From the NCBI GenBank assembly GCA_016935485.1, contig JAFGQW010000094.1:1-55812 (forward strand): a DNA stretch of 55,812 nucleotides, written 5' to 3'. The translations under genes and the position numbers were made by a program. Origin of the DNA: Planctomycetota bacterium (GTDB taxonomy: Bacteria; Planctomycetota; JAFGQW01). Under the pieces are notes generated by a model. That model was not told where the DNA came from and searched no databases. It worked only from the letters and a program-made list of their open reading frames with translations. This document shows positions 1 through 55,812 of this stretch, piece by piece (position 1 is the first letter of the stretch; each line of letters starts with the position of its first letter).

Positions 1-2526
1 GATGCTCGCCGGATCGCCGCCATGCTCGCCGCAGATGCCGACCTTGAGATCCGGTCGAGCCCGCCGGCCCTCGTCCACCGCCAGGGCGACCAGTCGGCCG
101 ACGCCGATCGTGTCCAGGGAGGCGAACGGGTCGGTCTCCAGCAGGCCCTTGTCGATGTAGTAGGGCAGGAACGAGCCCACGTCGTCGCGGCTCAGTCCGA
201 ACGTCATCTGGGTGAGATCGTTGGTGCCGAAGCTGAAGAACTGGGCGCGGCGGGCCACCTCGCCGGCGGTCAGCGCGGCCCGCGGCACCTCGATCATGGT
301 GCCGACCAGGAACCGCAGTGGGCGGCCCCGCTCCTGGCGGATCGTTTCGTAGACCTCCATGACGTTGCGGGCAAGGCAGTCGAACTCGGTGACGACGCCG
401 ACCAGCGGGATCATGATCTCCGGGTGCACGTCCACGCCCTGCTCGGCCACGTTGCAGGCGGCTTCGAGGATGGCGCGGACCTGCATCCGGTAGATCTCGG
501 GGAACGTGATGCCGAGCCGGCAGCCGCGGTGGCCGAGCATCGGGTTGAGCTCGCGCAGGGCGGCGACCTTCGCCGCCACCGCCTCCACGCTCACGGCGAG
601 CCGCTGGGCCATCTCCTCCTGGGCCCGCGCATCTTCCGGCAGGAACTCGTGGAGCGGCGGATCGAGCAGGCGAATGGTCACGGGCAGCCCGTCCATGGCG
701 CGGAAGATGCCCTCGAAGTCGCCGCGCTGCATGGGCAGGAGCTTCGCCAGCGCCTTCTCGCGGTCGGGCGTGTTCTCGGCGAGGATCATCTCGCGCATCG
801 CCCAGATCCGTTCCTTCTCGAAGAACATGTGCTCGGTCCGCGTCAGGCCAATGCCCTCGGCGCCCAGTTCGCGCGCCTTGACCGCGTCGCCAGGCGTGTC
901 GCAGTTGGTCCGGACCTTCAGGGTGCGGATGGCATCGGCGAACTTGAGCAGATCCTCGAAGTCGCCCGAGATCTCCGGCGGGATCGTGGCGACCTCGCCC
1001 CGGTAGACCTCGCCGCTCGTGCCGTCGAGACTGAGGAGGTCCCCCTCGCGGACGGCCGTGCCGTCTTCGGTCCGGAAGGACCGGTGGTCGGGCGCGATCT
1101 GGATCTGGGCGCAGCCGACGATGCAGCACTTGCCCATCCCGCGGGCCACGATGGCGGCGTGGGACGTCATGCCGCCGACGGCGGTGAGGATGCCCTGGGC
1201 GGCGTGCATGCCGCCGACGTCCTCGGGGCTCGTTTCGCGGCGCACCAGCAGGACCCGCTCGCCGCGGGCGGCGCGGGCCTCGACGTCCCGGGCGGTGAAG
1301 TAGACGTGTCCGGAGGCGGCCCCGGGGGAGGCCGGCAGCCCGCGGGCGATGACGGTCCTGGGCGCCGCCGGATCGAAGCTCGGATGGAGCAGCACGTCGA
1401 GGTCCTCGGGCCGCACGCGGGTCACGGCCGTCCGCTCGTCGATCAGCTCCTCCTTGACCATCTCGACCGCGCAGCGCACCGCCGCAACCGGGGTCCGCTT
1501 GCCGCGGCGGGTCTGCAGGATGTAGAGCTTGCCCTCCTGGATGGTGAACTCGATGTCCTGCATGTCCCGGTAGTGCCGCTCCAGGGTCTCCTGATGGCGG
1601 CAGAGCTCCCGGTAGCTGTCGGGCAACACGGCTTCGAGCGTCGCGATCGGCTCGGGCGTCCGGATGCCGGCGACCACGTCCTCGCCCTGGGCGTTGATCA
1701 GGTACTCGCCGTAGAAGACCTTCTCGCCGGTGGCGGGGTTGCGCGTGAAGCACACCCCCGTGCCCGACGTGTCGCCCATGTTCCCGAAGACCATGGCCTG
1801 CACATTGACCGCCGTGCCCAGCAGGCCCGTGATCCGGTTGAGGGCGCGGTACTTCACCGCCCGCGGGTTCGACCAGGACCGGAAGACCGCCTCCACGGCC
1901 ATCCGGAGCTGCTCGCGCGGCGCCTGCGGGAAGGCCTTTCCGGTCTTCTGCTCGAAAACCGCGCGGTAGCGCTGGGTCAGGTCCCGCAGCTCCGCCGTCG
2001 TCAGCTCGGTGTCGGCGGTCTTGCCCGTTTCCTCCTTGAGCGCCTGCATCTCGGCCTCGAACTCGGCATGCTCCACGCCCATGACGACGTTGCCGAACAT
2101 GTTCACCAGCCGGCGGTAGGCATCCCAGGCAAAGCGCTCGGTACCGGCGGCCTCGACCAGCCCCTGGACGGACTCGTCATTGAGCCCGAGGTTCAGGATC
2201 GTGTCCATCATGCCCGGCATGCTGTCGGCGGCGCCGCTCCGGACGCTCAGCAGCAGGGGTCGCTCCGGCGCCCCGAATCGCTGGCCCATCTCCTCCTCGA
2301 GCCGCCCGAGGTAGCGTTCCACCTCCTCCCACAGGCCGGCCGGCAGCCGGTTGTGGTTCGCGATGAACGCAGCGCACTGCTCGGTGGAGAGGGTGAATCC
2401 GGGCGGAACCGGGATGCCGAGGCGCGTCATCTCCGCCAGGTTCGCGCCCTTGCCGCCGAGGAGCTCCTTCATGGAGGCGTTGCCCTCGGTCTTGTCCTTC
2501 GCGAAGAAATAGACGGGTTGGCTCAT
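1..2526 (-). CDS. ppdK: Pyruvate, phosphate dikinase (3' end runs off the window)
   Basis: Manual translation from ATG 2526 gives MSQPVYFFAKDKTEGNASMKELLGGKGANLAEMTRLGIPVPPGF; window edge reads KVGICGEHGGDPASI. ATG overlaps the upstream stop (ATGA). Missing from the ORF track because no stop lies in the window. Confidence 0.96.
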   Translation of the reverse strand, partial: MSQPVYFFAKDKTEGNASMKELLGGKGANLAEMTRLGIPVPPGFTLSTEQCAAFIANHNRLPAGLWEEVERYLGRLEEEMGQRFGAPERPLLLSVRSGAADSMPGMMDTILNLGLNDESVQGLVEAAGTERFAWDAYRRLVNMFGNVVMGVEHAEFEAEMQALKEETGKTADTELTTAELRDLTQRYRAVFEQKTGKAFPQAPREQLRMAVEAVFRSWSNPRAVKYRALNRITGLLGTAVNVQAMVFGNMGDTSGTGVCFTRNPATGEKVFYGEYLINAQGEDVVAGIRTPEPIATLEAVLPDSYRELCRHQETLERHYRDMQDIEFTIQEGKLYILQTRRGKRTPVAAVRCAVEMVKEELIDERTAVTRVRPEDLDVLLHPSFDPAAPRTVIARGLPASPGAASGHVYFTARDVEARAARGERVLLVRRETSPEDVGGMHAAQGILTAVGGMTSHAAIVARGMGKCCIVGCAQIQIAPDHRSFRTEDGTAVREGDLLSLDGTSGEVYRGEVATIPPEISGDFEDLLKFADAIRTLKVRTNCDTPGDAVKARELGAEGIGLTRTEHMFFEKERIWAMREMILAENTPDREKALAKLLPMQRGDFEGIFRAMDGLPVTIRLLDPPLHEFLPEDARAQEEMAQRLAVSVEAVAAKVAALRELNPMLGHRGCRLGITFPEIYRMQVRAILEAACNVAEQGVDVHPEIMIPLVGVVTEFDCLARNVMEVYETIRQERGRPLRFLVGTMIEVPRAALTAGEVARRAQFFSFGTNDLTQMTFGLSRDDVGSFLPYYIDKGLLETDPFASLDTIGVGRLVALAVDEGRRARPDLKVGICGEHGGDPASI

Positions 2527-3224
2527 CGTGCTTGTTCCTGGTCCTCTTCCTGTGGATCGCCGGTCGCGGCGCTCTCCGCCAGCGCCTTGCGGAGCGACGA
2601 GCTCACGGAATCGATGTTCAGCAACCGCCAGCGATCGGTCGCCGTGATCTTCTGGATCGATGTGGCGGGCGGCATCTCCTGCGTTGGGGGCACCTCGAAG
2701 GCAACGGTGAACGTCCGGTCCCGGACCCGGATGAGTGTGGCGATGTCGGCCACCGGGACCTCGACCGGGATGATGTCGCCGGTCTCCAGGTCCTCCCACC
2801 AGACCCACACGACCGGCTCGTTCACCAGCCGGAAATCGGCAAAGTGGGGGCCCTTCCTGAGCCGGATGACCACCTGGGGAGGCGTGGTTCCCGGCACGGG
2901 CGCCGTCGCCCCGGTCTCGGCCTCCAGGAACAGGTCGACGAGCTCGCGGTTGGCGGCCAGAAACCGATCCCGGCCGAGGTGGTATTCCGCGAGGCTGACC
3001 GGGTGCTCCCGCTTGAGCTGGTCCGAGAGGCACAGGTACTCGTAGTGGGCGTTCTCGGCCCGGAAGGCCCGGCGGTAGGTCTCGACGGCGGCGGCGGGCG
3101 TCGACCAGTCGAGCTCGCCGAGCAACGGGGGGGGCGGGGCCGGGCAGAAGAGCGCCCCGAGGCAGGCGCAGCCCCCGCCGAGCGCGACCGCTGCCGCGAG
3201 CAAGAAACCGCGCACGAGGTGCAA
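2523..3224 (-). CDS. Hypothetical exported protein / lipoprotein
   Basis: Hydrophobic N-terminus with lipobox-like LGGGC; stop overlaps ppdK start; promoter upstream. Confidence 0.7.
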   Translation of the reverse strand: MHLVRGFLLAAAVALGGGCACLGALFCPAPPPPLLGELDWSTPAAAVETYRRAFRAENAHYEYLCLSDQLKREHPVSLAEYHLGRDRFLAANRELVDLFLEAETGATAPVPGTTPPQVVIRLRKGPHFADFRLVNEPVVWVWWEDLETGDIIPVEVPVADIATLIRVRDRTFTVAFEVPPTQEMPPATSIQKITATDRWRLLNIDSVSSSLRKALAESAATGDPQEEDQEQAR

Positions 3225-3292
3225 AAAAGACCCCTCCTCAGCTCGACCGATCCGGACGCCGGCGCGTCGGAGGATCTCCTCGCCGACGGCGA

Positions 3293-3321
3293 ACTATAGC
3301 ACCGCCGTGCCGCGGTTGAAA
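3293..3321 (-). promoter_or_regulatory. Sigma70-like promoter for the lipoprotein-ppdK operon
   Basis: Minus strand TTTCAA-17bp-TATAGT with TG extension. Confidence 0.5.
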
Positions 3322-3379
3322 CCGACTCCCGGCGCCTTCCGCGCACGGAGCGTCCCGCGGTCGCGGGACGGCGAGATCC

Positions 3380-3408
3380 TTGACCCGGAGGGTCTTCCTT
3401 TCTACCCT
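3380..3408 (+). promoter_or_regulatory. Sigma70-like promoter for the pil operon
   Basis: TTGACC-17bp-TACCCT. Confidence 0.55.
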
Positions 3409-3553
3409 GACGTAGCCTGGGCCCGGGGACCACGGCGGGGCCGGGCTCTCGGGCTCCAGGCGGTGGCTGGCGCCGCGTTCCCCGGCGGATGCCGGGATTC
3501 GACCTCTCTCCCGCGTCGCGCGCGGTGCGCCTGCAAGGAAACGAGTCTGCGCG

Positions 3554-5248
3554 ATGTCGCAATCCGGCCGGCTGAAACTCGGCGATCTCCTCCTCCAGGA
3601 GGGGGTGATCGACACGGTGGCCGTGGACCAGGCGCTGCGCTACCAGTACGAGCACAAGGTCCGGTTCGGCGAGGCGCTGGTCGCGCTCGGGCTGGCGGAC
3701 GAGGTGTGCGTCGCGCGGGCGCTCGCGCGCCAGGCGGATCTTCCGTTCGTGGACCTGAGCAAGGGCAAGATCCGTCCCGAGGTGCTCGCCACCATCGACC
3801 GGGCGGTGGCGGAGGAGTACCGGATGCTGCCCATCAAGATCTCCGGCGGCGTCGTGTTCGTGGCGATCGCCGATCCGGTGGATGCGCTCAATGCCGACAG
3901 CCTGAGCTTCCTGCTGGGGCGCGAGGTGCGCTGCGCGCTCGCCGCGCCTTCGGCGCTGCGGGCGGCGTTCAAGACGCACTACGACCTCGAGGCGGGCCCG
4001 GCCCGGCCGGGCAGTCCGGCGCGCGCGGCGGCGGCGGCGCTGGCGGCGCCACCGGAGGTCGACGAGGACGAGGCTCCCATCATCCGGCTCGTCACCCAGC
4101 TGGCGGAAAACGCGCTCAAGATGCGGGCGTCCGACATCCACGTGGAGTCCTTCGAACAGCGCCTGCGCGTGCGCTACCGGGTGGACGGCGTGTGCCGGGA
4201 GGTAGCCAGCTATCCCAAGCACCTGCAGGGGCCGGTGCTGAGCCGCCTGAAGATCATGTCGGGCATGGACATCGCCGAGAAGCGCCAGCCCCAGGACGGG
4301 CGGATCAACCTGAAGATCGACGGCCGCGACATCGATGTGCGGGTCTCGGCGCTGCCGTCCACGCACGGCGAGAGCATCGTGCTGAGGCTGCTGGACAAGG
4401 AGACCGGGCTCGTGAGCCTCGAGCGGCTCGGCTTCCATCCCGACGACATGAAGCGCTTCCACCGCATCATCCAGCGGCCCAACGGCATCTTCCTCGTCAC
4501 CGGGCCCACCGGCAGCGGCAAGACGACGACCCTGTATGCGGGCTTGAAGGAGCTGAACCGGCCGGACGTGAAGATCATCACCGCGGAAAACCCCGTCGAG
4601 TATCACCTGCCCGGGGTCAACCAGGCGGAGGTGCAGACCCGGGTGGGGATGACGTTCGCGCGGATCCTCCGGGCCATGCTGCGCCAGGCCCCGAACATCA
4701 TCCTGGTGGGCGAGATCCGCGACCGCGAGACGGCGGAGATCGCCATCCAGGCGGCGCTCACCGGCCACCTGGTGTTCTCCACCCTGCACACCAACGACGC
4801 GCCGAGCGCGATCACCCGGCTCATCGACATGGGGGTCAAGCCGTTCCTCGTGTCCTCGAGCGTCCAGGCCGTGATGGCCCAGCGGCTGGTCCGGCGCCTG
4901 TGCCCGGAGTGCAAGGCCCCGTACCACCCGCCGGCGAGCGAGCTCAAGGCGGTGGGACTCGCCGCGGAGGACGTCCCGGACGTCACCCTCTACCGGGCGG
5001 TCGGCTGCGCGGCGTGCGAGCAGACCGGCTACCGCGGCCGCCAGGGCATCTTCGAGCTGCTGGAGATGAACAGCGAGATGCGCAACCTGATCCACCGGAT
5101 GGCCTCGACGTCGCGGCTGCGCGAAGCGGCCGTGCTGGCTGGCGGCATGGTCACGTTGCTCCGGGACGGGGTCCGCAAGGCGCTCGCCGGCAGCACGAGC
5201 CTGGACGAGGTGCTCCGTGTGACCTACGGAGAGGAGATGCTGGTGTGA
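3554..5248 (+). CDS. pilB: GspE/PilB-family assembly ATPase (copy 1) with MshEN-like N-terminus
   Basis: ASDIHVE, Walker A GPTGSGKTT, LVGEIRD, STLHTNDA, tetra-Cys CPEC...CAAC. Confidence 0.9.
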   Translation: MSQSGRLKLGDLLLQEGVIDTVAVDQALRYQYEHKVRFGEALVALGLADEVCVARALARQADLPFVDLSKGKIRPEVLATIDRAVAEEYRMLPIKISGGVVFVAIADPVDALNADSLSFLLGREVRCALAAPSALRAAFKTHYDLEAGPARPGSPARAAAAALAAPPEVDEDEAPIIRLVTQLAENALKMRASDIHVESFEQRLRVRYRVDGVCREVASYPKHLQGPVLSRLKIMSGMDIAEKRQPQDGRINLKIDGRDIDVRVSALPSTHGESIVLRLLDKETGLVSLERLGFHPDDMKRFHRIIQRPNGIFLVTGPTGSGKTTTLYAGLKELNRPDVKIITAENPVEYHLPGVNQAEVQTRVGMTFARILRAMLRQAPNIILVGEIRDRETAEIAIQAALTGHLVFSTLHTNDAPSAITRLIDMGVKPFLVSSSVQAVMAQRLVRRLCPECKAPYHPPASELKAVGLAAEDVPDVTLYRAVGCAACEQTGYRGRQGIFELLEMNSEMRNLIHRMASTSRLREAAVLAGGMVTLLRDGVRKALAGSTSLDEVLRVTYGEEMLV

Positions 5249-5314
5249 GGCGGGCGCGGTGGCGCCACGCCCGCCAGCGGGCCGCCGGCGGCCGAACGAA
5301 GGAGATCTGACCCC

Positions 5315-6376
5315 GTGCTCGACATCCTCCCGCTGCTGAACCTCGTGGTCGAGAAGAACGCGAGCGACCTGCACCTGGCGGTGGGCCGGCCGCCGACCGT
5401 GCGGCGGTACGGTCGGCTCATCGACGTCAAGGGCGCGCCGCTCACCCCGGAGGACACCGCGCAGCTGGTGAGCCAGATCATCCCGGAGCGCTGCCGGCGC
5501 GAGCTCGAGGAGGTCGGCACCACCGATTTCGCCTACGCGCTCGCGGACAAGGGGCGCTTCCGCGTGAGCGCGTTTCACCAGAAGGGCTCGATCGGGGTCA
5601 CGCTCCGGCTCATCCCCTCCAAGCTGCTCAGCTTCGAGGAGATCTGCCTGCCGCCGACCGTGAAGGAGCTGCTCCGGCGGCCGCGCGGCCTGTTGCTCGT
5701 CACCGGTCCGACCGGCAGCGGCAAGACCACGACGCTCGCCACCATGCTAGACTACGTCAACAGCACCTTCGACCATCACATCATCACCATCGAGGACCCG
5801 ATCGAGTACTACCACAACCACCGCAAATCCATCGTCACCCAGCGCGAGGTCCACGTCGACGTGCCCTCGTTCGCGGAGGGGCTGCGCCGTTCGCTCCGGC
5901 AGGACCCGGACGTCATCATGGTGGGCGAGATGCGGGATCTCGAGACGATCAGCGCCGCGATCACCGCCGCGGAGACGGGTCACCTGGTGCTCGCCACGCT
6001 GCACACCACCGGCTCGGCGCGGACGGTGGATCGCATCATCGACGCGTTCCCGCAGGAACAGCAGGAGCAGATCCGCGTGCAGCTGAGCGTGAGCCTCGTC
6101 GGCGTCATCAGCCAGGTGATCATGCCGCGGGCGGACCGCCCCGGACTGCAGGCGGCCTTCGAGCTGATGGTCATGACGTCGGCGATCGAGAACCACATCC
6201 GCAAGAACGAGACCTTCAAGATCATCTCCTCCATCCAGACCTCGAAGAACCTCGGGATGCAGATGCTCGACGACCACCTCTACGAGCTCTACACGCAGGG
6301 GCGGATCAACGAGGAGTACCTGTTGCTCCGGGCGCAGAGTCCGCGGGACCTGCGCACGAAGCTGGGGCTGGGCTAG
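5315..6376 (+). CDS. pilT: Type IV pilus retraction ATPase PilT/PilU
   Basis: ASDLHL, GPTGSGKTTTLA, TIEDPIEY, LRQDPDVIMVGEMRD, AETGHLVLATLHT, AIENHIR (AIRNLIR variant). Confidence 0.93.
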   Translation: MLDILPLLNLVVEKNASDLHLAVGRPPTVRRYGRLIDVKGAPLTPEDTAQLVSQIIPERCRRELEEVGTTDFAYALADKGRFRVSAFHQKGSIGVTLRLIPSKLLSFEEICLPPTVKELLRRPRGLLLVTGPTGSGKTTTLATMLDYVNSTFDHHIITIEDPIEYYHNHRKSIVTQREVHVDVPSFAEGLRRSLRQDPDVIMVGEMRDLETISAAITAAETGHLVLATLHTTGSARTVDRIIDAFPQEQQEQIRVQLSVSLVGVISQVIMPRADRPGLQAAFELMVMTSAIENHIRKNETFKIISSIQTSKNLGMQMLDDHLYELYTQGRINEEYLLLRAQSPRDLRTKLGLG

Positions 6377-6402
6377 GCGGAGAATACAAGGGAGAGCGCT
6401 CC

Positions 6403-8115
6403 TTGGCTGCACCGCGCCGGAACCTCCTCGGGCAGATCCTGAAGGGCATGGGCCTCCTCAACGAGGGGCAGGTCCAGGAGGCGCTGCACGTGCAGCGGGC
6501 CCAGGGCGGCCCGCTCGGCGAGATCCTGGTCGCCCGGGGGGCGATCACCGCCGATCAGCTGATGGTCGCGCTCGGCGCGCAGGCCGGCATGGAAGTGGTC
6601 CGCCTGGCCGGCGTGGCCATCCCTCCCGCCGTGGTCGCCAAGATCGACAACTCCACCTGCAATCTCTTTCGCGTCGTGCCGGTGCGCGAGCAGGACGGCG
6701 TCCTCGTCGTGGCCATGGCCGACCCGATGAACGCCGGCATTCTCGACGATCTGCGCTTCCTGCTCAACCAGGAGGTCCGCGGCGTCGTGGCGCCCGCGGC
6801 CGAGGTCGAGGCGGCGCTCCAGAAGTACTACCCGGAGGCGCTTGGCGGCCTGGACCGGGCGGTGAAGGAGACCGCGCGGGACGAGCGCGCCGCCGCGCTC
6901 GCCCGCACCGGCCCGCTCGATCTCGCGGACGCGGAGGCGATGGCCAAGTCGCCCCCCGTGGTGAAGCTCTTGAACTACGTGCTGTTCCAGGCCATTCGCG
7001 ACCAGGCCAGCGACATCCACCTCGAGCCCTTCGAGGACGACTTCAAGGTGCGCTACCGCATCGACGGCGTCCTTTACGAGCTGGAGTCGCCCCCGCGCCA
7101 TCTGGCCGAGGCGCTCACGAGTCGCATCAAGGTGATGGCGGACCTCGACATCGCGGAGACCCGCGCGCCCCAGGACGGCCGGATCGAGCTGGTGATCAGC
7201 GGCCGGCCGGTGGACATCCGCGTCTCGACCCTGCCGACGCTGTTCGGCGAGAGCTGCGTGATGCGGGTGCTCGACCGCAGCGTGGTGAGTCTCGATCTAC
7301 AGAAGATCGGCCTGCGCGACGCGGAGCTCGAGGCGATCCGCAGCCTGATCCACCGGCCCCACGGGATCATTCTCGTGACGGGGCCGACCGGCAGCGGGAA
7401 GACCACGACCCTCTACTCCGCGCTCAACGAGGCCAACGACGTGGGCATCAAGATCATCACCACCGAGGATCCGGTGGAGTACGATCTGGAGGGCATCGTG
7501 CAGGTGCAGATCCACGAGGACATCGGGCTCACGTATGCGCGATGTCTGCGCGCGATCCTGCGCCAGGATCCCGACAAGATCCTGGTCGGCGAGATCCGCG
7601 ACGAGGAGACGGGACGGATGGCGGTGGAGGCGTCGCTGACCGGCCACGTGGTCTTCTCGACGCTGCACACCAACGACGCACCGAGCGCGATCACCCGCAT
7701 GATCGATATCGGCGTGGAGTCGTTCCTGCTCGCGGCCACCCTGGAGGCGGTGGTGGCCCAGCGCCTGGTGCGCAGGATCTGCCCCGACTGCAGCGCGGAG
7801 TACACGCCCTCGCCGGACGTGCTCGCGGAGCTCGGGTTGACCCCGCGCGAGGTCGCGGGGCGCACGTTCCGCTACGGCAAGGGGTGCGCGGCCTGTCACC
7901 ACACCGGCTACCGCGGCCGGCACGCGATCTTCGAGATCCTGCTGGTGAGCGAGCGGCTGCGCCAGATGATCACCGAGAACCTGAGCACGGACCGGATCCG
8001 GGAGGCGGCGCTGGAGGAGGGCATGCGGACGCTGCGGGACGCCGGGTTGCTCGCGATCTACGACGGCATCACCACGGTGGAGGAGGTCATCCGGGCCACG
8101 GTGGCCGAGACCTGA
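6403..8115 (+). CDS. pilB: GspE/PilB-family assembly ATPase (copy 2)
   Basis: ASDIHLEP, GPTGSGKTT, TTEDPVEY, LRQDPDKILVGEIRD, CPDC...CAAC; TTG start after GGGAG. Confidence 0.9.
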   Translation: MAAPRRNLLGQILKGMGLLNEGQVQEALHVQRAQGGPLGEILVARGAITADQLMVALGAQAGMEVVRLAGVAIPPAVVAKIDNSTCNLFRVVPVREQDGVLVVAMADPMNAGILDDLRFLLNQEVRGVVAPAAEVEAALQKYYPEALGGLDRAVKETARDERAAALARTGPLDLADAEAMAKSPPVVKLLNYVLFQAIRDQASDIHLEPFEDDFKVRYRIDGVLYELESPPRHLAEALTSRIKVMADLDIAETRAPQDGRIELVISGRPVDIRVSTLPTLFGESCVMRVLDRSVVSLDLQKIGLRDAELEAIRSLIHRPHGIILVTGPTGSGKTTTLYSALNEANDVGIKIITTEDPVEYDLEGIVQVQIHEDIGLTYARCLRAILRQDPDKILVGEIRDEETGRMAVEASLTGHVVFSTLHTNDAPSAITRMIDIGVESFLLAATLEAVVAQRLVRRICPDCSAEYTPSPDVLAELGLTPREVAGRTFRYGKGCAACHHTGYRGRHAIFEILLVSERLRQMITENLSTDRIREAALEEGMRTLRDAGLLAIYDGITTVEEVIRATVAET

Positions 8116-8372
8116 GGGCCCGCGCAAGAATAGCTTCCGGTTTTCGCGGCTCTTCTCGCCCAGGTCCGCGCGGCGGAAAGCCAGTGGAATCTCTGATTCG
8201 AACCGGCTTCCCGCCCCACGAACCTGAACGAGAATCTCGCGGCGAAACCCGGGAAGTGATCCTTGCGCGAACCCTGAGGACGGCCGGACGCGCCGCGGCC
8301 GGACCGGGGCTTCCCGCCGCCGGCGGCGGCGCGGGCCGGCGGTCTCTTGGGCGCGAAACGAGAGCGAGAGCG

Positions 8373-9503
8373 ATGGCGAAGAAGAAGACCCAGGCGAAGT
8401 ACTTCGACCCCCTGGCCCGGCGGCCCGAGGAGAAGCGGGCGATCCGGCGCGGCGGGCACGTGTCGGCCAAGGTGGTCACCCGCTTCAGCACCCAGCTCGC
8501 CACGCTGCAGGAGGCCGGGCTGCCGATCGTCCGGAGCCTCAAGATCCTCGAGGGCCAGCTGCGCCCCGGGCGGATGAAGATGATCGCCGGCGCGGTGGCC
8601 GAAGACGTCGAGGGCGGGGCGAGTCTCAGCGAGGCGATGGCCAAGCACCCGGCGGCGTTCGACAACCTCTACGTGCAGATGGTGCGCGCGGGCGAGGCGG
8701 GCGGCATGCTGGACAAGGTGCTGCGGCGGGTGGCGGACTTCAAGGAGAAGGCCGAGAAGCTGCGCACCCAGATCAAGGGGGCGATCACCTACCCGATCTT
8801 CGTGATCCTGTTCGCGCTGGGCGTGATCTTCTTCATCACCACGGTGGTGGTGCCGCAGTTCGAGAAGATCTTCCGGGATCTCGGCAGCGACGAGCTGCCG
8901 CGGGCGACCCAGCTTCTGCTCGGCCTGAGCAACTTCCTGCAGAAGCACTGGTACGTGGTGCTGGCAATCCCGGTGCTCGTCTACCTCGTCTTCAAGATGG
9001 TGCGCCGGTCGGCCCGCGGCCAGCTCGCGACCGACCGCTGGTCGCTCCGGCTCCCCCGGCTCGGGGGGATCAACCGCAAGAACAAGATCGCGCGGGTCGG
9101 CCGGACGCTGGGGACGCTGATCGCCAGCGGCGTGCCGCTGCTCGATGCGCTCGAGATCACGCGCAACGGGGTGGGCAACCGGGTGATCGAGCAGGCGCTC
9201 GACAAGGTGAAGTCGGCGGTCCGCGAAGGCGAGGGGATCGCCGAGCCCATGGGGGAAACGCGCCAGTTCGATGACATGGTGGTCAACATGGTGGCGGTCG
9301 GCGAGGAGACCGGCGAGCTGGACCGGATGCTGCTCCGGGTGGCGGACACCTACGAGTACGAGGTGGACATCGAGGTGGCCGGGCTGGTGCGGCTGCTCGA
9401 GCCGCTGCTCATCATCCTGGTGGGCGGCATCGTGGGGTTCATCCTGTTCGCGGTCTTCCTGCCGCTGCTCGAGATCATCAAGAAGCTGGGTGCTTCGGGC
9501 TGA
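8373..9503 (+). CDS. pilC: GspF/PilC inner-membrane platform protein
   Basis: FSTQLATLQEAGLPI, MVRAGEAGGMLD, AITYP, MVAVGEETGELD, LLEP; likely start ATG 8373 rather than 7542. Confidence 0.92.
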   Translation: MAKKKTQAKYFDPLARRPEEKRAIRRGGHVSAKVVTRFSTQLATLQEAGLPIVRSLKILEGQLRPGRMKMIAGAVAEDVEGGASLSEAMAKHPAAFDNLYVQMVRAGEAGGMLDKVLRRVADFKEKAEKLRTQIKGAITYPIFVILFALGVIFFITTVVVPQFEKIFRDLGSDELPRATQLLLGLSNFLQKHWYVVLAIPVLVYLVFKMVRRSARGQLATDRWSLRLPRLGGINRKNKIARVGRTLGTLIASGVPLLDALEITRNGVGNRVIEQALDKVKSAVREGEGIAEPMGETRQFDDMVVNMVAVGEETGELDRMLLRVADTYEYEVDIEVAGLVRLLEPLLIILVGGIVGFILFAVFLPLLEIIKKLGASG

Positions 9504-9550
9504 GCGCGGCCGGGCGACGGATGCCTGGCGCGCGCCCGACGGGAGGCGCC

Positions 9551-11107
9551 ATGACGGCTTTTCCCCTGCCGCGGCCGACCCGGAGCTTCCGCGTGACGCT
9601 GCGCCGCAGCCTGATTCGCGGCTCGCTCCGGCGGCAGATCCTGCTGGCGGTGGTGCTGATCAATCTGGCCCTGATCGCGGTGGTGTGGGCGCTGTTCCTC
9701 TACTACGAGAACGAGCGCAACGAGAAGCTCCTCGAGATCGCCCGGGAGGACGTCGATCGCAAGGTGCAGCAGTTCCGGGACGTCTACCTCGGTTTCCTGA
9801 GGCGGGCGGTGTCTCCGGCCGTCAGCGTGCCGGCGCTCATCCGCTGGTCGGGCTGGCTCGACATGCGCTATGTCAAGATCCTCCGCTGGGAGCGGAGCAA
9901 GATCTACATCAATCCGAAGGGGGCGCGGCTGCTGTCGTCCGAGGTGGCCGACGAGGAGGTCGAGCTCGCGCTGATCGAGACGATGGAGGCCGGCGAGGAG
10001 CGGCCCGGGCCCGGCCGGGGCACCTGCATCCCGCTGGAGTTCACGCCCGACCAGCCGTGGGGGGCCATCTACCTCCTGGCGGCCGAGACGCCGCCGCCCG
10101 ACATCCCGAGCCTCGAGTTCCTGAGCCTGTTCTCGACCCTGGCGGTCGGGACCCTGCTCCTGATCCTCGTGACGTACGTGCTACTCAACCGCTTGGTGCT
10201 CGCCCCCCTGGACGTGCTGGTCAAAGACGCGCGCCGGCTCGCCCGCGGCGACTACGCCACCGCCACGCTGGCGCTGCCGGACCGGCGCGACGAGGTGGGC
10301 CGGCTGAGCCTGGCCATCGATCACCTCCGCCAGGAGCTCGCCGCCTACAAGGACGACATGACCGGGCGGGTGGAGCGGGCCCTGGCGCGCGCCAGGGCCT
10401 CCGAACGGAGTCTCACGATCGCCCAGCGGCTGGCGGCCACGGGGAAGCTGGCGGCGGGCATCGCGCACGAGATCAACAACCCCCTGGCCGGGATGCTCAA
10501 CATGACCCGGCGGTTGCGGGAAGGCGGCCTGCTGCCGGAAAAACGCGACCAGTACCTGCGGCTGATCGAGGAGAGCTTGAACCGGATCGAACTGACGCTT
10601 GGGCACCTGATGCGGTCCACGCCGCGCCGCGACATCGAGCTCGGACCGGTGGATCTGCGCGAGGCCGTGGAAGCCGCGTTCGCACTGGTCCGCCACCGCC
10701 TGGTGCGGGCCGGCATCCAGGCCGAGCAGGACCTCGGGGCCGGGCGGCTGATGGTGCTCGCGGACCGCGGCTCGCTGCAGCAGATCTTCCTCAACCTGTT
10801 CCTCAACGCCTGCGATGCCATGCCGGGCGGCGGGCGGCTTGGCGTCGCGGCCCGGGAGCACGAGGGCGAGATCGAGATCCGGGTCCAGGATACCGGCTGC
10901 GGGATGACCCCGGAGGAGATGGACCAGGCGTTCGATCTCTTCTATACCACCAAGCCGGTGGGCGAAGGGACCGGGCTCGGGCTGGGCATCGTGCACACCC
11001 TGGTCCAGGATCTGGGCGGGGAGATCGCGGTGGAGAGCGAGCCGGGCCGCGGCGCGACCTTCTATCTGCGCTTCCCGATGGAGGGGGCGCGGGGCGCCGA
11101 GCCTTGA
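9551..11107 (+). CDS. Membrane sensor histidine kinase (2 TM, HAMP, HisKA, HATPase)
   Basis: AAGIAHEINNPL, QIFLNLFLNACDA, DTGCGM, FYTTKPVGEGTGLGL; SD GGGAGG before ATG 9551. Confidence 0.92.
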   Translation: MTAFPLPRPTRSFRVTLRRSLIRGSLRRQILLAVVLINLALIAVVWALFLYYENERNEKLLEIAREDVDRKVQQFRDVYLGFLRRAVSPAVSVPALIRWSGWLDMRYVKILRWERSKIYINPKGARLLSSEVADEEVELALIETMEAGEERPGPGRGTCIPLEFTPDQPWGAIYLLAAETPPPDIPSLEFLSLFSTLAVGTLLLILVTYVLLNRLVLAPLDVLVKDARRLARGDYATATLALPDRRDEVGRLSLAIDHLRQELAAYKDDMTGRVERALARARASERSLTIAQRLAATGKLAAGIAHEINNPLAGMLNMTRRLREGGLLPEKRDQYLRLIEESLNRIELTLGHLMRSTPRRDIELGPVDLREAVEAAFALVRHRLVRAGIQAEQDLGAGRLMVLADRGSLQQIFLNLFLNACDAMPGGGRLGVAAREHEGEIEIRVQDTGCGMTPEEMDQAFDLFYTTKPVGEGTGLGLGIVHTLVQDLGGEIAVESEPGRGATFYLRFPMEGARGAEP

Positions 11108-11117
11108 CGGAAACCCC

Positions 11118-11146
11118 TTGCCAAAGCCGGCGCCGGACGATAGGGT
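11118..11146 (+). promoter_or_regulatory. Sigma70-like promoter
   Basis: TTGCCA-17bp-TAGGGT; supports start 11208 for the next gene. Confidence 0.5.
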
Positions 11147-11207
11147 AAGGCCTTCCGTTCGACATTCTCATCTTGGTGTCCTCTGGGCGGAGCTAGGGAG
11201 TTACGCC

Positions 11208-11708
11208 ATGCGAGTGCGACTGCGCGGGTCGCGGGACCTGCTAACCCTGGTGCTGGTGGCGGCGGCGGCCTACATCGTGGGCCGGGACAGCGCCCCCACG
11301 CCGCTCCAGGCGGATACCGTCGACCACAACCGGGACATGATCGCGGTCACCGGGGAGTTCGGGATGGGGACCTCCGTGCTCTACCTGGTGGACACCCGGG
11401 CGCGGAGCCTGGCGGTGTACGAGGCGCGGGGTGGCAGCCAGTCCAACCTGAAATTTCTGGCGGCCCGTGATATCGCTTATGATTTGAAGGTTCGCAGCTA
11501 TAATGACCTGACCGAAGCCGGGATGAAGGTGGAGGAGCTGGAGCGTCGCTGGCGGCAGTTCGCTGGACGGCAGGGCGCCGGGGCGGGTCTGCCGGCGCCG
11601 GGCCAGGCGTTGCCGCCCGGGCGGCAGGCGCCGGGCCCCGGCGGCGAGCCTCTGCCCGACCGGCCCGAGGACGGAGGCTCGAAGAAGGAGGGCCCGAAGA
11701 TCGAGTGA
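11208..11708 (+). CDS. Hypothetical membrane-anchored protein
   Basis: N-terminal TM helix, globular core (VLYLVDTRARSLAVYE...AARDIAYDL), Pro/Gly tail; SD GGGAG. Confidence 0.75.
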   Translation: MRVRLRGSRDLLTLVLVAAAAYIVGRDSAPTPLQADTVDHNRDMIAVTGEFGMGTSVLYLVDTRARSLAVYEARGGSQSNLKFLAARDIAYDLKVRSYNDLTEAGMKVEELERRWRQFAGRQGAGAGLPAPGQALPPGRQAPGPGGEPLPDRPEDGGSKKEGPKIE

Positions 11709-11816
11709 GACGGCGGCGGGAACGCGCCGCGAGATTTCGAGTCGATTCAGTCACGTCAGAGGGAAAAGAAGCCCGCCTTGGCAAGCGGCAAGCGGCGGGC
11801 GCCAGGAGGTACGCTG

Positions 11817-12410
11817 ATGGCCGACGAGTTCTATGACTTTGACAAGGCGCTGAACGAGCTGAGCATGGAGGAAGAGGAGCTCAAGCGTCTGGTGTCTGCT
11901 GGCGAGATCCGCGCGTTCCGCAGCAAGGGCCAGATGAAGTTCCGCAAGCAGGACATCGATGAGCTCCGTCGGAGCGAGCGGCGGTCGGCCGGCGAGCCGG
12001 AGGAGACGCTCACGGACGAGCTGGTGTTTGACGAGGCGGATCAGATCTCGCTGGACGACGAGGAGGGGATGGCCACCGCGAAGATCGACGAGCAAGACAC
12101 GCTCATCGACGAGGAGCTGCCGGAGATCGAGAGCGATCTGTCGGATCTCGAGGCGGCGCCGCCGGCGGGGCGCACTCCCAGCAAGGGCCGCACGACGGTC
12201 ACGCGCCGCGCCACGCGCGTCACCCGGATGCGCGAGGCGGATGAGGCGCGCAAGGCCGCGAGCCCGGTCTTTGCCGCGCTCATGATCCTGACCGCCCTGC
12301 TGATGCTCTACGGAGTCGCGATCCTGTCGAACATCGCGACCAACAACAACACGGGAATGACCAAGGGCGTTTCCGAATTCATGGTGGACAGCTTCGCTTC
12401 GGGCTCGTAG
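11817..12410 (+). CDS. Excisionase/MerR-like HTH protein with acidic linker and C-terminal TM helix
   Basis: FYDFDKALNELSMEEEELKRLVSAGEIRAFRSKGQMKFRKQDIDEL; D/E-rich middle; hydrophobic C-terminal segment; SD AGGAGG. Confidence 0.82.
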   Translation: MADEFYDFDKALNELSMEEEELKRLVSAGEIRAFRSKGQMKFRKQDIDELRRSERRSAGEPEETLTDELVFDEADQISLDDEEGMATAKIDEQDTLIDEELPEIESDLSDLEAAPPAGRTPSKGRTTVTRRATRVTRMREADEARKAASPVFAALMILTALLMLYGVAILSNIATNNNTGMTKGVSEFMVDSFASGS

Positions 12411-12714
12411 CGCTCGGGTCGGCCCGGGGGCCGGAGTGAGGTCCGGGTGGGCACGCGGTGTGTGGGCAGCGACCCGGCGGTCCGGGAGCGCGACCGCGAG
12501 CGGCCCGCTCTGGCGGCCGAGTGCCCGGAGACCCGGGCGCAGAGAGACAAGGGCCGGAGGGCTGACGCTGGTTTCGAGGCGGTTTCCTGTTTTCTCGACG
12601 TGGAGTACGCCGGTGTGATTCCGTGGGCGGGACCCGGCTCGCGGTGAGCGGCGGGGGTTCGGCGCGCGCCGCGGGTGTCCTCCATGAGGTGTGGGCGGGA
12701 ATGGAGCGGCCGAC

Positions 12715-13416
12715 ATGGGAGTGGATCGTCTCTGGATCTGGGTATCGCTGTGTATTCTGGTCATCCTGGCCGGGTGCGTGAGCAAGGCGGACTACGACCG
12801 GCTCGACCAGGTCCGCCAGGAACAGGATCGCGTGATCGCGAACCTGAGGAACTACAACCGCGAACTCCAGATGAAGCATGATCGGGCGGTCAGCAGCGAT
12901 CCGCTGAAGGACGAGAGAATCGTGCGACTCGAGAAGGAGCTCGAGATCTACAAGGAGGAGAACGAGAAGCTGCGCGCCGAGATGGAAAGCCGCTTCGCGC
13001 GCAGCGACCTGCCCCAGGGGTTCACGCCCGAGCCGTGGGGCATCCGGGCCGAGGGCGCCGCACTGTTCGATTCGGGACAGCACACGCTCAAGGCGAGCGG
13101 CCAGGCAGCGCTGCGCCAGCTCGCGCCGTCGCTCCAGGGGCTCAGAATCCGGGTCGAGGGACATACCGATACGGACCCGGTGCGTCACACCAAGGAGCGC
13201 TATCCGTACGGGAACCTCCAGCTCAGCGGCATGCGGGCGCTCGAGGTGGCGAACTTCCTCATCCGCGAATGCAAGCTCGACGCGAATAACATCTCGTTTT
13301 CGGGCTGCGGCGAGTACGACCCGATCGCACCCAACGACACGCCGGCGAACAAGGCCAAGAACCGCCGCGTGGATATCCGCGCGCTCCAGGTGCTGAAGGA
13401 GTCGCCCAGGCCCTGA
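12715..13416 (+). CDS. OmpA/MotB-family peptidoglycan-binding lipoprotein with coiled coil
   Basis: Lipobox LAGC; LFDSG, RVEGHTD, NLQLSGMRA, NRRVDI. Confidence 0.88.
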   Translation: MGVDRLWIWVSLCILVILAGCVSKADYDRLDQVRQEQDRVIANLRNYNRELQMKHDRAVSSDPLKDERIVRLEKELEIYKEENEKLRAEMESRFARSDLPQGFTPEPWGIRAEGAALFDSGQHTLKASGQAALRQLAPSLQGLRIRVEGHTDTDPVRHTKERYPYGNLQLSGMRALEVANFLIRECKLDANNISFSGCGEYDPIAPNDTPANKAKNRRVDIRALQVLKESPRP

Positions 13417-13449
13417 GTTGCGCCGCGGGCTGGGGCGGAGCCGCACGCG

Positions 13450-14673
13450 ATGAGCTTCCGGCAATGCTGTCGTCTTTCGCGGCGCGCGCCCGGCTTGTAC
13501 CTGCGGGCCGGTGTTCCCGGCGGACTCGTGCTGCTGGCGGTCGTGGGCGCGCTCGCGGGCTGCGGCGAGCCGACCGGCGCGCTGGTGCCGGAGCGGGCGC
13601 CCGATCCGGCGGCGGCCATCGTCTTCGACATGGTCGTAATCGAGCGGGAGGGAGAGGCGCCGCCGTTTCTTCTCGACCGCTTCGAGGTCACCAACGCGCA
13701 GTTCGCGGAGTTCCTCGCAGCGACCGGCTACGACTGGAAGCATGCCGACCCGAGGCTCTGGGAACCGGGCGGGCGGTGGCTCAGGCGCGAAGGCCAGGCG
13801 GAGGGGGAGCACCCGGTGGTTCGGGTCACCCTTGAGGATGCCCGCGCCTGGGCGCGCTGGGCCGGAAAGCGGCTGCCGACCTTTGCGGAATGGGTGCGCG
13901 CCGCCAATCGCCGGGGCCGGGCGGAGTACCCCTGGGGGTCGCGCTCGCCCGAGCAGTACTACACCAACTCCCAGTCCTCCGGCCTTTTTTCCACGGCGCC
14001 GGTCGGAGCCTTTCCCAGCGGTCGCAGCGACAGCGGGGCCTTCGACATGGTGGGCAACGTCTGGGAATGGACGGACTCCGTTCCCGAGCTCTGGTCCCGG
14101 GATCTGCCCCTGGTGCGCAAGGCAGTACTCGTATACCCGTGGTTCGGCGCGCTGCTTCCCGGACTGGATACGACCGTGCGCCGCGAGCGCGTGATCCTCG
14201 ATCCGGCCGATCCGATCGGCTTCCCGGGGCTGTTGCCCGGACTGGACAGCCGCCCGGAGAAGATGTTCGACGTGAACTCCCGGGTTCCCGTACCGTACGC
14301 CGGCCGCGGCAGGCTGGTGGTGGGTGGCGGTTTCCGCAACCGGGTCATCCCGAATTTCGATCTCGCCGACGTCCGGGGCGAGCTGGTCTACGAGGAGCTC
14401 GAGCGCGGCATCTGCTCGATCCAGCTCGTCGAACCGGAGGAATGGCGAGACGACCTGGGGTTTCGCTGCGCCCGCGACCTCGGGCCCGTGGAGGTTCGCA
14501 TCTTCCTCGACGCGCTGGTGCGCGCGACCCCGAAGGAACGCGGTCGCATCGCGCAGGGTCTGGTGCGCATGGGCGCCGATCTTGTGGCGGGAGAGCTCGA
14601 AGGCGTCGCGGCGGGCGCGGATGCGGATCTCGCCGACCACATGCGCCGGATCCGTGAAGAACTCGGACGCTGA
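13450..14673 (+). CDS. SUMF1/FGE-sulfatase-domain lipoprotein
   Basis: LAGC; FEVTNAQF, HPVVRVT, KRLPTFAEW, YPWG, DMVGNVWEW, GFRCAR. Confidence 0.85.
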   Translation: MSFRQCCRLSRRAPGLYLRAGVPGGLVLLAVVGALAGCGEPTGALVPERAPDPAAAIVFDMVVIEREGEAPPFLLDRFEVTNAQFAEFLAATGYDWKHADPRLWEPGGRWLRREGQAEGEHPVVRVTLEDARAWARWAGKRLPTFAEWVRAANRRGRAEYPWGSRSPEQYYTNSQSSGLFSTAPVGAFPSGRSDSGAFDMVGNVWEWTDSVPELWSRDLPLVRKAVLVYPWFGALLPGLDTTVRRERVILDPADPIGFPGLLPGLDSRPEKMFDVNSRVPVPYAGRGRLVVGGGFRNRVIPNFDLADVRGELVYEELERGICSIQLVEPEEWRDDLGFRCARDLGPVEVRIFLDALVRATPKERGRIAQGLVRMGADLVAGELEGVAAGADADLADHMRRIREELGR

Positions 14674-15586
14674 GGCCGGGCGCCTGCCGCGAACGGGGCG
14701 CGAGCTCCAGGCATTCCTCCGGGCCCACGGCGTGCGACCCCGCCGGCGCCTCGGGCAGAACTTCATGGTCGACCCGAACCTGGTGGCGTTCGTGGTGCGG
14801 GCGGCGCACCTCGCGGCGGGCGACCGCGTGCTCGAGATCGGCACCGGGACGGGCGTGCTCACCGAGGCGCTGGCGGCCCAGGGGGCCGAGGTGGTGACCG
14901 TGGAGGCGGACCCCAGGCTGTACGCCCTGGTGGCGGGCCGGCTCGGACAGGGCGTCTCCGTGCGTGCGATCTGCGCGGACGCCCTCGCGACCAAGCACCG
15001 GCTGTCCGCGGAGGTCGAGGCGGTCCTTCAGGCGTGGGGTCCGGGCGGGTACCACGTGGTCGCGAACCTGCCGTACTCGATCGCCGCGGCCCTGCTGGTC
15101 AACCTGTTGCGACACCCTGCGCGCCCGCGGGCGCTCGTCGTGACCGTCCAGAGGGAGGTGGCCGATCGACTGCTTTCTCCGGCGGGAACGTCGAGCTACG
15201 GCCGGCTCGGCGTCGAGGTGCAGCTCAGAGCGCGGGTCGCCCGGCTCCGGGACGTGCCCCCCGAGGTCTTCTGGCCGCGTCCCGAGGTGCAGTCGAGCGT
15301 CGTCGACATCGTGCCCTTCCCGGAGGGAATGCGGCCGGCTCCGGCCGACGAGACGGCGTTTAGCCGCTTCTTGAAGCAGGTTTTCGGCCAGCGGCGCAAG
15401 CGGCTTACGGCCGTGTTCCGGGACCACCGTCCGGCGGTTGTCCGTTTTCTGGAGGAGCAGGGCCTCAAGGCCTCGACGCGGGGCGAGGTGCTCGATCCCG
15501 GGCAGCTCGTCAAGGCCTTCGCGGCTCTCTCCGCCGGAGACGCGGAGAAGGGTCCCGTTGCGGATCCGCAGGGTCCGAAGGCCTGA
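14654..15586 (+). CDS. rsmA: 16S rRNA (adenine-N6) dimethyltransferase RsmA/KsgA
   Basis: LGQNF, VLEIGTGTG, VVANLPYSI, QREVADRL, FWPRPEVQS, FGQRRK; start (GTG 14654) approximate. Confidence 0.93.
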   Translation: MKNSDAEAGRLPRTGRELQAFLRAHGVRPRRRLGQNFMVDPNLVAFVVRAAHLAAGDRVLEIGTGTGVLTEALAAQGAEVVTVEADPRLYALVAGRLGQGVSVRAICADALATKHRLSAEVEAVLQAWGPGGYHVVANLPYSIAAALLVNLLRHPARPRALVVTVQREVADRLLSPAGTSSYGRLGVEVQLRARVARLRDVPPEVFWPRPEVQSSVVDIVPFPEGMRPAPADETAFSRFLKQVFGQRRKRLTAVFRDHRPAVVRFLEEQGLKASTRGEVLDPGQLVKAFAALSAGDAEKGPVADPQGPKA

Positions 15587-16069
15587 CCGGTGCGCGCGGG
15601 CGGGGCCTGCGGTAGTCTCCAAGGTAGCGGGGCATCCGGGTTCCGAGGGCTTCCCGCCGGGAATCTCTTGGCCGCACCCGCCGGAATGTGATATAAATCT
15701 GAGGATTCTCAGCCGAAATGACCGACCATAAGTTTATGAAAGAGAGGGCTTTGTAGCGATCTGCCCAGGAGGCTCCTCCGCGGGAGGGCGCTTGGGTTCG
15801 CCTCTCCATGGGATCAGGGCGTGATCGCGGCCCGCCCGGGAGCGGCGGCGCCCCGGAACGTGGAGGCACGACGGCTGGACCGTGGGATGGTCGCGCCTGA
15901 GGCGGCGCGAGCGCGTAGTGCGAGACGGCGGACCAGGGGTTCCGCCCGGACGAGGGGGCTCGGGGTCGGCGGCGGCGTGCGCGATCGCGCTGCTGCCCGG
16001 CGCCGGCGCCGGCGGCGCGGCTCTCCGCGCGGGAGCGGCGCCAGGGGCATCGGGAGGAGCGGTTCGCTC

Positions 16070-17995
16070 TTGATCTCGCCGGATCAGATAGAGAGCATTC
16101 GCCAGGCCACGGACATCGTGGAACTGGTCTCGCGCTACCTGCTGCTCAAGCCCTCCGGTCGGAACTTCGTCGCGGTCTGTCCCTTCCACCGCGAGAAGAC
16201 CCCTTCCTTCAACGTCAACCCCGAGCGCCAGATCTTCAAGTGCTTCGGCTGCCAGGCCGCGGGCGACGTCTTTCGCTTCGTGATGCAGATGGAGAACGTG
16301 ACCTTCCCGGAAGCGGCCCGGATGCTGGCCGAGCGCGCCGGGATCCGCCTCGAGGCGGCGACCGGCGGGGACCGGGATCGGCTCGACCGGGAGCGCCTCG
16401 CGGAGGCGCTGGCGTTCGCGGCGGCACTCTACGCGAAGACGCTGCTGAGGGAAGCGGCCGGAGCCCCGGGTCGCGCGTACCTCGAGCGGCGCGGCGTGTT
16501 GCCCGAGCTGGCCCGGGAATGGGGCCTCGGCTATGCCCCGGATGACCGCGGGTATCTGGTCTCGCGGGCGCGGCGCGAGGGATTCACCCCGGACGAGCTG
16601 GAGAAGGCCGGGCTCTCGTATCCGGCCCGCGAGGGCGCGCCGGGCGGGGACCGGTTCCTGGAGCGGGTGATGTTCCCGATTCACAATGCGCGCGAGCAGA
16701 TCGCGGGCTTCGGGGGCCGGGCGGTGCGGGAGGACCAGAAGGCCAAGTACATCAACTCGGCCGAGGGCCCGCTGTTTCAGAAGAGCCGCCTTCTCTACGG
16801 CCTGCACCGGGTCCAGCGAGCGCGCCGGGATCCGGACTTTCGGGCGGCACCTTACTACGTGGCCGAGGGCTACCTCGACGTCATGGCGCTTCATGCTGCG
16901 GGCGTGCGGACGGCCGTGGCGCCGCTGGGTACGGCACTCACGGCGGAGCAGGCGCGGATCCTGCGAGCGGCCGGGACCGGAGTGGTCCTCGTGTTCGACG
17001 GAGACGAGGCGGGAGAGGCGGCCAGTCGGCGCGCCATCGCGGAGCTGGTGCGCCAGGACGTGGACGTGCACGTGACGCGCCCCACGCCCGGGCGCGACCC
17101 CTTCAGCATCTTCGAGGAGGACGGGCCCGCAATCCTGAGAAGCGTGGTGGACTGCACCGTTTCGGCCTATCAGTTCCTGCTGGGCCGGGCGCTGGCGCGC
17201 CATGGCGACACCGTGGAGGGCAGGGCCGCGACGGCCGGCGATCTCGCGGATGTCCTCGGCCAGACGGTGAACCCGATGAAGGAGGAAGGCTACATCCGTC
17301 AGGCGGCGTTCGACCTCCGGACCGACGCAGCGGCGCTTCGGCGCGTATGGCGGGAGCGCCGTTCCGGACGGCCGGTGCCGGCAAGCCCCGTTGCGGCGGC
17401 TGGGCAGACGGTGCATGGCGACGGAGACACCAAGGCGGAGCTGGATCTCGCGCTCGCGCTGATCGGCCGGCCAGAGCTCGTCGGCGAGGCCGTCGCGCGG
17501 ATCCCGCTGGAGCGCCTCCGCGACCCGCGGGTCCGGGCCGTGGTGGGCGTCTTCTATGACCTCGAGGAGGAGCGCCGCGGCGTCGATCCGGCGCGGGTGC
17601 TGGATCGGCTGCAGAGCGAGCAAGACCAGGCCGCGCGCGAGCTCGCGACGGACCTGATCCTGGAGGCGGACCGCAGGTGGCGGATGCGCGAGGAGGGGCG
17701 GACCGACCGGGACCGCGATCCGTTCGCGGATCTGCTCGCGGGGTTCCTCGATCACCTCGCGCGCCGCGAGGCGCGCGCGCACCGCGAGCGGCTGATGGCC
17801 GGCTTGCGGGAGGCCGTGGCCCGGGCGGACCCGCGCGCGGTGGACGACAACTTGGCGGCGCTGTCGGAAGCCTATCGGACGGGCCCTCAGGACGGGGGCC
17901 CGAGCGGCGCGGTCCCGTGCGGGCCGCCGATCCGGGTAGCGGAGGCCGAGGGAAGAGAGGGGCCAAGCCGGGCGGAGGATTCGCTCGTGGGGTGA
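16070..17995 (+). CDS. dnaG: DNA primase
   Basis: [11 protein letters not shown]...CFGC zinc finger, [22 protein letters not shown]; TTG start after GGAGGAG. Confidence 0.95.
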
Positions 17996-18077
17996 AGTGA
18001 GGGAGCGCCCGGTTCCCCGGGCAAGCGTGCTCGGGGCGCGGGGGCTGCCGGCCGGAGGGAGTGCCAGGGAGGACGCC

Positions 18078-19727
<1,650 letters not shown>

Positions 19728-19770
19728 CGTGTGCCTCCGGCGACCGAACCGTTGCGGGCCGCGGGCTCTG

Positions 19771-19797
19771 CCCCTGCCACGAGGCAGGGGTTTTTTT
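19771..19797 (+). terminator. Intrinsic terminator after rpoD
   Basis: CCCCTGCC-ACGA-GGCAGGGG followed by T7. Confidence 0.9.
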
Positions 19798-19898
19798 GTG
19801 GGCGTCGCGGCGGCGCGCTGCGCGCGGGTGCGGCTGAACACACGCGGGGTCGGCGGCGGATCCAGACCGTCGGGCGGCCCGCGACTGGGTGAATCGCC

Positions 19899-20624
19899 AT
19901 GAAGAAGACGCTCAAGAGGCTGACTGTATTGCAGGAGATCGACGCGCGGATCCATGCGCTCCGGCTGCGCCGCGACGAGATTCCACGTCAGATCGAGGAA
20001 CAGGTCGGCGCGCTCGAGCGCGCCGAGGCCCGGTTCCGGGCGCTCGAGGAGCGCGCCCGCGACGTGCGTCGGACGCTGGACTCAAAGACCCTGGAGCTCC
20101 GGGCGCTCGAGGAGAAGACCTACCAGAAGGAGGTGCAGCTCAACACGCTGCGCACCAACGAGTCCTACCGGGTGATGCTCCGGGAGATCGCGGGGCTCAA
20201 GGCCGACGGCTCGCGCATCGAGGACGCCATCCTGGAGCTGAGCTACGGACTCGACGAGCTGGGCGGCACGCTCGCCGCGGCGCGGAAGGACGTGGACGCT
20301 GCGCGGCGCGAGCACGAGCAGCGCCAGGCGGAACTGAAGGAGCGGGCCGGAGGTCTGGATCGCGAGATCGAGGCGCTCGCGGCCGAGCGCCGGGCGCGCG
20401 CCGCCGGGATCGACGCCGGGACGCTGGCGCTCTACGACCGGATTCTCGCCCGGCGCCAGAGCCACGCGCTCGCCGCCGTCCGGGACCAGCACTGCCAGGG
20501 CTGCCAGATGAAGCTCACGCTGCACGAGATGACGCAGCTTCTGTCGTGCAAGGAGCTGCTCAGCTGCCGGACGTGTTCCCGCCTCCTCTACCTCGAGGAG
20601 GTGGTGGATTCCGTGGGGGCGTGA
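19899..20624 (+). CDS. Coiled-coil protein with C4 zinc ribbon (DUF164/CdsZ-like)
   Basis: LQEIDARI, long coiled coil, CQGC...CRTCSRLLY; lies upstream of rnpB. Confidence 0.88.
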   Translation: MKKTLKRLTVLQEIDARIHALRLRRDEIPRQIEEQVGALERAEARFRALEERARDVRRTLDSKTLELRALEEKTYQKEVQLNTLRTNESYRVMLREIAGLKADGSRIEDAILELSYGLDELGGTLAAARKDVDAARREHEQRQAELKERAGGLDREIEALAAERRARAAGIDAGTLALYDRILARRQSHALAAVRDQHCQGCQMKLTLHEMTQLLSCKELLSCRTCSRLLYLEEVVDSVGA

Positions 20625-20885
20625 GCGGGGCGACGGCGCGGCGGTCCGGGGCGGGATCGAGGTCCCGGCCGGATCCCGGCCCTTGACCCCAACCGCAAAG
20701 CCACCCACCATTTGTGGGTCTGCCGGGAGAGACGTCCCCGGGTCGGTGCGGGGATCGAGCGCGGTTGCGGACGATCCTGGCGGGCGGAGTCTTCGCGGGG
20801 AAGCCCCGCTGCCGGACGTCGCGCGGAAGGAGGAGGCCGCCCGGGCCGCCGGCGGCCGGAGCCCGTCCGCGATTTCGAGATTCAT

Positions 20886-21271
20886 GGAAGTGGGCCGGGC
20901 GACCGCGGCGGACGCTGCGTCCGTCGAGGAAAGTCCGGGCTCCAAAGGGCAGGGTGGTGGGTAATGCCCACCGGGAGTGATCCCAGAGCCAGTGCAACAG
21001 AAAGGATACCGCCTCGCTTGCGAGGTAAGGGTGAAATGGTGGAGTAAGAGCCCACCAGCGGGGGGAGCGATCCCTCCGGCTCGGTAAACCTCACCCGGAG
21101 CAAGGCCGAATAGGGAAGGACGAGGCGGCCCGCCTCCTCGTCGGCCGCCGGGCAACCGGCGCCGACTACTTCCGGGTAGGCCGCTCGAGGCAGCCGGTGA
21201 CGGCTGTCCCAGAGAAATGGTCGCCGCCGCCCCTCGGGGCGGGACAGAACCCGGCTTACAGGCCCACTTCC
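20886..21271 (+). ncRNA. rnpB: RNase P RNA (type A)
   Basis: GAGGAAAGTCCGGGC, AGTGCAACAGAAA, GGGTGAAA, GGTAAACC, GAGCAAG, ACAGAACCCGGCTTA; P1 helix GGAAGTGGGCC/GGCCCACTTCC. Confidence 0.97.
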
Positions 21272-21363
21272 TTGTCTTTCTCCGCCCCCCGGGGGGGGCG
21301 CATCGGGCGGCGTCCGGAGCCGCCAGCCCGCGGGCCGTCCCCGCGCAGGAAAGACGTCATATC

Positions 21364-23214
21364 ATGGACTGGACCAACCTCTATTCCATCGTGCTGATGA
21401 TCGTCGGCATCGGCGTCATCATCTTCGTCCACGAGCTCGGCCACTACCTGGTCGCGAAGTGGGCGGACGTCAAGGTCGAGGCGTTCAGCCTGGGCTTCGG
21501 TCCGGCGCTCTTCCAGCGACGGATCGGCGAGACGGTCTACAAGCTGTGCGCGATCCCGCTGGGCGGCTACGTGAAGATGACCGGCGAGACGCCGGGCGGG
21601 CCCTCCTCGGACGACCCGCGCGAGTTCGGCGCGAAGAGCGTCGGGGTGCGCGCGGCGATCATCAGCGCCGGCGTGGTGATGAACCTCCTGCTGGCGTGCG
21701 TGGCGTTTCCGGTGGTCTTCAGCCTCGGCGTGCGCATGGACGCGCCCGATGTCGGTAGCGTCGTGAAGGGCACGCCGGCCTGGTCTCAGGGGCTGGAGAG
21801 CGGGGACCGCGTGGTCGCGGTCAACGGTGCGGCGGTGCGCTCCTTCGACCACCTCCTCTTCGAGATCGCACTGAGCGATGGCCCGCTCCGGCTGGAGGTG
21901 GAGCGCGCCGGCCGGCGGACCACCGTGGAGGTGGCGGCCGAGTACGACGGGGACATCGGGGTGCCGCGCATCGGGGTCAGGCCCGCCACGGAACTGTGGG
22001 TCACGCCGCGCGGACGCGGCCCGGTGGCCGGCCTGGACGGGCCGGCGAAGGTGCTCCGCCTGAACGGCATTGAGGGGACGGACGCCGATCGCATCCGGGA
22101 GCTCGTGGACGGGGTCTCGGCGCGCAAGCCGGTCGACATGGAGCTGGTCGTGGAGCGCGCCGGTGCGGCCACCACGCTCCGGTTTGAGGCGCGGATGGTG
22201 CCGACCGAGGGCTGGTTCCTGGGCATCCAGTTTCCCGGCGCCGCCACGGTGCGCGCGGTGCGAGCCGTCGGCCCGTTCCTGGATCTCCGGGCCGGGGACC
22301 GGATCGTGTCCGTGGCCGGCCGGCCGGTGAACAACGAGGTCGCGGTGCTCGAGAGCGTGCTCGCGGCGCCGGCCGGTCCCGTGGCGATGCACGTGGCGCG
22401 GGGGGCGGCGCCGGAGAAAGTCGAGCCGATCGAGGTGGCGGCGCTGGCCGATCCGGCGACGCGCCGTGCCGTGATGGAGAACCTGGCGTTCGAGGATGGC
22501 AGCGGTGGGACCGTCGTCGTTCCCATCGAAGGAGAGGCCGCGGCCGCCGCCGGCTTCGAGGTCTCAGACCGGATCGTGGCCGTCGACGGCGAGAAGGTCA
22601 CGAGCGGCGCGGAGCTGCGCAACCGCATTGAGCGCTTCGATCCCGCGCGCCAGCCCCAGGGGCTGGTGTTCGAGGTGGAACGGACCGTTTTCGAGGACGG
22701 TGCGCCGGTGGTGCGCACGGTGACGCTTGCCGCCTCTCCGGCGCCCAGGCAGAGAAACGACGCCCTGGCGGAGGTGCAGCTCGGCCACGCGCCGGTGCAG
22801 ACCGATGTGCGGTTTCCGTTCCCGGCCAGTATCTGGCAGGGGCTGCGCTACACCAAGATCTGGACCTTCAACACGCTGAAGACGCTCGAGCGGATCGTGA
22901 CTGGCCGGGTCTCGGCCAAGACGCTCGGCGGGATCATCACGATCGGCAAGGTGACCTACGACTTCGCGGAGAAGGGCTTCATCAATCTGCTCTACTTCCT
23001 CGCCATCCTGAGCGTCAATCTGGCGATCATCAACCTGCTTCCCATTCCCGTTCTCGACGGCGGGCACCTGCTCTTCCTGGCCATCGAGAAGATCAAGGGG
23101 TCGCCGGTGAGCGAGCGGGTAGTCGGCGTGGGCCAGGCCATCGGCCTCGTGCTGCTTCTCGCGCTGATCGTGTTCGTGACCTTCAACGACATCCAGCGCT
23201 GGTTCCTGTCCTGA
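21364..23214 (+). CDS. rseP: RIP metalloprotease RseP (M50) with several PDZ domains
   Basis: HELGH, IPLGGYVKM, AGVVMN, NLLPIPVLDGGH; repeated GDRIVxVxG PDZ motifs. Confidence 0.93.
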   Translation: MDWTNLYSIVLMIVGIGVIIFVHELGHYLVAKWADVKVEAFSLGFGPALFQRRIGETVYKLCAIPLGGYVKMTGETPGGPSSDDPREFGAKSVGVRAAIISAGVVMNLLLACVAFPVVFSLGVRMDAPDVGSVVKGTPAWSQGLESGDRVVAVNGAAVRSFDHLLFEIALSDGPLRLEVERAGRRTTVEVAAEYDGDIGVPRIGVRPATELWVTPRGRGPVAGLDGPAKVLRLNGIEGTDADRIRELVDGVSARKPVDMELVVERAGAATTLRFEARMVPTEGWFLGIQFPGAATVRAVRAVGPFLDLRAGDRIVSVAGRPVNNEVAVLESVLAAPAGPVAMHVARGAAPEKVEPIEVAALADPATRRAVMENLAFEDGSGGTVVVPIEGEAAAAAGFEVSDRIVAVDGEKVTSGAELRNRIERFDPARQPQGLVFEVERTVFEDGAPVVRTVTLAASPAPRQRNDALAEVQLGHAPVQTDVRFPFPASIWQGLRYTKIWTFNTLKTLERIVTGRVSAKTLGGIITIGKVTYDFAEKGFINLLYFLAILSVNLAIINLLPIPVLDGGHLLFLAIEKIKGSPVSERVVGVGQAIGLVLLLALIVFVTFNDIQRWFLS

Positions 23215-23317
23215 GGGCCCCGGCGCGGGGAGGCGGGAGTCTCGATCCCGCGCCGCCGGAACGCTCTCCCGGCAGGTCCGCGGGGGCGCGGCGGCGCTTG
23301 CCGTTCCGGGCTGTGGG

Positions 23318-23983
23318 CTACCCATCCGCACGCGCCGCGCGGCCGCCGGCGCCGTCCTCGGCGAGCGGCTCGCCGCGCAGGCAGCGCCGGTGGACGGGCA
23401 CCTCCTGGGTGCCCTGCGCGGAGCGGGCCACCGCCACCAGCGCCTTCTCCTCCCCGGGCCGGATGGGGCCGTGGCAGACGGCGCAGAGCACGAGCTTTCC
23501 CTGCCACTGCTTGAGCACGTCCAGGCGGTAGCGGATCGAGCGCGAGAACGGGTGGAGCCGCACGGCATTGAGGAGCTTCTTCTCCTGGAGGCTCTCCACC
23601 GCGCGTGCGGCGAACTCCGGCGTGATCCCGCAGGCGTCGGCCACGTCCCGGATGCGAAGGTTCCCGGCGGGGCCGTCCAGGCCCTGGGTGAGGCGAAGGA
23701 GCCGGTTGAAAACGCTCTGCTCGCCGAGACTGAGATCGCGCAGCAGGAAGTCGCTGATGAAGTTGGGAAAGAAGAAGCCCCCCTCGGCCAGCGCCACGTA
23801 GCGATCGAGCTCGGCGGACGGAATCACGGGGGGGCGCGGCGCTGCGGACGGCTCGGCCGCGGGCCGGGTGGCGGCGTCAGGCTGGGCGGCGACCGCGGGC
23901 GCCGCTGCCGCCGCGGGCTGGCCGGTGACGCGCTGGGCGCCCAGGATGACCTCGAACGTCTCGCGCAGTTTCCGGTTGGCCAT
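23318..23983 (-). CDS. Hypothetical protein: Ala/Pro linker, winged-HTH-like domain, CxxC...HxxC motif
   Basis: IRDVADACGITPEFAARAVESLQEKKLL; CAVC...VHRRC; SD GAGGTG; directly downstream of parA. Confidence 0.72.
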   Translation of the reverse strand: MANRKLRETFEVILGAQRVTGQPAAAAAPAVAAQPDAATRPAAEPSAAPRPPVIPSAELDRYVALAEGGFFFPNFISDFLLRDLSLGEQSVFNRLLRLTQGLDGPAGNLRIRDVADACGITPEFAARAVESLQEKKLLNAVRLHPFSRSIRYRLDVLKQWQGKLVLCAVCHGPIRPGEEKALVAVARSAQGTQEVPVHRRCLRGEPLAEDGAGGRAARADG

Positions 23984-24063
23984 CGGCGATCACCTCGGCG
24001 CCGGGCGAGACGGCCGGCGGCAGGTGCGGCAGACCCGGGCGGTGGCGGACATCCGGATCCTCC

Positions 24064-25176
24064 TCATCCTTGCGGCGGGGACGCCGGCGTCGGCGCCAGC
24101 GGGCTGTACCCGATCGCCGCCCCGCCGCGGGGGGCGGGCGGCACCTTGCCGGGCATCTCCTTGAACTCGAACGGGCTCGAACCCTCCGTGGTGCCGCCCT
24201 CGTCGAAGGGCGCCGCCGGCGCCGGCGTCTCTTCCGGCAGGTCCGCCGGCGCGTTCAGCAGCTCCATCGCCAGGCGGGTGTAGTCCTTGGCACTGCGGCT
24301 CTGCGGGAAGCAGTACACCATGGGCGACTTGATCAGCGGCGCCTTGGCGATGTTGGCGTCCGTCTTGATCGAGCTCAGCAGCCGCCCCTCGAAGGTGTGG
24401 CGCAGCATCTCCAGCATCCGGTTGGAGAGCTTCACCCGGCGGTCGATCTTGGTGGGCAGGATCCAGGTCTTCAGCCGGTGCCCCATCTTCTCCTTGAGCA
24501 GGTTGAAAGTGTTCGTCAGATCGTCGATGGCCTTCATGCTGTAGCACTGGGTCTCGATCGGCACCAGCGCCTCCGTGCTCGCCACCAGCGCGTTGATCGT
24601 GATCGTGCTGAGATTCGGCGGACAGTCGAAGAGAATGATGTTGAAGAAGTCGAAGTAGGGCCGGAGCTTCGTCTCGAGGATCCGCTCCTTCATGAGCATT
24701 TCCTTGAGCTTGATGTCGGCCCCGGCCAGGCGGATGTCGGCCGGCACGAGGTAGATGTTGTGGAAGCGGGTCTTCAGGACCACATGCCGGGCGGTTACCG
24801 CGTCGTCCACGAGCAGGTTGTTGCTGGTGAGCTCGATCTCGTCGGGGTTAAGACCGAAGGAGATGCTGAGGTTGGCCTGGGCATCGAGATCGACGCACAG
24901 CACCCGGTAGCCCATGTTCGCGAAGCAGCCGGCGAGGTTGAACGAGGTGGTGGTCTTGCCGACGCCGCCCTTCTGGTTGACGACACTGATCCGCTTGAAG
25001 GCGACCTTGCCCACGAGCTCGAGGATCTGCTCGAGCACCTTCTGCGGATAGACCCGGTGGTTCTGCTCGTCCCGCCGGATGCCCTTGAGCTTTCCCTCGC
25101 GCTCCCATTCGAGCAGCGTGTTCCGGGGCACACCCGCGATGGTGGCAACCTCGCGGCAGGTGTACGTCTGGCTCAC
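24064..25176 (-). CDS. ParA/Soj-family ATPase fused to an N-terminal MerR-type HTH
   Basis: YTCREVATIAGVPRNTLLEWEREGKL...HRVY; NQKGGVGKTT, VDLDAQAN, FDCPP; GTG start after GGGAGGG. Confidence 0.9.
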   Translation of the reverse strand: MSQTYTCREVATIAGVPRNTLLEWEREGKLKGIRRDEQNHRVYPQKVLEQILELVGKVAFKRISVVNQKGGVGKTTTSFNLAGCFANMGYRVLCVDLDAQANLSISFGLNPDEIELTSNNLLVDDAVTARHVVLKTRFHNIYLVPADIRLAGADIKLKEMLMKERILETKLRPYFDFFNIILFDCPPNLSTITINALVASTEALVPIETQCYSMKAIDDLTNTFNLLKEKMGHRLKTWILPTKIDRRVKLSNRMLEMLRHTFEGRLLSSIKTDANIAKAPLIKSPMVYCFPQSRSAKDYTRLAMELLNAPADLPEETPAPAAPFDEGGTTEGSSPFEFKEMPGKVPPAPRGGAAIGYSPLAPTPASPPQG

Positions 25177-25288
25177 AATTCCCTCCCTCGCGCCGAGAAC
25201 CGACCTGACGGCCGTGGCGCCTGAGACTGGTTCCGCCCACTGCCTGAACAGCCACGGTGGTTGACCGTGATCCAGAGTCTGGACGAAG

Positions 25289-25317
25289 ATCATACCGTGG
25301 TTGGCCAGCGCTGCCAA
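25289..25317 (-). promoter_or_regulatory. Sigma70-like promoter for the MerR-ParA operon
   Basis: Minus strand TTGGCA-17bp-TATGAT. Confidence 0.6.
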
Positions 25318-25420
25318 TCCCTTTTCCGGACGGATCTTCCCAGGTCTTCCGGAGGGCGTTACCATGGGGCTCGGCCGGTCCGCCGCCGTGCGCACACGAC
25401 CCAAGTCCTTCAAGGAGCGC

Positions 25421-26656
25421 ATGCGTCAGGAATCCCCTGTCCTCGGGCTCGTCCTCTGGGTGCTTCTCGCGGCGGGCTGCGACGTCGGCGCGCCCGGGCC
25501 GGGAGCGGCGGAGGGTTCCCGGGCGAGCCCGGAGGAGGCCCCCGCTGCCCGGCCGACTCCCCCGGGCTCCGTGCGTCTGGCGGCGATCTTCCCGACCTCC
25601 GGGCGCTACGAGGCCAGCGGTCGGGAGTCGTTTCGCGGCGTCCGGATCGCCGTCGAGGAGACCAACGCGGCGGGCGGAGTCGCCGGCCGGCCGCTCTTCC
25701 TGGTGGAGTACCCCACCCGGAGCGACGTGGAGTCGACCGGCGGGGCAGCCAGGCGGGCGGTGGCGGAGGGCGCCCTGGCGCTCATCGGCTCCAACTCGAG
25801 CCTGCTCAGCCAGGCGATGGCGGAGGTGGCCGAGGAGGCGGGTGTCGTGATGGTGTCCAACGTGTCCACCGCGACCGAGCTCACGGTCGGGCGGCCGTTC
25901 GTGTTTCGCACCTGCTACTCCAACGACGAGCTCGCCCGCCTGCTGGTGGAGTTCGTCTGGACGCACCTCGGCGGCCGCCGGCCCGTCGTGTTGCAGGAGG
26001 TAGCGCGCCTCTACAGCAAGGACCTCGGCGAGGCCTTTGCCCGTCACTTCCAGGATCGGATCCGGTCGAGCGACGATCCGTCCGCCGCGATCCGGGTCCG
26101 GCATTACGTGACCATGGAGTCCGACTTCACGCCGCACCTCGATGAGATCCGCCTCTTCCGCGCGGACGTGATCTTCCTCCCGTCGAGCTTCGATGACGCC
26201 ACGCTCGTGGCCATGCACATGAAGGCCATGGGCCTCGAGGTGACGCTGGTGGGGGGGGACAGCTGGGCGAGCAAGAAGCTCTTCAACCGGGGCGATCCCG
26301 GCCGCCCGGCCTACCACACCGACCACTGGAGCCCGGACCCCGCGAGCCCCTTCTGCGCGGCGTACCAGGCTCGCCACGGCATGACGCCGGAGTGCGGACG
26401 GGCGGCCCTGGCCTACGATGCGGTGCAGGCGGTGGCGGCGGCCTTGCGGGGGCTCGCGGGCGCCTGGCCGGAGGCGGACCCGGTCGGCGAGGGGCTTGCC
26501 GCCGTCCGGCGCGAGCTGCGGGATCGGCTCGCCACGGTGCGGACCCAGGGGGCTTCGAGTCTCATCGGGTTCGATCGGCACGGCAATGGCCAGAGACCGT
26601 GCTACGTGTTCGAGGTGTATCGGGGAAACCGCACGCTGGCGGCGACTCTGGAGTGA
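25421..26656 (+). CDS. LivJ/LivK-like substrate-binding lipoprotein
   Basis: Lipobox AAGC; IFPTSG, AVEETNAAGGVAGR, FVFRTC, ALAYDAV, FDRHG; SD AAGGAG. Confidence 0.88.
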   Translation: MRQESPVLGLVLWVLLAAGCDVGAPGPGAAEGSRASPEEAPAARPTPPGSVRLAAIFPTSGRYEASGRESFRGVRIAVEETNAAGGVAGRPLFLVEYPTRSDVESTGGAARRAVAEGALALIGSNSSLLSQAMAEVAEEAGVVMVSNVSTATELTVGRPFVFRTCYSNDELARLLVEFVWTHLGGRRPVVLQEVARLYSKDLGEAFARHFQDRIRSSDDPSAAIRVRHYVTMESDFTPHLDEIRLFRADVIFLPSSFDDATLVAMHMKAMGLEVTLVGGDSWASKKLFNRGDPGRPAYHTDHWSPDPASPFCAAYQARHGMTPECGRAALAYDAVQAVAAALRGLAGAWPEADPVGEGLAAVRRELRDRLATVRTQGASSLIGFDRHGNGQRPCYVFEVYRGNRTLAATLE

Positions 26657-26723
26657 TCCGACGGGGCCGCCCCCGGCCGGGCGCGGAGGGGGTCGGGTCC
26701 GGGTGAACCGGAAAGGGCGATCC

Positions 26724-28823
26724 ATGCCGCAAGCGGACCAGGGGCTTGCCACCGCCGCGGTCCGGCTGCCGGCGCTCCGCCGGCTGAACATGCGGATCGT
26801 CCGCCGCCTCGTGTTCGCCTTCGTGCTCATCGTGCTGCTCTTCCTTGCGAGTCTGCTGCCCTTCCAGCGCGGCCAGCTCCGCCGGTTCATCGACGACCGG
26901 CGGACGTTCCTGGACGTGCTGGTCGAGGCGCGGCGCGGCGACATCAGCCACTGGTGGGTGCAGGATTCGGTGGATGCCCACTGGTACCAGTTCGAGCGGA
27001 CCATCCTCGGCAACCCGGGCGTGCTCCGGGCCACGCTGTACTATCGGCCGGGGCCGGGCGAGCGTGCCGTCCGGGACGACCACGAGAGGCTCGTGGTGAC
27101 TTCGGACCCGGTCCTGGTCGAGGACACGTTCCGGGCCGCCCGGGCGGCCGGCGTCCAGCTCGAGTCCTGGGCGGCGGCGGCCGGCGATCCGGGGGCGCCG
27201 CTCCTCGCGGCGGCGGACGGTGCCATCTGGATCCGGTCCTCCTCCGGCCAGGGCTGGCGGGGCAAGCTCGGCGGCTTCACCCTGCCCGACCCGCCGCCCG
27301 ACGTGCGGAGTGTCGGCGTGGAGTCCGCGCACGCGATCCACAGCCGGGCCGGCCAGCGCGTGCTGTGGTACTGCGCGCTGATCTACATCGGCGCGCCGCG
27401 CCGTCCGGCGTTCGAGGAGGTGGGACACCTCGTCGTCGAGAACAGCCTGGCCGACGTAGACGCGCAGGAAGCGGCCATCCGGTCGCTCTTCTACGTGCTT
27501 TTCGGGGCGCTCTTCCTGGTGCTCCTCGGGGTGCTCAATTTCTCGCTCGCGCGCGACGTGGTGCGCCCCATCCGCGAGGTGCTGGCGGCCATGCGGCGGG
27601 CGGGAGCGGGGGATCTCGACGTGCGGCTCGAGAAGCACCGCGCCGACGAGATCGGGCTGATGGCGGAGCAGTTCAACCAGATGGTCCAGGATCTGCGCCG
27701 CTCCAAGGTGGCCATCGAGGACTACAGCCGCACGCTGGAGCAGCGGGTCGCCGACCGCACGCGCGAGCTGATGCGCAGCGAGGAGCGCGCCCGCGGGCTC
27801 AAGGACCACCTCATGGCGGTGCTCGAGCACGTGCAGGCCGGAGTCCTTGCCGTGGACGCGGCGGGCCGGATCGTCACCTTCAACGAACGGAGCGGCTACT
27901 TGCTGGGGCTCGACCCGGCGGGCGTACTCGGCCGTCCGGCCGCCGAAGTGCTCTCGGGACCGGGACTCGAACCCCTGCACCGGCTCGTGTTCGCGCGGAC
28001 CGACCTCTCCCCGATCTCCCGCGCGGAGGTGAAGCTCGGTCCGCCCGGGAAGGTGCGCGTCTGCCAGGCGGCCGTCACCACGCTCGAGGGAGGCGCCAAG
28101 GTCGTGGTGCTCGACGACGTGACCGAGCTGATCTACTCCAAGCGCCTGGTCGCGTGGCGGGAAGCGGTCGAGCGCGTCATTCACGACATCAAGAACCCGC
28201 TCACCCCGGTCCGGCTGAGCGCGCAGCAGATGCGGGTGGCCTACGAGGACCGCTCTCCGGATCTCCTCGACATCGTGGACCGGGCCACCCAGAACATCCT
28301 GACGAGCGTGGATAGCCTTGAGCGCATGCTCGCCGACTTCTCCTTGCTCTACCGGCGGCCCCGGGCGGAGCCCCGTCCGGTGGAGCTCAACGACATGGTG
28401 CGCAGGATCTTGCAGGAACAGGCTCCGGCCGTGGGAGAGGGCGTCGTGGTGGAGGCGCGGCTGGCGGACGATCTCCCCACCATCCTCGGCGACCCTCTGG
28501 GGCTGTGGCGCCTCGTGACGAATCTCGTCCAGAACGGGCTCGAAGCCATGCAGGGCCGGCGCGGATCGTTCACGGTGACGACGGCGGCCGTAGCCGGGAG
28601 CGTGCGCCTCATGATCTTCGACCAGGGGCCCGGGATCCCTCCGGACCGCATGGACAAGCTGTTCGAGCCCTATCTCACCACCAAGCCCAAGGGCACCGGG
28701 CTGGGGCTGGTCATCGCGCGCCAGATCGCGGAGGACCACGGCGGCTCGATCCGGGTGCGGAGCGAGGTCGGCGTGGGAACCGTGGTCGAGGTCGACCTGC
28801 CGCCTGGCGCCGCGGCCCGCTGA
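26724..28823 (+). CDS. NtrY-like sensor histidine kinase (HAMP, PAS, HisKA, HATPase)
   Basis: DEIGLMAEQFNQM, AWREAVERVIHDIKNPLTP, DQGPGI, FEPYLTTKPKGTGLGL. Confidence 0.9.
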   Translation: MPQADQGLATAAVRLPALRRLNMRIVRRLVFAFVLIVLLFLASLLPFQRGQLRRFIDDRRTFLDVLVEARRGDISHWWVQDSVDAHWYQFERTILGNPGVLRATLYYRPGPGERAVRDDHERLVVTSDPVLVEDTFRAARAAGVQLESWAAAAGDPGAPLLAAADGAIWIRSSSGQGWRGKLGGFTLPDPPPDVRSVGVESAHAIHSRAGQRVLWYCALIYIGAPRRPAFEEVGHLVVENSLADVDAQEAAIRSLFYVLFGALFLVLLGVLNFSLARDVVRPIREVLAAMRRAGAGDLDVRLEKHRADEIGLMAEQFNQMVQDLRRSKVAIEDYSRTLEQRVADRTRELMRSEERARGLKDHLMAVLEHVQAGVLAVDAAGRIVTFNERSGYLLGLDPAGVLGRPAAEVLSGPGLEPLHRLVFARTDLSPISRAEVKLGPPGKVRVCQAAVTTLEGGAKVVVLDDVTELIYSKRLVAWREAVERVIHDIKNPLTPVRLSAQQMRVAYEDRSPDLLDIVDRATQNILTSVDSLERMLADFSLLYRRPRAEPRPVELNDMVRRILQEQAPAVGEGVVVEARLADDLPTILGDPLGLWRLVTNLVQNGLEAMQGRRGSFTVTTAAVAGSVRLMIFDQGPGIPPDRMDKLFEPYLTTKPKGTGLGLVIARQIAEDHGGSIRVRSEVGVGTVVEVDLPPGAAAR

Positions 28824-29067
28824 GCCGGATCCAGTGTGCGGCTGCGCGGCGGTGCGCGGGGCGAACGAGCTTTCCGGGAACCGTCGGTCCGGCCGCGCTG
28901 CGGCGCGGCCAGCCGGACTCGAGGGTCCTTCACTTTTCTGGCGCCCCGCGGTAGAACACTTCCGGCGCCGATCCCGGAGAGAGGGGGCGGCGGCCGAGGG
29001 GATGCCCGGGACGGGCGGGGACCGCCGGGTCTCGGGCTCGAGATCGGTGCTGGCAGCGGGACTCGTC

Positions 29068-30012
29068 ATGACGGGAGAGCACGTTCCGGCCGCCGGAAGC
29101 GCCCTGCTTCACGTGGTGATCCCTTCGTACAACGGCGGCGGCGCGATCCTGAGGTGCATCGCGTCCGTGCTGCGCGCCACGTACCGGCCGCTCCGCCTGA
29201 TCGTCGTCGACAACGCCTCGAGCGACGGCACGGTCCGCGAGATCGCCCGGCGCTTTCCCGCCTCCTGTCTGGTCCGCAATCCGCGCAACCTCGGCTTTTC
29301 GGGCGCCTGCAACGCGGGCATCGACGCCGCGCGCCGGGACGGCGCCGACCTGATCCTCATCCTCAACCAGGACACGGTCATCCACCCCGAGCTTCCCGCG
29401 ATCCTCGCCGGCCTGTTCCGGCGCCGCCCGCGGGCCGGAGCGGCCGGTCCGAAGACTTACTTCGGCCGTCCCGCGGCGGGGGCCGAGCGGCGGCTGCTGT
29501 ACGGCGGCGCCTGGCGCGGCCGTCTTCCGCTGCGCCAGTGTCTGCCGGGCATCGGCAAGCCGGATGTCGGCGGCCGGGCGGGTGCGGCCCGCGTGGACTA
29601 CGTGTGGGGGCACGGGATGATGCTCAGGGCCGAAGCCCTGGTGCGCGTCGGCGGATTCGACCCCGGCTTCTTCATGTACTTCGAGGACCTGGATCTCTGC
29701 CGCCGCATGGCGGCGACGGGCTACGAGGTGTGGTACGTGCCCGCCGCCGTCATGTGGCACGACATCACGGACGGGGCCCGGGCGATCCACTCGGAGCGAT
29801 GGCGCTGGGTCGAGAAGATGAGGAGCATGCGCCACTTCCACCGCAAGCACTACGGCCCGGCGGCGGCCCGCGCGCTCAACGCCCTGACGGCGCTGGCGGA
29901 GATCGAGCGGCTCGTCTGGCGCGGGCATCTCAGGGCCGCGCGCCATCTGCTCGCCGCCTACGTCGTGACCTTTCCCGGAGCTTGTCATGCGGCCGAAGCC
30001 GCTCGCCAGTGA
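29068..30012 (+). CDS. Glycosyltransferase family 2 (rhamnosyltransferase-like)
   Basis: VVIPSYN, VVDNASSDG, NLGFSGACN, LNQD, GGFDPGFFMYFEDLDLC. Confidence 0.9.
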   Translation: MTGEHVPAAGSALLHVVIPSYNGGGAILRCIASVLRATYRPLRLIVVDNASSDGTVREIARRFPASCLVRNPRNLGFSGACNAGIDAARRDGADLILILNQDTVIHPELPAILAGLFRRRPRAGAAGPKTYFGRPAAGAERRLLYGGAWRGRLPLRQCLPGIGKPDVGGRAGAARVDYVWGHGMMLRAEALVRVGGFDPGFFMYFEDLDLCRRMAATGYEVWYVPAAVMWHDITDGARAIHSERWRWVEKMRSMRHFHRKHYGPAAARALNALTALAEIERLVWRGHLRAARHLLAAYVVTFPGACHAAEAARQ

Positions 30013-30988
30013 GCTCGAGGCGGTCTGTCCGCTTTGCGACCGGGCGCACCCGATCCGCCTCGAGTCGGTCGCGTGCAACCTCTGCGGCGCCGACCGGAAG
30101 GAGGAGCTCTTCTGGCGGGGGGATCTCGCCCTGGGGCTCGGTGGGAGGTTTCGGGTCGTCAGGTGCGGCGGCTGCGGTCTGCGCTATCTCGATCCCCGTC
30201 CGGCGGCCGAGGACATCGACTACTACTACCCGCCGTCGTACGAGATGCACCGGCCGACGCCCGCACCCGGCACGCGCGACGGCTACGCCGCCTGGCGCCA
30301 GGATTTCTGCCAGCGCAAGCGCTGCCGGCTGGTCTCGCGCCACCGGCGGCACGGGCGCGCCCTCGATGTGGGCTGCGCGGACGGGCATTTCCTGCGCGTG
30401 CTGAGCCGGTGGGGAGAGTGGGACGTGCGCGGCGTGGAGCGCGCGGCCGCGGTGGCGGGCCGGGCCCGCGAACGCCACGGTCTCGACGTGACCACGGGGA
30501 GCATCGCCGAGGTCGAGCTGCCCGCGGCGCACTTCGATCTCGTCACCCTGTGGGACGTGATCGAGCACCTGCATGACCCGAGGGGCGCCCTCGAGCGCAT
30601 CGCGGCGTCTCTCAAGCCGGGCGGGCTGCTCGTGCTGAGCACGCCGGTCTCGAACTCGCTGGATGCGCGCCTCTTCGGGCGCTACTGGATCGGATACGAG
30701 ATCCCGCGGCACCTCTACTTCTTCTCCATGGAGACGCTGACCGCACTCCTGGCCGCGACCGGCTTCAAGATCGTGGAGACGCGCGTGCTCTTCGGCAGCG
30801 ACTTCGCGCTGGCCGACCAGCTCCGGTTCACGCTCCGCGGCAGGGGGGCACCGCTTGCGGTCTACGGCGCGGCGAGCGTGATCGCGCGCAGCCGGCCCTG
30901 GCGCTGGGCGCTGGCGCCGATCTTCAAGCTCCTCGACCTCGCGAAGCTCACGACGCCGCGCACGGTCGTGTGCGTGAAGGGAGGCTGA
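29987..30988 (+). CDS. Class I SAM methyltransferase with N-terminal Cys motifs
   Basis: CNLC...CGGC; LDVGCADG; FDLVTLWDVIEH; PRHLYFFS. Confidence 0.88.
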   Translation: MRPKPLASELEAVCPLCDRAHPIRLESVACNLCGADRKEELFWRGDLALGLGGRFRVVRCGGCGLRYLDPRPAAEDIDYYYPPSYEMHRPTPAPGTRDGYAAWRQDFCQRKRCRLVSRHRRHGRALDVGCADGHFLRVLSRWGEWDVRGVERAAAVAGRARERHGLDVTTGSIAEVELPAAHFDLVTLWDVIEHLHDPRGALERIAASLKPGGLLVLSTPVSNSLDARLFGRYWIGYEIPRHLYFFSMETLTALLAATGFKIVETRVLFGSDFALADQLRFTLRGRGAPLAVYGAASVIARSRPWRWALAPIFKLLDLAKLTTPRTVVCVKGG

Positions 30989-31117
30989 CGTGGCCATGGA
31001 CCTTGCGGGCCCCGCGGAAGGCGGGCGGCCGCCGCGCGCGCGCTTCGGGTTCGGGGCCGGCGCGGCGGGCGGCGGCGTGCCGGCGGGCCGGCGGGCGGGA
31101 TCGGGGGGAGGCGCTGC

Positions 31118-31855
31118 GTGATCGAGATCAAGCACGGCCTGGCGCCATGCCCACAGACTGCCTACGAGCGCTTCTACGCCGCGCGGACCACCGAGCACGA
31201 GCTCGACTACTACCTCTGGCTGCTCCGGCTGCTCGGGCTGCGCGCGGGCGAGCGGCTCCTCGACGTCGGCTGCGGCGAAGGGGCGCTCGTCCGCGCGGTG
31301 CGCGCGCGGCAGGTCGCGGCCTGGGGCGTCGACGTCGCGCGCAAGGCGCTGGAGAGCGCGGGCGGCGCGAGCGGCGGTGACCGGGCTGTGGTCCAGGCGG
31401 ACGGGGAACGGCTGCCGTTTCCGGATCGGTGCTTCGACGTCGTGACCTCGGTCGGGAGCCTCGAGCACTACGCCGACCCGGAACGGGGCGCGGGGGAGCT
31501 TGCGCGGGTGCTCGTGCCGGGAGGCCGGGCGCTGGTGCTCGTGCCCAACACGTTCGGCCTGCTCTGGACCGTGAAGCACGCCCTGCGGACGGGCGAGATC
31601 TTCGACGACGGGCAGCCGATCCAGCGCTACGGGACGCGCGGGGAGTGGGAGCGGCTGCTGGTGCGGCAGGGGCTCCGCGTCGCGCGCGTCGTCGGCTTTG
31701 ATGTCCCGGTGCGTCCGCAGCGCGTCCGGAGCTGGCTCGGGCTGCTGGTGCGCCCGCGCACGCTGGGCCTCACGCTGATCGGACGCTTCCTGATTCCGGT
31801 GAACCTCGCGAGCTGCCTGGTCTACCTGTGCCGCCGGGAAGGGGGGGCGGGATGA
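31118..31855 (+). CDS. Class I SAM methyltransferase
   Basis: LLDVGCGEG, LPFPDRCFDVV, LEH, RVLVPGG; SD GGAGG. Confidence 0.88.
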   Translation: MIEIKHGLAPCPQTAYERFYAARTTEHELDYYLWLLRLLGLRAGERLLDVGCGEGALVRAVRARQVAAWGVDVARKALESAGGASGGDRAVVQADGERLPFPDRCFDVVTSVGSLEHYADPERGAGELARVLVPGGRALVLVPNTFGLLWTVKHALRTGEIFDDGQPIQRYGTRGEWERLLVRQGLRVARVVGFDVPVRPQRVRSWLGLLVRPRTLGLTLIGRFLIPVNLASCLVYLCRREGGAG

Positions 31856-32610
31856 CGCCCGGTCCGTGCCGGCTCGCCTTCGCCGCCCGCGCCGTCGGGC
31901 GGCGGATGGGGCGGTGGATCCGCCGGATCGCCGGTCTCGGGCGCCGCTCCGCGGGGCGCACGGCTTCCGACTACGATGCGAGATGGCGCGCGTCGCTGCG
32001 CGCGTGGCTGGCCTACCACCAGCGCGAGGTCGTCTTCGACCGGTGCCGCTGGATGGGTGTGCGCGTCCTGAAGAACCCGCTCGATCTGTGGATCTACCAG
32101 GAGCTCCTCCACCGCGTCCGGCCCGATCGACTCGTCGAGATCGGCAGCTACGAGGGCGGCAGCACGCTGTTCTTCGCGCATCTGTTCGATCTCCTGGGGC
32201 ACGGCGCGGTGATCTCGGTCGACCGCGATCGGGCGCCGTTCGTGGTGCGCCATCCGCGGATCGTCGAGGTCACCGGCGACTGCGCCGCGCCCGAGACGGT
32301 CGCGAAGGTCGCCGAGCTGTGCCGGGGCCACAAGGTCCTCCTGGTCCACGACGGAGAGCACGCCCGGGAGGCGGTGCTCAGGGATCTCCGGCTCTACGCC
32401 GACCTCGTCGCCGTCGGGAGCTACCTCATCGTCGAGGACGGCATCGTGGATCTGTTTCCGGCCGGCGGCGCCTTCGGCCGGCTGGCCGCGGGGCCGCTCG
32501 AGGCGATCGAGGCGTTTCTTGCCGAGCGGCCCGACTTCCGGCCGGACGAGAGCTGCGAGCGCTACGTGCTGACCTACAACCCGCGCGGCTTCCTCCGGCG
32601 CATCCGCTGA
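31852..32610 (+). CDS. CmcI / rhamnosyl O-methyltransferase family protein
   Basis: WMGVRVLKNPLDLWIYQELL, VEIGSYEGGS, GSYLIVEDG, TYNPRGFLRR; ATGA coupling. Confidence 0.87.
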   Translation: MTPGPCRLAFAARAVGRRMGRWIRRIAGLGRRSAGRTASDYDARWRASLRAWLAYHQREVVFDRCRWMGVRVLKNPLDLWIYQELLHRVRPDRLVEIGSYEGGSTLFFAHLFDLLGHGAVISVDRDRAPFVVRHPRIVEVTGDCAAPETVAKVAELCRGHKVLLVHDGEHAREAVLRDLRLYADLVAVGSYLIVEDGIVDLFPAGGAFGRLAAGPLEAIEAFLAERPDFRPDESCERYVLTYNPRGFLRRIR

Positions 32611-32652
32611 ACGGGGGCCGGTGGACCGCCTCGGCGGCCGCGCGGTGCCGGC

Positions 32653-33260
32653 CTACTCGAACACCAGCACGATCGGTCGGGTCACGACGCCGATTCCGCT
32701 CGGGCTCGCGGCGTCGAGCGTGACGGCCGCGGCCCACAGGCGCAGGCCGGTCAGCTTCCCGAGCGACGACAGGTCGAGCGTGGCCGAGGCGCGGGCGGCG
32801 GCGCTCAGGGTGCCGATGTTTCCCTTGAGGAACGCGGTCAGCACGCCGCGGAGGCTGCCGAAGAACACCGTGTCCGGGGTCAGCTGGATCACGCGCGTGT
32901 CGACCGGGATACCCGGCCGGAAACCGGAGGCGGACAGCCCGAGCGCGAAGAACCGGCCGGCCTGTCCGGGCACATGGACGTCGAGGGCGTAGACGTTCGG
33001 CGCGGTGCGGCGGCTGACGAGGTTGCGCTCGGCGTAGAAGCAGGCGCCGGTGCGGGTGACGCCGGCGTGCGTCGTGATGGTCTGGCCGGTGATGTCGATG
33101 CGGTTGGTGACGGCCGCGCCGACCACGATCTCGCCGGTGCCCGACCAGCGGTCAAACGCGATGGCGTTGGCGTTGCCGGAGTTCGGGGTGACGGTCGTGT
33201 AGGTGTTGGTGGCCTGGTCGATGCGGTAGACGGTGCCGCTGGCGCCGGCGCCGATGAGGA
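32653..33260 (-). pseudogene. 3' half of a secreted-type protein carrying the shared C-terminal domain; 5' end lost
   Basis: Beta-rich segment followed by GIPVDTRVIQLTPD...GTLSAAARASATL...GLRLWAAAVTL...PSGI; no signal peptide; upstream in-frame sequence is unrelated. Boundary approximate. Confidence 0.6.
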
Positions 33261-33399
33261 GGCGTTCCGGCGCACGCTGCGCGAGTTCGGCTACCTCCTG
33301 GCGGGGGAGGAAGTCCGGCCCGCGCGCACCGGCCGGGCGCGGCCCGCCGGAGCCGCAGGTTCCTCCCACGGTTGAGGGCCCATCTCGCAGCTCCGGATG

Positions 33400-33528
33400 C
33401 GTCCCCTGGATCCGCAGCACGGTTCCCAGGTAGCTGTGGGAGCGCTGGTCGAAGCTCCGGGTCAGCCACATGCGCGGCTGGACCGACAGCAGGTCGCCCC
33501 CTCACCGGAGCTTCGCGTCGTCTCTCAT
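33400..33528 (-). pseudogene. Gene remnant with in-frame TGA at codon 9
   Basis: ATG 33528 overlaps the upstream stop (ATGA): MRDDAKLR*GGDLLSVQPRMWLTRSFDQRSHSYLGTVLRIQG. Confidence 0.5.
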
Positions 33529-34850
33529 GACCGCCGCCTCCGTTGCGCCGCGCGATCCCAGCGCTTTCTCGCCCGGTCCCGGAACGACGGCTCCTTCGTC
33601 ATTCGCCCCCGGTCGAGACGCTCGAAGCCCGGCATGAAGCTGCTCTTCCGGCCGTGCTCCTCCCGAATCTCCGCGGCCAGGGCATTCCATTCCCGGTCGC
33701 GTCCCTCCTTGAGCAGGATCTTCCGGGCCGTCTCGAGGTTGCCGAGGGCCGCGCCGTAGTACTTGCTCTTCTTCGCCTCGACGAGCCTGAGCGCCATGGC
33801 GATGTGGAGCTTGGCGGCGAGCAGGGGGTGCGACTTCGCGAGCTTCTTCGCCGCCGGGTCCGTCGTGTAGTGGCTCAGGGCCACGAGCTTGGCGCGGGGC
33901 GTCTGCTCCACGACCTCCGCCAGGCGCTCCCATTCCTTCGTCTTCACGAGGAAGTCGATCCGGGAAGAGAGGTCGGCACCGTCGAGCGCGGCGAGCGCCT
34001 TGGTGTGCCATGCGGCCCGCTCGCCCTTGGGGACGAACTTCATCAGCTCCTCGTAGGAGTAGATCGACGGTCGCCGCCGGTAGTCCTCCCAGGCGGAGGC
34101 GAGGGCGTCGCCGCCCCTGCCGAGCTTCTTCAGGATCTGTCGCTTCAGGTCGGGGAGATGCCAGGCGGATCGGTTCGGCCAGCGGTCCTGCTGCTCCAGC
34201 TCCAAGCCGCGTTCGACCCAGGTGAGGGCGTCCTCGGGCCGCCGCCGCCTGAGGCACATCTCGGCGAGCGTCTCGCAATCCGCTGGCGCCAGGTCGTCGT
34301 CTTTCTCGCAGAGCGCGCGGTAGGCATCGACCTCCCGCCGCTTCTGGTGGATCGTCTTCAGGACCTCGACCTTGCGGCGATGAGCGTAGCTTTCCTTCCC
34401 GCCGTCGCCGGACCGGTCCCGCACCGCGCGCTCGAATGCGCCGAGCCCCTTGCGGTCCAGGACCTTGACGGCCTCTTTCTCCAAACCGTGGCAATAGGCG
34501 TAGTCGTCGTTCTCCATCCACGAGATCAGCATACCGGCCGTCTCTTCCGGCTCCGCCCCGGCCGCCTGTCGCGCCCGGATCCAGTCGCAGAAGAGCCTCT
34601 CCACGAACTGACCGAAGCTCCCGCTGGAGTCGTCGATCTCCGCCGATTTCTCGTAGCATCCGGCGATGAACATCTCCAGGAGCGCCACGGCACGTGCCGC
34701 ATCTCCCTTCTTGATCAGAGGTGCGATCCGCGTCCGCACCGCCTCGACCTGCTCGACGAAACCCCAGCTCTCGCGGTACCCGACGAACGCGCCGGGCGAC
34801 AGCGCGTCCTCGATGGCGTGTTCCAGTTCATCCCCTCGTCTCCTGGCCAT
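33525..34850 (-). CDS. Hypothetical helical-repeat protein (DUF6880 / SWIM-associated-like)
   Basis: IDDSSG motif, TPR-like EDALTWVERGL, C-terminal KSKYY...W...IREEHGRKSSF; SD AGGAG. Confidence 0.75.
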   Translation of the reverse strand: MARRRGDELEHAIEDALSPGAFVGYRESWGFVEQVEAVRTRIAPLIKKGDAARAVALLEMFIAGCYEKSAEIDDSSGSFGQFVERLFCDWIRARQAAGAEPEETAGMLISWMENDDYAYCHGLEKEAVKVLDRKGLGAFERAVRDRSGDGGKESYAHRRKVEVLKTIHQKRREVDAYRALCEKDDDLAPADCETLAEMCLRRRRPEDALTWVERGLELEQQDRWPNRSAWHLPDLKRQILKKLGRGGDALASAWEDYRRRPSIYSYEELMKFVPKGERAAWHTKALAALDGADLSSRIDFLVKTKEWERLAEVVEQTPRAKLVALSHYTTDPAAKKLAKSHPLLAAKLHIAMALRLVEAKKSKYYGAALGNLETARKILLKEGRDREWNALAAEIREEHGRKSSFMPGFERLDRGRMTKEPSFRDRARKRWDRAAQRRRRS

Positions 34851-35477
34851 GGCTACTCCTGGTGAATGTTCCCACCTGCCTCCGCGGTGCCGTACCTGCG
34901 CCCCGAGTTCGTGGGCTTGCGCGTGACCGTGATCTTCGGTAGGCCCGCCCGCGGCTGTCTAGACAATAAGCCCCGAGTTTCTTCGCACCGCGAGAGGAAA
35001 CCCGAAGCTTCTGCGAGCACGGCAGTTATACTCGCCACGACTTCGCGCCACACAGAACCGCGTCGGCCATCGGGTGCTCCCTTCTTTCTTCCTCTTCTTC
35101 TCTTCTTCAGAAGCTGAGAGCTGACAGCTGATGGCTGTGGGCTGCGGGCGAAGCCCGCGCTACGTTACGCGATCGGGACCGGGAAAGCCAGGCAGGGCGG
35201 CTTTCCCCTTCAAGACGAGGACCACGAGCCCGGCGCCTTTCATCGGCCTTCGCGGCCCTGACCCGAGAGAGCGCCTCGGCGACCGGAGGGAAGAAGGTGG
35301 CAATCGCCTGAACGACTTCCACTGGGGCGGCCGGCGCGTTGTCTAGCCGCCCCTTCCGCAGGAACCCTCTCCGCTGGGCCATCTTCGCCGCATCGCTGGC
35401 GGATTCGTCCGTCACAGGCCGCGCCCCATCGCATCGAACGTGCGGGAGGTTTGCGAGCCGGGAAACGCGTCGCTCTG

Positions 35478-35768
35478 CTACGAAGGCGAACGGCGCGCTC
35501 GGCTGAGCCGGGCGAGCTGGTCCCAATCGCCGGCGATGAGCGCATCCTTCTTGGCGCGGCTCCATCGTTTGGGCTGGCGCTCCCGCCGGACGGCGGCGGA
35601 TCGGGTAGGGAGGGACTCGGTGTACACGAGCTTGACGGGTCGGCGGGAGCAGGTGTGCTTGGCCCCACGGCCGTCATTGTGCGCGGCCTCCCGGCCCGCG
35701 AGGTCCTGGGTGCTGCCGATGTAGTAGGTTCCGTCGGCGCAGCGGAGGATGTAGATGTGAAAGGACAT
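35478..35768 (-). CDS. Small GIY-YIG nuclease (UPF0213/YhbQ-like)
   Basis: HIYILRCADGTYYIGST...HNDGRGAKHT..RRPVKLVY.E...ERQPKRWSRAKK. Confidence 0.88.
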   Translation of the reverse strand: MSFHIYILRCADGTYYIGSTQDLAGREAAHNDGRGAKHTCSRRPVKLVYTESLPTRSAAVRRERQPKRWSRAKKDALIAGDWDQLARLSRARRSPS

Positions 35769-35826
35769 TGGGCTCCACGGAGAATGTTGGATCGAGGTAC
35801 AACGCTTCCGTCGGACTGGGGTTTCG

Positions 35827-35984
35827 GCCCTTCGGCTCGCTTTGCGCACCGCGCGACGCGCGGGGCCACGCTCGCTCAGGGCTCCATTCGACTCGCTTTC
35901 AGGTGAGATCCCCGTACGGGAGGCCTGCCATGAGCGAGCGCGGGGAGCGCTCGGCAGAGCGCTCCCCGCGCGAGTCGAATGGAG
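35827..35984. repeat. Cluster of REP-like inverted repeat elements
   Basis: GCCCTTCGGCTCGC..CGCTCGCTCAGGGC (+), partial CTCCATTCGACTCGC (+), and a full inverted copy TCCATTCGACTCGC..CGCTCGCTCATGGC (-). Confidence 0.75.
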
Positions 35985-36329
35985 GCGGCGGGAGTTGAAC
36001 CCGCGTCCCGAGGTCACGCCGAATGTGAGTCCACGATCATCACCCGCGCGCGCGATCACTGACCGGGGACCCGCGGGCCCGTCGTCCGGCCAGCTATGCC
36101 TCCCTGGAGCTTCGCCGGTTGACCGGAGACCGCTGTCAACCCGCTAGCCTGCTGTCAGCGTTCGGCCCACCCGCAGGCGAGGCGAGCCGAACGTGCCGCC
36201 GCTAGTTAGGCGGCAAGTGCATAGTTGTGGTCTGCACTTGGTGTTTAGGCTCAGGTGTTTTACGAGGCCGCCTGAAACCTCGGATCGCATCACACTCTTT
36301 GTGGACCTGGTCGAAACCGGTGCGCCCCC
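35980..36329 (-). ncRNA. ssrA: tmRNA; tag peptide (A)ADHNYALAA at 36235-36206
   Basis: 5' GGGGGCGCACCGGTTTCGAC; 3' GACGCGGGTTCAACTCCCGCCGCCTCCA; G-U acceptor stem; tag ends YALAA; adjacent to smpB; CCA not encoded. Confidence 0.96.
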
Positions 36330-36363
36330 TTTCCTGCATTCTTGGCGCCGGTCCAGGGGAGCC

Positions 36364-36822
36364 TCAGCGGTAGGATCGGTCGATCTCCCGCCGGTGCTCC
36401 TCCTTCCTCAGCTTCTCGCGCTTGTCGTACTTGCGCTTGCCCCGCCCGAGGCCCAGCTCGACCTTGACGAGGCTCGCCTTGAAGTATATCGCAAGCGGTA
36501 CCACAGTGAGCCCCTTTTCGTGGACTTTCGCCCGGAGCTGGTGGAGCTCCCGCCGGTGGAGGAGCAGCTTCCGGGGCCGCGTCGGGTCGTGGTTCATCCG
36601 GTTGCCGTGCTCGTACTCGGCGATGTTCAGTCCGAGGAGGAAGAGCTCCCCCTCGAGGAACCGGCCGTAGGCCTCGGCCAGGCTCACCTTGCCGGCGCGG
36701 AGGCTTTTCACCTCGGTCCCCACCAGGACGATCCCGCACTCGTGGCGCTCGAGGATCTCGTAGTCGAAGAGCGCGCGCTTGTTGCGCGCGATGTTCCGCC
36801 TGGCGGAGGGCTTCTTCTCCAT
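36364..36822 (-). CDS. smpB: SsrA-binding protein
   Basis: IARNKRALFDY, GIVLVGTEVKSLR, RKLLLHRRE, GKRKYDKR. Confidence 0.97.
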   Translation of the reverse strand: MEKKPSARRNIARNKRALFDYEILERHECGIVLVGTEVKSLRAGKVSLAEAYGRFLEGELFLLGLNIAEYEHGNRMNHDPTRPRKLLLHRRELHQLRAKVHEKGLTVVPLAIYFKASLVKVELGLGRGKRKYDKREKLRKEEHRREIDRSYR

Positions 36823-36918
36823 GGGCGCGCGCGTCGGCTTCCGGGCGAACGAGGGAGTTGACAGGACAAGGAGGTAAGATGTATACCTTGCCCGCCTCGA
36901 GTGGCCAAGCAAATCAGT

Positions 36919-37005
36919 GCCGAAGTGGCGGAACTGGCAGACGCGCTAGGTTCAGGACCTAGTCGCCTTCGGGCGGTAAGGGTTCGAGTCCCTTCTTCGG
37001 CACCA
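36919..37005 (+). tRNA. tRNA-Leu(CAG)
   Basis: Acceptor GCCGAAG/CTTCGGC, anticodon arm CTAGG-TTCAGGA-CCTAG, long variable arm, GGTTCGAGTCC, encoded CCA. Confidence 0.97.
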
Positions 37006-37039
37006 CTTCCGGTCTGCTTTCCGGCGGCGAGTTTCCGCC

Positions 37040-38035
37040 GTGTCTGAGCCCCGAAACCGCCCGCTCCCGATCGGCCCGGCGCGAACGACGGTGCGCGTCG
37101 CGGCGCCCGACGCTGACCAGCGCCTGGACCGGTACCTCCGCAAGCTTGTGCCGGGAGCGCCCGCTTCCTTTCTCTTCAAGGCGATCGACCGCGGCCGGAT
37201 CCGGCTGAACGGCGCGAAGGTCGCGCCGGGGACTCGCGTGCGCGCCGGCGACGAGATCGCCCTGCCGATCGGCCGCGCGGAGATGGCGCGGCTGGCCCGG
37301 CGTGCGGCACCGCCGCGGCCCGGGACAGGCTCGGGTGCATCCGTGCTCCGGGTCGTCCACGAGGACGACGCCATCCTTGCTGCGGACAAGCCGGCCGGTC
37401 AGACCACCCACGGCGGAGCGGGCAGCCTCACCGATGCGGTCCTGCGCCGGATCGGGCCGAGCTGCACGGCGGCGCTCACCTTCCGGCTCGCCCCGGCCCA
37501 CCGGCTCGACAAAGACACCTCGGGCGTGATCGTCTTCGGCAAGACGCCGGCCGCCCAGCGGGCCCTGGCGGCCGCCTTCCGGGAGCGGGCCGTCGCGAAG
37601 CACTACGCCGCCCTGGTCCTCGGCAAGACGCCGGCTGCTGCCGAGCTCACCAGCTGCCTGGTCCGGCGGAACCGGCCGCGCGGCCCGAAGATGATCGAGG
37701 GCGCCGGCGGCGCCGCGGCCGAGACCCGCTACCGCCGCCTGGCCACGAGCGGACGGGTCTCGCTCGTGGAGCTCTGCCCCGGGACCGGCCGGACCCACCA
37801 GCTTCGCGCGCAGCTCGCCGGCCTGGGCCATCCCATCCTCGGAGACCGGCGCTACGCCAGCGACACGGCCCGAGCCCTGGCGCGCGAGCTCGGCCTCGAC
37901 CGCCTGTTCCTGCACGCCCTGCGCCTCGTACTCCCGCATCCCGCCCACGGACTCCGCCTCGTCCTCCGGGCGGAGCTTCCGCCGGCCTTGCGGCGCGTCC
38001 TGGCGCGGCTCGAGCTGCCCTGCCCGCGGGCTTGA
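37040..38035 (+). CDS. RluA-family pseudouridine synthase with S4 domain (RluC-like)
   Basis: QRLDRYL, DKPAG, HRLDKDTSG, TGRTHQLR, GHPILGD..Y, LFLHA. Confidence 0.93.
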   Translation: MSEPRNRPLPIGPARTTVRVAAPDADQRLDRYLRKLVPGAPASFLFKAIDRGRIRLNGAKVAPGTRVRAGDEIALPIGRAEMARLARRAAPPRPGTGSGASVLRVVHEDDAILAADKPAGQTTHGGAGSLTDAVLRRIGPSCTAALTFRLAPAHRLDKDTSGVIVFGKTPAAQRALAAAFRERAVAKHYAALVLGKTPAAAELTSCLVRRNRPRGPKMIEGAGGAAAETRYRRLATSGRVSLVELCPGTGRTHQLRAQLAGLGHPILGDRRYASDTARALARELGLDRLFLHALRLVLPHPAHGLRLVLRAELPPALRRVLARLELPCPRA

Positions 38036-38117
38036 AACGCCGCCGCCTTGCCGCTAGATGTCCGCGTCCAGTCCCGGGTCGTCTCTCGATCCGCTCCCCC
38101 GAGAAAGAGGTTGCCCC

Positions 38118-38219
38118 ATGGCCAAGCGCAAACGCACCGGACGGCTCACCTGGCGGAGCAAGCGGGCCAATCACGGCCGCAAGCCCACGCGCGGACGCAC
38201 CAAGAAAGAGATCCGCTGA
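38118..38219 (+). CDS. 33-aa basic protein, ribosomal protein bL37-like
   Basis: MAKRKRTGRLTWRSKRANHGRKPTRGRTKKEIR; SD AAAGAGG; ANHGRKP motif. Too short for the ORF track. Confidence 0.7.
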   Translation: MAKRKRTGRLTWRSKRANHGRKPTRGRTKKEIR

Positions 38220-38354
38220 CCCCGGACGGCGCGCCGCTTTCCGGCACGGAGCTCCGCCCCGCTGTCCGCGGGCGCCGCGCCCTCGGCGCGCCCCGGCGGC
38301 ACCGGCCGCCCGCTTCGGATCGATCCGCGCGCGCCCTCCTGGCCGCCCCTCCGG

Positions 38355-38933
38355 TCAGAACTGGACCTTCGGCACCTGACGTTCCGCCGCCGACTCCAGC
38401 TCGAAGAACTCTGCCTCCTCGAAGCGGAACAGCCCCGCGATGAACACGGCCGGGACCGTCTGGATGTGCGTGTTGTACTGCATGACGGAGTCGTTGTAGT
38501 GCTGGCGCGCAAAGCCGATCCGGTTCTCCGTCGCCGTGAGCTCCTCCTGGAGCTGCATCATGTTCTGGTCGGCCTTGAGCTGGGGATAGGCCTCGGATAC
38601 CGCGAAGAGCGTCTTCAGCGCGCCGGTCAGCATGTTCTCGGCCTGCGCCTGCTCCTTGACGCCCTGCGATCTCATGCAGGCTGACCGGGCCTCCGTCACG
38701 GCGGTCAGCGTCTCCCGCTCGTGCGCCATGTACTTCTTCACGCACTCCACCAGGTTCGGCACGAGGTCGTAGCGCCGCTTGAGCTGCACGTCGATCTGCG
38801 ACCAGGCGTTCTTGACCCGGTTGCGCAGGCGGACACACGTGTTGTAGAGTCCGAAGACGAGGAACAGGAGCACCACCGCGGCGGCCGCCACGATGAGAAG
38901 GACGGCCAGGGAACTGAGGGCAAGCGTGATCAT
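38355..38933 (-). CDS. lemA: LemA family protein
   Basis: N-terminal TM; NAWSQIDVQLKRRYDLVPNLV, EAYPQLKA, ENRIGFARQHYN. Confidence 0.95.
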   Translation of the reverse strand: MITLALSSLAVLLIVAAAAVVLLFLVFGLYNTCVRLRNRVKNAWSQIDVQLKRRYDLVPNLVECVKKYMAHERETLTAVTEARSACMRSQGVKEQAQAENMLTGALKTLFAVSEAYPQLKADQNMMQLQEELTATENRIGFARQHYNDSVMQYNTHIQTVPAVFIAGLFRFEEAEFFELESAAERQVPKVQF

Positions 38934-39226
38934 GATCTCTCCCGTCTGGAAGGCACCGGCCCGGGTCGCTCCGGATCCGGTCCACCGTCGAACTGGCCTC
39001 GGACCAAGCGATTCGGGGAGAATCTACCCGAGGGCGCCGGGGGGCGCAAGGCGCAAGGCCGCCCGAGCCAGGCTGGGCGCGCTCGGCCGGGCGGCGCCCG
39101 ACGCCGGCAAACCGCATGTCCTGCGCCGCCGCGGTTCGCTATACTGGCCGGCGCCATGAACGTGCGCCGCTGTCCGCACCGCGCCCGGGCGAGGCGGGCC
39201 CGCTTCCCGCGGGAGCGCTGGATCCC

Positions 39227-40189
39227 ATGAGGGAGGATCCCGCGCTCGCGGTCACGGGCCTGGAGAAGCGCTACCGGGCGACGCCCGTGGTCGCCGCGCT
39301 GGACTTCACGCTCGAGCGGGGCGAGATCCTGGGCCTGATCGGGCCGAACGGCGCCGGCAAGACCACGACGCTGCGCATGCTGACCGGCTTCGTAGCGCCG
39401 ACGCGCGGCCGCATCGAGGTGCTGGGGCGCGACCGGAGGACCGAGGGGCTCGCCGCCAATCGGCAGATCGGTTACCTGCCCGAGAACGCGCCGCTCTACG
39501 CCGAGCTGCGGGTGGGGGAGTACCTGTACCTTCGCGCCCGCCTGAAAGGCCTCGACCGGCGCGCGGGCCGCACGCGTGTCGCGGCCGTCCTGGACGCGCT
39601 CGATCTCGCGCCGGCGGCCCGACGCCTCATCGGGCAGCTCTCGAAGGGCTACCGCCAGCGCGTCGGCCTCGCCGCAGCGATCCTCCACGAGCCGGCGGTG
39701 CTGATCCTGGACGAGCCGACCATCGGCCTCGACCCCACCCAGAGCCGCCAGTTCCGGGAGCTCGTCCTCGCGCTCAAGGGGCGCCACTCGATCCTGATCT
39801 CGAGCCACATTCTCATCGAGATCGAGAAGGCGTGCGATCGCGTGCTCCTGCTCCACCGCGGCCGGCGCCTGGCGCTGGCCGCCCCCGCGCGCCTGCTCGA
39901 GCTGGAGGGGAGCGTCGGCTCCGTGGTCCTCGAGGCCGCCGGCGCGCCGGAGGCGACCCACGCCGCGCTCTCCGGGCTGGTCGGGCTGGGCGAGATCCGG
40001 CGGGAGGAGACCGGCGATCCGGCCTGGAGTCGGTTCGTCGTGCGCACTGCCGGCGCGCCGGCGCCGCTCGAGAGCATCGGCCGGGCGCTCTGCGCGGCGG
40101 GCATCCCGGTCCGCGAGCTGCGGAGCGAGGGCATGGACCTCGAGACGATCTACCACCGCCGACTGGAAGAGGAGGCCGCCGGGCCATGA
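39227..40189 (+). CDS. ABC transporter ATP-binding protein (GldA-like)
   Basis: GPNGAGKTT, IGYLPENAPLY, LSKGYRQRVGLA, LDEPT.GLDP. Confidence 0.9.
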   Translation: MREDPALAVTGLEKRYRATPVVAALDFTLERGEILGLIGPNGAGKTTTLRMLTGFVAPTRGRIEVLGRDRRTEGLAANRQIGYLPENAPLYAELRVGEYLYLRARLKGLDRRAGRTRVAAVLDALDLAPAARRLIGQLSKGYRQRVGLAAAILHEPAVLILDEPTIGLDPTQSRQFRELVLALKGRHSILISSHILIEIEKACDRVLLLHRGRRLALAAPARLLELEGSVGSVVLEAAGAPEATHAALSGLVGLGEIRREETGDPAWSRFVVRTAGAPAPLESIGRALCAAGIPVRELRSEGMDLETIYHRRLEEEAAGP

Positions 40190-40923
40190 GGGGACTGGCG
40201 ACCTTGGCCGTGCTCTTTCGCCGCGAGCTCAAGGGATACGGCTACACGCCCGTCGGCTATGTCGTGGCCGGGATCTTCTTCCTCCTCAACGGCTTCTTCT
40301 TCGGCGTCACGCTGCAGTCGCGCGTCCTCGTCACGGAGGACCTGTTCTGGCGCGTGTCCGTGCTGCTGCTGTTCGTCGTGCCCGCCGTCAGCATGCGGCT
40401 CGTGAGCGAGGAGATCCGGAGCGGGACGCTCGAGTCGCTGCTCACCGATCCGGTGCGCCCGGGCGAGATCGTGCTCGGCAAGTTCCTGGCGGGCTGCGCC
40501 TTTCTCGGGCTCCTGCTGGTGCCCTGCGCCGCGTTCTGTCTGTTCACCCACCAGATCGGCTACCGCCACGGAGGCCTCGATCCCGGTCCCGTGATCTCGG
40601 GGCTCGTGGGGTTGGGTCTCCTCGTCGGCGCCGCCCTGGCGATCGGCACCTTCTTCAGCAGCCTGACCCGCAACCAGGTCGTGGCGGCCGTGCTCACGTT
40701 CATGGTCCTGGTGCTCCTCTACTTGCTGCACCTCGCCGGTCCCGCGCTCGGCGCGCGCAGCGAGCTCCTGCGGGAGGCGACCCGCTACTTCAGCCTGAGC
40801 AGCCACCTGTACCGCTTTTTCCGCGGGCAGATCGCCTGGATGGACGTGGTCTACTTCGTCAAGCTCGCCCTTCTCGCCCTCTTCCTGGCGACGGCGGCGC
40901 TCGACGCACGGCGCTGGAGGTGA
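40186..40923 (+). CDS. ABC-2 permease (GldF-like)
   Basis: RELKGY..TPVGY, MRLVSEEIRSGTLE.LLT.P, VLGKF, SSLTRNQVVA; ATGA coupling. Confidence 0.88.
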   Translation: MRGLATLAVLFRRELKGYGYTPVGYVVAGIFFLLNGFFFGVTLQSRVLVTEDLFWRVSVLLLFVVPAVSMRLVSEEIRSGTLESLLTDPVRPGEIVLGKFLAGCAFLGLLLVPCAAFCLFTHQIGYRHGGLDPGPVISGLVGLGLLVGAALAIGTFFSSLTRNQVVAAVLTFMVLVLLYLLHLAGPALGARSELLREATRYFSLSSHLYRFFRGQIAWMDVVYFVKLALLALFLATAALDARRWR

Positions 40924-42626
40924 GGCCGATGCCCAGCGCACAACGACCGGCGGCCGGATGGGTGCGCGGCGCGCTTCGCGTACTCCTGGCCGGCGTCGCC
41001 GGAATCGCGCTCGCGAGCGGCCTGGTCTGGAGAAGCATCGCGGGGCCGGACGCACTCGCCGACGGGCTCCTCGGCGCCGGGCTGGCCGCGCTCGTGCTCG
41101 CGGCGGCGCTCTTCGCGTGGACCGGGCTGAGGACGGCGCACGGCCGGGCCGTCGCGAGCGCCGTGCTGGCCGTCGGGCTCGCGGTCGCCGCCTTCGCGCT
41201 GCTCTCCTACATCAACTACGCCGCCGTCCGCGGAGAGGTCGATCTCACGCGCGCGCGGCGGTTTACGCTCGCACCCGCCACCCGGGCGGTGCTCGCCGAC
41301 CTGACGGCGCCGGTGGAAGTGACGGTGCTGCTGACGCCCGAGGACCTCCCGGAGGATCGGCTCCGGCTCGACGAGGAGCTCATCGATCTGGTGAGCCGTT
41401 TCGAGGAGCTCGCCGGCGGCCGGCTCACCCGGCGTATCTGGGGCGCGGTGGAGGAGGAGCGCCGGATTCTCGACTACCTCCGCGAGCTGGGCCTCGAGGG
41501 GGCGGCGATCTACCCGCCGGTGGTCATCGTGCGGTCGGGCCGCGCCCGCAAGGTCCTCGAGGAACCGGCGTTCCTCGAGCGCGGCGCCGGCGGCGAGCTC
41601 CTGTTCCGCGGCGAGGAGGCGCTCACCAGCGCGCTCGTGGAAGTGACCGAGCCGTTCCGGCGCGTGGTCCACTTCACCCAGGGCCACGGCGAGGGCGAGA
41701 TCGATCTGTTCACGCCGCGGGGCTTCCCCCAGGTGAGAGCCGCGCTGGAGCAGCAGAACCTGGAGACCCGCACGGTCCATCTCGAGCGGGAAGAAGCGGT
41801 CCCGGAGGACTGCGCCCTGCTGGTGGTGCTCGGGCCGCGCCGGGACTTCACGCCGGTGGAGCTCGCGGCCATCGACGCGTATCTCGGCCGCGGCGGCAGG
41901 GTGCTGGTGCTGCTCGATTCCCGCGCCGAGATCGACGCCGAGCTCGCGCGCCTCGAGGGGCTGCTCGAGCGCTGGGCCGTCGCGATGCTCCCGGGCATGG
42001 TGTTCGACCGGGCGCTCAGCTACCGGGGCGATCCCTCCTGGGTGTGGGTGTCAAGCTACGGCGGCCACGAGATCGTGCACTCGCTCGAAGGCAGCCCCTG
42101 CGTGTTCCTGCTGCCCCGCGGGATGCACCTTGCGGAGGACCGGCGCGCGCCCGACGGCCGCACGCTGCGGGTGGCGCCCCTCCTTGCCTCCTCGGCGGAT
42201 TCGTGGTGCGAGGCCGACCCCGAGCCGCCGGCGCCCGGCGCGGCCTTCGGCCCCGGCCCCGGCGACGAGAAGGGCCCGATCCCCCTCGGGGCGGCCGTCT
42301 GGCAGGAAGGCATGCGCGGCGACGGCCTGCCGCAGGCGCGGCTCGTCGTGCTGGGCGACGCCTCCTTTCTCCGCACGCAGAACCTCGAGCGGTTCGACTT
42401 CAGCGCGCCCACGCACCTCGACCTCCTGAAGAACGCCGCCAACTGGCTCCTCGAGCGCGACCGCCTGATCTCGGTCACTCCGCGGCGCTACCACGGCGTG
42501 CGCCGCCTCACCCACCTGGACATCTCCGACCGCGAGATCCGCGCCATCATGTGGGGCGGCATGATGGGGCTGCCGACGCTCGTGCTGATCGCCGGACTGC
42601 TGGTCTGGCTGTGGCGGAGGCGCTGA
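40920..42626 (+). CDS. GldG-like ABC auxiliary protein
   Basis: DLTRARRFTL, GEEALTSAL, FTQGHGE, LVVLGDASF, NAANWL, C-terminal TM ending WRRR. Confidence 0.85.
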   Translation: MRPMPSAQRPAAGWVRGALRVLLAGVAGIALASGLVWRSIAGPDALADGLLGAGLAALVLAAALFAWTGLRTAHGRAVASAVLAVGLAVAAFALLSYINYAAVRGEVDLTRARRFTLAPATRAVLADLTAPVEVTVLLTPEDLPEDRLRLDEELIDLVSRFEELAGGRLTRRIWGAVEEERRILDYLRELGLEGAAIYPPVVIVRSGRARKVLEEPAFLERGAGGELLFRGEEALTSALVEVTEPFRRVVHFTQGHGEGEIDLFTPRGFPQVRAALEQQNLETRTVHLEREEAVPEDCALLVVLGPRRDFTPVELAAIDAYLGRGGRVLVLLDSRAEIDAELARLEGLLERWAVAMLPGMVFDRALSYRGDPSWVWVSSYGGHEIVHSLEGSPCVFLLPRGMHLAEDRRAPDGRTLRVAPLLASSADSWCEADPEPPAPGAAFGPGPGDEKGPIPLGAAVWQEGMRGDGLPQARLVVLGDASFLRTQNLERFDFSAPTHLDLLKNAANWLLERDRLISVTPRRYHGVRRLTHLDISDREIRAIMWGGMMGLPTLVLIAGLLVWLWRRR

Positions 42627-42634
42627 CGAGAGCG

Positions 42635-43969
42635 ATGGGGCGAACAACGTGGGTCCTGGCGGTCCTGGTGGCGGCGCTCGGGGCGGTGGCGCTCTGGGTG
42701 CACAGCCGCGATCCGCTCTCGCCGGCGCGCGCGCGGCGACCGCTCGACGTCGACGTGGAGGCGGTGACGGGCCTCGAGATCGAGGGGCCTCACGGGCGGA
42801 TCGCGCTGCGCCGCGGGGCGGACGGCTGGACGGTCGAGGCGCCGTTTCGCTACAAGGCGGACCTCTACAAGGTGGCCGGGCTCGTCGCCTACCTCGCTTC
42901 GGTCCGGACGGAGCAGCCGCTTGTGCGCGGTGAGACGCCCCCGGAAGCGCTCGCCCGTGCCGGGCTGTCGAGTCCGGACAGTGCGCGCTTCACGCTGGTG
43001 CTCGGCGCGCGGACCGTGTGCGGCGTGGTGGGGCGGCCGCCGCGCATCGGCGACCAGGCGTTCATGGCGGTGGAGGGGCGCCGGGGGATCGTCGCTCTGG
43101 CGGCGCGCGCCGCGGCGGTGCTCTTCGAGCCGCCCGACGCCTTCCGGGATCCGCGGGCACTCCCACTCGAGCTGCCGGATCTGATCGCGGTCGCTCTCGA
43201 GACAGAGGGCCGGAGGATCGCGCTCGAGCAGCGCGCGCCGGACCACTGGGTCCTGGTCGAGCCGGCCCACGGACCGGTGCTTCCCGCCGCCCGGGAGCGG
43301 CTCTGGCGGGCGCTCGAGCGGTTGCGCGCGGTCCGCTGGCTCGGCGCGGTCCCCGATCCAGCCCGCCTCGGGCTCGACCCGCCCCGGCGGCGCCTGCATG
43401 CCGTCGCGAGTCTCGAAGAGGGGACGCGAGAGGAGACCCTGTGGCTCGGCGAGTCCACTGACGGCGCCACCGTTGTGGCCCGACGCGCCGCCATGGACGC
43501 GGTCTTCACCGTGGACCGGGAGCCCGTCGAGGCTCTGTTCGCGCTCGGCCCGGAGGAGCTCCGGGACCAGGTTGTCGTTCGCATCCGCCCCGGCGCGCTC
43601 GCGGCGGTCGAGGTGCAGGCGCCCGGACGGACGGCCGTCGCCTACGCGTGGGACGGCGCGGAGTGGCGCCGTCCGGACGGGACCGCCGTGCCGGATAGCG
43701 AGGCGGAGGCGCTCGGCCGGCTGCTCGGTATGCTGGCGAACTACCGGCTGGAGCGGTTCTCCGAGGCGAGCCCGGAGGACGGCGCTCCGGGCCTGCGGCC
43801 GCCGGCCCTCGTGTTGCGTTTCCGTTTCCACGGCCGGCGCGGCACGGAGACCGTTGCCGTCGGGCGCGAAGCGGAGGGCTGGATCCGGCTGCGGCGGGAC
43901 GAGGAGTCGATTGCCGCCGCCATCCCGGCCGACGTGGCCGGACCGGCACTGGAACCGTTCCTGCGCTGA
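42635..43969 (+). CDS. DUF4340-like membrane-anchored repeat protein
   Basis: N-terminal TM; three repeats with W....P and GL..P motifs (FRDPR, LRDQ); typical position after GldG. Confidence 0.75.
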   Translation: MGRTTWVLAVLVAALGAVALWVHSRDPLSPARARRPLDVDVEAVTGLEIEGPHGRIALRRGADGWTVEAPFRYKADLYKVAGLVAYLASVRTEQPLVRGETPPEALARAGLSSPDSARFTLVLGARTVCGVVGRPPRIGDQAFMAVEGRRGIVALAARAAAVLFEPPDAFRDPRALPLELPDLIAVALETEGRRIALEQRAPDHWVLVEPAHGPVLPAARERLWRALERLRAVRWLGAVPDPARLGLDPPRRRLHAVASLEEGTREETLWLGESTDGATVVARRAAMDAVFTVDREPVEALFALGPEELRDQVVVRIRPGALAAVEVQAPGRTAVAYAWDGAEWRRPDGTAVPDSEAEALGRLLGMLANYRLERFSEASPEDGAPGLRPPALVLRFRFHGRRGTETVAVGREAEGWIRLRRDEESIAAAIPADVAGPALEPFLR

Positions 43970-44111
43970 CGCGCCGTCCCCGCAACCCGATGGGGTCAGG
44001 CGCCGCGCTTTGCGGACGCCGCCCCTTGCAGACTTTGCCGTCCGCGATTCGCACCGCTTGCGCGCGATCGGGCACCTGCGGCGGCGGCGCCGGCCGCACG
44101 GCGCCCGGCCG

Positions 44112-46649
44112 TCACCGCGTGATCGTGAAGGACGCGGTGTTCGAGATCGACTTGAGCCCGAACGGAGCCGGCGCGTAGAGCGTGACGAACGCCGAGTGAA
44201 TCCGGATGCCGACGAGGCCCTGGTCGTTCGGGATCGCAAGCGAGGCCTGCCCCTGGGCGACGCCGGACAACACGCCCGCGTAGCCGGTGAAGATCTGCGG
44301 CAGCATGCCGCCGGTGGAGATCACCAGCAGCGTGTCCGGCGACAGTCCGAGACTCCGCGGTCCGATCGGGATCGGGCCGGTGCCGAGCGACGAGCCGACC
44401 TGGTAGGCGAGGCCGGCGTCGCCGGTGGCGGTGAGTGCAAGCGTGACCCGGTTTCCCGGCCGCGGGGCACCGCTTGAGGTGAGGTTCACGAAGGCGACCT
44501 TCGAGACCCAGGCGTCGGTGATCCCGTTGAAGGTGAGATCCGGTCCGCCGGTGACCGGGAACAGGTTCGTGGTCTCGTAGCTGTCCGTATCGCCGGAGAC
44601 GTACGCATTCCCGGCGGCGTCCACGGCGATCGACCAGGCCGAATCGTAGTCGGTGCCGCCGATGTAACCGCAGTAATCCAGCGCCGTGCCGGCGGCGTTC
44701 ACTCGCGCGACGAACCCATCGTTCCAGCCGTTATAGGTGAGATCCGGCCCGACCCGCACCGGGAAGCTGTCCGTGGTCTCGTTGCTCTCGGTGCCACCGC
44801 ACACGTAGGCGTTGCCCTGGCCATCCACGCCGACACCGCCCCAGCCGTCGTCCCACTGCGCACCGCCGATGTAGCCGCAGTAGACGAGCGCGGTGCCGAG
44901 CGCGTTCACCTTGGCCACGAACGCGTCCGAGATCGCCGTCGTGTCGTTGTAGGTGAGATCCGGCCCGACCCGTACCGGGAAGCTCTGCTCGGTGCTGTCG
45001 GTGCTCCCGCAGACGTACGCGCAGCCGGTGGCGTCCACCGCGATGCCACCCGTGCTTTCCCAGCCGGTGCCGCCGAGGTAGCCGCAGTAGTCGAGCGCCG
45101 TGCCCACCGCATTCACCTTGGCCACGAAGACATCCGTCCCGCCGTTGAAGGCGAGGTCGGGACCGACGAGCACCGGGAACTTGTCCGTGGTCTCGTTGCT
45201 GCTGGTCTCGCCACACACGTAGGCGTTGCCCTGAGCGTCCACCGCGACGCGGCCCCAGCCGCCGTCGTACTGCGCACCGCCGATGTAGCCACAGTAGTCG
45301 AGCGCCGTGCCGGCCGTATTCACCTTGGCCACGAACGCATCCGAGGAAGAGGTGTCGTTGAAGGTAAGGTCGGGACCGACCCGCACGGGAAACGTGGTCT
45401 GGTCGCTCTGCGTGTCGCCGACCACGTAGGCATTGCCCGCCGCATCCACAGCGACGCCCCAGGCATAGTCGTCATTGATGCCGCCGAGGTAGCCGCAGTA
45501 ATCGAGCCCGGTGCCAGCGGCGTTCACCTTCGCGATGAAACCGTCGCCGCCGCCCGAGGCGGTGCCGTTGTACGTGAGGTCCGGCCCAACCTTCACCGGG
45601 AAGCCTTCCGAGACCGCGTCGCTCTCGGTGTAGCCCACGACGTACGCCTGGCCCTGGGCGTCGACGGCCACGCCGGCGCCGTACTCGTAGTCGGTGCCAC
45701 CGAGGTAGCCGCAGTAGACGAGCTGGCCGTTCCGGTCGACCTTCGCGACGTAGGCGTCCCCGTTGCCGTGGTAGGTGAGATCGGGTCCCACCGCCGCCGG
45801 GAAGGACGGCGCCGCGCTGTCGACCTCGCCGGTCACGTACACGTTGCCCTGCGCGTCCACGGCGGTGCCGTAGTTGTCGTCGTAGTCGTTGCCGCCGAGG
45901 TAGCCGCAGTAGACCAGCAGCGCCGGGTCGAGCACCAGCGTCCGGGTGGGGTCGTAGGCGCCGAGACGGAACCCATAGGTCACCGCGCCGGCCTCCGCGA
46001 ACGCTGGGCCGACGTCGTAGGCCATCGCCACGGATGCGCGCCGGCCGTCCACCTCCTGCCACGCGACTGGCGGCGCGTCCTCGAAGCCGCCCGCCGGCGT
46101 CTCGACCCGGAGCGCGCCGGCCGGCGTCACGAAGGCCCGCGTCAGCCCGCGATAGCGGAGCTGGATCTGCGCCGGGTTGGCGCCGGGCCGCACGACGAAC
46201 TCGTACTTGAGATAGCGGACCGTGCCGCGGTAGACCAGATCGATCCCGGGCCAGAGGTCCTCGTACACGATCTTCGCGAACGCGGGCACGCCGGTTTGCC
46301 AGTCCTTGGGCCGGCCGAGAAAGTAGCTGAAGACGGCGGCCTGACGATTCCGGCCCTCCGGGCGCACGGCGCGCGCGCCGAGAAAGTCGAGCTGGACCGC
46401 CCAGCGCTGCGCCGGAGACTCCAGCGCGACGGTCATGCCCTCTGCGGTGAAGAAGAGGGTGCGGTCCCGGCCCTTCACGTGATAGGCCACGGCGTCCGGG
46501 TAGAGGCCCCGGTTCTCGAGGAAGAGGAGCGGTGCGTCCCGGAATCCGGGGACCACCGCCGTGAGCGCCGCGGACGGCAAGTTCTGTGCGGCAGCGCCGC
46601 TCGCCAGCAGCACGGTGGCGAGGATGAGGGCGAGAACGGATCGACTCAT
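44112..46649 (-). CDS. Secreted SBBP-repeat beta-propeller protein with the shared C-terminal domain
   Basis: Signal peptide (ASGAAA-Q); FLENRG, WPGIDL.Y, YEFVV.PGA.P, LVLDP; seven YCGY(L/I)GG...AVDA.G.AYV repeats. Confidence 0.88.
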   Translation of the reverse strand: MSRSVLALILATVLLASGAAAQNLPSAALTAVVPGFRDAPLLFLENRGLYPDAVAYHVKGRDRTLFFTAEGMTVALESPAQRWAVQLDFLGARAVRPEGRNRQAAVFSYFLGRPKDWQTGVPAFAKIVYEDLWPGIDLVYRGTVRYLKYEFVVRPGANPAQIQLRYRGLTRAFVTPAGALRVETPAGGFEDAPPVAWQEVDGRRASVAMAYDVGPAFAEAGAVTYGFRLGAYDPTRTLVLDPALLVYCGYLGGNDYDDNYGTAVDAQGNVYVTGEVDSAAPSFPAAVGPDLTYHGNGDAYVAKVDRNGQLVYCGYLGGTDYEYGAGVAVDAQGQAYVVGYTESDAVSEGFPVKVGPDLTYNGTASGGGDGFIAKVNAAGTGLDYCGYLGGINDDYAWGVAVDAAGNAYVVGDTQSDQTTFPVRVGPDLTFNDTSSSDAFVAKVNTAGTALDYCGYIGGAQYDGGWGRVAVDAQGNAYVCGETSSNETTDKFPVLVGPDLAFNGGTDVFVAKVNAVGTALDYCGYLGGTGWESTGGIAVDATGCAYVCGSTDSTEQSFPVRVGPDLTYNDTTAISDAFVAKVNALGTALVYCGYIGGAQWDDGWGGVGVDGQGNAYVCGGTESNETTDSFPVRVGPDLTYNGWNDGFVARVNAAGTALDYCGYIGGTDYDSAWSIAVDAAGNAYVSGDTDSYETTNLFPVTGGPDLTFNGITDAWVSKVAFVNLTSSGAPRPGNRVTLALTATGDAGLAYQVGSSLGTGPIPIGPRSLGLSPDTLLVISTGGMLPQIFTGYAGVLSGVAQGQASLAIPNDQGLVGIRIHSAFVTLYAPAPFGLKSISNTASFTITR
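44490..45915 (-). repeat. Seven intragenic tandem repeats of about 190-200 bp (SBBP blades)
   Basis: Recurrent gtagccgcagta on the + strand; YCGY..GG...FPV.VGPDLT.N...D.FVAKVN unit. Confidence 0.8.
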
Positions 46650-46829
46650 GGGGTTTCCCTTGCTGTAAGTCCTCCCCCGGGGGACACCGCAACCTGGAAC
46701 CAGCGGCCATCGTCCGCGAGCGTCCGGGTACGGCGTTGCACCCATCATACCACACGCCTGGATCCGCGACAGGAGGTACCGGACGACCGCCTCCGTGCCC
46801 GAGGCATCCCGGCTTGCCCCGGGGCGGGC

Positions 46830-48209
46830 TCAGCCGTCCTTCGGTCCCGGGGCGCCCTTGTCCCGGAGGAACTTGTACGGATCGAACCAGCCCCTGCAGT
46901 TGGGTGCGTACCCGGCGATCCAGCCCACCTGGTCGCCCATGGGGACGTTGCCCACCGCTACGGTCAGCACCTCGCCGTCGGGCGTCTTCACCTTGAGCCC
47001 TAGCCCCGGAAAGCCGTGCTGGTCCTTCTGGTCGGGCAGGTACACGTAGCCGATGACCGGCGCCTTCACGCGCTTGCCCTTGTAGTCGAAGTTGAGCGCG
47101 GAGCCGTCGCGGTAGATGCCTTTGGGTCGCCGGAAGGGGCTGTCGGCGATGCCGAAGTGGAGATGAGCCCCATAGCCGCCATTCTCGACCGAGCAGGAAA
47201 GCCCGACCGTGGCGATCTTCTGCCCCTTGCTCACGATGTCGCCGGGTTTGACGAGGATATCCCAGCCCAGGTGGCCGTAGAGCGAGCAGAAGTAGTCGCC
47301 GCTCTCGAGGCGGTGCTCGACGAGCACGAGAAAGCCCCAGTTCCCGCCCGCCCCTTGCACCATGCGCACCAGCCCGTCGGCCACGGCGAACACCGAGGCG
47401 CCCTCGCGGAACCAGGCGATGTCCTCGCCCGCGTGCCCGCTCTTGCCCCCGAAGGACTGGCGGGGCAAGCTCATGAAGAGCGAGTCGTGATACCAGGAGA
47501 TGGGCCAGTCGAAGGTCGTGGCCGCGGGATACTCGAGCGTCTTCGCATCGTACTCGTTGAAGCTCGATGGACCCTGCACGGTCCAGGCCCACTCGACGCG
47601 GCGGGCGTCCTCGGGCCCGACGAGCTTCTCCGGCCAGGGCCGGTACGGCCTGGCGGCGCTGCCGACGAGCGCCACCGCCGCCTCGAGGCTCGCCCGCGTG
47701 AACCGGTCCTTCTCGGCGGCAAGCGCCTGCTCCAGCGCGGCCGCATCCCTGCCGATGTGGCCAAGGCAATTGGCGGCCAGCTCGCGGATGCGCGGATTGG
47801 CGTCCTTCAGCCGCTTCACGACGGCCGGCACGACCGTCTCGTCCCCGATCCTCTTCAAAGCGTAGAGGGCGCGCGCCTGGATGGGCCAGTGCTTGGCCTC
47901 GAGGAGCGGCACGAAGACGTGCTTCAGCGCCGGTTCCCGGTAGCGGATGAGATTCTCGATCGCCTGGCCGTGGCCATGCTTCTTCGCGAGCTCGGCGCCG
48001 AGCCTCGGCTGGAGCTCCTCGTCGGCGCGAACGAGCTCCTGGACGAGCGCGTCGATCTTGTCCTGTTGCCGGGCGAACTCGTCCTTGCGCGTCGAGGCAC
48101 CGACGGTCTTGTCGCGGGCCTTGTGCTGCGCAACCGCGGCGCCCGCGAACAGGATCGCGGCGGCGAGAAGCAGGATGGAACAGCGCGCGGGCGTGGGGGG
48201 GATTCGCAT
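46830..48209 (-). CDS. Secreted HEAT-repeat + M23 peptidase protein
   Basis: Signal peptide; HEAT-like ALYALKRIG / LKDANPRIRELAANCLG; HAGED, VFAVADG, SLYGHL, HLHF. Confidence 0.85.
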   Translation of the reverse strand: MRIPPTPARCSILLLAAAILFAGAAVAQHKARDKTVGASTRKDEFARQQDKIDALVQELVRADEELQPRLGAELAKKHGHGQAIENLIRYREPALKHVFVPLLEAKHWPIQARALYALKRIGDETVVPAVVKRLKDANPRIRELAANCLGHIGRDAAALEQALAAEKDRFTRASLEAAVALVGSAARPYRPWPEKLVGPEDARRVEWAWTVQGPSSFNEYDAKTLEYPAATTFDWPISWYHDSLFMSLPRQSFGGKSGHAGEDIAWFREGASVFAVADGLVRMVQGAGGNWGFLVLVEHRLESGDYFCSLYGHLGWDILVKPGDIVSKGQKIATVGLSCSVENGGYGAHLHFGIADSPFRRPKGIYRDGSALNFDYKGKRVKAPVIGYVYLPDQKDQHGFPGLGLKVKTPDGEVLTVAVGNVPMGDQVGWIAGYAPNCRGWFDPYKFLRDKGAPGPKDG

Positions 48210-48548
48210 GGGCTGGCGTGCCTCCGATCTCCTCGGGTCCGGTGAAATGATACGCGACGGGTGGAAGGAACGGTAGCGCCGCGCGGGGGGTCTGGCCAAC
48301 CAGACGCTGCGGTTTTCGAGGGGGGAGGCACTGCCGGCAAGCAGCCCGCACGGCGGCGGCCGGCGCGGAGTGGACCCGCTCTCCGCCGACGGTCCGGCAG
48401 CAGCTCCGACGGCGGCCCGCTGGCGCGGATCCGCCCGTCGGAAGCCCCCGCCATCGCGGCGACCCCGGAGCCGTGCAAGCGCCGCCGCGGTGGGTTCCGC
48501 CGGCGGAGAAGCCCGGCAGTGGCTTTCCGCCGGCGCTCGCTCTCCCCA

Positions 48549-48577
48549 TTGACTGTGAGCTCCGTTCCGGGTACGTT
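48549..48577 (+). promoter_or_regulatory. Sigma70-like promoter of paralog 1
   Basis: TTGACT-17bp-TACGTT. Confidence 0.65.
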
Positions 48578-48784
48578 GACGGTTTGCTGTAAATCCATGC
48601 CGTGCGGGTCCGCCGACCGCGCCCGAGCCCGCCGGCGAGAGAGAGCCTGGAACAGAGCATGCCCTCGAGGCCGGGTAGGTTCCGTCCGGACAACAGCTCG
48701 CACGCTGTTCCGCGCGTGTGTGACGCCGGCGTGAGTGGGTCACGGCCGGGCCTGAAAGGAAGGCGCTGCAGAAGGAGAGCCACC

Positions 48785-49693
48785 ATGCGAACCGCGAGTT
48801 TCCTCGTCGTCCTGGTCCTGCTGGCCGGTCTCGCGACGGCCCAGACCCTGATCCCCATCCCGCCGTTCAACACCACGTACTCGTCGACGATGACGCGTGG
48901 CATGTACTGTCTGGTGCCGATCGATTTCACCGTCGTTGGCCTCCGCGTGCCGGACGAGGCGAAGAACGGCAAGCAGAACGTGTGCCTCTATCAGCACACC
49001 TCCGCGCCGCCGGCCTGGACCGCGACCGTGCCGCTCACCCCGATCTTCTCCAAGTTCGGCGAGCCGAGCGCGAACATCATTCCCTGCTCGTTCCCGTACA
49101 AGAAGGGCGAGTACCTGATCGTGCTGGGGGCGTGCGGCGATGCGGTCCAGCTTCGCAATTCCTACTCGGCGTCGTCGGCGTTTCCGACGACGATCTTCGG
49201 CGCCGCCACGACACTTTATCGTTGCGGCACCCAGAACAACATCACGACTCTGGCTCCGCCGCATCCGATCTGGAGCGAAGCGGCCAGCATCTGCCGTGTC
49301 GAGGTCTACGTGGCCTCCGCGACGATCACCGGCTCCGGCACGGGCGCGCCGGGCACCACGCTCACGTTCCTGCTGTCCGCGGCAGCCGACGGGGGGCTCC
49401 CGTACCAGCTCGGAAGCTCGCTCGGCAACGGCCCGATCCCGATCGACGCCCGGAAGCTCGAGCTGTCCGTGGACAGTCTCCTCACGCTCAGCGTGCTTGG
49501 GCTGGCGCCCGCGGTGTTCCAGAACTACGCCGGCGTTCTCGATGCCCAGGGGGCCGGCAAGGCAGCGCTCCACATCCCGAACCTGCCCGCGCTGAAGGGC
49601 ATCCGGATCTACACGGCGTTCGTCACCCTGCTCGGGACCGCTCCCTCCGGGGTCGCCAGCATCAGCAACACGTTCCTGTTCACGATCCAGTAG
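48785..49693 (+). CDS. Secreted Cys-containing protein, paralog 1 of 5
   Basis: SD AAGGAG; signal peptide LAGLATA-Q; homologous to the next four ORFs. Confidence 0.9.
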   Translation: MRTASFLVVLVLLAGLATAQTLIPIPPFNTTYSSTMTRGMYCLVPIDFTVVGLRVPDEAKNGKQNVCLYQHTSAPPAWTATVPLTPIFSKFGEPSANIIPCSFPYKKGEYLIVLGACGDAVQLRNSYSASSAFPTTIFGAATTLYRCGTQNNITTLAPPHPIWSEAASICRVEVYVASATITGSGTGAPGTTLTFLLSAAADGGLPYQLGSSLGNGPIPIDARKLELSVDSLLTLSVLGLAPAVFQNYAGVLDAQGAGKAALHIPNLPALKGIRIYTAFVTLLGTAPSGVASISNTFLFTIQ

Positions 49694-49784
49694 GCCGCTG
49701 CCGACCGCCGGACCCACGGCTCCCCGCCCGTCCGCGCCGGGGGGCCGTTGTGGCGCGCTCGAAGCCGCCGCGCTATCTCCGCTG

Positions 49785-49813
49785 TTGACCGGCCCGCCGG
49801 GGCCTGCTATTCT
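49785..49813 (+). promoter_or_regulatory. Sigma70-like promoter of paralog 2
   Basis: TTGACC-17bp-TATTCT with TG extension. Confidence 0.7.
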
Positions 49814-49851
49814 CGAGGCTAGACCCGAGACGTTCCAAGGAGGGTGATTCC

Positions 49852-50766
49852 ATGCGTACCGTCGTCGTTCTCGCCAGCATCCTGCTGCTCGCCGGCCTGG
49901 CCGCCGCCCAGACCATGATTCCGATTCCGGGATTCGGCAGCACCTACTCGGCCAGCATGACCCGCGGCTTCTACTGCCAGGCGCCGCTGGATTTCACCGT
50001 CGTCGGGCTTCGCGTGCCGGACGAGTCCAACCACGGGCTGCAGAACGTCTGCCTCTACAACCACACGGCGGCCCCACCGGCGTACTCTGGCACCGTGGCG
50101 CTGACCCCGGTCTTCTCCAAGTTCGGCGAGCCGAGCGCCAACATCATCCCGTGTGCATTTCCGTTCAAGAAGGGCGAGTGGCTGATCGTCATCGGCGCCT
50201 GCGGCAACTCGGGCGGCCTCAAGAACTCCTACGCCTCGCCGGCCGGCGTGTTCGCGAGCAACATCCTGGGCGCGCCGACCTCGCTCTACCGCTGCGGCAT
50301 CCAGTCCAACATCATCACCACCGCGCCGCCGCATCCGGTCTGGAGCGAGAATAACGGCCAGATCTCCCGCGTCGAGGTGTATGTGGCCGCCGCCACCATC
50401 GTCGGTTCGGGTTCCGGCGCGCCCGGCACCACGCTCACGTTCCTGCTGTCCGCGGTCACCGACGGCGGGCTGACCTATCAGGTGGGAAGCTCGCTCGGCA
50501 ATGGCCCCATCCCGATCGACACCCGGAAGCTCGAGCTGTCGGTCGACGGGCTGCTGGTCGCGAGCGTTTCCGGCAATCTGCCGGCGATCTTCCAGGGCTA
50601 CGCCGGCGTTCTCGACGCCAAGGGGGCCGGCAAGGCGGCGCTGAACATCCCGAACTTGCCCGTGCTCAAGGGAACCCGGATCTACACGGCGTTCGTCACC
50701 CTGTCGCAGGTAGCCCCGTCCGGAGTGGCCAGCATCAGCGACACGTTCCTCTTCACGATCCAGTAG
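49852..50766 (+). CDS. Secreted protein, paralog 2 of 5
   Basis: SD AAGGAGG; signal peptide; TRGFYCQAP.DFTVVGLRVPDE; ends FLFTIQ. Confidence 0.9.
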   Translation: MRTVVVLASILLLAGLAAAQTMIPIPGFGSTYSASMTRGFYCQAPLDFTVVGLRVPDESNHGLQNVCLYNHTAAPPAYSGTVALTPVFSKFGEPSANIIPCAFPFKKGEWLIVIGACGNSGGLKNSYASPAGVFASNILGAPTSLYRCGIQSNIITTAPPHPVWSENNGQISRVEVYVAAATIVGSGSGAPGTTLTFLLSAVTDGGLTYQVGSSLGNGPIPIDTRKLELSVDGLLVASVSGNLPAIFQGYAGVLDAKGAGKAALNIPNLPVLKGTRIYTAFVTLSQVAPSGVASISDTFLFTIQ

Positions 50767-50874
50767 CCTGACAATAGCCTCAATAGCCTGAGGCGATGGG
50801 GCTTCCGCCCGGCGGCTTGCCGCGGTGCCGGCGGGCGGCCGGAAGCCCGAGATGCGGCCTCGTTTCGGGTCGTC

Positions 50875-50903
50875 TTGACGCGCCGTTCCGACGCGGGTAC
50901 GCT
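50875..50903 (+). promoter_or_regulatory. Sigma70-like promoter of paralog 3
   Basis: TTGACG-17bp-TACGCT. Confidence 0.65.
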
Positions 50904-50938
50904 CGGTTCCAGACGGAATCGACCCGAGGAGAACAACC

Positions 50939-51853
50939 ATGCGTATTCCCGCCGCGCTCGCCGCCGTCCTGCTGCTCGCCGGTCTGGCCTCCGCCCAGAC
51001 AATGATCCCGATTCCGGCGTTCAACCGCACCTACAGCTACTCCGCGCACACCCGCGGCTTCTACTGCCAGGCGCCGGTGGACTTCACGGTCGTCGGGCTT
51101 CGCGTGCCCGACGAGGCCAACAACGGCCAGCAGAATGTGTGTGTCTACCAGCACACTGCCGCTCCGCTGCCGATCTCGACGGCGGTCCCGCTCACGCCCG
51201 TCTTCTCGAAGTTCGGCGAGCCGAGCAGGAACATCATTCCCTGCTCGATTCCGTACAAGAAGGGCGACTGGCTAATCGTGCTGGGCGCCTGCGGCAACGC
51301 CAGCATGCTCCACAACTCGTACGGCCCACAGGGCTGTTTCCAGAGCAGCATCTTCGGCCAGCCGACCACGATATGCCGCGGCGGCGTCCAGGCGAACATC
51401 GTCAGCACGGCGCCGCCCCATACGGTCTGGAGCGAGAACGCCTTCGAGGTCTGCCGCGTGGAGGTGTACGTCGCCTCCGCCCAGCTCGTCGGCTCGGGTT
51501 CCGGCGCGCCCGGCACCGCGCTGACGTTCACCCTGATGGCCGCCGCGGACGGGGGGCTCCCGTACCAGCTCGGAAGCTCGCTTGGCAACGGCCCGATCCC
51601 GATCGACACCCGCAAGCTCGAGCTCTCCGCCGACGCGCTCCTGGTCGCGAGCGTTTCCGGCAATCTGCCGGCGGTGTTCGAGGGCTACGCCGGCACGCTC
51701 GATGCAAAGGGACTCGGCAACGCCAAGCTCCACATCCCGATGATCCCGGCGCTCAAGGGGCTGAGAATCTACAGCGCATTCGTGACGCTGCGCGGGTCGG
51801 CGCCCTCGGGCATCGCGAGCATCAGCGACACGTTCCTCTTCACCATCCAGTAG
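50939..51853 (+). CDS. Secreted protein, paralog 3 of 5
   Basis: SD GAGGAG; same motifs as the other paralogs. Confidence 0.9.
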   Translation: MRIPAALAAVLLLAGLASAQTMIPIPAFNRTYSYSAHTRGFYCQAPVDFTVVGLRVPDEANNGQQNVCVYQHTAAPLPISTAVPLTPVFSKFGEPSRNIIPCSIPYKKGDWLIVLGACGNASMLHNSYGPQGCFQSSIFGQPTTICRGGVQANIVSTAPPHTVWSENAFEVCRVEVYVASAQLVGSGSGAPGTALTFTLMAAADGGLPYQLGSSLGNGPIPIDTRKLELSADALLVASVSGNLPAVFEGYAGTLDAKGLGNAKLHIPMIPALKGLRIYSAFVTLRGSAPSGIASISDTFLFTIQ

Positions 51854-52040
51854 GCCGGGACCGCCGCGCCGCCGCTATCGCTCCGTCGCGCGTGCGGGGC
51901 GGGGCGGCGGTGCCAGCCAGTGCTGCCCGCTCCCTCGCAAGCCGCCAGGAATCGGCCCGGAATGAGACGGACAGCCGCGGGGCACTGCGGTGGGCAGCAG
52001 TCTGCACCGGCGCATGATCTCGACAGATTCCATGCGGCCA

Positions 52041-52069
52041 TTGACAGCAGGTGCGGTAGCAGGTACGCT
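52041..52069 (+). promoter_or_regulatory. Sigma70-like promoter of paralog 4
   Basis: TTGACA-17bp-TACGCT. Confidence 0.7.
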
Positions 52070-52262
52070 CGATCTTGTTGTGTTTGAGGAGTCGGCGCGA
52101 GACGGCCGCCGTCGAGGAGTCCGTGCTCGCGCCCGAGAGAGACTGGGTTCCCTTTCGTCCAGGAGATTCCGGTGCCCGGCTCACGCCGCACGTGTGTGCG
52201 GCGCAAGCGGAGATGTGTCGCGGCCGGGGCGCGATCTCGAGGGTAGTTCAAGGAGAGGATTC

Positions 52263-53669
52263 ATGCGCATCGCAGCCGTTCTTGTCACCGTGCTCCTGCT
52301 GGCCGGTCTGGCCGCCGCCCAGGCCATGGTGCCGATCCCCGCGTTCGGCACCACCTACTCGGCCAGCATGACCCGTGGCCTCTACTGCCAGGCGCCGGTG
52401 GACTTCACCGTCGTCGGGCTCCGGGTGCCCGACGAGGCGAACCACGGGCTCCAGAACGTGTGCCTCTACAAGCACACCTCCGCGCCGCCCGCCTACACGG
52501 GCACCGTGCCGCTGACCCCACGGTTTTCCGCCTTCGGCGCACCGAGCGCGACTATCCTCCCGTGCGCGGTCCCGTTCCGCAAGGGCGACTGGATGATGGT
52601 GATCGGCGCGTGCGGCGATGCGAGCGGGCTCAAGAACTCGTACGCCACGCCGCCCGGTGCCTTCGCGACCAGCATCTTCGGCGCCGCGACCACGCTGTAT
52701 CGCTGCGGCATCCAGTCGAACATCATCACCACGCCGCCGCCGCATCCGGTCTGGAGCGAGAATAGTGGCCAGATCTCCCGCGTCGAGGTCTACGTGGTCC
52801 CGGGTTACTACCCGGGCTACCGGATCCCGCTGCCCGCGTTCAGCCGCACGTACTCGTCCACCCAGACCCGCGGGTTCTACTGCCAGGCGCCGCTGCCCTT
52901 CGCCGTCGTCGGTGTCCGAGTGCCCGACGAGTCGAACCACGGTCTGCAGAACGTATGCCTCTACAAGGATGCCTCCGCGCCGCCGGCCTTCTCCAGCACC
53001 GTGCTGCTGACCCCGCAGTTCTCGAAGTTCGGCGAGCCGAGCGCGAACATCATTCCGTGTCTGGTGCCCTACAACCTGGGCGAGTGGATGATCGCGCTGG
53101 GAGCCTGCGGTGACGCGAGCGGGCTCAAGAACTCCTACGGACCCGCGGGCTGCTTTGTGAGCAGCATCCTCGGCGCGCCCACGACGCTCTGCCGCGCCGG
53201 CGTCCAGGCGAACATCGTCACGGCGACACCGCCGCATGCGATCTGGAGCGAGAACGCCTTCGAGGTCAGCCGCGTCGAGGTCTTCGTGTCCGCGGCGGGA
53301 ATCACCGGCTCCGGCACGGGCGGCGTGGGCACCACGATGACGTTCCTGCTTGCCGCCCCGGGCGACAGCGGGCTGCCGTACCAGATGGCGAGCTCCTTCG
53401 GCGAGGGACCCATCCCGATCGACACGCGGCTGCTCGGGCTGTCGTACGATTCGCTGCTGGTGCTGAGCGTGATGAACCTCGCGCCGGGGACGTTCATCAA
53501 TTACTCCGGCGTGCTGAGCCGTTCGGGCACGGCGAAGGCGGGGCTGGCCATCCCGAAGATTCCTTCGCTGATCGGTATCCGCATCTTCACGGCCTATGTG
53601 ACCGTGCTGCCGGCCGCTCCATCCGGCGTGGCGAACATCAGCAACACCTTCCTGTTCACCGTCCAGTAG
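52263..53669 (+). CDS. Secreted protein, paralog 4 of 5, with duplicated N-terminal domain
   Basis: SD AAGGAGAGG; two TRG.YCQAP domains joined by PGYYPGYR; ends FLFTVQ. Confidence 0.9.
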   Translation: MRIAAVLVTVLLLAGLAAAQAMVPIPAFGTTYSASMTRGLYCQAPVDFTVVGLRVPDEANHGLQNVCLYKHTSAPPAYTGTVPLTPRFSAFGAPSATILPCAVPFRKGDWMMVIGACGDASGLKNSYATPPGAFATSIFGAATTLYRCGIQSNIITTPPPHPVWSENSGQISRVEVYVVPGYYPGYRIPLPAFSRTYSSTQTRGFYCQAPLPFAVVGVRVPDESNHGLQNVCLYKDASAPPAFSSTVLLTPQFSKFGEPSANIIPCLVPYNLGEWMIALGACGDASGLKNSYGPAGCFVSSILGAPTTLCRAGVQANIVTATPPHAIWSENAFEVSRVEVFVSAAGITGSGTGGVGTTMTFLLAAPGDSGLPYQMASSFGEGPIPIDTRLLGLSYDSLLVLSVMNLAPGTFINYSGVLSRSGTAKAGLAIPKIPSLIGIRIFTAYVTVLPAAPSGVANISNTFLFTVQ

Positions 53670-53693
53670 CCGGCATCGGCCGCGCTGCTTCCG

Positions 53694-53723
53694 GGCTTCC
53701 CGCCGCCGAGGCGGCGGGAAGCC
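53694..53723 (+). terminator. GC-rich hairpin after paralog 4 (no U-tract)
   Basis: GGCTTCCCGCCGCC-GA-GGCGGCGGGAAGCC; a related GGGCTTCC...GGAAGCCC stem follows paralog 2. Confidence 0.5.
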
Positions 53724-53754
53724 GGACCTTCCCGGACGGGTCCGGAGCGGGGGA

Positions 53755-53783
53755 TTGACTCGCGCCCCGAACGCGGGTAGGCT
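53755..53783 (+). promoter_or_regulatory. Sigma70-like promoter of paralog 5
   Basis: TTGACT-17bp-TAGGCT. Confidence 0.65.
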
Positions 53784-53818
53784 TCGGCCTGGACCGAAGT
53801 GACCCGAGGAGAGGAACC

Positions 53819-54730
53819 ATGCGTATTCTCGCCGCGCTCGCCGCCGTCTCGCTGCTCGCCGGTCTGGCCGCCGCCCAGACGGTGATCCCGATTCCCGCGT
53901 TCAGCCACACCTACCAGGCGAGCCAGACTCGCGGGTTCTACTGCCAGGCGCCGGTGGACTTCACCGTCGTCGGGCTCCGCGTGCCCGACGAGGCCAAGAA
54001 CGGCCAGCAGAACGTGTGCCTCTACAACCACACCTCCGCGCCGCCGGCGTTCTCTGGCACGGTGCCGCTCACGCCACTGTTCTCCAAGTTCGCCGAGCCG
54101 AGCGCGAACATCATCCCCTGCTCGATTCCGTACAAGAAGGGCGACTGGCTGATCGTCATCGGCGCGTGCGGCAACGCGACCATGCTCTACAACTCGTACG
54201 CCGCGCCGGGCTGCTTCCAGAGCAGCATCTTCGGCAATGCGACCACGGTATGCCGCGCCGGCATCCAGGCGAACATTGTCAGCGCCCTGCCGCCGCACGC
54301 GATCTGGAGCGAGAACGCGTTCGAAGTCTGTCGCGTGGAGGTCTACGTCGCCTCCGCCCAGCTCGTCGGCTCCGGTTCCGGCGCGCCCGGCACCACGCTC
54401 ACGTTCACCCTCATGGCCGCCGCCGACGGGGGGCTTCCGTACCAGCTCGGAAGCTCGCTCGGCAACGGCCCGATCCCGATCGACACGCGCAAGCTCGAGC
54501 TCTCCCCCGACGCGCTGCTGGTCGCCAGCGTCTCCGGCAATCTGCCGGCGGTGTTCGAGGGCTATGCGGGGACGCTGGACGCGCAGGGACTCGGCAACGC
54601 CAAGCTCCACCTCCCGATGGTCCCGGCGCTCAAGGGCGTGCGGATCTACAGCGCGTTCGTCACCCTCCGTGGATCGGCGCCGTCGGGGATCGCCAGCGTC
54701 AGCGACACGTTCCTGTTCACGATCCAGTAG
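53819..54730 (+). CDS. Secreted protein, paralog 5 of 5
   Basis: SD GAGGAG; C-terminal half nearly identical to paralog 3. Confidence 0.9.
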   Translation: MRILAALAAVSLLAGLAAAQTVIPIPAFSHTYQASQTRGFYCQAPVDFTVVGLRVPDEAKNGQQNVCLYNHTSAPPAFSGTVPLTPLFSKFAEPSANIIPCSIPYKKGDWLIVIGACGNATMLYNSYAAPGCFQSSIFGNATTVCRAGIQANIVSALPPHAIWSENAFEVCRVEVYVASAQLVGSGSGAPGTTLTFTLMAAADGGLPYQLGSSLGNGPIPIDTRKLELSPDALLVASVSGNLPAVFEGYAGTLDAQGLGNAKLHLPMVPALKGVRIYSAFVTLRGSAPSGIASVSDTFLFTIQ

Positions 54731-54934
54731 CGACGCGGGCCAGGCGTTCTCGCGGCCACCAGGTCGCCGCCGTGGCGGCGCCACCGCGAATCCCCTCCCC
54801 GGGCTTGACTCCGGACCGGCCGCCCAGCGAGAATCTTCCCTCTTGCTTTCGTCCCGTCTATTCCCGGAACGCCCTCCGGTCAGGCCGGCCGCACCTCCGG
54901 GGGAAGACCTCGCTAGCCAGGAGTTCGATCCAGC

Positions 54935-55812
54935 ATGGAGCGCCCCGGTCCGGCGACGATTCTCGGGCTCGGCCTGATCTCCGCCGCGCTGCTCCACCTC
55001 GAGATCACGCTCACGAAGATCTTCTCGGTGGTGCTCTGGTATCACTTCGGGTTCCTCGCGATCGGCGTCGCCCTGCTCGGCTTCGCGGCCGCCGGCGTCT
55101 ACCTCACCTTTCGCCCGAAACCGGACGGAACGCGGCTGCGCCGTGCGCTCGCGCGCCGCGCGCTTCTTGCCGCCGCCGGCATCTTCGTGGGCTTCCTGCT
55201 GCTCGCGCACTCGCAGTTCGACACCTTCTCGATCGTGCGCGAGCGGCGGGCCGCGCTGCTCGCCGTCTACCTCCTCGAGGCTGCGCTGCCGTTCTTCCTG
55301 ATCGGGCTGGTGATCGCCGCGACAATCGCGGCCTTCCCCCGGCATGTCGGGACGCTCTACGCCTCGAACCTCGTGGGCTCGGCCGCCGGCTGTTTGACCG
55401 CGGTGATTGCGCTCAACCACGTCAGCGGACAGCAGGCCGTGCTCGCCGCCGTCGGGCTCGCGGGCACCGGCGCCGCGCTGATGGGAATCCCGGCGGGAGC
55501 GTGGCCCACGGTGCGCAACGCCGCGGTGGCGGGAGTTCTGCTGTTCGTGGGCTTCCGGCACACCGAGGCGCTGTTCCGACTGCTGCCGATCCCGAGCAAG
55601 ATGCTCGCGAGCATGCCGCCCGAAGCGCTGGAGGCAAGCGACTGGAGCTCGCTCTCGAAGGTCGACATCCTGGCGATCGGGGACACGCACCAGGGGCTCT
55701 GGGGGATCAGCGACGCGCGCTTCAAGGACCCCTGGTTCGAGAAGGCGCTCGAGGAGGGCTTCTCGCCGCTGCCGCCGCGCAAGGCCGTCCTCATCGACGA
55801 GTGGGCCATCAC
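54935..55812 (+). CDS. Polytopic membrane protein, fused MFS/spermidine-synthase-like (runs off the window)
   Basis: Manual translation: MERPGPATILGLGLISAALLHLEITLTKIFSVVLWYHFGFLAIGVALLG...LYASNLVGSAAG...WSSLSKVD. Confidence 0.75.
   Translation, partial: MERPGPATILGLGLISAALLHLEITLTKIFSVVLWYHFGFLAIGVALLGFAAAGVYLTFRPKPDGTRLRRALARRALLAAAGIFVGFLLLAHSQFDTFSIVRERRAALLAVYLLEAALPFFLIGLVIAATIAAFPRHVGTLYASNLVGSAAGCLTAVIALNHVSGQQAVLAAVGLAGTGAALMGIPAGAWPTVRNAAVAGVLLFVGFRHTEALFRLLPIPSKMLASMPPEALEASDWSSLSKVDILAIGDTHQGLWGISDARFKDPWFEKALEEGFSPLPPRKAVLIDEWAI

Follow-up and report, generated by a model that had tools for sequence, protein, structure and literature searches.

The window, i.e., the whole stretch of 55,812 nucleotides analysed here, encodes seven proteins that share a terminal domain of about 122–125 amino acids, hereafter referred to as the tag. 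The seven carriers are as follows:

48785–49693, plus strand: paralog 1, 302 aa; signal peptide, cargo domain of ~180 aa belonging to no family, tag at 49316–49690 (HMM E = 1.3e-60)
49852–50766, plus strand: paralog 2, 304 aa; layout as in paralog 1, tag at 50389–50763; copy used for the structure model
50939–51853, plus strand: paralog 3, 304 aa; layout as in paralog 1, tag at 51476–51850
52263–53669, plus strand: paralog 4, 468 aa; cargo domain duplicated in tandem, single tag at the end (53292–53666)
53819–54730, plus strand: paralog 5, 303 aa; layout as in paralog 1, tag at 54353–54727
44112–46649, minus strand: DUF7948 + SBBP beta-propeller protein, 845 aa from the start MSRSVLAL; signal peptide, tag at 44115–44489
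32653–33471, minus strand: 5'-truncated carrier, 272 aa, without signal peptide; divergent tag at 32656–33030

The common module had been noticed in a preliminary description of this DNA, and it can indeed be followed in the translations of the five paralogs, the DUF7948/SBBP protein and the ORF at 32653–33471. Relative to the tag of paralog 2, the six other copies show 81, 78, 60, 76, 55 and 28% identity, 22 columns being invariant, and the HMM E-values of the seven range from 1e-47 to 1e-63 (45,296 six-frame ORFs; these same copies built the model). The divergent copy of ORF 32653 is independently backed, since its tail aligns with the tail of a protein encoded at an unrelated locus (L001; 33% identity, BLASTP E = 3e-14). 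As described earlier, the six intact carriers begin with Sec-type signal peptides (M-(R/K)-hydrophobic stretch-A-x-A/Q), and it is fair to call the seventh truncated because it has no such N-terminus and its cargo is short (~150 aa vs. ~300 aa in its relatives). Three types of cargo are thus present in the window, as had been claimed: the ~180-aa domain of the paralogs, for which there is no Pfam match; DUF7948 with SBBP (E = 2.4e-49 and 8e-21, respectively), in a protein for which a database record of the 845-aa form exists; and the propeller-like remnant of ORF 32653.

An HMM profile built from the seven window copies was searched against the six-frame ORFs (n = 45,296) of the 4.9-Mb genome of the uncultured source planctomycete, in which 195 ORFs match at E < 1e-5, 188 of them beyond the seven seeds. 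Together with the E-values of the seeds, these additional ORFs establish that the shared terminal domain on these exported proteins is real and not due to chance. No more than 19 aa separate the tag from the stop codon in 191 of the 195 ORFs; it never occurs in tandem, and its genes sit at dispersed loci and represent 168 of 2,802 crude gene calls, about 6% of all calls. Of the 195 carriers, 136 by strict and 164 by lenient criteria have N-termini resembling signal peptides, and contig ends cut 17 of the 31 lacking a lenient call. The preliminary description had stated that its proposal would fall if the domain were limited to a few genes or often internal or cytoplasmic. Instead, the 195 ORFs of this genome are accompanied by 2,986 clusters (at 50% identity) in public data, and the tag is terminal on signal-peptide proteins in 191/195 ORFs and in 149 of the 150 top public matches, as well as at 28 of 30 loci in five genomes from other families of the phylum. 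Adhesin-type Ig domains, for their part, are usually internal and arranged in arrays.

Among 401 sampled Planctomycetota genomes, 78 contain the tag, and its presence is all-or-none by family (12/12, 8/8 and 8/8 vs. 0/20, 0/23, 0/16 and 0/11). The tag is therefore restricted to certain Planctomycetota families; as this distribution follows phylogeny, it could reflect simple inheritance.

Another outcome said to be fatal to the proposal, a match to a described Pfam domain, was not encountered either: neither the carriers nor 58 isolated domains have a match at E ≤ 1 (NCBIfam) or E ≤ 0.1 (Pfam), and a profile search of PDB sequences with the tag revealed no relative, even at E values as high as 10. 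The AlphaFold model of the paralog 2 tag (pLDDT 97.6) is an Ig-like two-sheet sandwich with about ten strands, all-beta apart from a short helix (residues 54–61), and finishes in a strand (residues 120–123), in agreement with the terminal beta-strand expected beforehand. Sequence searches and model combined, the tag is an undescribed Ig-like domain of ~122 aa, the likeness to Ig domains holding, in the model, at the fold level only. The best VIA-align match reaches Z 9.0 (rmsd 2.7 Å over 102 residues), with 36 chains at Z ≥ 8. The comparison with Ig and T9SS C-terminal domain (CTD) folds that had been proposed was borne out for the former, but no T9SS CTD appears among the top 50 matches of Foldseek or the top 50 of VIA-align, which feature Ig V-set, macroglobulin and intimin domains.

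Such a generic fold makes no statement on function. Moreover, the positions conserved in 58 diverse copies are mostly Gly, Pro and hydrophobic residues, i.e., mostly structural, with one invariant Asp just before the short helix, and a conserved polar binding patch is not evident from these sequences. Nor are G, S and P enriched in the 30 residues upstream of the tag, and without a linker the tag could pack against its cargo as a structural part. It might thus be a passive Ig-like domain, i.e., a stabilising cap, a spacer or an oligomerisation unit, inherited and shuffled without any sorting role, an explanation also in line with the generic fold (Z at most 9.0), with the family-wise distribution that plain inheritance could give and with the lack of any partner in our searches (see below). 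The diversity of the cargo nevertheless makes it rather unlikely. Ig domains with a structural role normally occur internally or in tandem and go with particular cargo folds, whereas the tag is single and terminal on cargo that is unrelated and includes small enzymes: clustering of 160 cargo parts from this genome gave 38 unrelated groups, with propellers (SBBP, FG-GAP, Kelch, PD40), beta-helices (pectate-lyase-like among them), CBM96, a galactose-binding-like domain, a GH38-like protein, peptidases (C1, M1, M14) and a thioredoxin-like protein with a CPYC motif.

The tag is also better conserved than its cargo (76–94% vs. 68–79% identity in all six pairs among four of the paralogs), and the internal duplication of paralog 4 doubled the cargo but not the tag, two further observations that fit poorly with a passive role. 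Tags carried by cargo without detectable mutual similarity are up to 78% identical, the nearest tag belongs to an unrelated cargo for 52 of 159 proteins, and nearly all homologs of these cargo families in the genome carry one, so that the tag is near-obligatory. These sequence comparisons show that it has been modularly exchanged between cargo families, which again argues against a passive domain. Even if it were purely structural, it would represent a very large domain family (2,986 clusters) missing from Pfam and NCBIfam.

Part of the cargo (CBM96, GH38-like, pectate-lyase-like beta-helices and galactose-binding-like domain) is related to glycans, which, along with a beta-sandwich of the size of carbohydrate-binding modules (CBMs) and a location at either terminus, as for CBMs, raises the question of whether the tag binds an external substrate rather than the cell's own envelope. 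The Ig-like N-domains of GH66 dextranases are found among its structural neighbours, yet at a Z of about 8, within the noise band. Since most cargo proteins are not glycoside hydrolases (propellers, peptidases, thioredoxin-like protein), since one substrate-binding module on ~6% of crude gene calls would be unusual and since no CBM family matches the tag, we regard this explanation as very improbable.

The preliminary description had further asserted that the domain is always terminal. This is correct as regards the termini, but not for the C-terminus, as three proteins have an N-terminal tag. One, in this genome, is ordered as signal peptide, tag and cargo, with a full-length ortholog (65% identical) in another genus; the two others, from other genomes, combine the tag with a beta-lactamase-family domain and with five TIG domains, respectively. 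A signal peptide opens two of the three, among them the one conserved in a second genus. Such N-terminal tags are more readily explained by a module for anchoring or binding than by an export signal in which the C-terminus goes first.

This bears directly on the comparison with the T9SS CTDs of Bacteroidota (type A, TIGR04183/PF18962; type B, TIGR04131), which are likewise single C-terminal Ig-like sandwiches on unrelated Sec-exported cargo, encoded by dispersed genes in tens to hundreds per genome and restricted to certain lineages. Solved CTDs of this kind have seven strands, and in the T9SS they are removed by PorU, the cargo being joined to A-LPS. If the tag worked similarly, a dedicated outer-membrane translocon would recognise it and a sortase-like peptidase would cleave it, the cargo being released or covalently attached to the surface. 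A C-terminal Ig-like domain, present once in each of up to ~200 diverse proteins exported by Sec and encoded at dispersed loci, would accord with such a signal, as would the cargo itself, SBBP, FG-GAP and Kelch propellers, beta-helices and peptidases being typical T9SS cargo in Bacteroidota. Yet, beyond the conserved tags located behind a signal peptide at the N-terminus, a position that sets the tag apart from these CTDs, there is no sequence match between the two, and the tag, with its ~122 aa, about ten strands and short helix, is bigger than type A CTDs. The junction between cargo and tag shows no conserved residue or linker suggestive of a cleavage site, and the sole tagged cysteine (C1) peptidase is present in this genome alone. 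The type A and type B CTD models have no match genome-wide, with silent search controls, nor do SprA, GldL, GldM and PorP in this 90%-complete genome, although control genomes were equally silent, so that absence is not proven (the core-gene search covered SprA/Sov, PorL/GldL, PorM/GldM and PorP/SprF). A T9SS-like export signal thus seems distinctly unlikely.

In favour of such a signal, a system of this kind has been suggested for Akkermansia, also a member of the PVC superphylum (PMC13524802, Nat Microbiol 2026). The A. muciniphila sulfatase Amuc0953 described there, like the tag carriers, has an Ig-like domain as its last domain, which is proposed to mediate surface localisation through an unknown system. 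It is one protein, against ~200 per genome here, and our profile search of PDB sequences did not connect it with the tag at E values as high as 10, though the deposit may not include the last domain.

Other known signals were compared with the tag as well. PEP-CTERM/exosortase, LPXTG and GlyGly-CTERM are likewise lineage-restricted C-terminal marks on many exported proteins per genome, but signals of the PEP-CTERM type combine a short motif with a TM helix and a basic tail and serve as substrates of a membrane enzyme, while the tag is a folded 122-aa domain whose tail, in both the carriers' sequences and the model, is devoid of TM helix and basic stretch, as noted beforehand. Carriers end in the beta-strand of the tag followed by 0–3 residues, without hydrophobic helix, and exosortase (PF09721), not found in genomes G000 and G001, neither tracks nor complements the tag (12/24 tag-positive vs. 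8/24 tag-negative genomes), hence the rejection of PEP-CTERM. An outer-membrane beta-barrel or autotransporter C-terminus was discarded too, the last residue being F or W in only 4 of 191 carriers (Q in 42, P in 31, L in 24, R in 20 and K in 19) and the 122-aa sandwich not being a barrel. Finally, there is no match to dockerin type I (PF00404), at odds with an all-beta model, or to the SLH domain (PF00395). The earlier statement that the tag is not PEP-CTERM, dockerin or autotransporter barrel therefore stands on family, tail and fold.

The same cannot be said of its "own machinery". No gene family recurs next to tag genes (best p = 0.006, uncorrected, with roughly 120 families tested), the five T9SS markers searched all lack a match, and no candidate tracks the tag, including TraF_2, an OMP-like family and the C1 peptidase, whose distributions were profiled; nor did a cohesin-like scaffold or ligand emerge. 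The initial reading of a lineage-specific secretion or anchoring tag with dedicated machinery is thus partly supported. In its strongest form, the tag would be the cargo signal of a lineage-specific Planctomycetota sorting or surface-display system serving ~5% of the proteome, with a receptor or translocon of its own undescribed in databases, an idea that we consider rather unlikely. If real, such a system would do for a phylum with a poorly understood envelope what the T9SS or cohesin-dockerin display does elsewhere.

We give about even chances to a less demanding interpretation, in which the tag is a single-copy, terminal and position-tolerant module for envelope anchoring or addressing. Tagged proteins would cross the inner membrane by Sec, after which the tag would bind one shared envelope component (either a protein, as receptor or scaffold, or a glycan of the envelope), giving varied proteins a common place. 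We infer that the tag may determine localisation by binding a common partner rather than by threading through a translocon. Little is known about protein placement within the unusual envelope of Planctomycetota. Should the tag govern localisation, a large share of the envelope or surface proteins of many uncultured lineages could be predicted with its HMM (~200 in the genome studied here), and the folded modules for sorting or anchoring, so far T9SS CTDs, dockerins and SLH domains, would gain a new kind.

By analogy, our best reading is that envelope anchoring by the tag would be closer in logic to dockerins (cohesin-binding) or SLH domains (cell-wall-binding) than to a T9SS signal. Both are terminal, mostly C-terminal and position-tolerant modules, as is the tag, and hold a variety of exported proteins on one envelope partner through non-covalent binding, a property only proposed for the tag. 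Dockerins of one species are highly similar on unrelated cargo, and so are the tags within this genome. The likeness does not extend to structure, Ca-binding dockerins and SLH domains being helical and the tag all-beta and Ig-like, without sequence relation. In homologs of the DUF7948/SBBP cargo from other phyla, the C-terminal part beyond the propeller bears SLH, dockerin or RTX modules; in one example the dockerin extends to the end of the protein, while the SLH and RTX matches stop 26–75 aa before it.

Translation of the window confirms that the seven proteins singled out in the preliminary description share one terminal module of ~122 residues (hereafter the tag), the proteins bearing it being called carriers and the rest of each carrier, outside the tag and the signal peptide, its cargo. 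The corresponding genes are as follows.

Tag-bearing genes of the window
48785-49693, plus strand: paralog 1, tandem tag gene
49852-50766, plus strand: paralog 2, tandem tag gene, reference for identities
50939-51853, plus strand: paralog 3, tandem tag gene
52263-53669, plus strand: paralog 4, tandem tag gene with a tandemly duplicated cargo domain and one tag
53819-54730, plus strand: paralog 5, tandem tag gene
44112-46649, minus strand: DUF7948/SBBP beta-propeller gene with a terminal tag
32653-33471, minus strand: tag-bearing ORF devoid of signal peptide

The other six copies are 81, 78, 60, 76, 55 and 28% identical to the tag of paralog 2, with 22 invariant columns, and typical Sec signal peptides are found, as had been stated, at the start of all six intact genes. 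Since the ORF at 32653-33471 has no signal peptide and a cargo of about half the usual length, it is a 5'-truncated remnant. In paralog 4, the cargo domain (~180 aa) is tandemly duplicated and the tag at its end stays single; public data also hold forms of this type of 448–468 aa (e.g., P0056, 448 aa, and P0363, 468 aa).

The window corresponds to contig C109 in an assembly of 4.89 Mb (405 contigs, 90% complete), whose 45,296 six-frame ORFs were searched with an HMM profile built from the seven copies. The profile matched 195 ORFs at E<1e-5 (201 at E<1e-3), so that the tag is not limited to a few genes, and 168 of the 2,802 genes of a crude gene set bear it, no carrier of this genome having two. 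These counts are minimum values, since certain cargo homologs have terminal versions of the tag that fall below the threshold. With a lenient rule, 164 of the 195 ORFs have a hydrophobic segment at the N-terminus, and 136 with a strict one; of the 31 ORFs that fail the lenient rule, 17 run into contig ends and the majority of the rest are fragments. The densest cluster seen lies on contig C402 (22.5 kb), with at least seven tag genes of varied cargo (SBBP, FG-GAP, thioredoxin-like and others). Tag genes at C32:15625-16056, C376:15232-15519 and C196:14496-15689 are interrupted, either by an in-frame TAG or by frameshifts, and may be pseudogenes or assembly errors.

As to position, the claim of an always terminal, C-terminal module stands for its terminal placement, but not for strict C-terminality. 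The match ends no more than 19 residues ahead of the stop codon in 191 of the 195 ORFs, the remaining four being two frameshifted fragments, one match that ends early and one true N-terminal copy; likewise, 28 of 30 loci in five other genomes have the tag at the C-terminus. In locus L026 (C376:4000-5454 of the window's genome), the order is signal peptide, tag and ~330 aa of cargo without Pfam family. This arrangement is not an assembly artefact, since a full-length ortholog, 65% identical, exists in a second genus (L122, G002:C215:84-1514). The two N-terminal tags among the 30 loci are joined to a beta-lactamase-family domain and to five TIG domains, respectively.

The cargo is highly diverse: the 160 parts long enough to be compared form 38 clusters, the largest of 41, 25, 13, 9, 9, 7, 6, 5 and 4 members. 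It includes propellers (DUF7948/SBBP, FG-GAP, Kelch and PD40, along with a weak, below-cut-off match to the DUF6923 repeat), right-handed beta-helices, CBM96, enzymes (a papain-family peptidase with a lectin domain, M14 and M1 peptidases, a GH38-like protein) and a CPYC thioredoxin-like protein, and many cluster representatives belong to no family at all. Within the genome, nearly all homologs of the cargo families carry the tag, the exceptions being mostly ORFs cut by contig ends. The tag is a mobile module. For 52 of 159 proteins, the closest tag belongs to a protein with unrelated cargo, and tags whose cargo shows no detectable similarity can be up to 78% identical. Among four paralogs, the tag (76–94% identity) is more conserved than the cargo (68–79%) in all six pairs. 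In other phyla, the C-terminal part that follows the propeller of DUF7948/SBBP homologs contains SLH domains, dockerins, RTX repeats or plain Ig-like domains, i.e., the slot of the tag holds known anchors in these proteins.

Beyond this genome, the tag profile retrieved 2,986, 993 and 138 of 1.84 billion cluster representatives at E<=1e-3, 1e-10 and 1e-30, respectively, and, among the matches listed, 149 of 150 end within six residues of the C-terminus; such public proteins are annotated as "hypothetical" or after their cargo, nothing further. Within the phylum, 78 of 401 sampled genomes are positive, with an all-or-none distribution by family (12/12, 8/8, 8/8 and 2/2 vs. 0/20, 0/23, 0/16 and 0/11). 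The class of the window consists of three species genomes only, each with at least 150 matches, and in five genomes from other families the model trained on the window's genome finds 13 to 81 matches. A narrower alignment yielded a separate set of 30 loci in public genomes, of which 24 are in one Planctomycetota-labelled MAG, five in a MAG titled "bacterium" and one, on a 3-kb contig, in a bin labelled Thermodesulfobacteriota; a single-protein scan found none.

The module matches no Pfam or NCBIfam entry, whether searched within the carriers or as 58 isolated copies. Against PDB sequences, its profile reached nothing better than E=1.2, the ESM Atlas returned only Planctomycetota clusters without name, and the choice-of-anchor families produced a single sub-threshold match (choice_anch_Q, 19.5 bits vs. 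a cut-off of 25). A confident AlphaFold2 model computed from the 58-sequence alignment (pLDDT 97.6, pTM 0.90) predicts about ten strands and one short helix; an earlier model built from seven sequences was of poor quality (pLDDT 68), and the matches obtained with it were left out. With the 58-sequence model, Foldseek recovered only antibody-type domains (TM ~0.5), and exhaustive structural alignment reached a best Z of 9.0 among domains of the Ig V-set, macroglobulin, intimin and similar kinds. Being close to the 7 to 8 typically reached through common arrangement alone according to the aligner's calibration, this value supports an Ig-like fold class for the predicted structure and nothing more specific. 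Tested against the T9SS CTD (by its family models), dockerin, SLH and PEP-CTERM families, the tag was assigned to none of them, in agreement with the preliminary description as regards PEP-CTERM and dockerins, and a full-text literature search found no description of the domain. A 2026 report (PMC13524802) points out a resemblance between T9SS CTDs and the final domain of an Akkermansia sulfatase, and suggests a comparable system in that PVC bacterium; the profile search of PDB sequences gave no sequence link between this domain and the tag. Altogether, the tag represents a genuine domain family, very large and so far undescribed, and, judging from sequence, is deployed in the manner of a sorting or anchoring tag.

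The preliminary description had also proposed a dedicated machinery, for which all searches were negative (neighbours, T9SS markers, exosortase, candidate profiles and scaffolds). Among genes up to three positions away from the 168 tag genes, no family recurs beyond chance, the best values (4/5, p=0.006, and 3/3, p=0.007) being uncorrected for roughly 120 families. The 90% complete genome gave no match to SprA, GldM, GldL, PorP or the T9SS CTD models of types A and B, which is not proof of absence, since the control genomes were equally silent. Outer-membrane candidates, picked in the same genome by a signal peptide and a C-terminal aromatic residue, have Pfam names (PgaA-like, TonB-dependent receptor, BamA, TraF_2, porin O/P, DUF3034 and DUF3187), except for one with only a weak DcaP-like match and one without match. 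Candidates were profiled across 24 tag-positive and 24 tag-negative genomes, a comparison confounded by phylogeny because the positive families may be each other's kin. TraF_2 (PF13729) occurs in the window's own family and in 9/24 negatives, but in 0/22 other positives; the OMP-like protein L077 (11/24 positives vs. 5/24 negatives) is not a clean match; and a tagged C1 peptidase considered as a PorU analogue was found only in the window's genome, so that TraF_2 and this peptidase were discarded. Exosortase (PF09721), not found in this genome or in another one (G001), neither tracks nor complements the tag (12/24 positives vs. 8/24 negatives). Repeat-rich scaffold candidates proved to be UvrA paralogs, a kinase-TPR protein, an alpha-2-macroglobulin and an unassigned beta-helix-like protein, none compelling. 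The UvrA-like proteins L112 (C167:1-4923; 1,641 aa) and L113 (C391:150-6083; 1,978 aa) repeat their ABC and UvrA domains and are very long, a normal UvrA being roughly half their size. Adjoining a tag gene, L068 (C152:1456-6588) is a giant fusion of TPR repeats and a polysaccharide deacetylase, with a weak, below-cut-off match to a PgaA-type barrel, i.e., a putative PgaA/PgaB-like exopolysaccharide exporter.

We infer that the tag is a folded, single-copy address or anchor module, which would bind one common envelope component. Its logic is closer to that of dockerins or SLH domains than to a T9SS signal, because an N-terminal position is tolerated and the junction between cargo and tag shows neither motif nor linker. 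Weighing against such an anchor are the negative partner search, the conserved positions, which look structural in the 58-sequence alignment, and the absent linker, which may indicate packing of the tag onto its cargo.

Two other regions of the window lie among the tag genes. A large ORF (46830-48743, minus strand) separates the SBBP gene from the paralog array; it has HEAT-like repeats and no Pfam match over its C-terminal 389 aa, and its HxxxD and HxH motifs, spotted by eye, are reminiscent of M23 peptidases. Also between tag genes, an ABC-transporter ATPase (39116-40186, plus strand) is followed by a DUF4340 protein of 1,003 aa (40958-43966, plus strand), a pair that we presume may be a GldG-type ABC accessory system.
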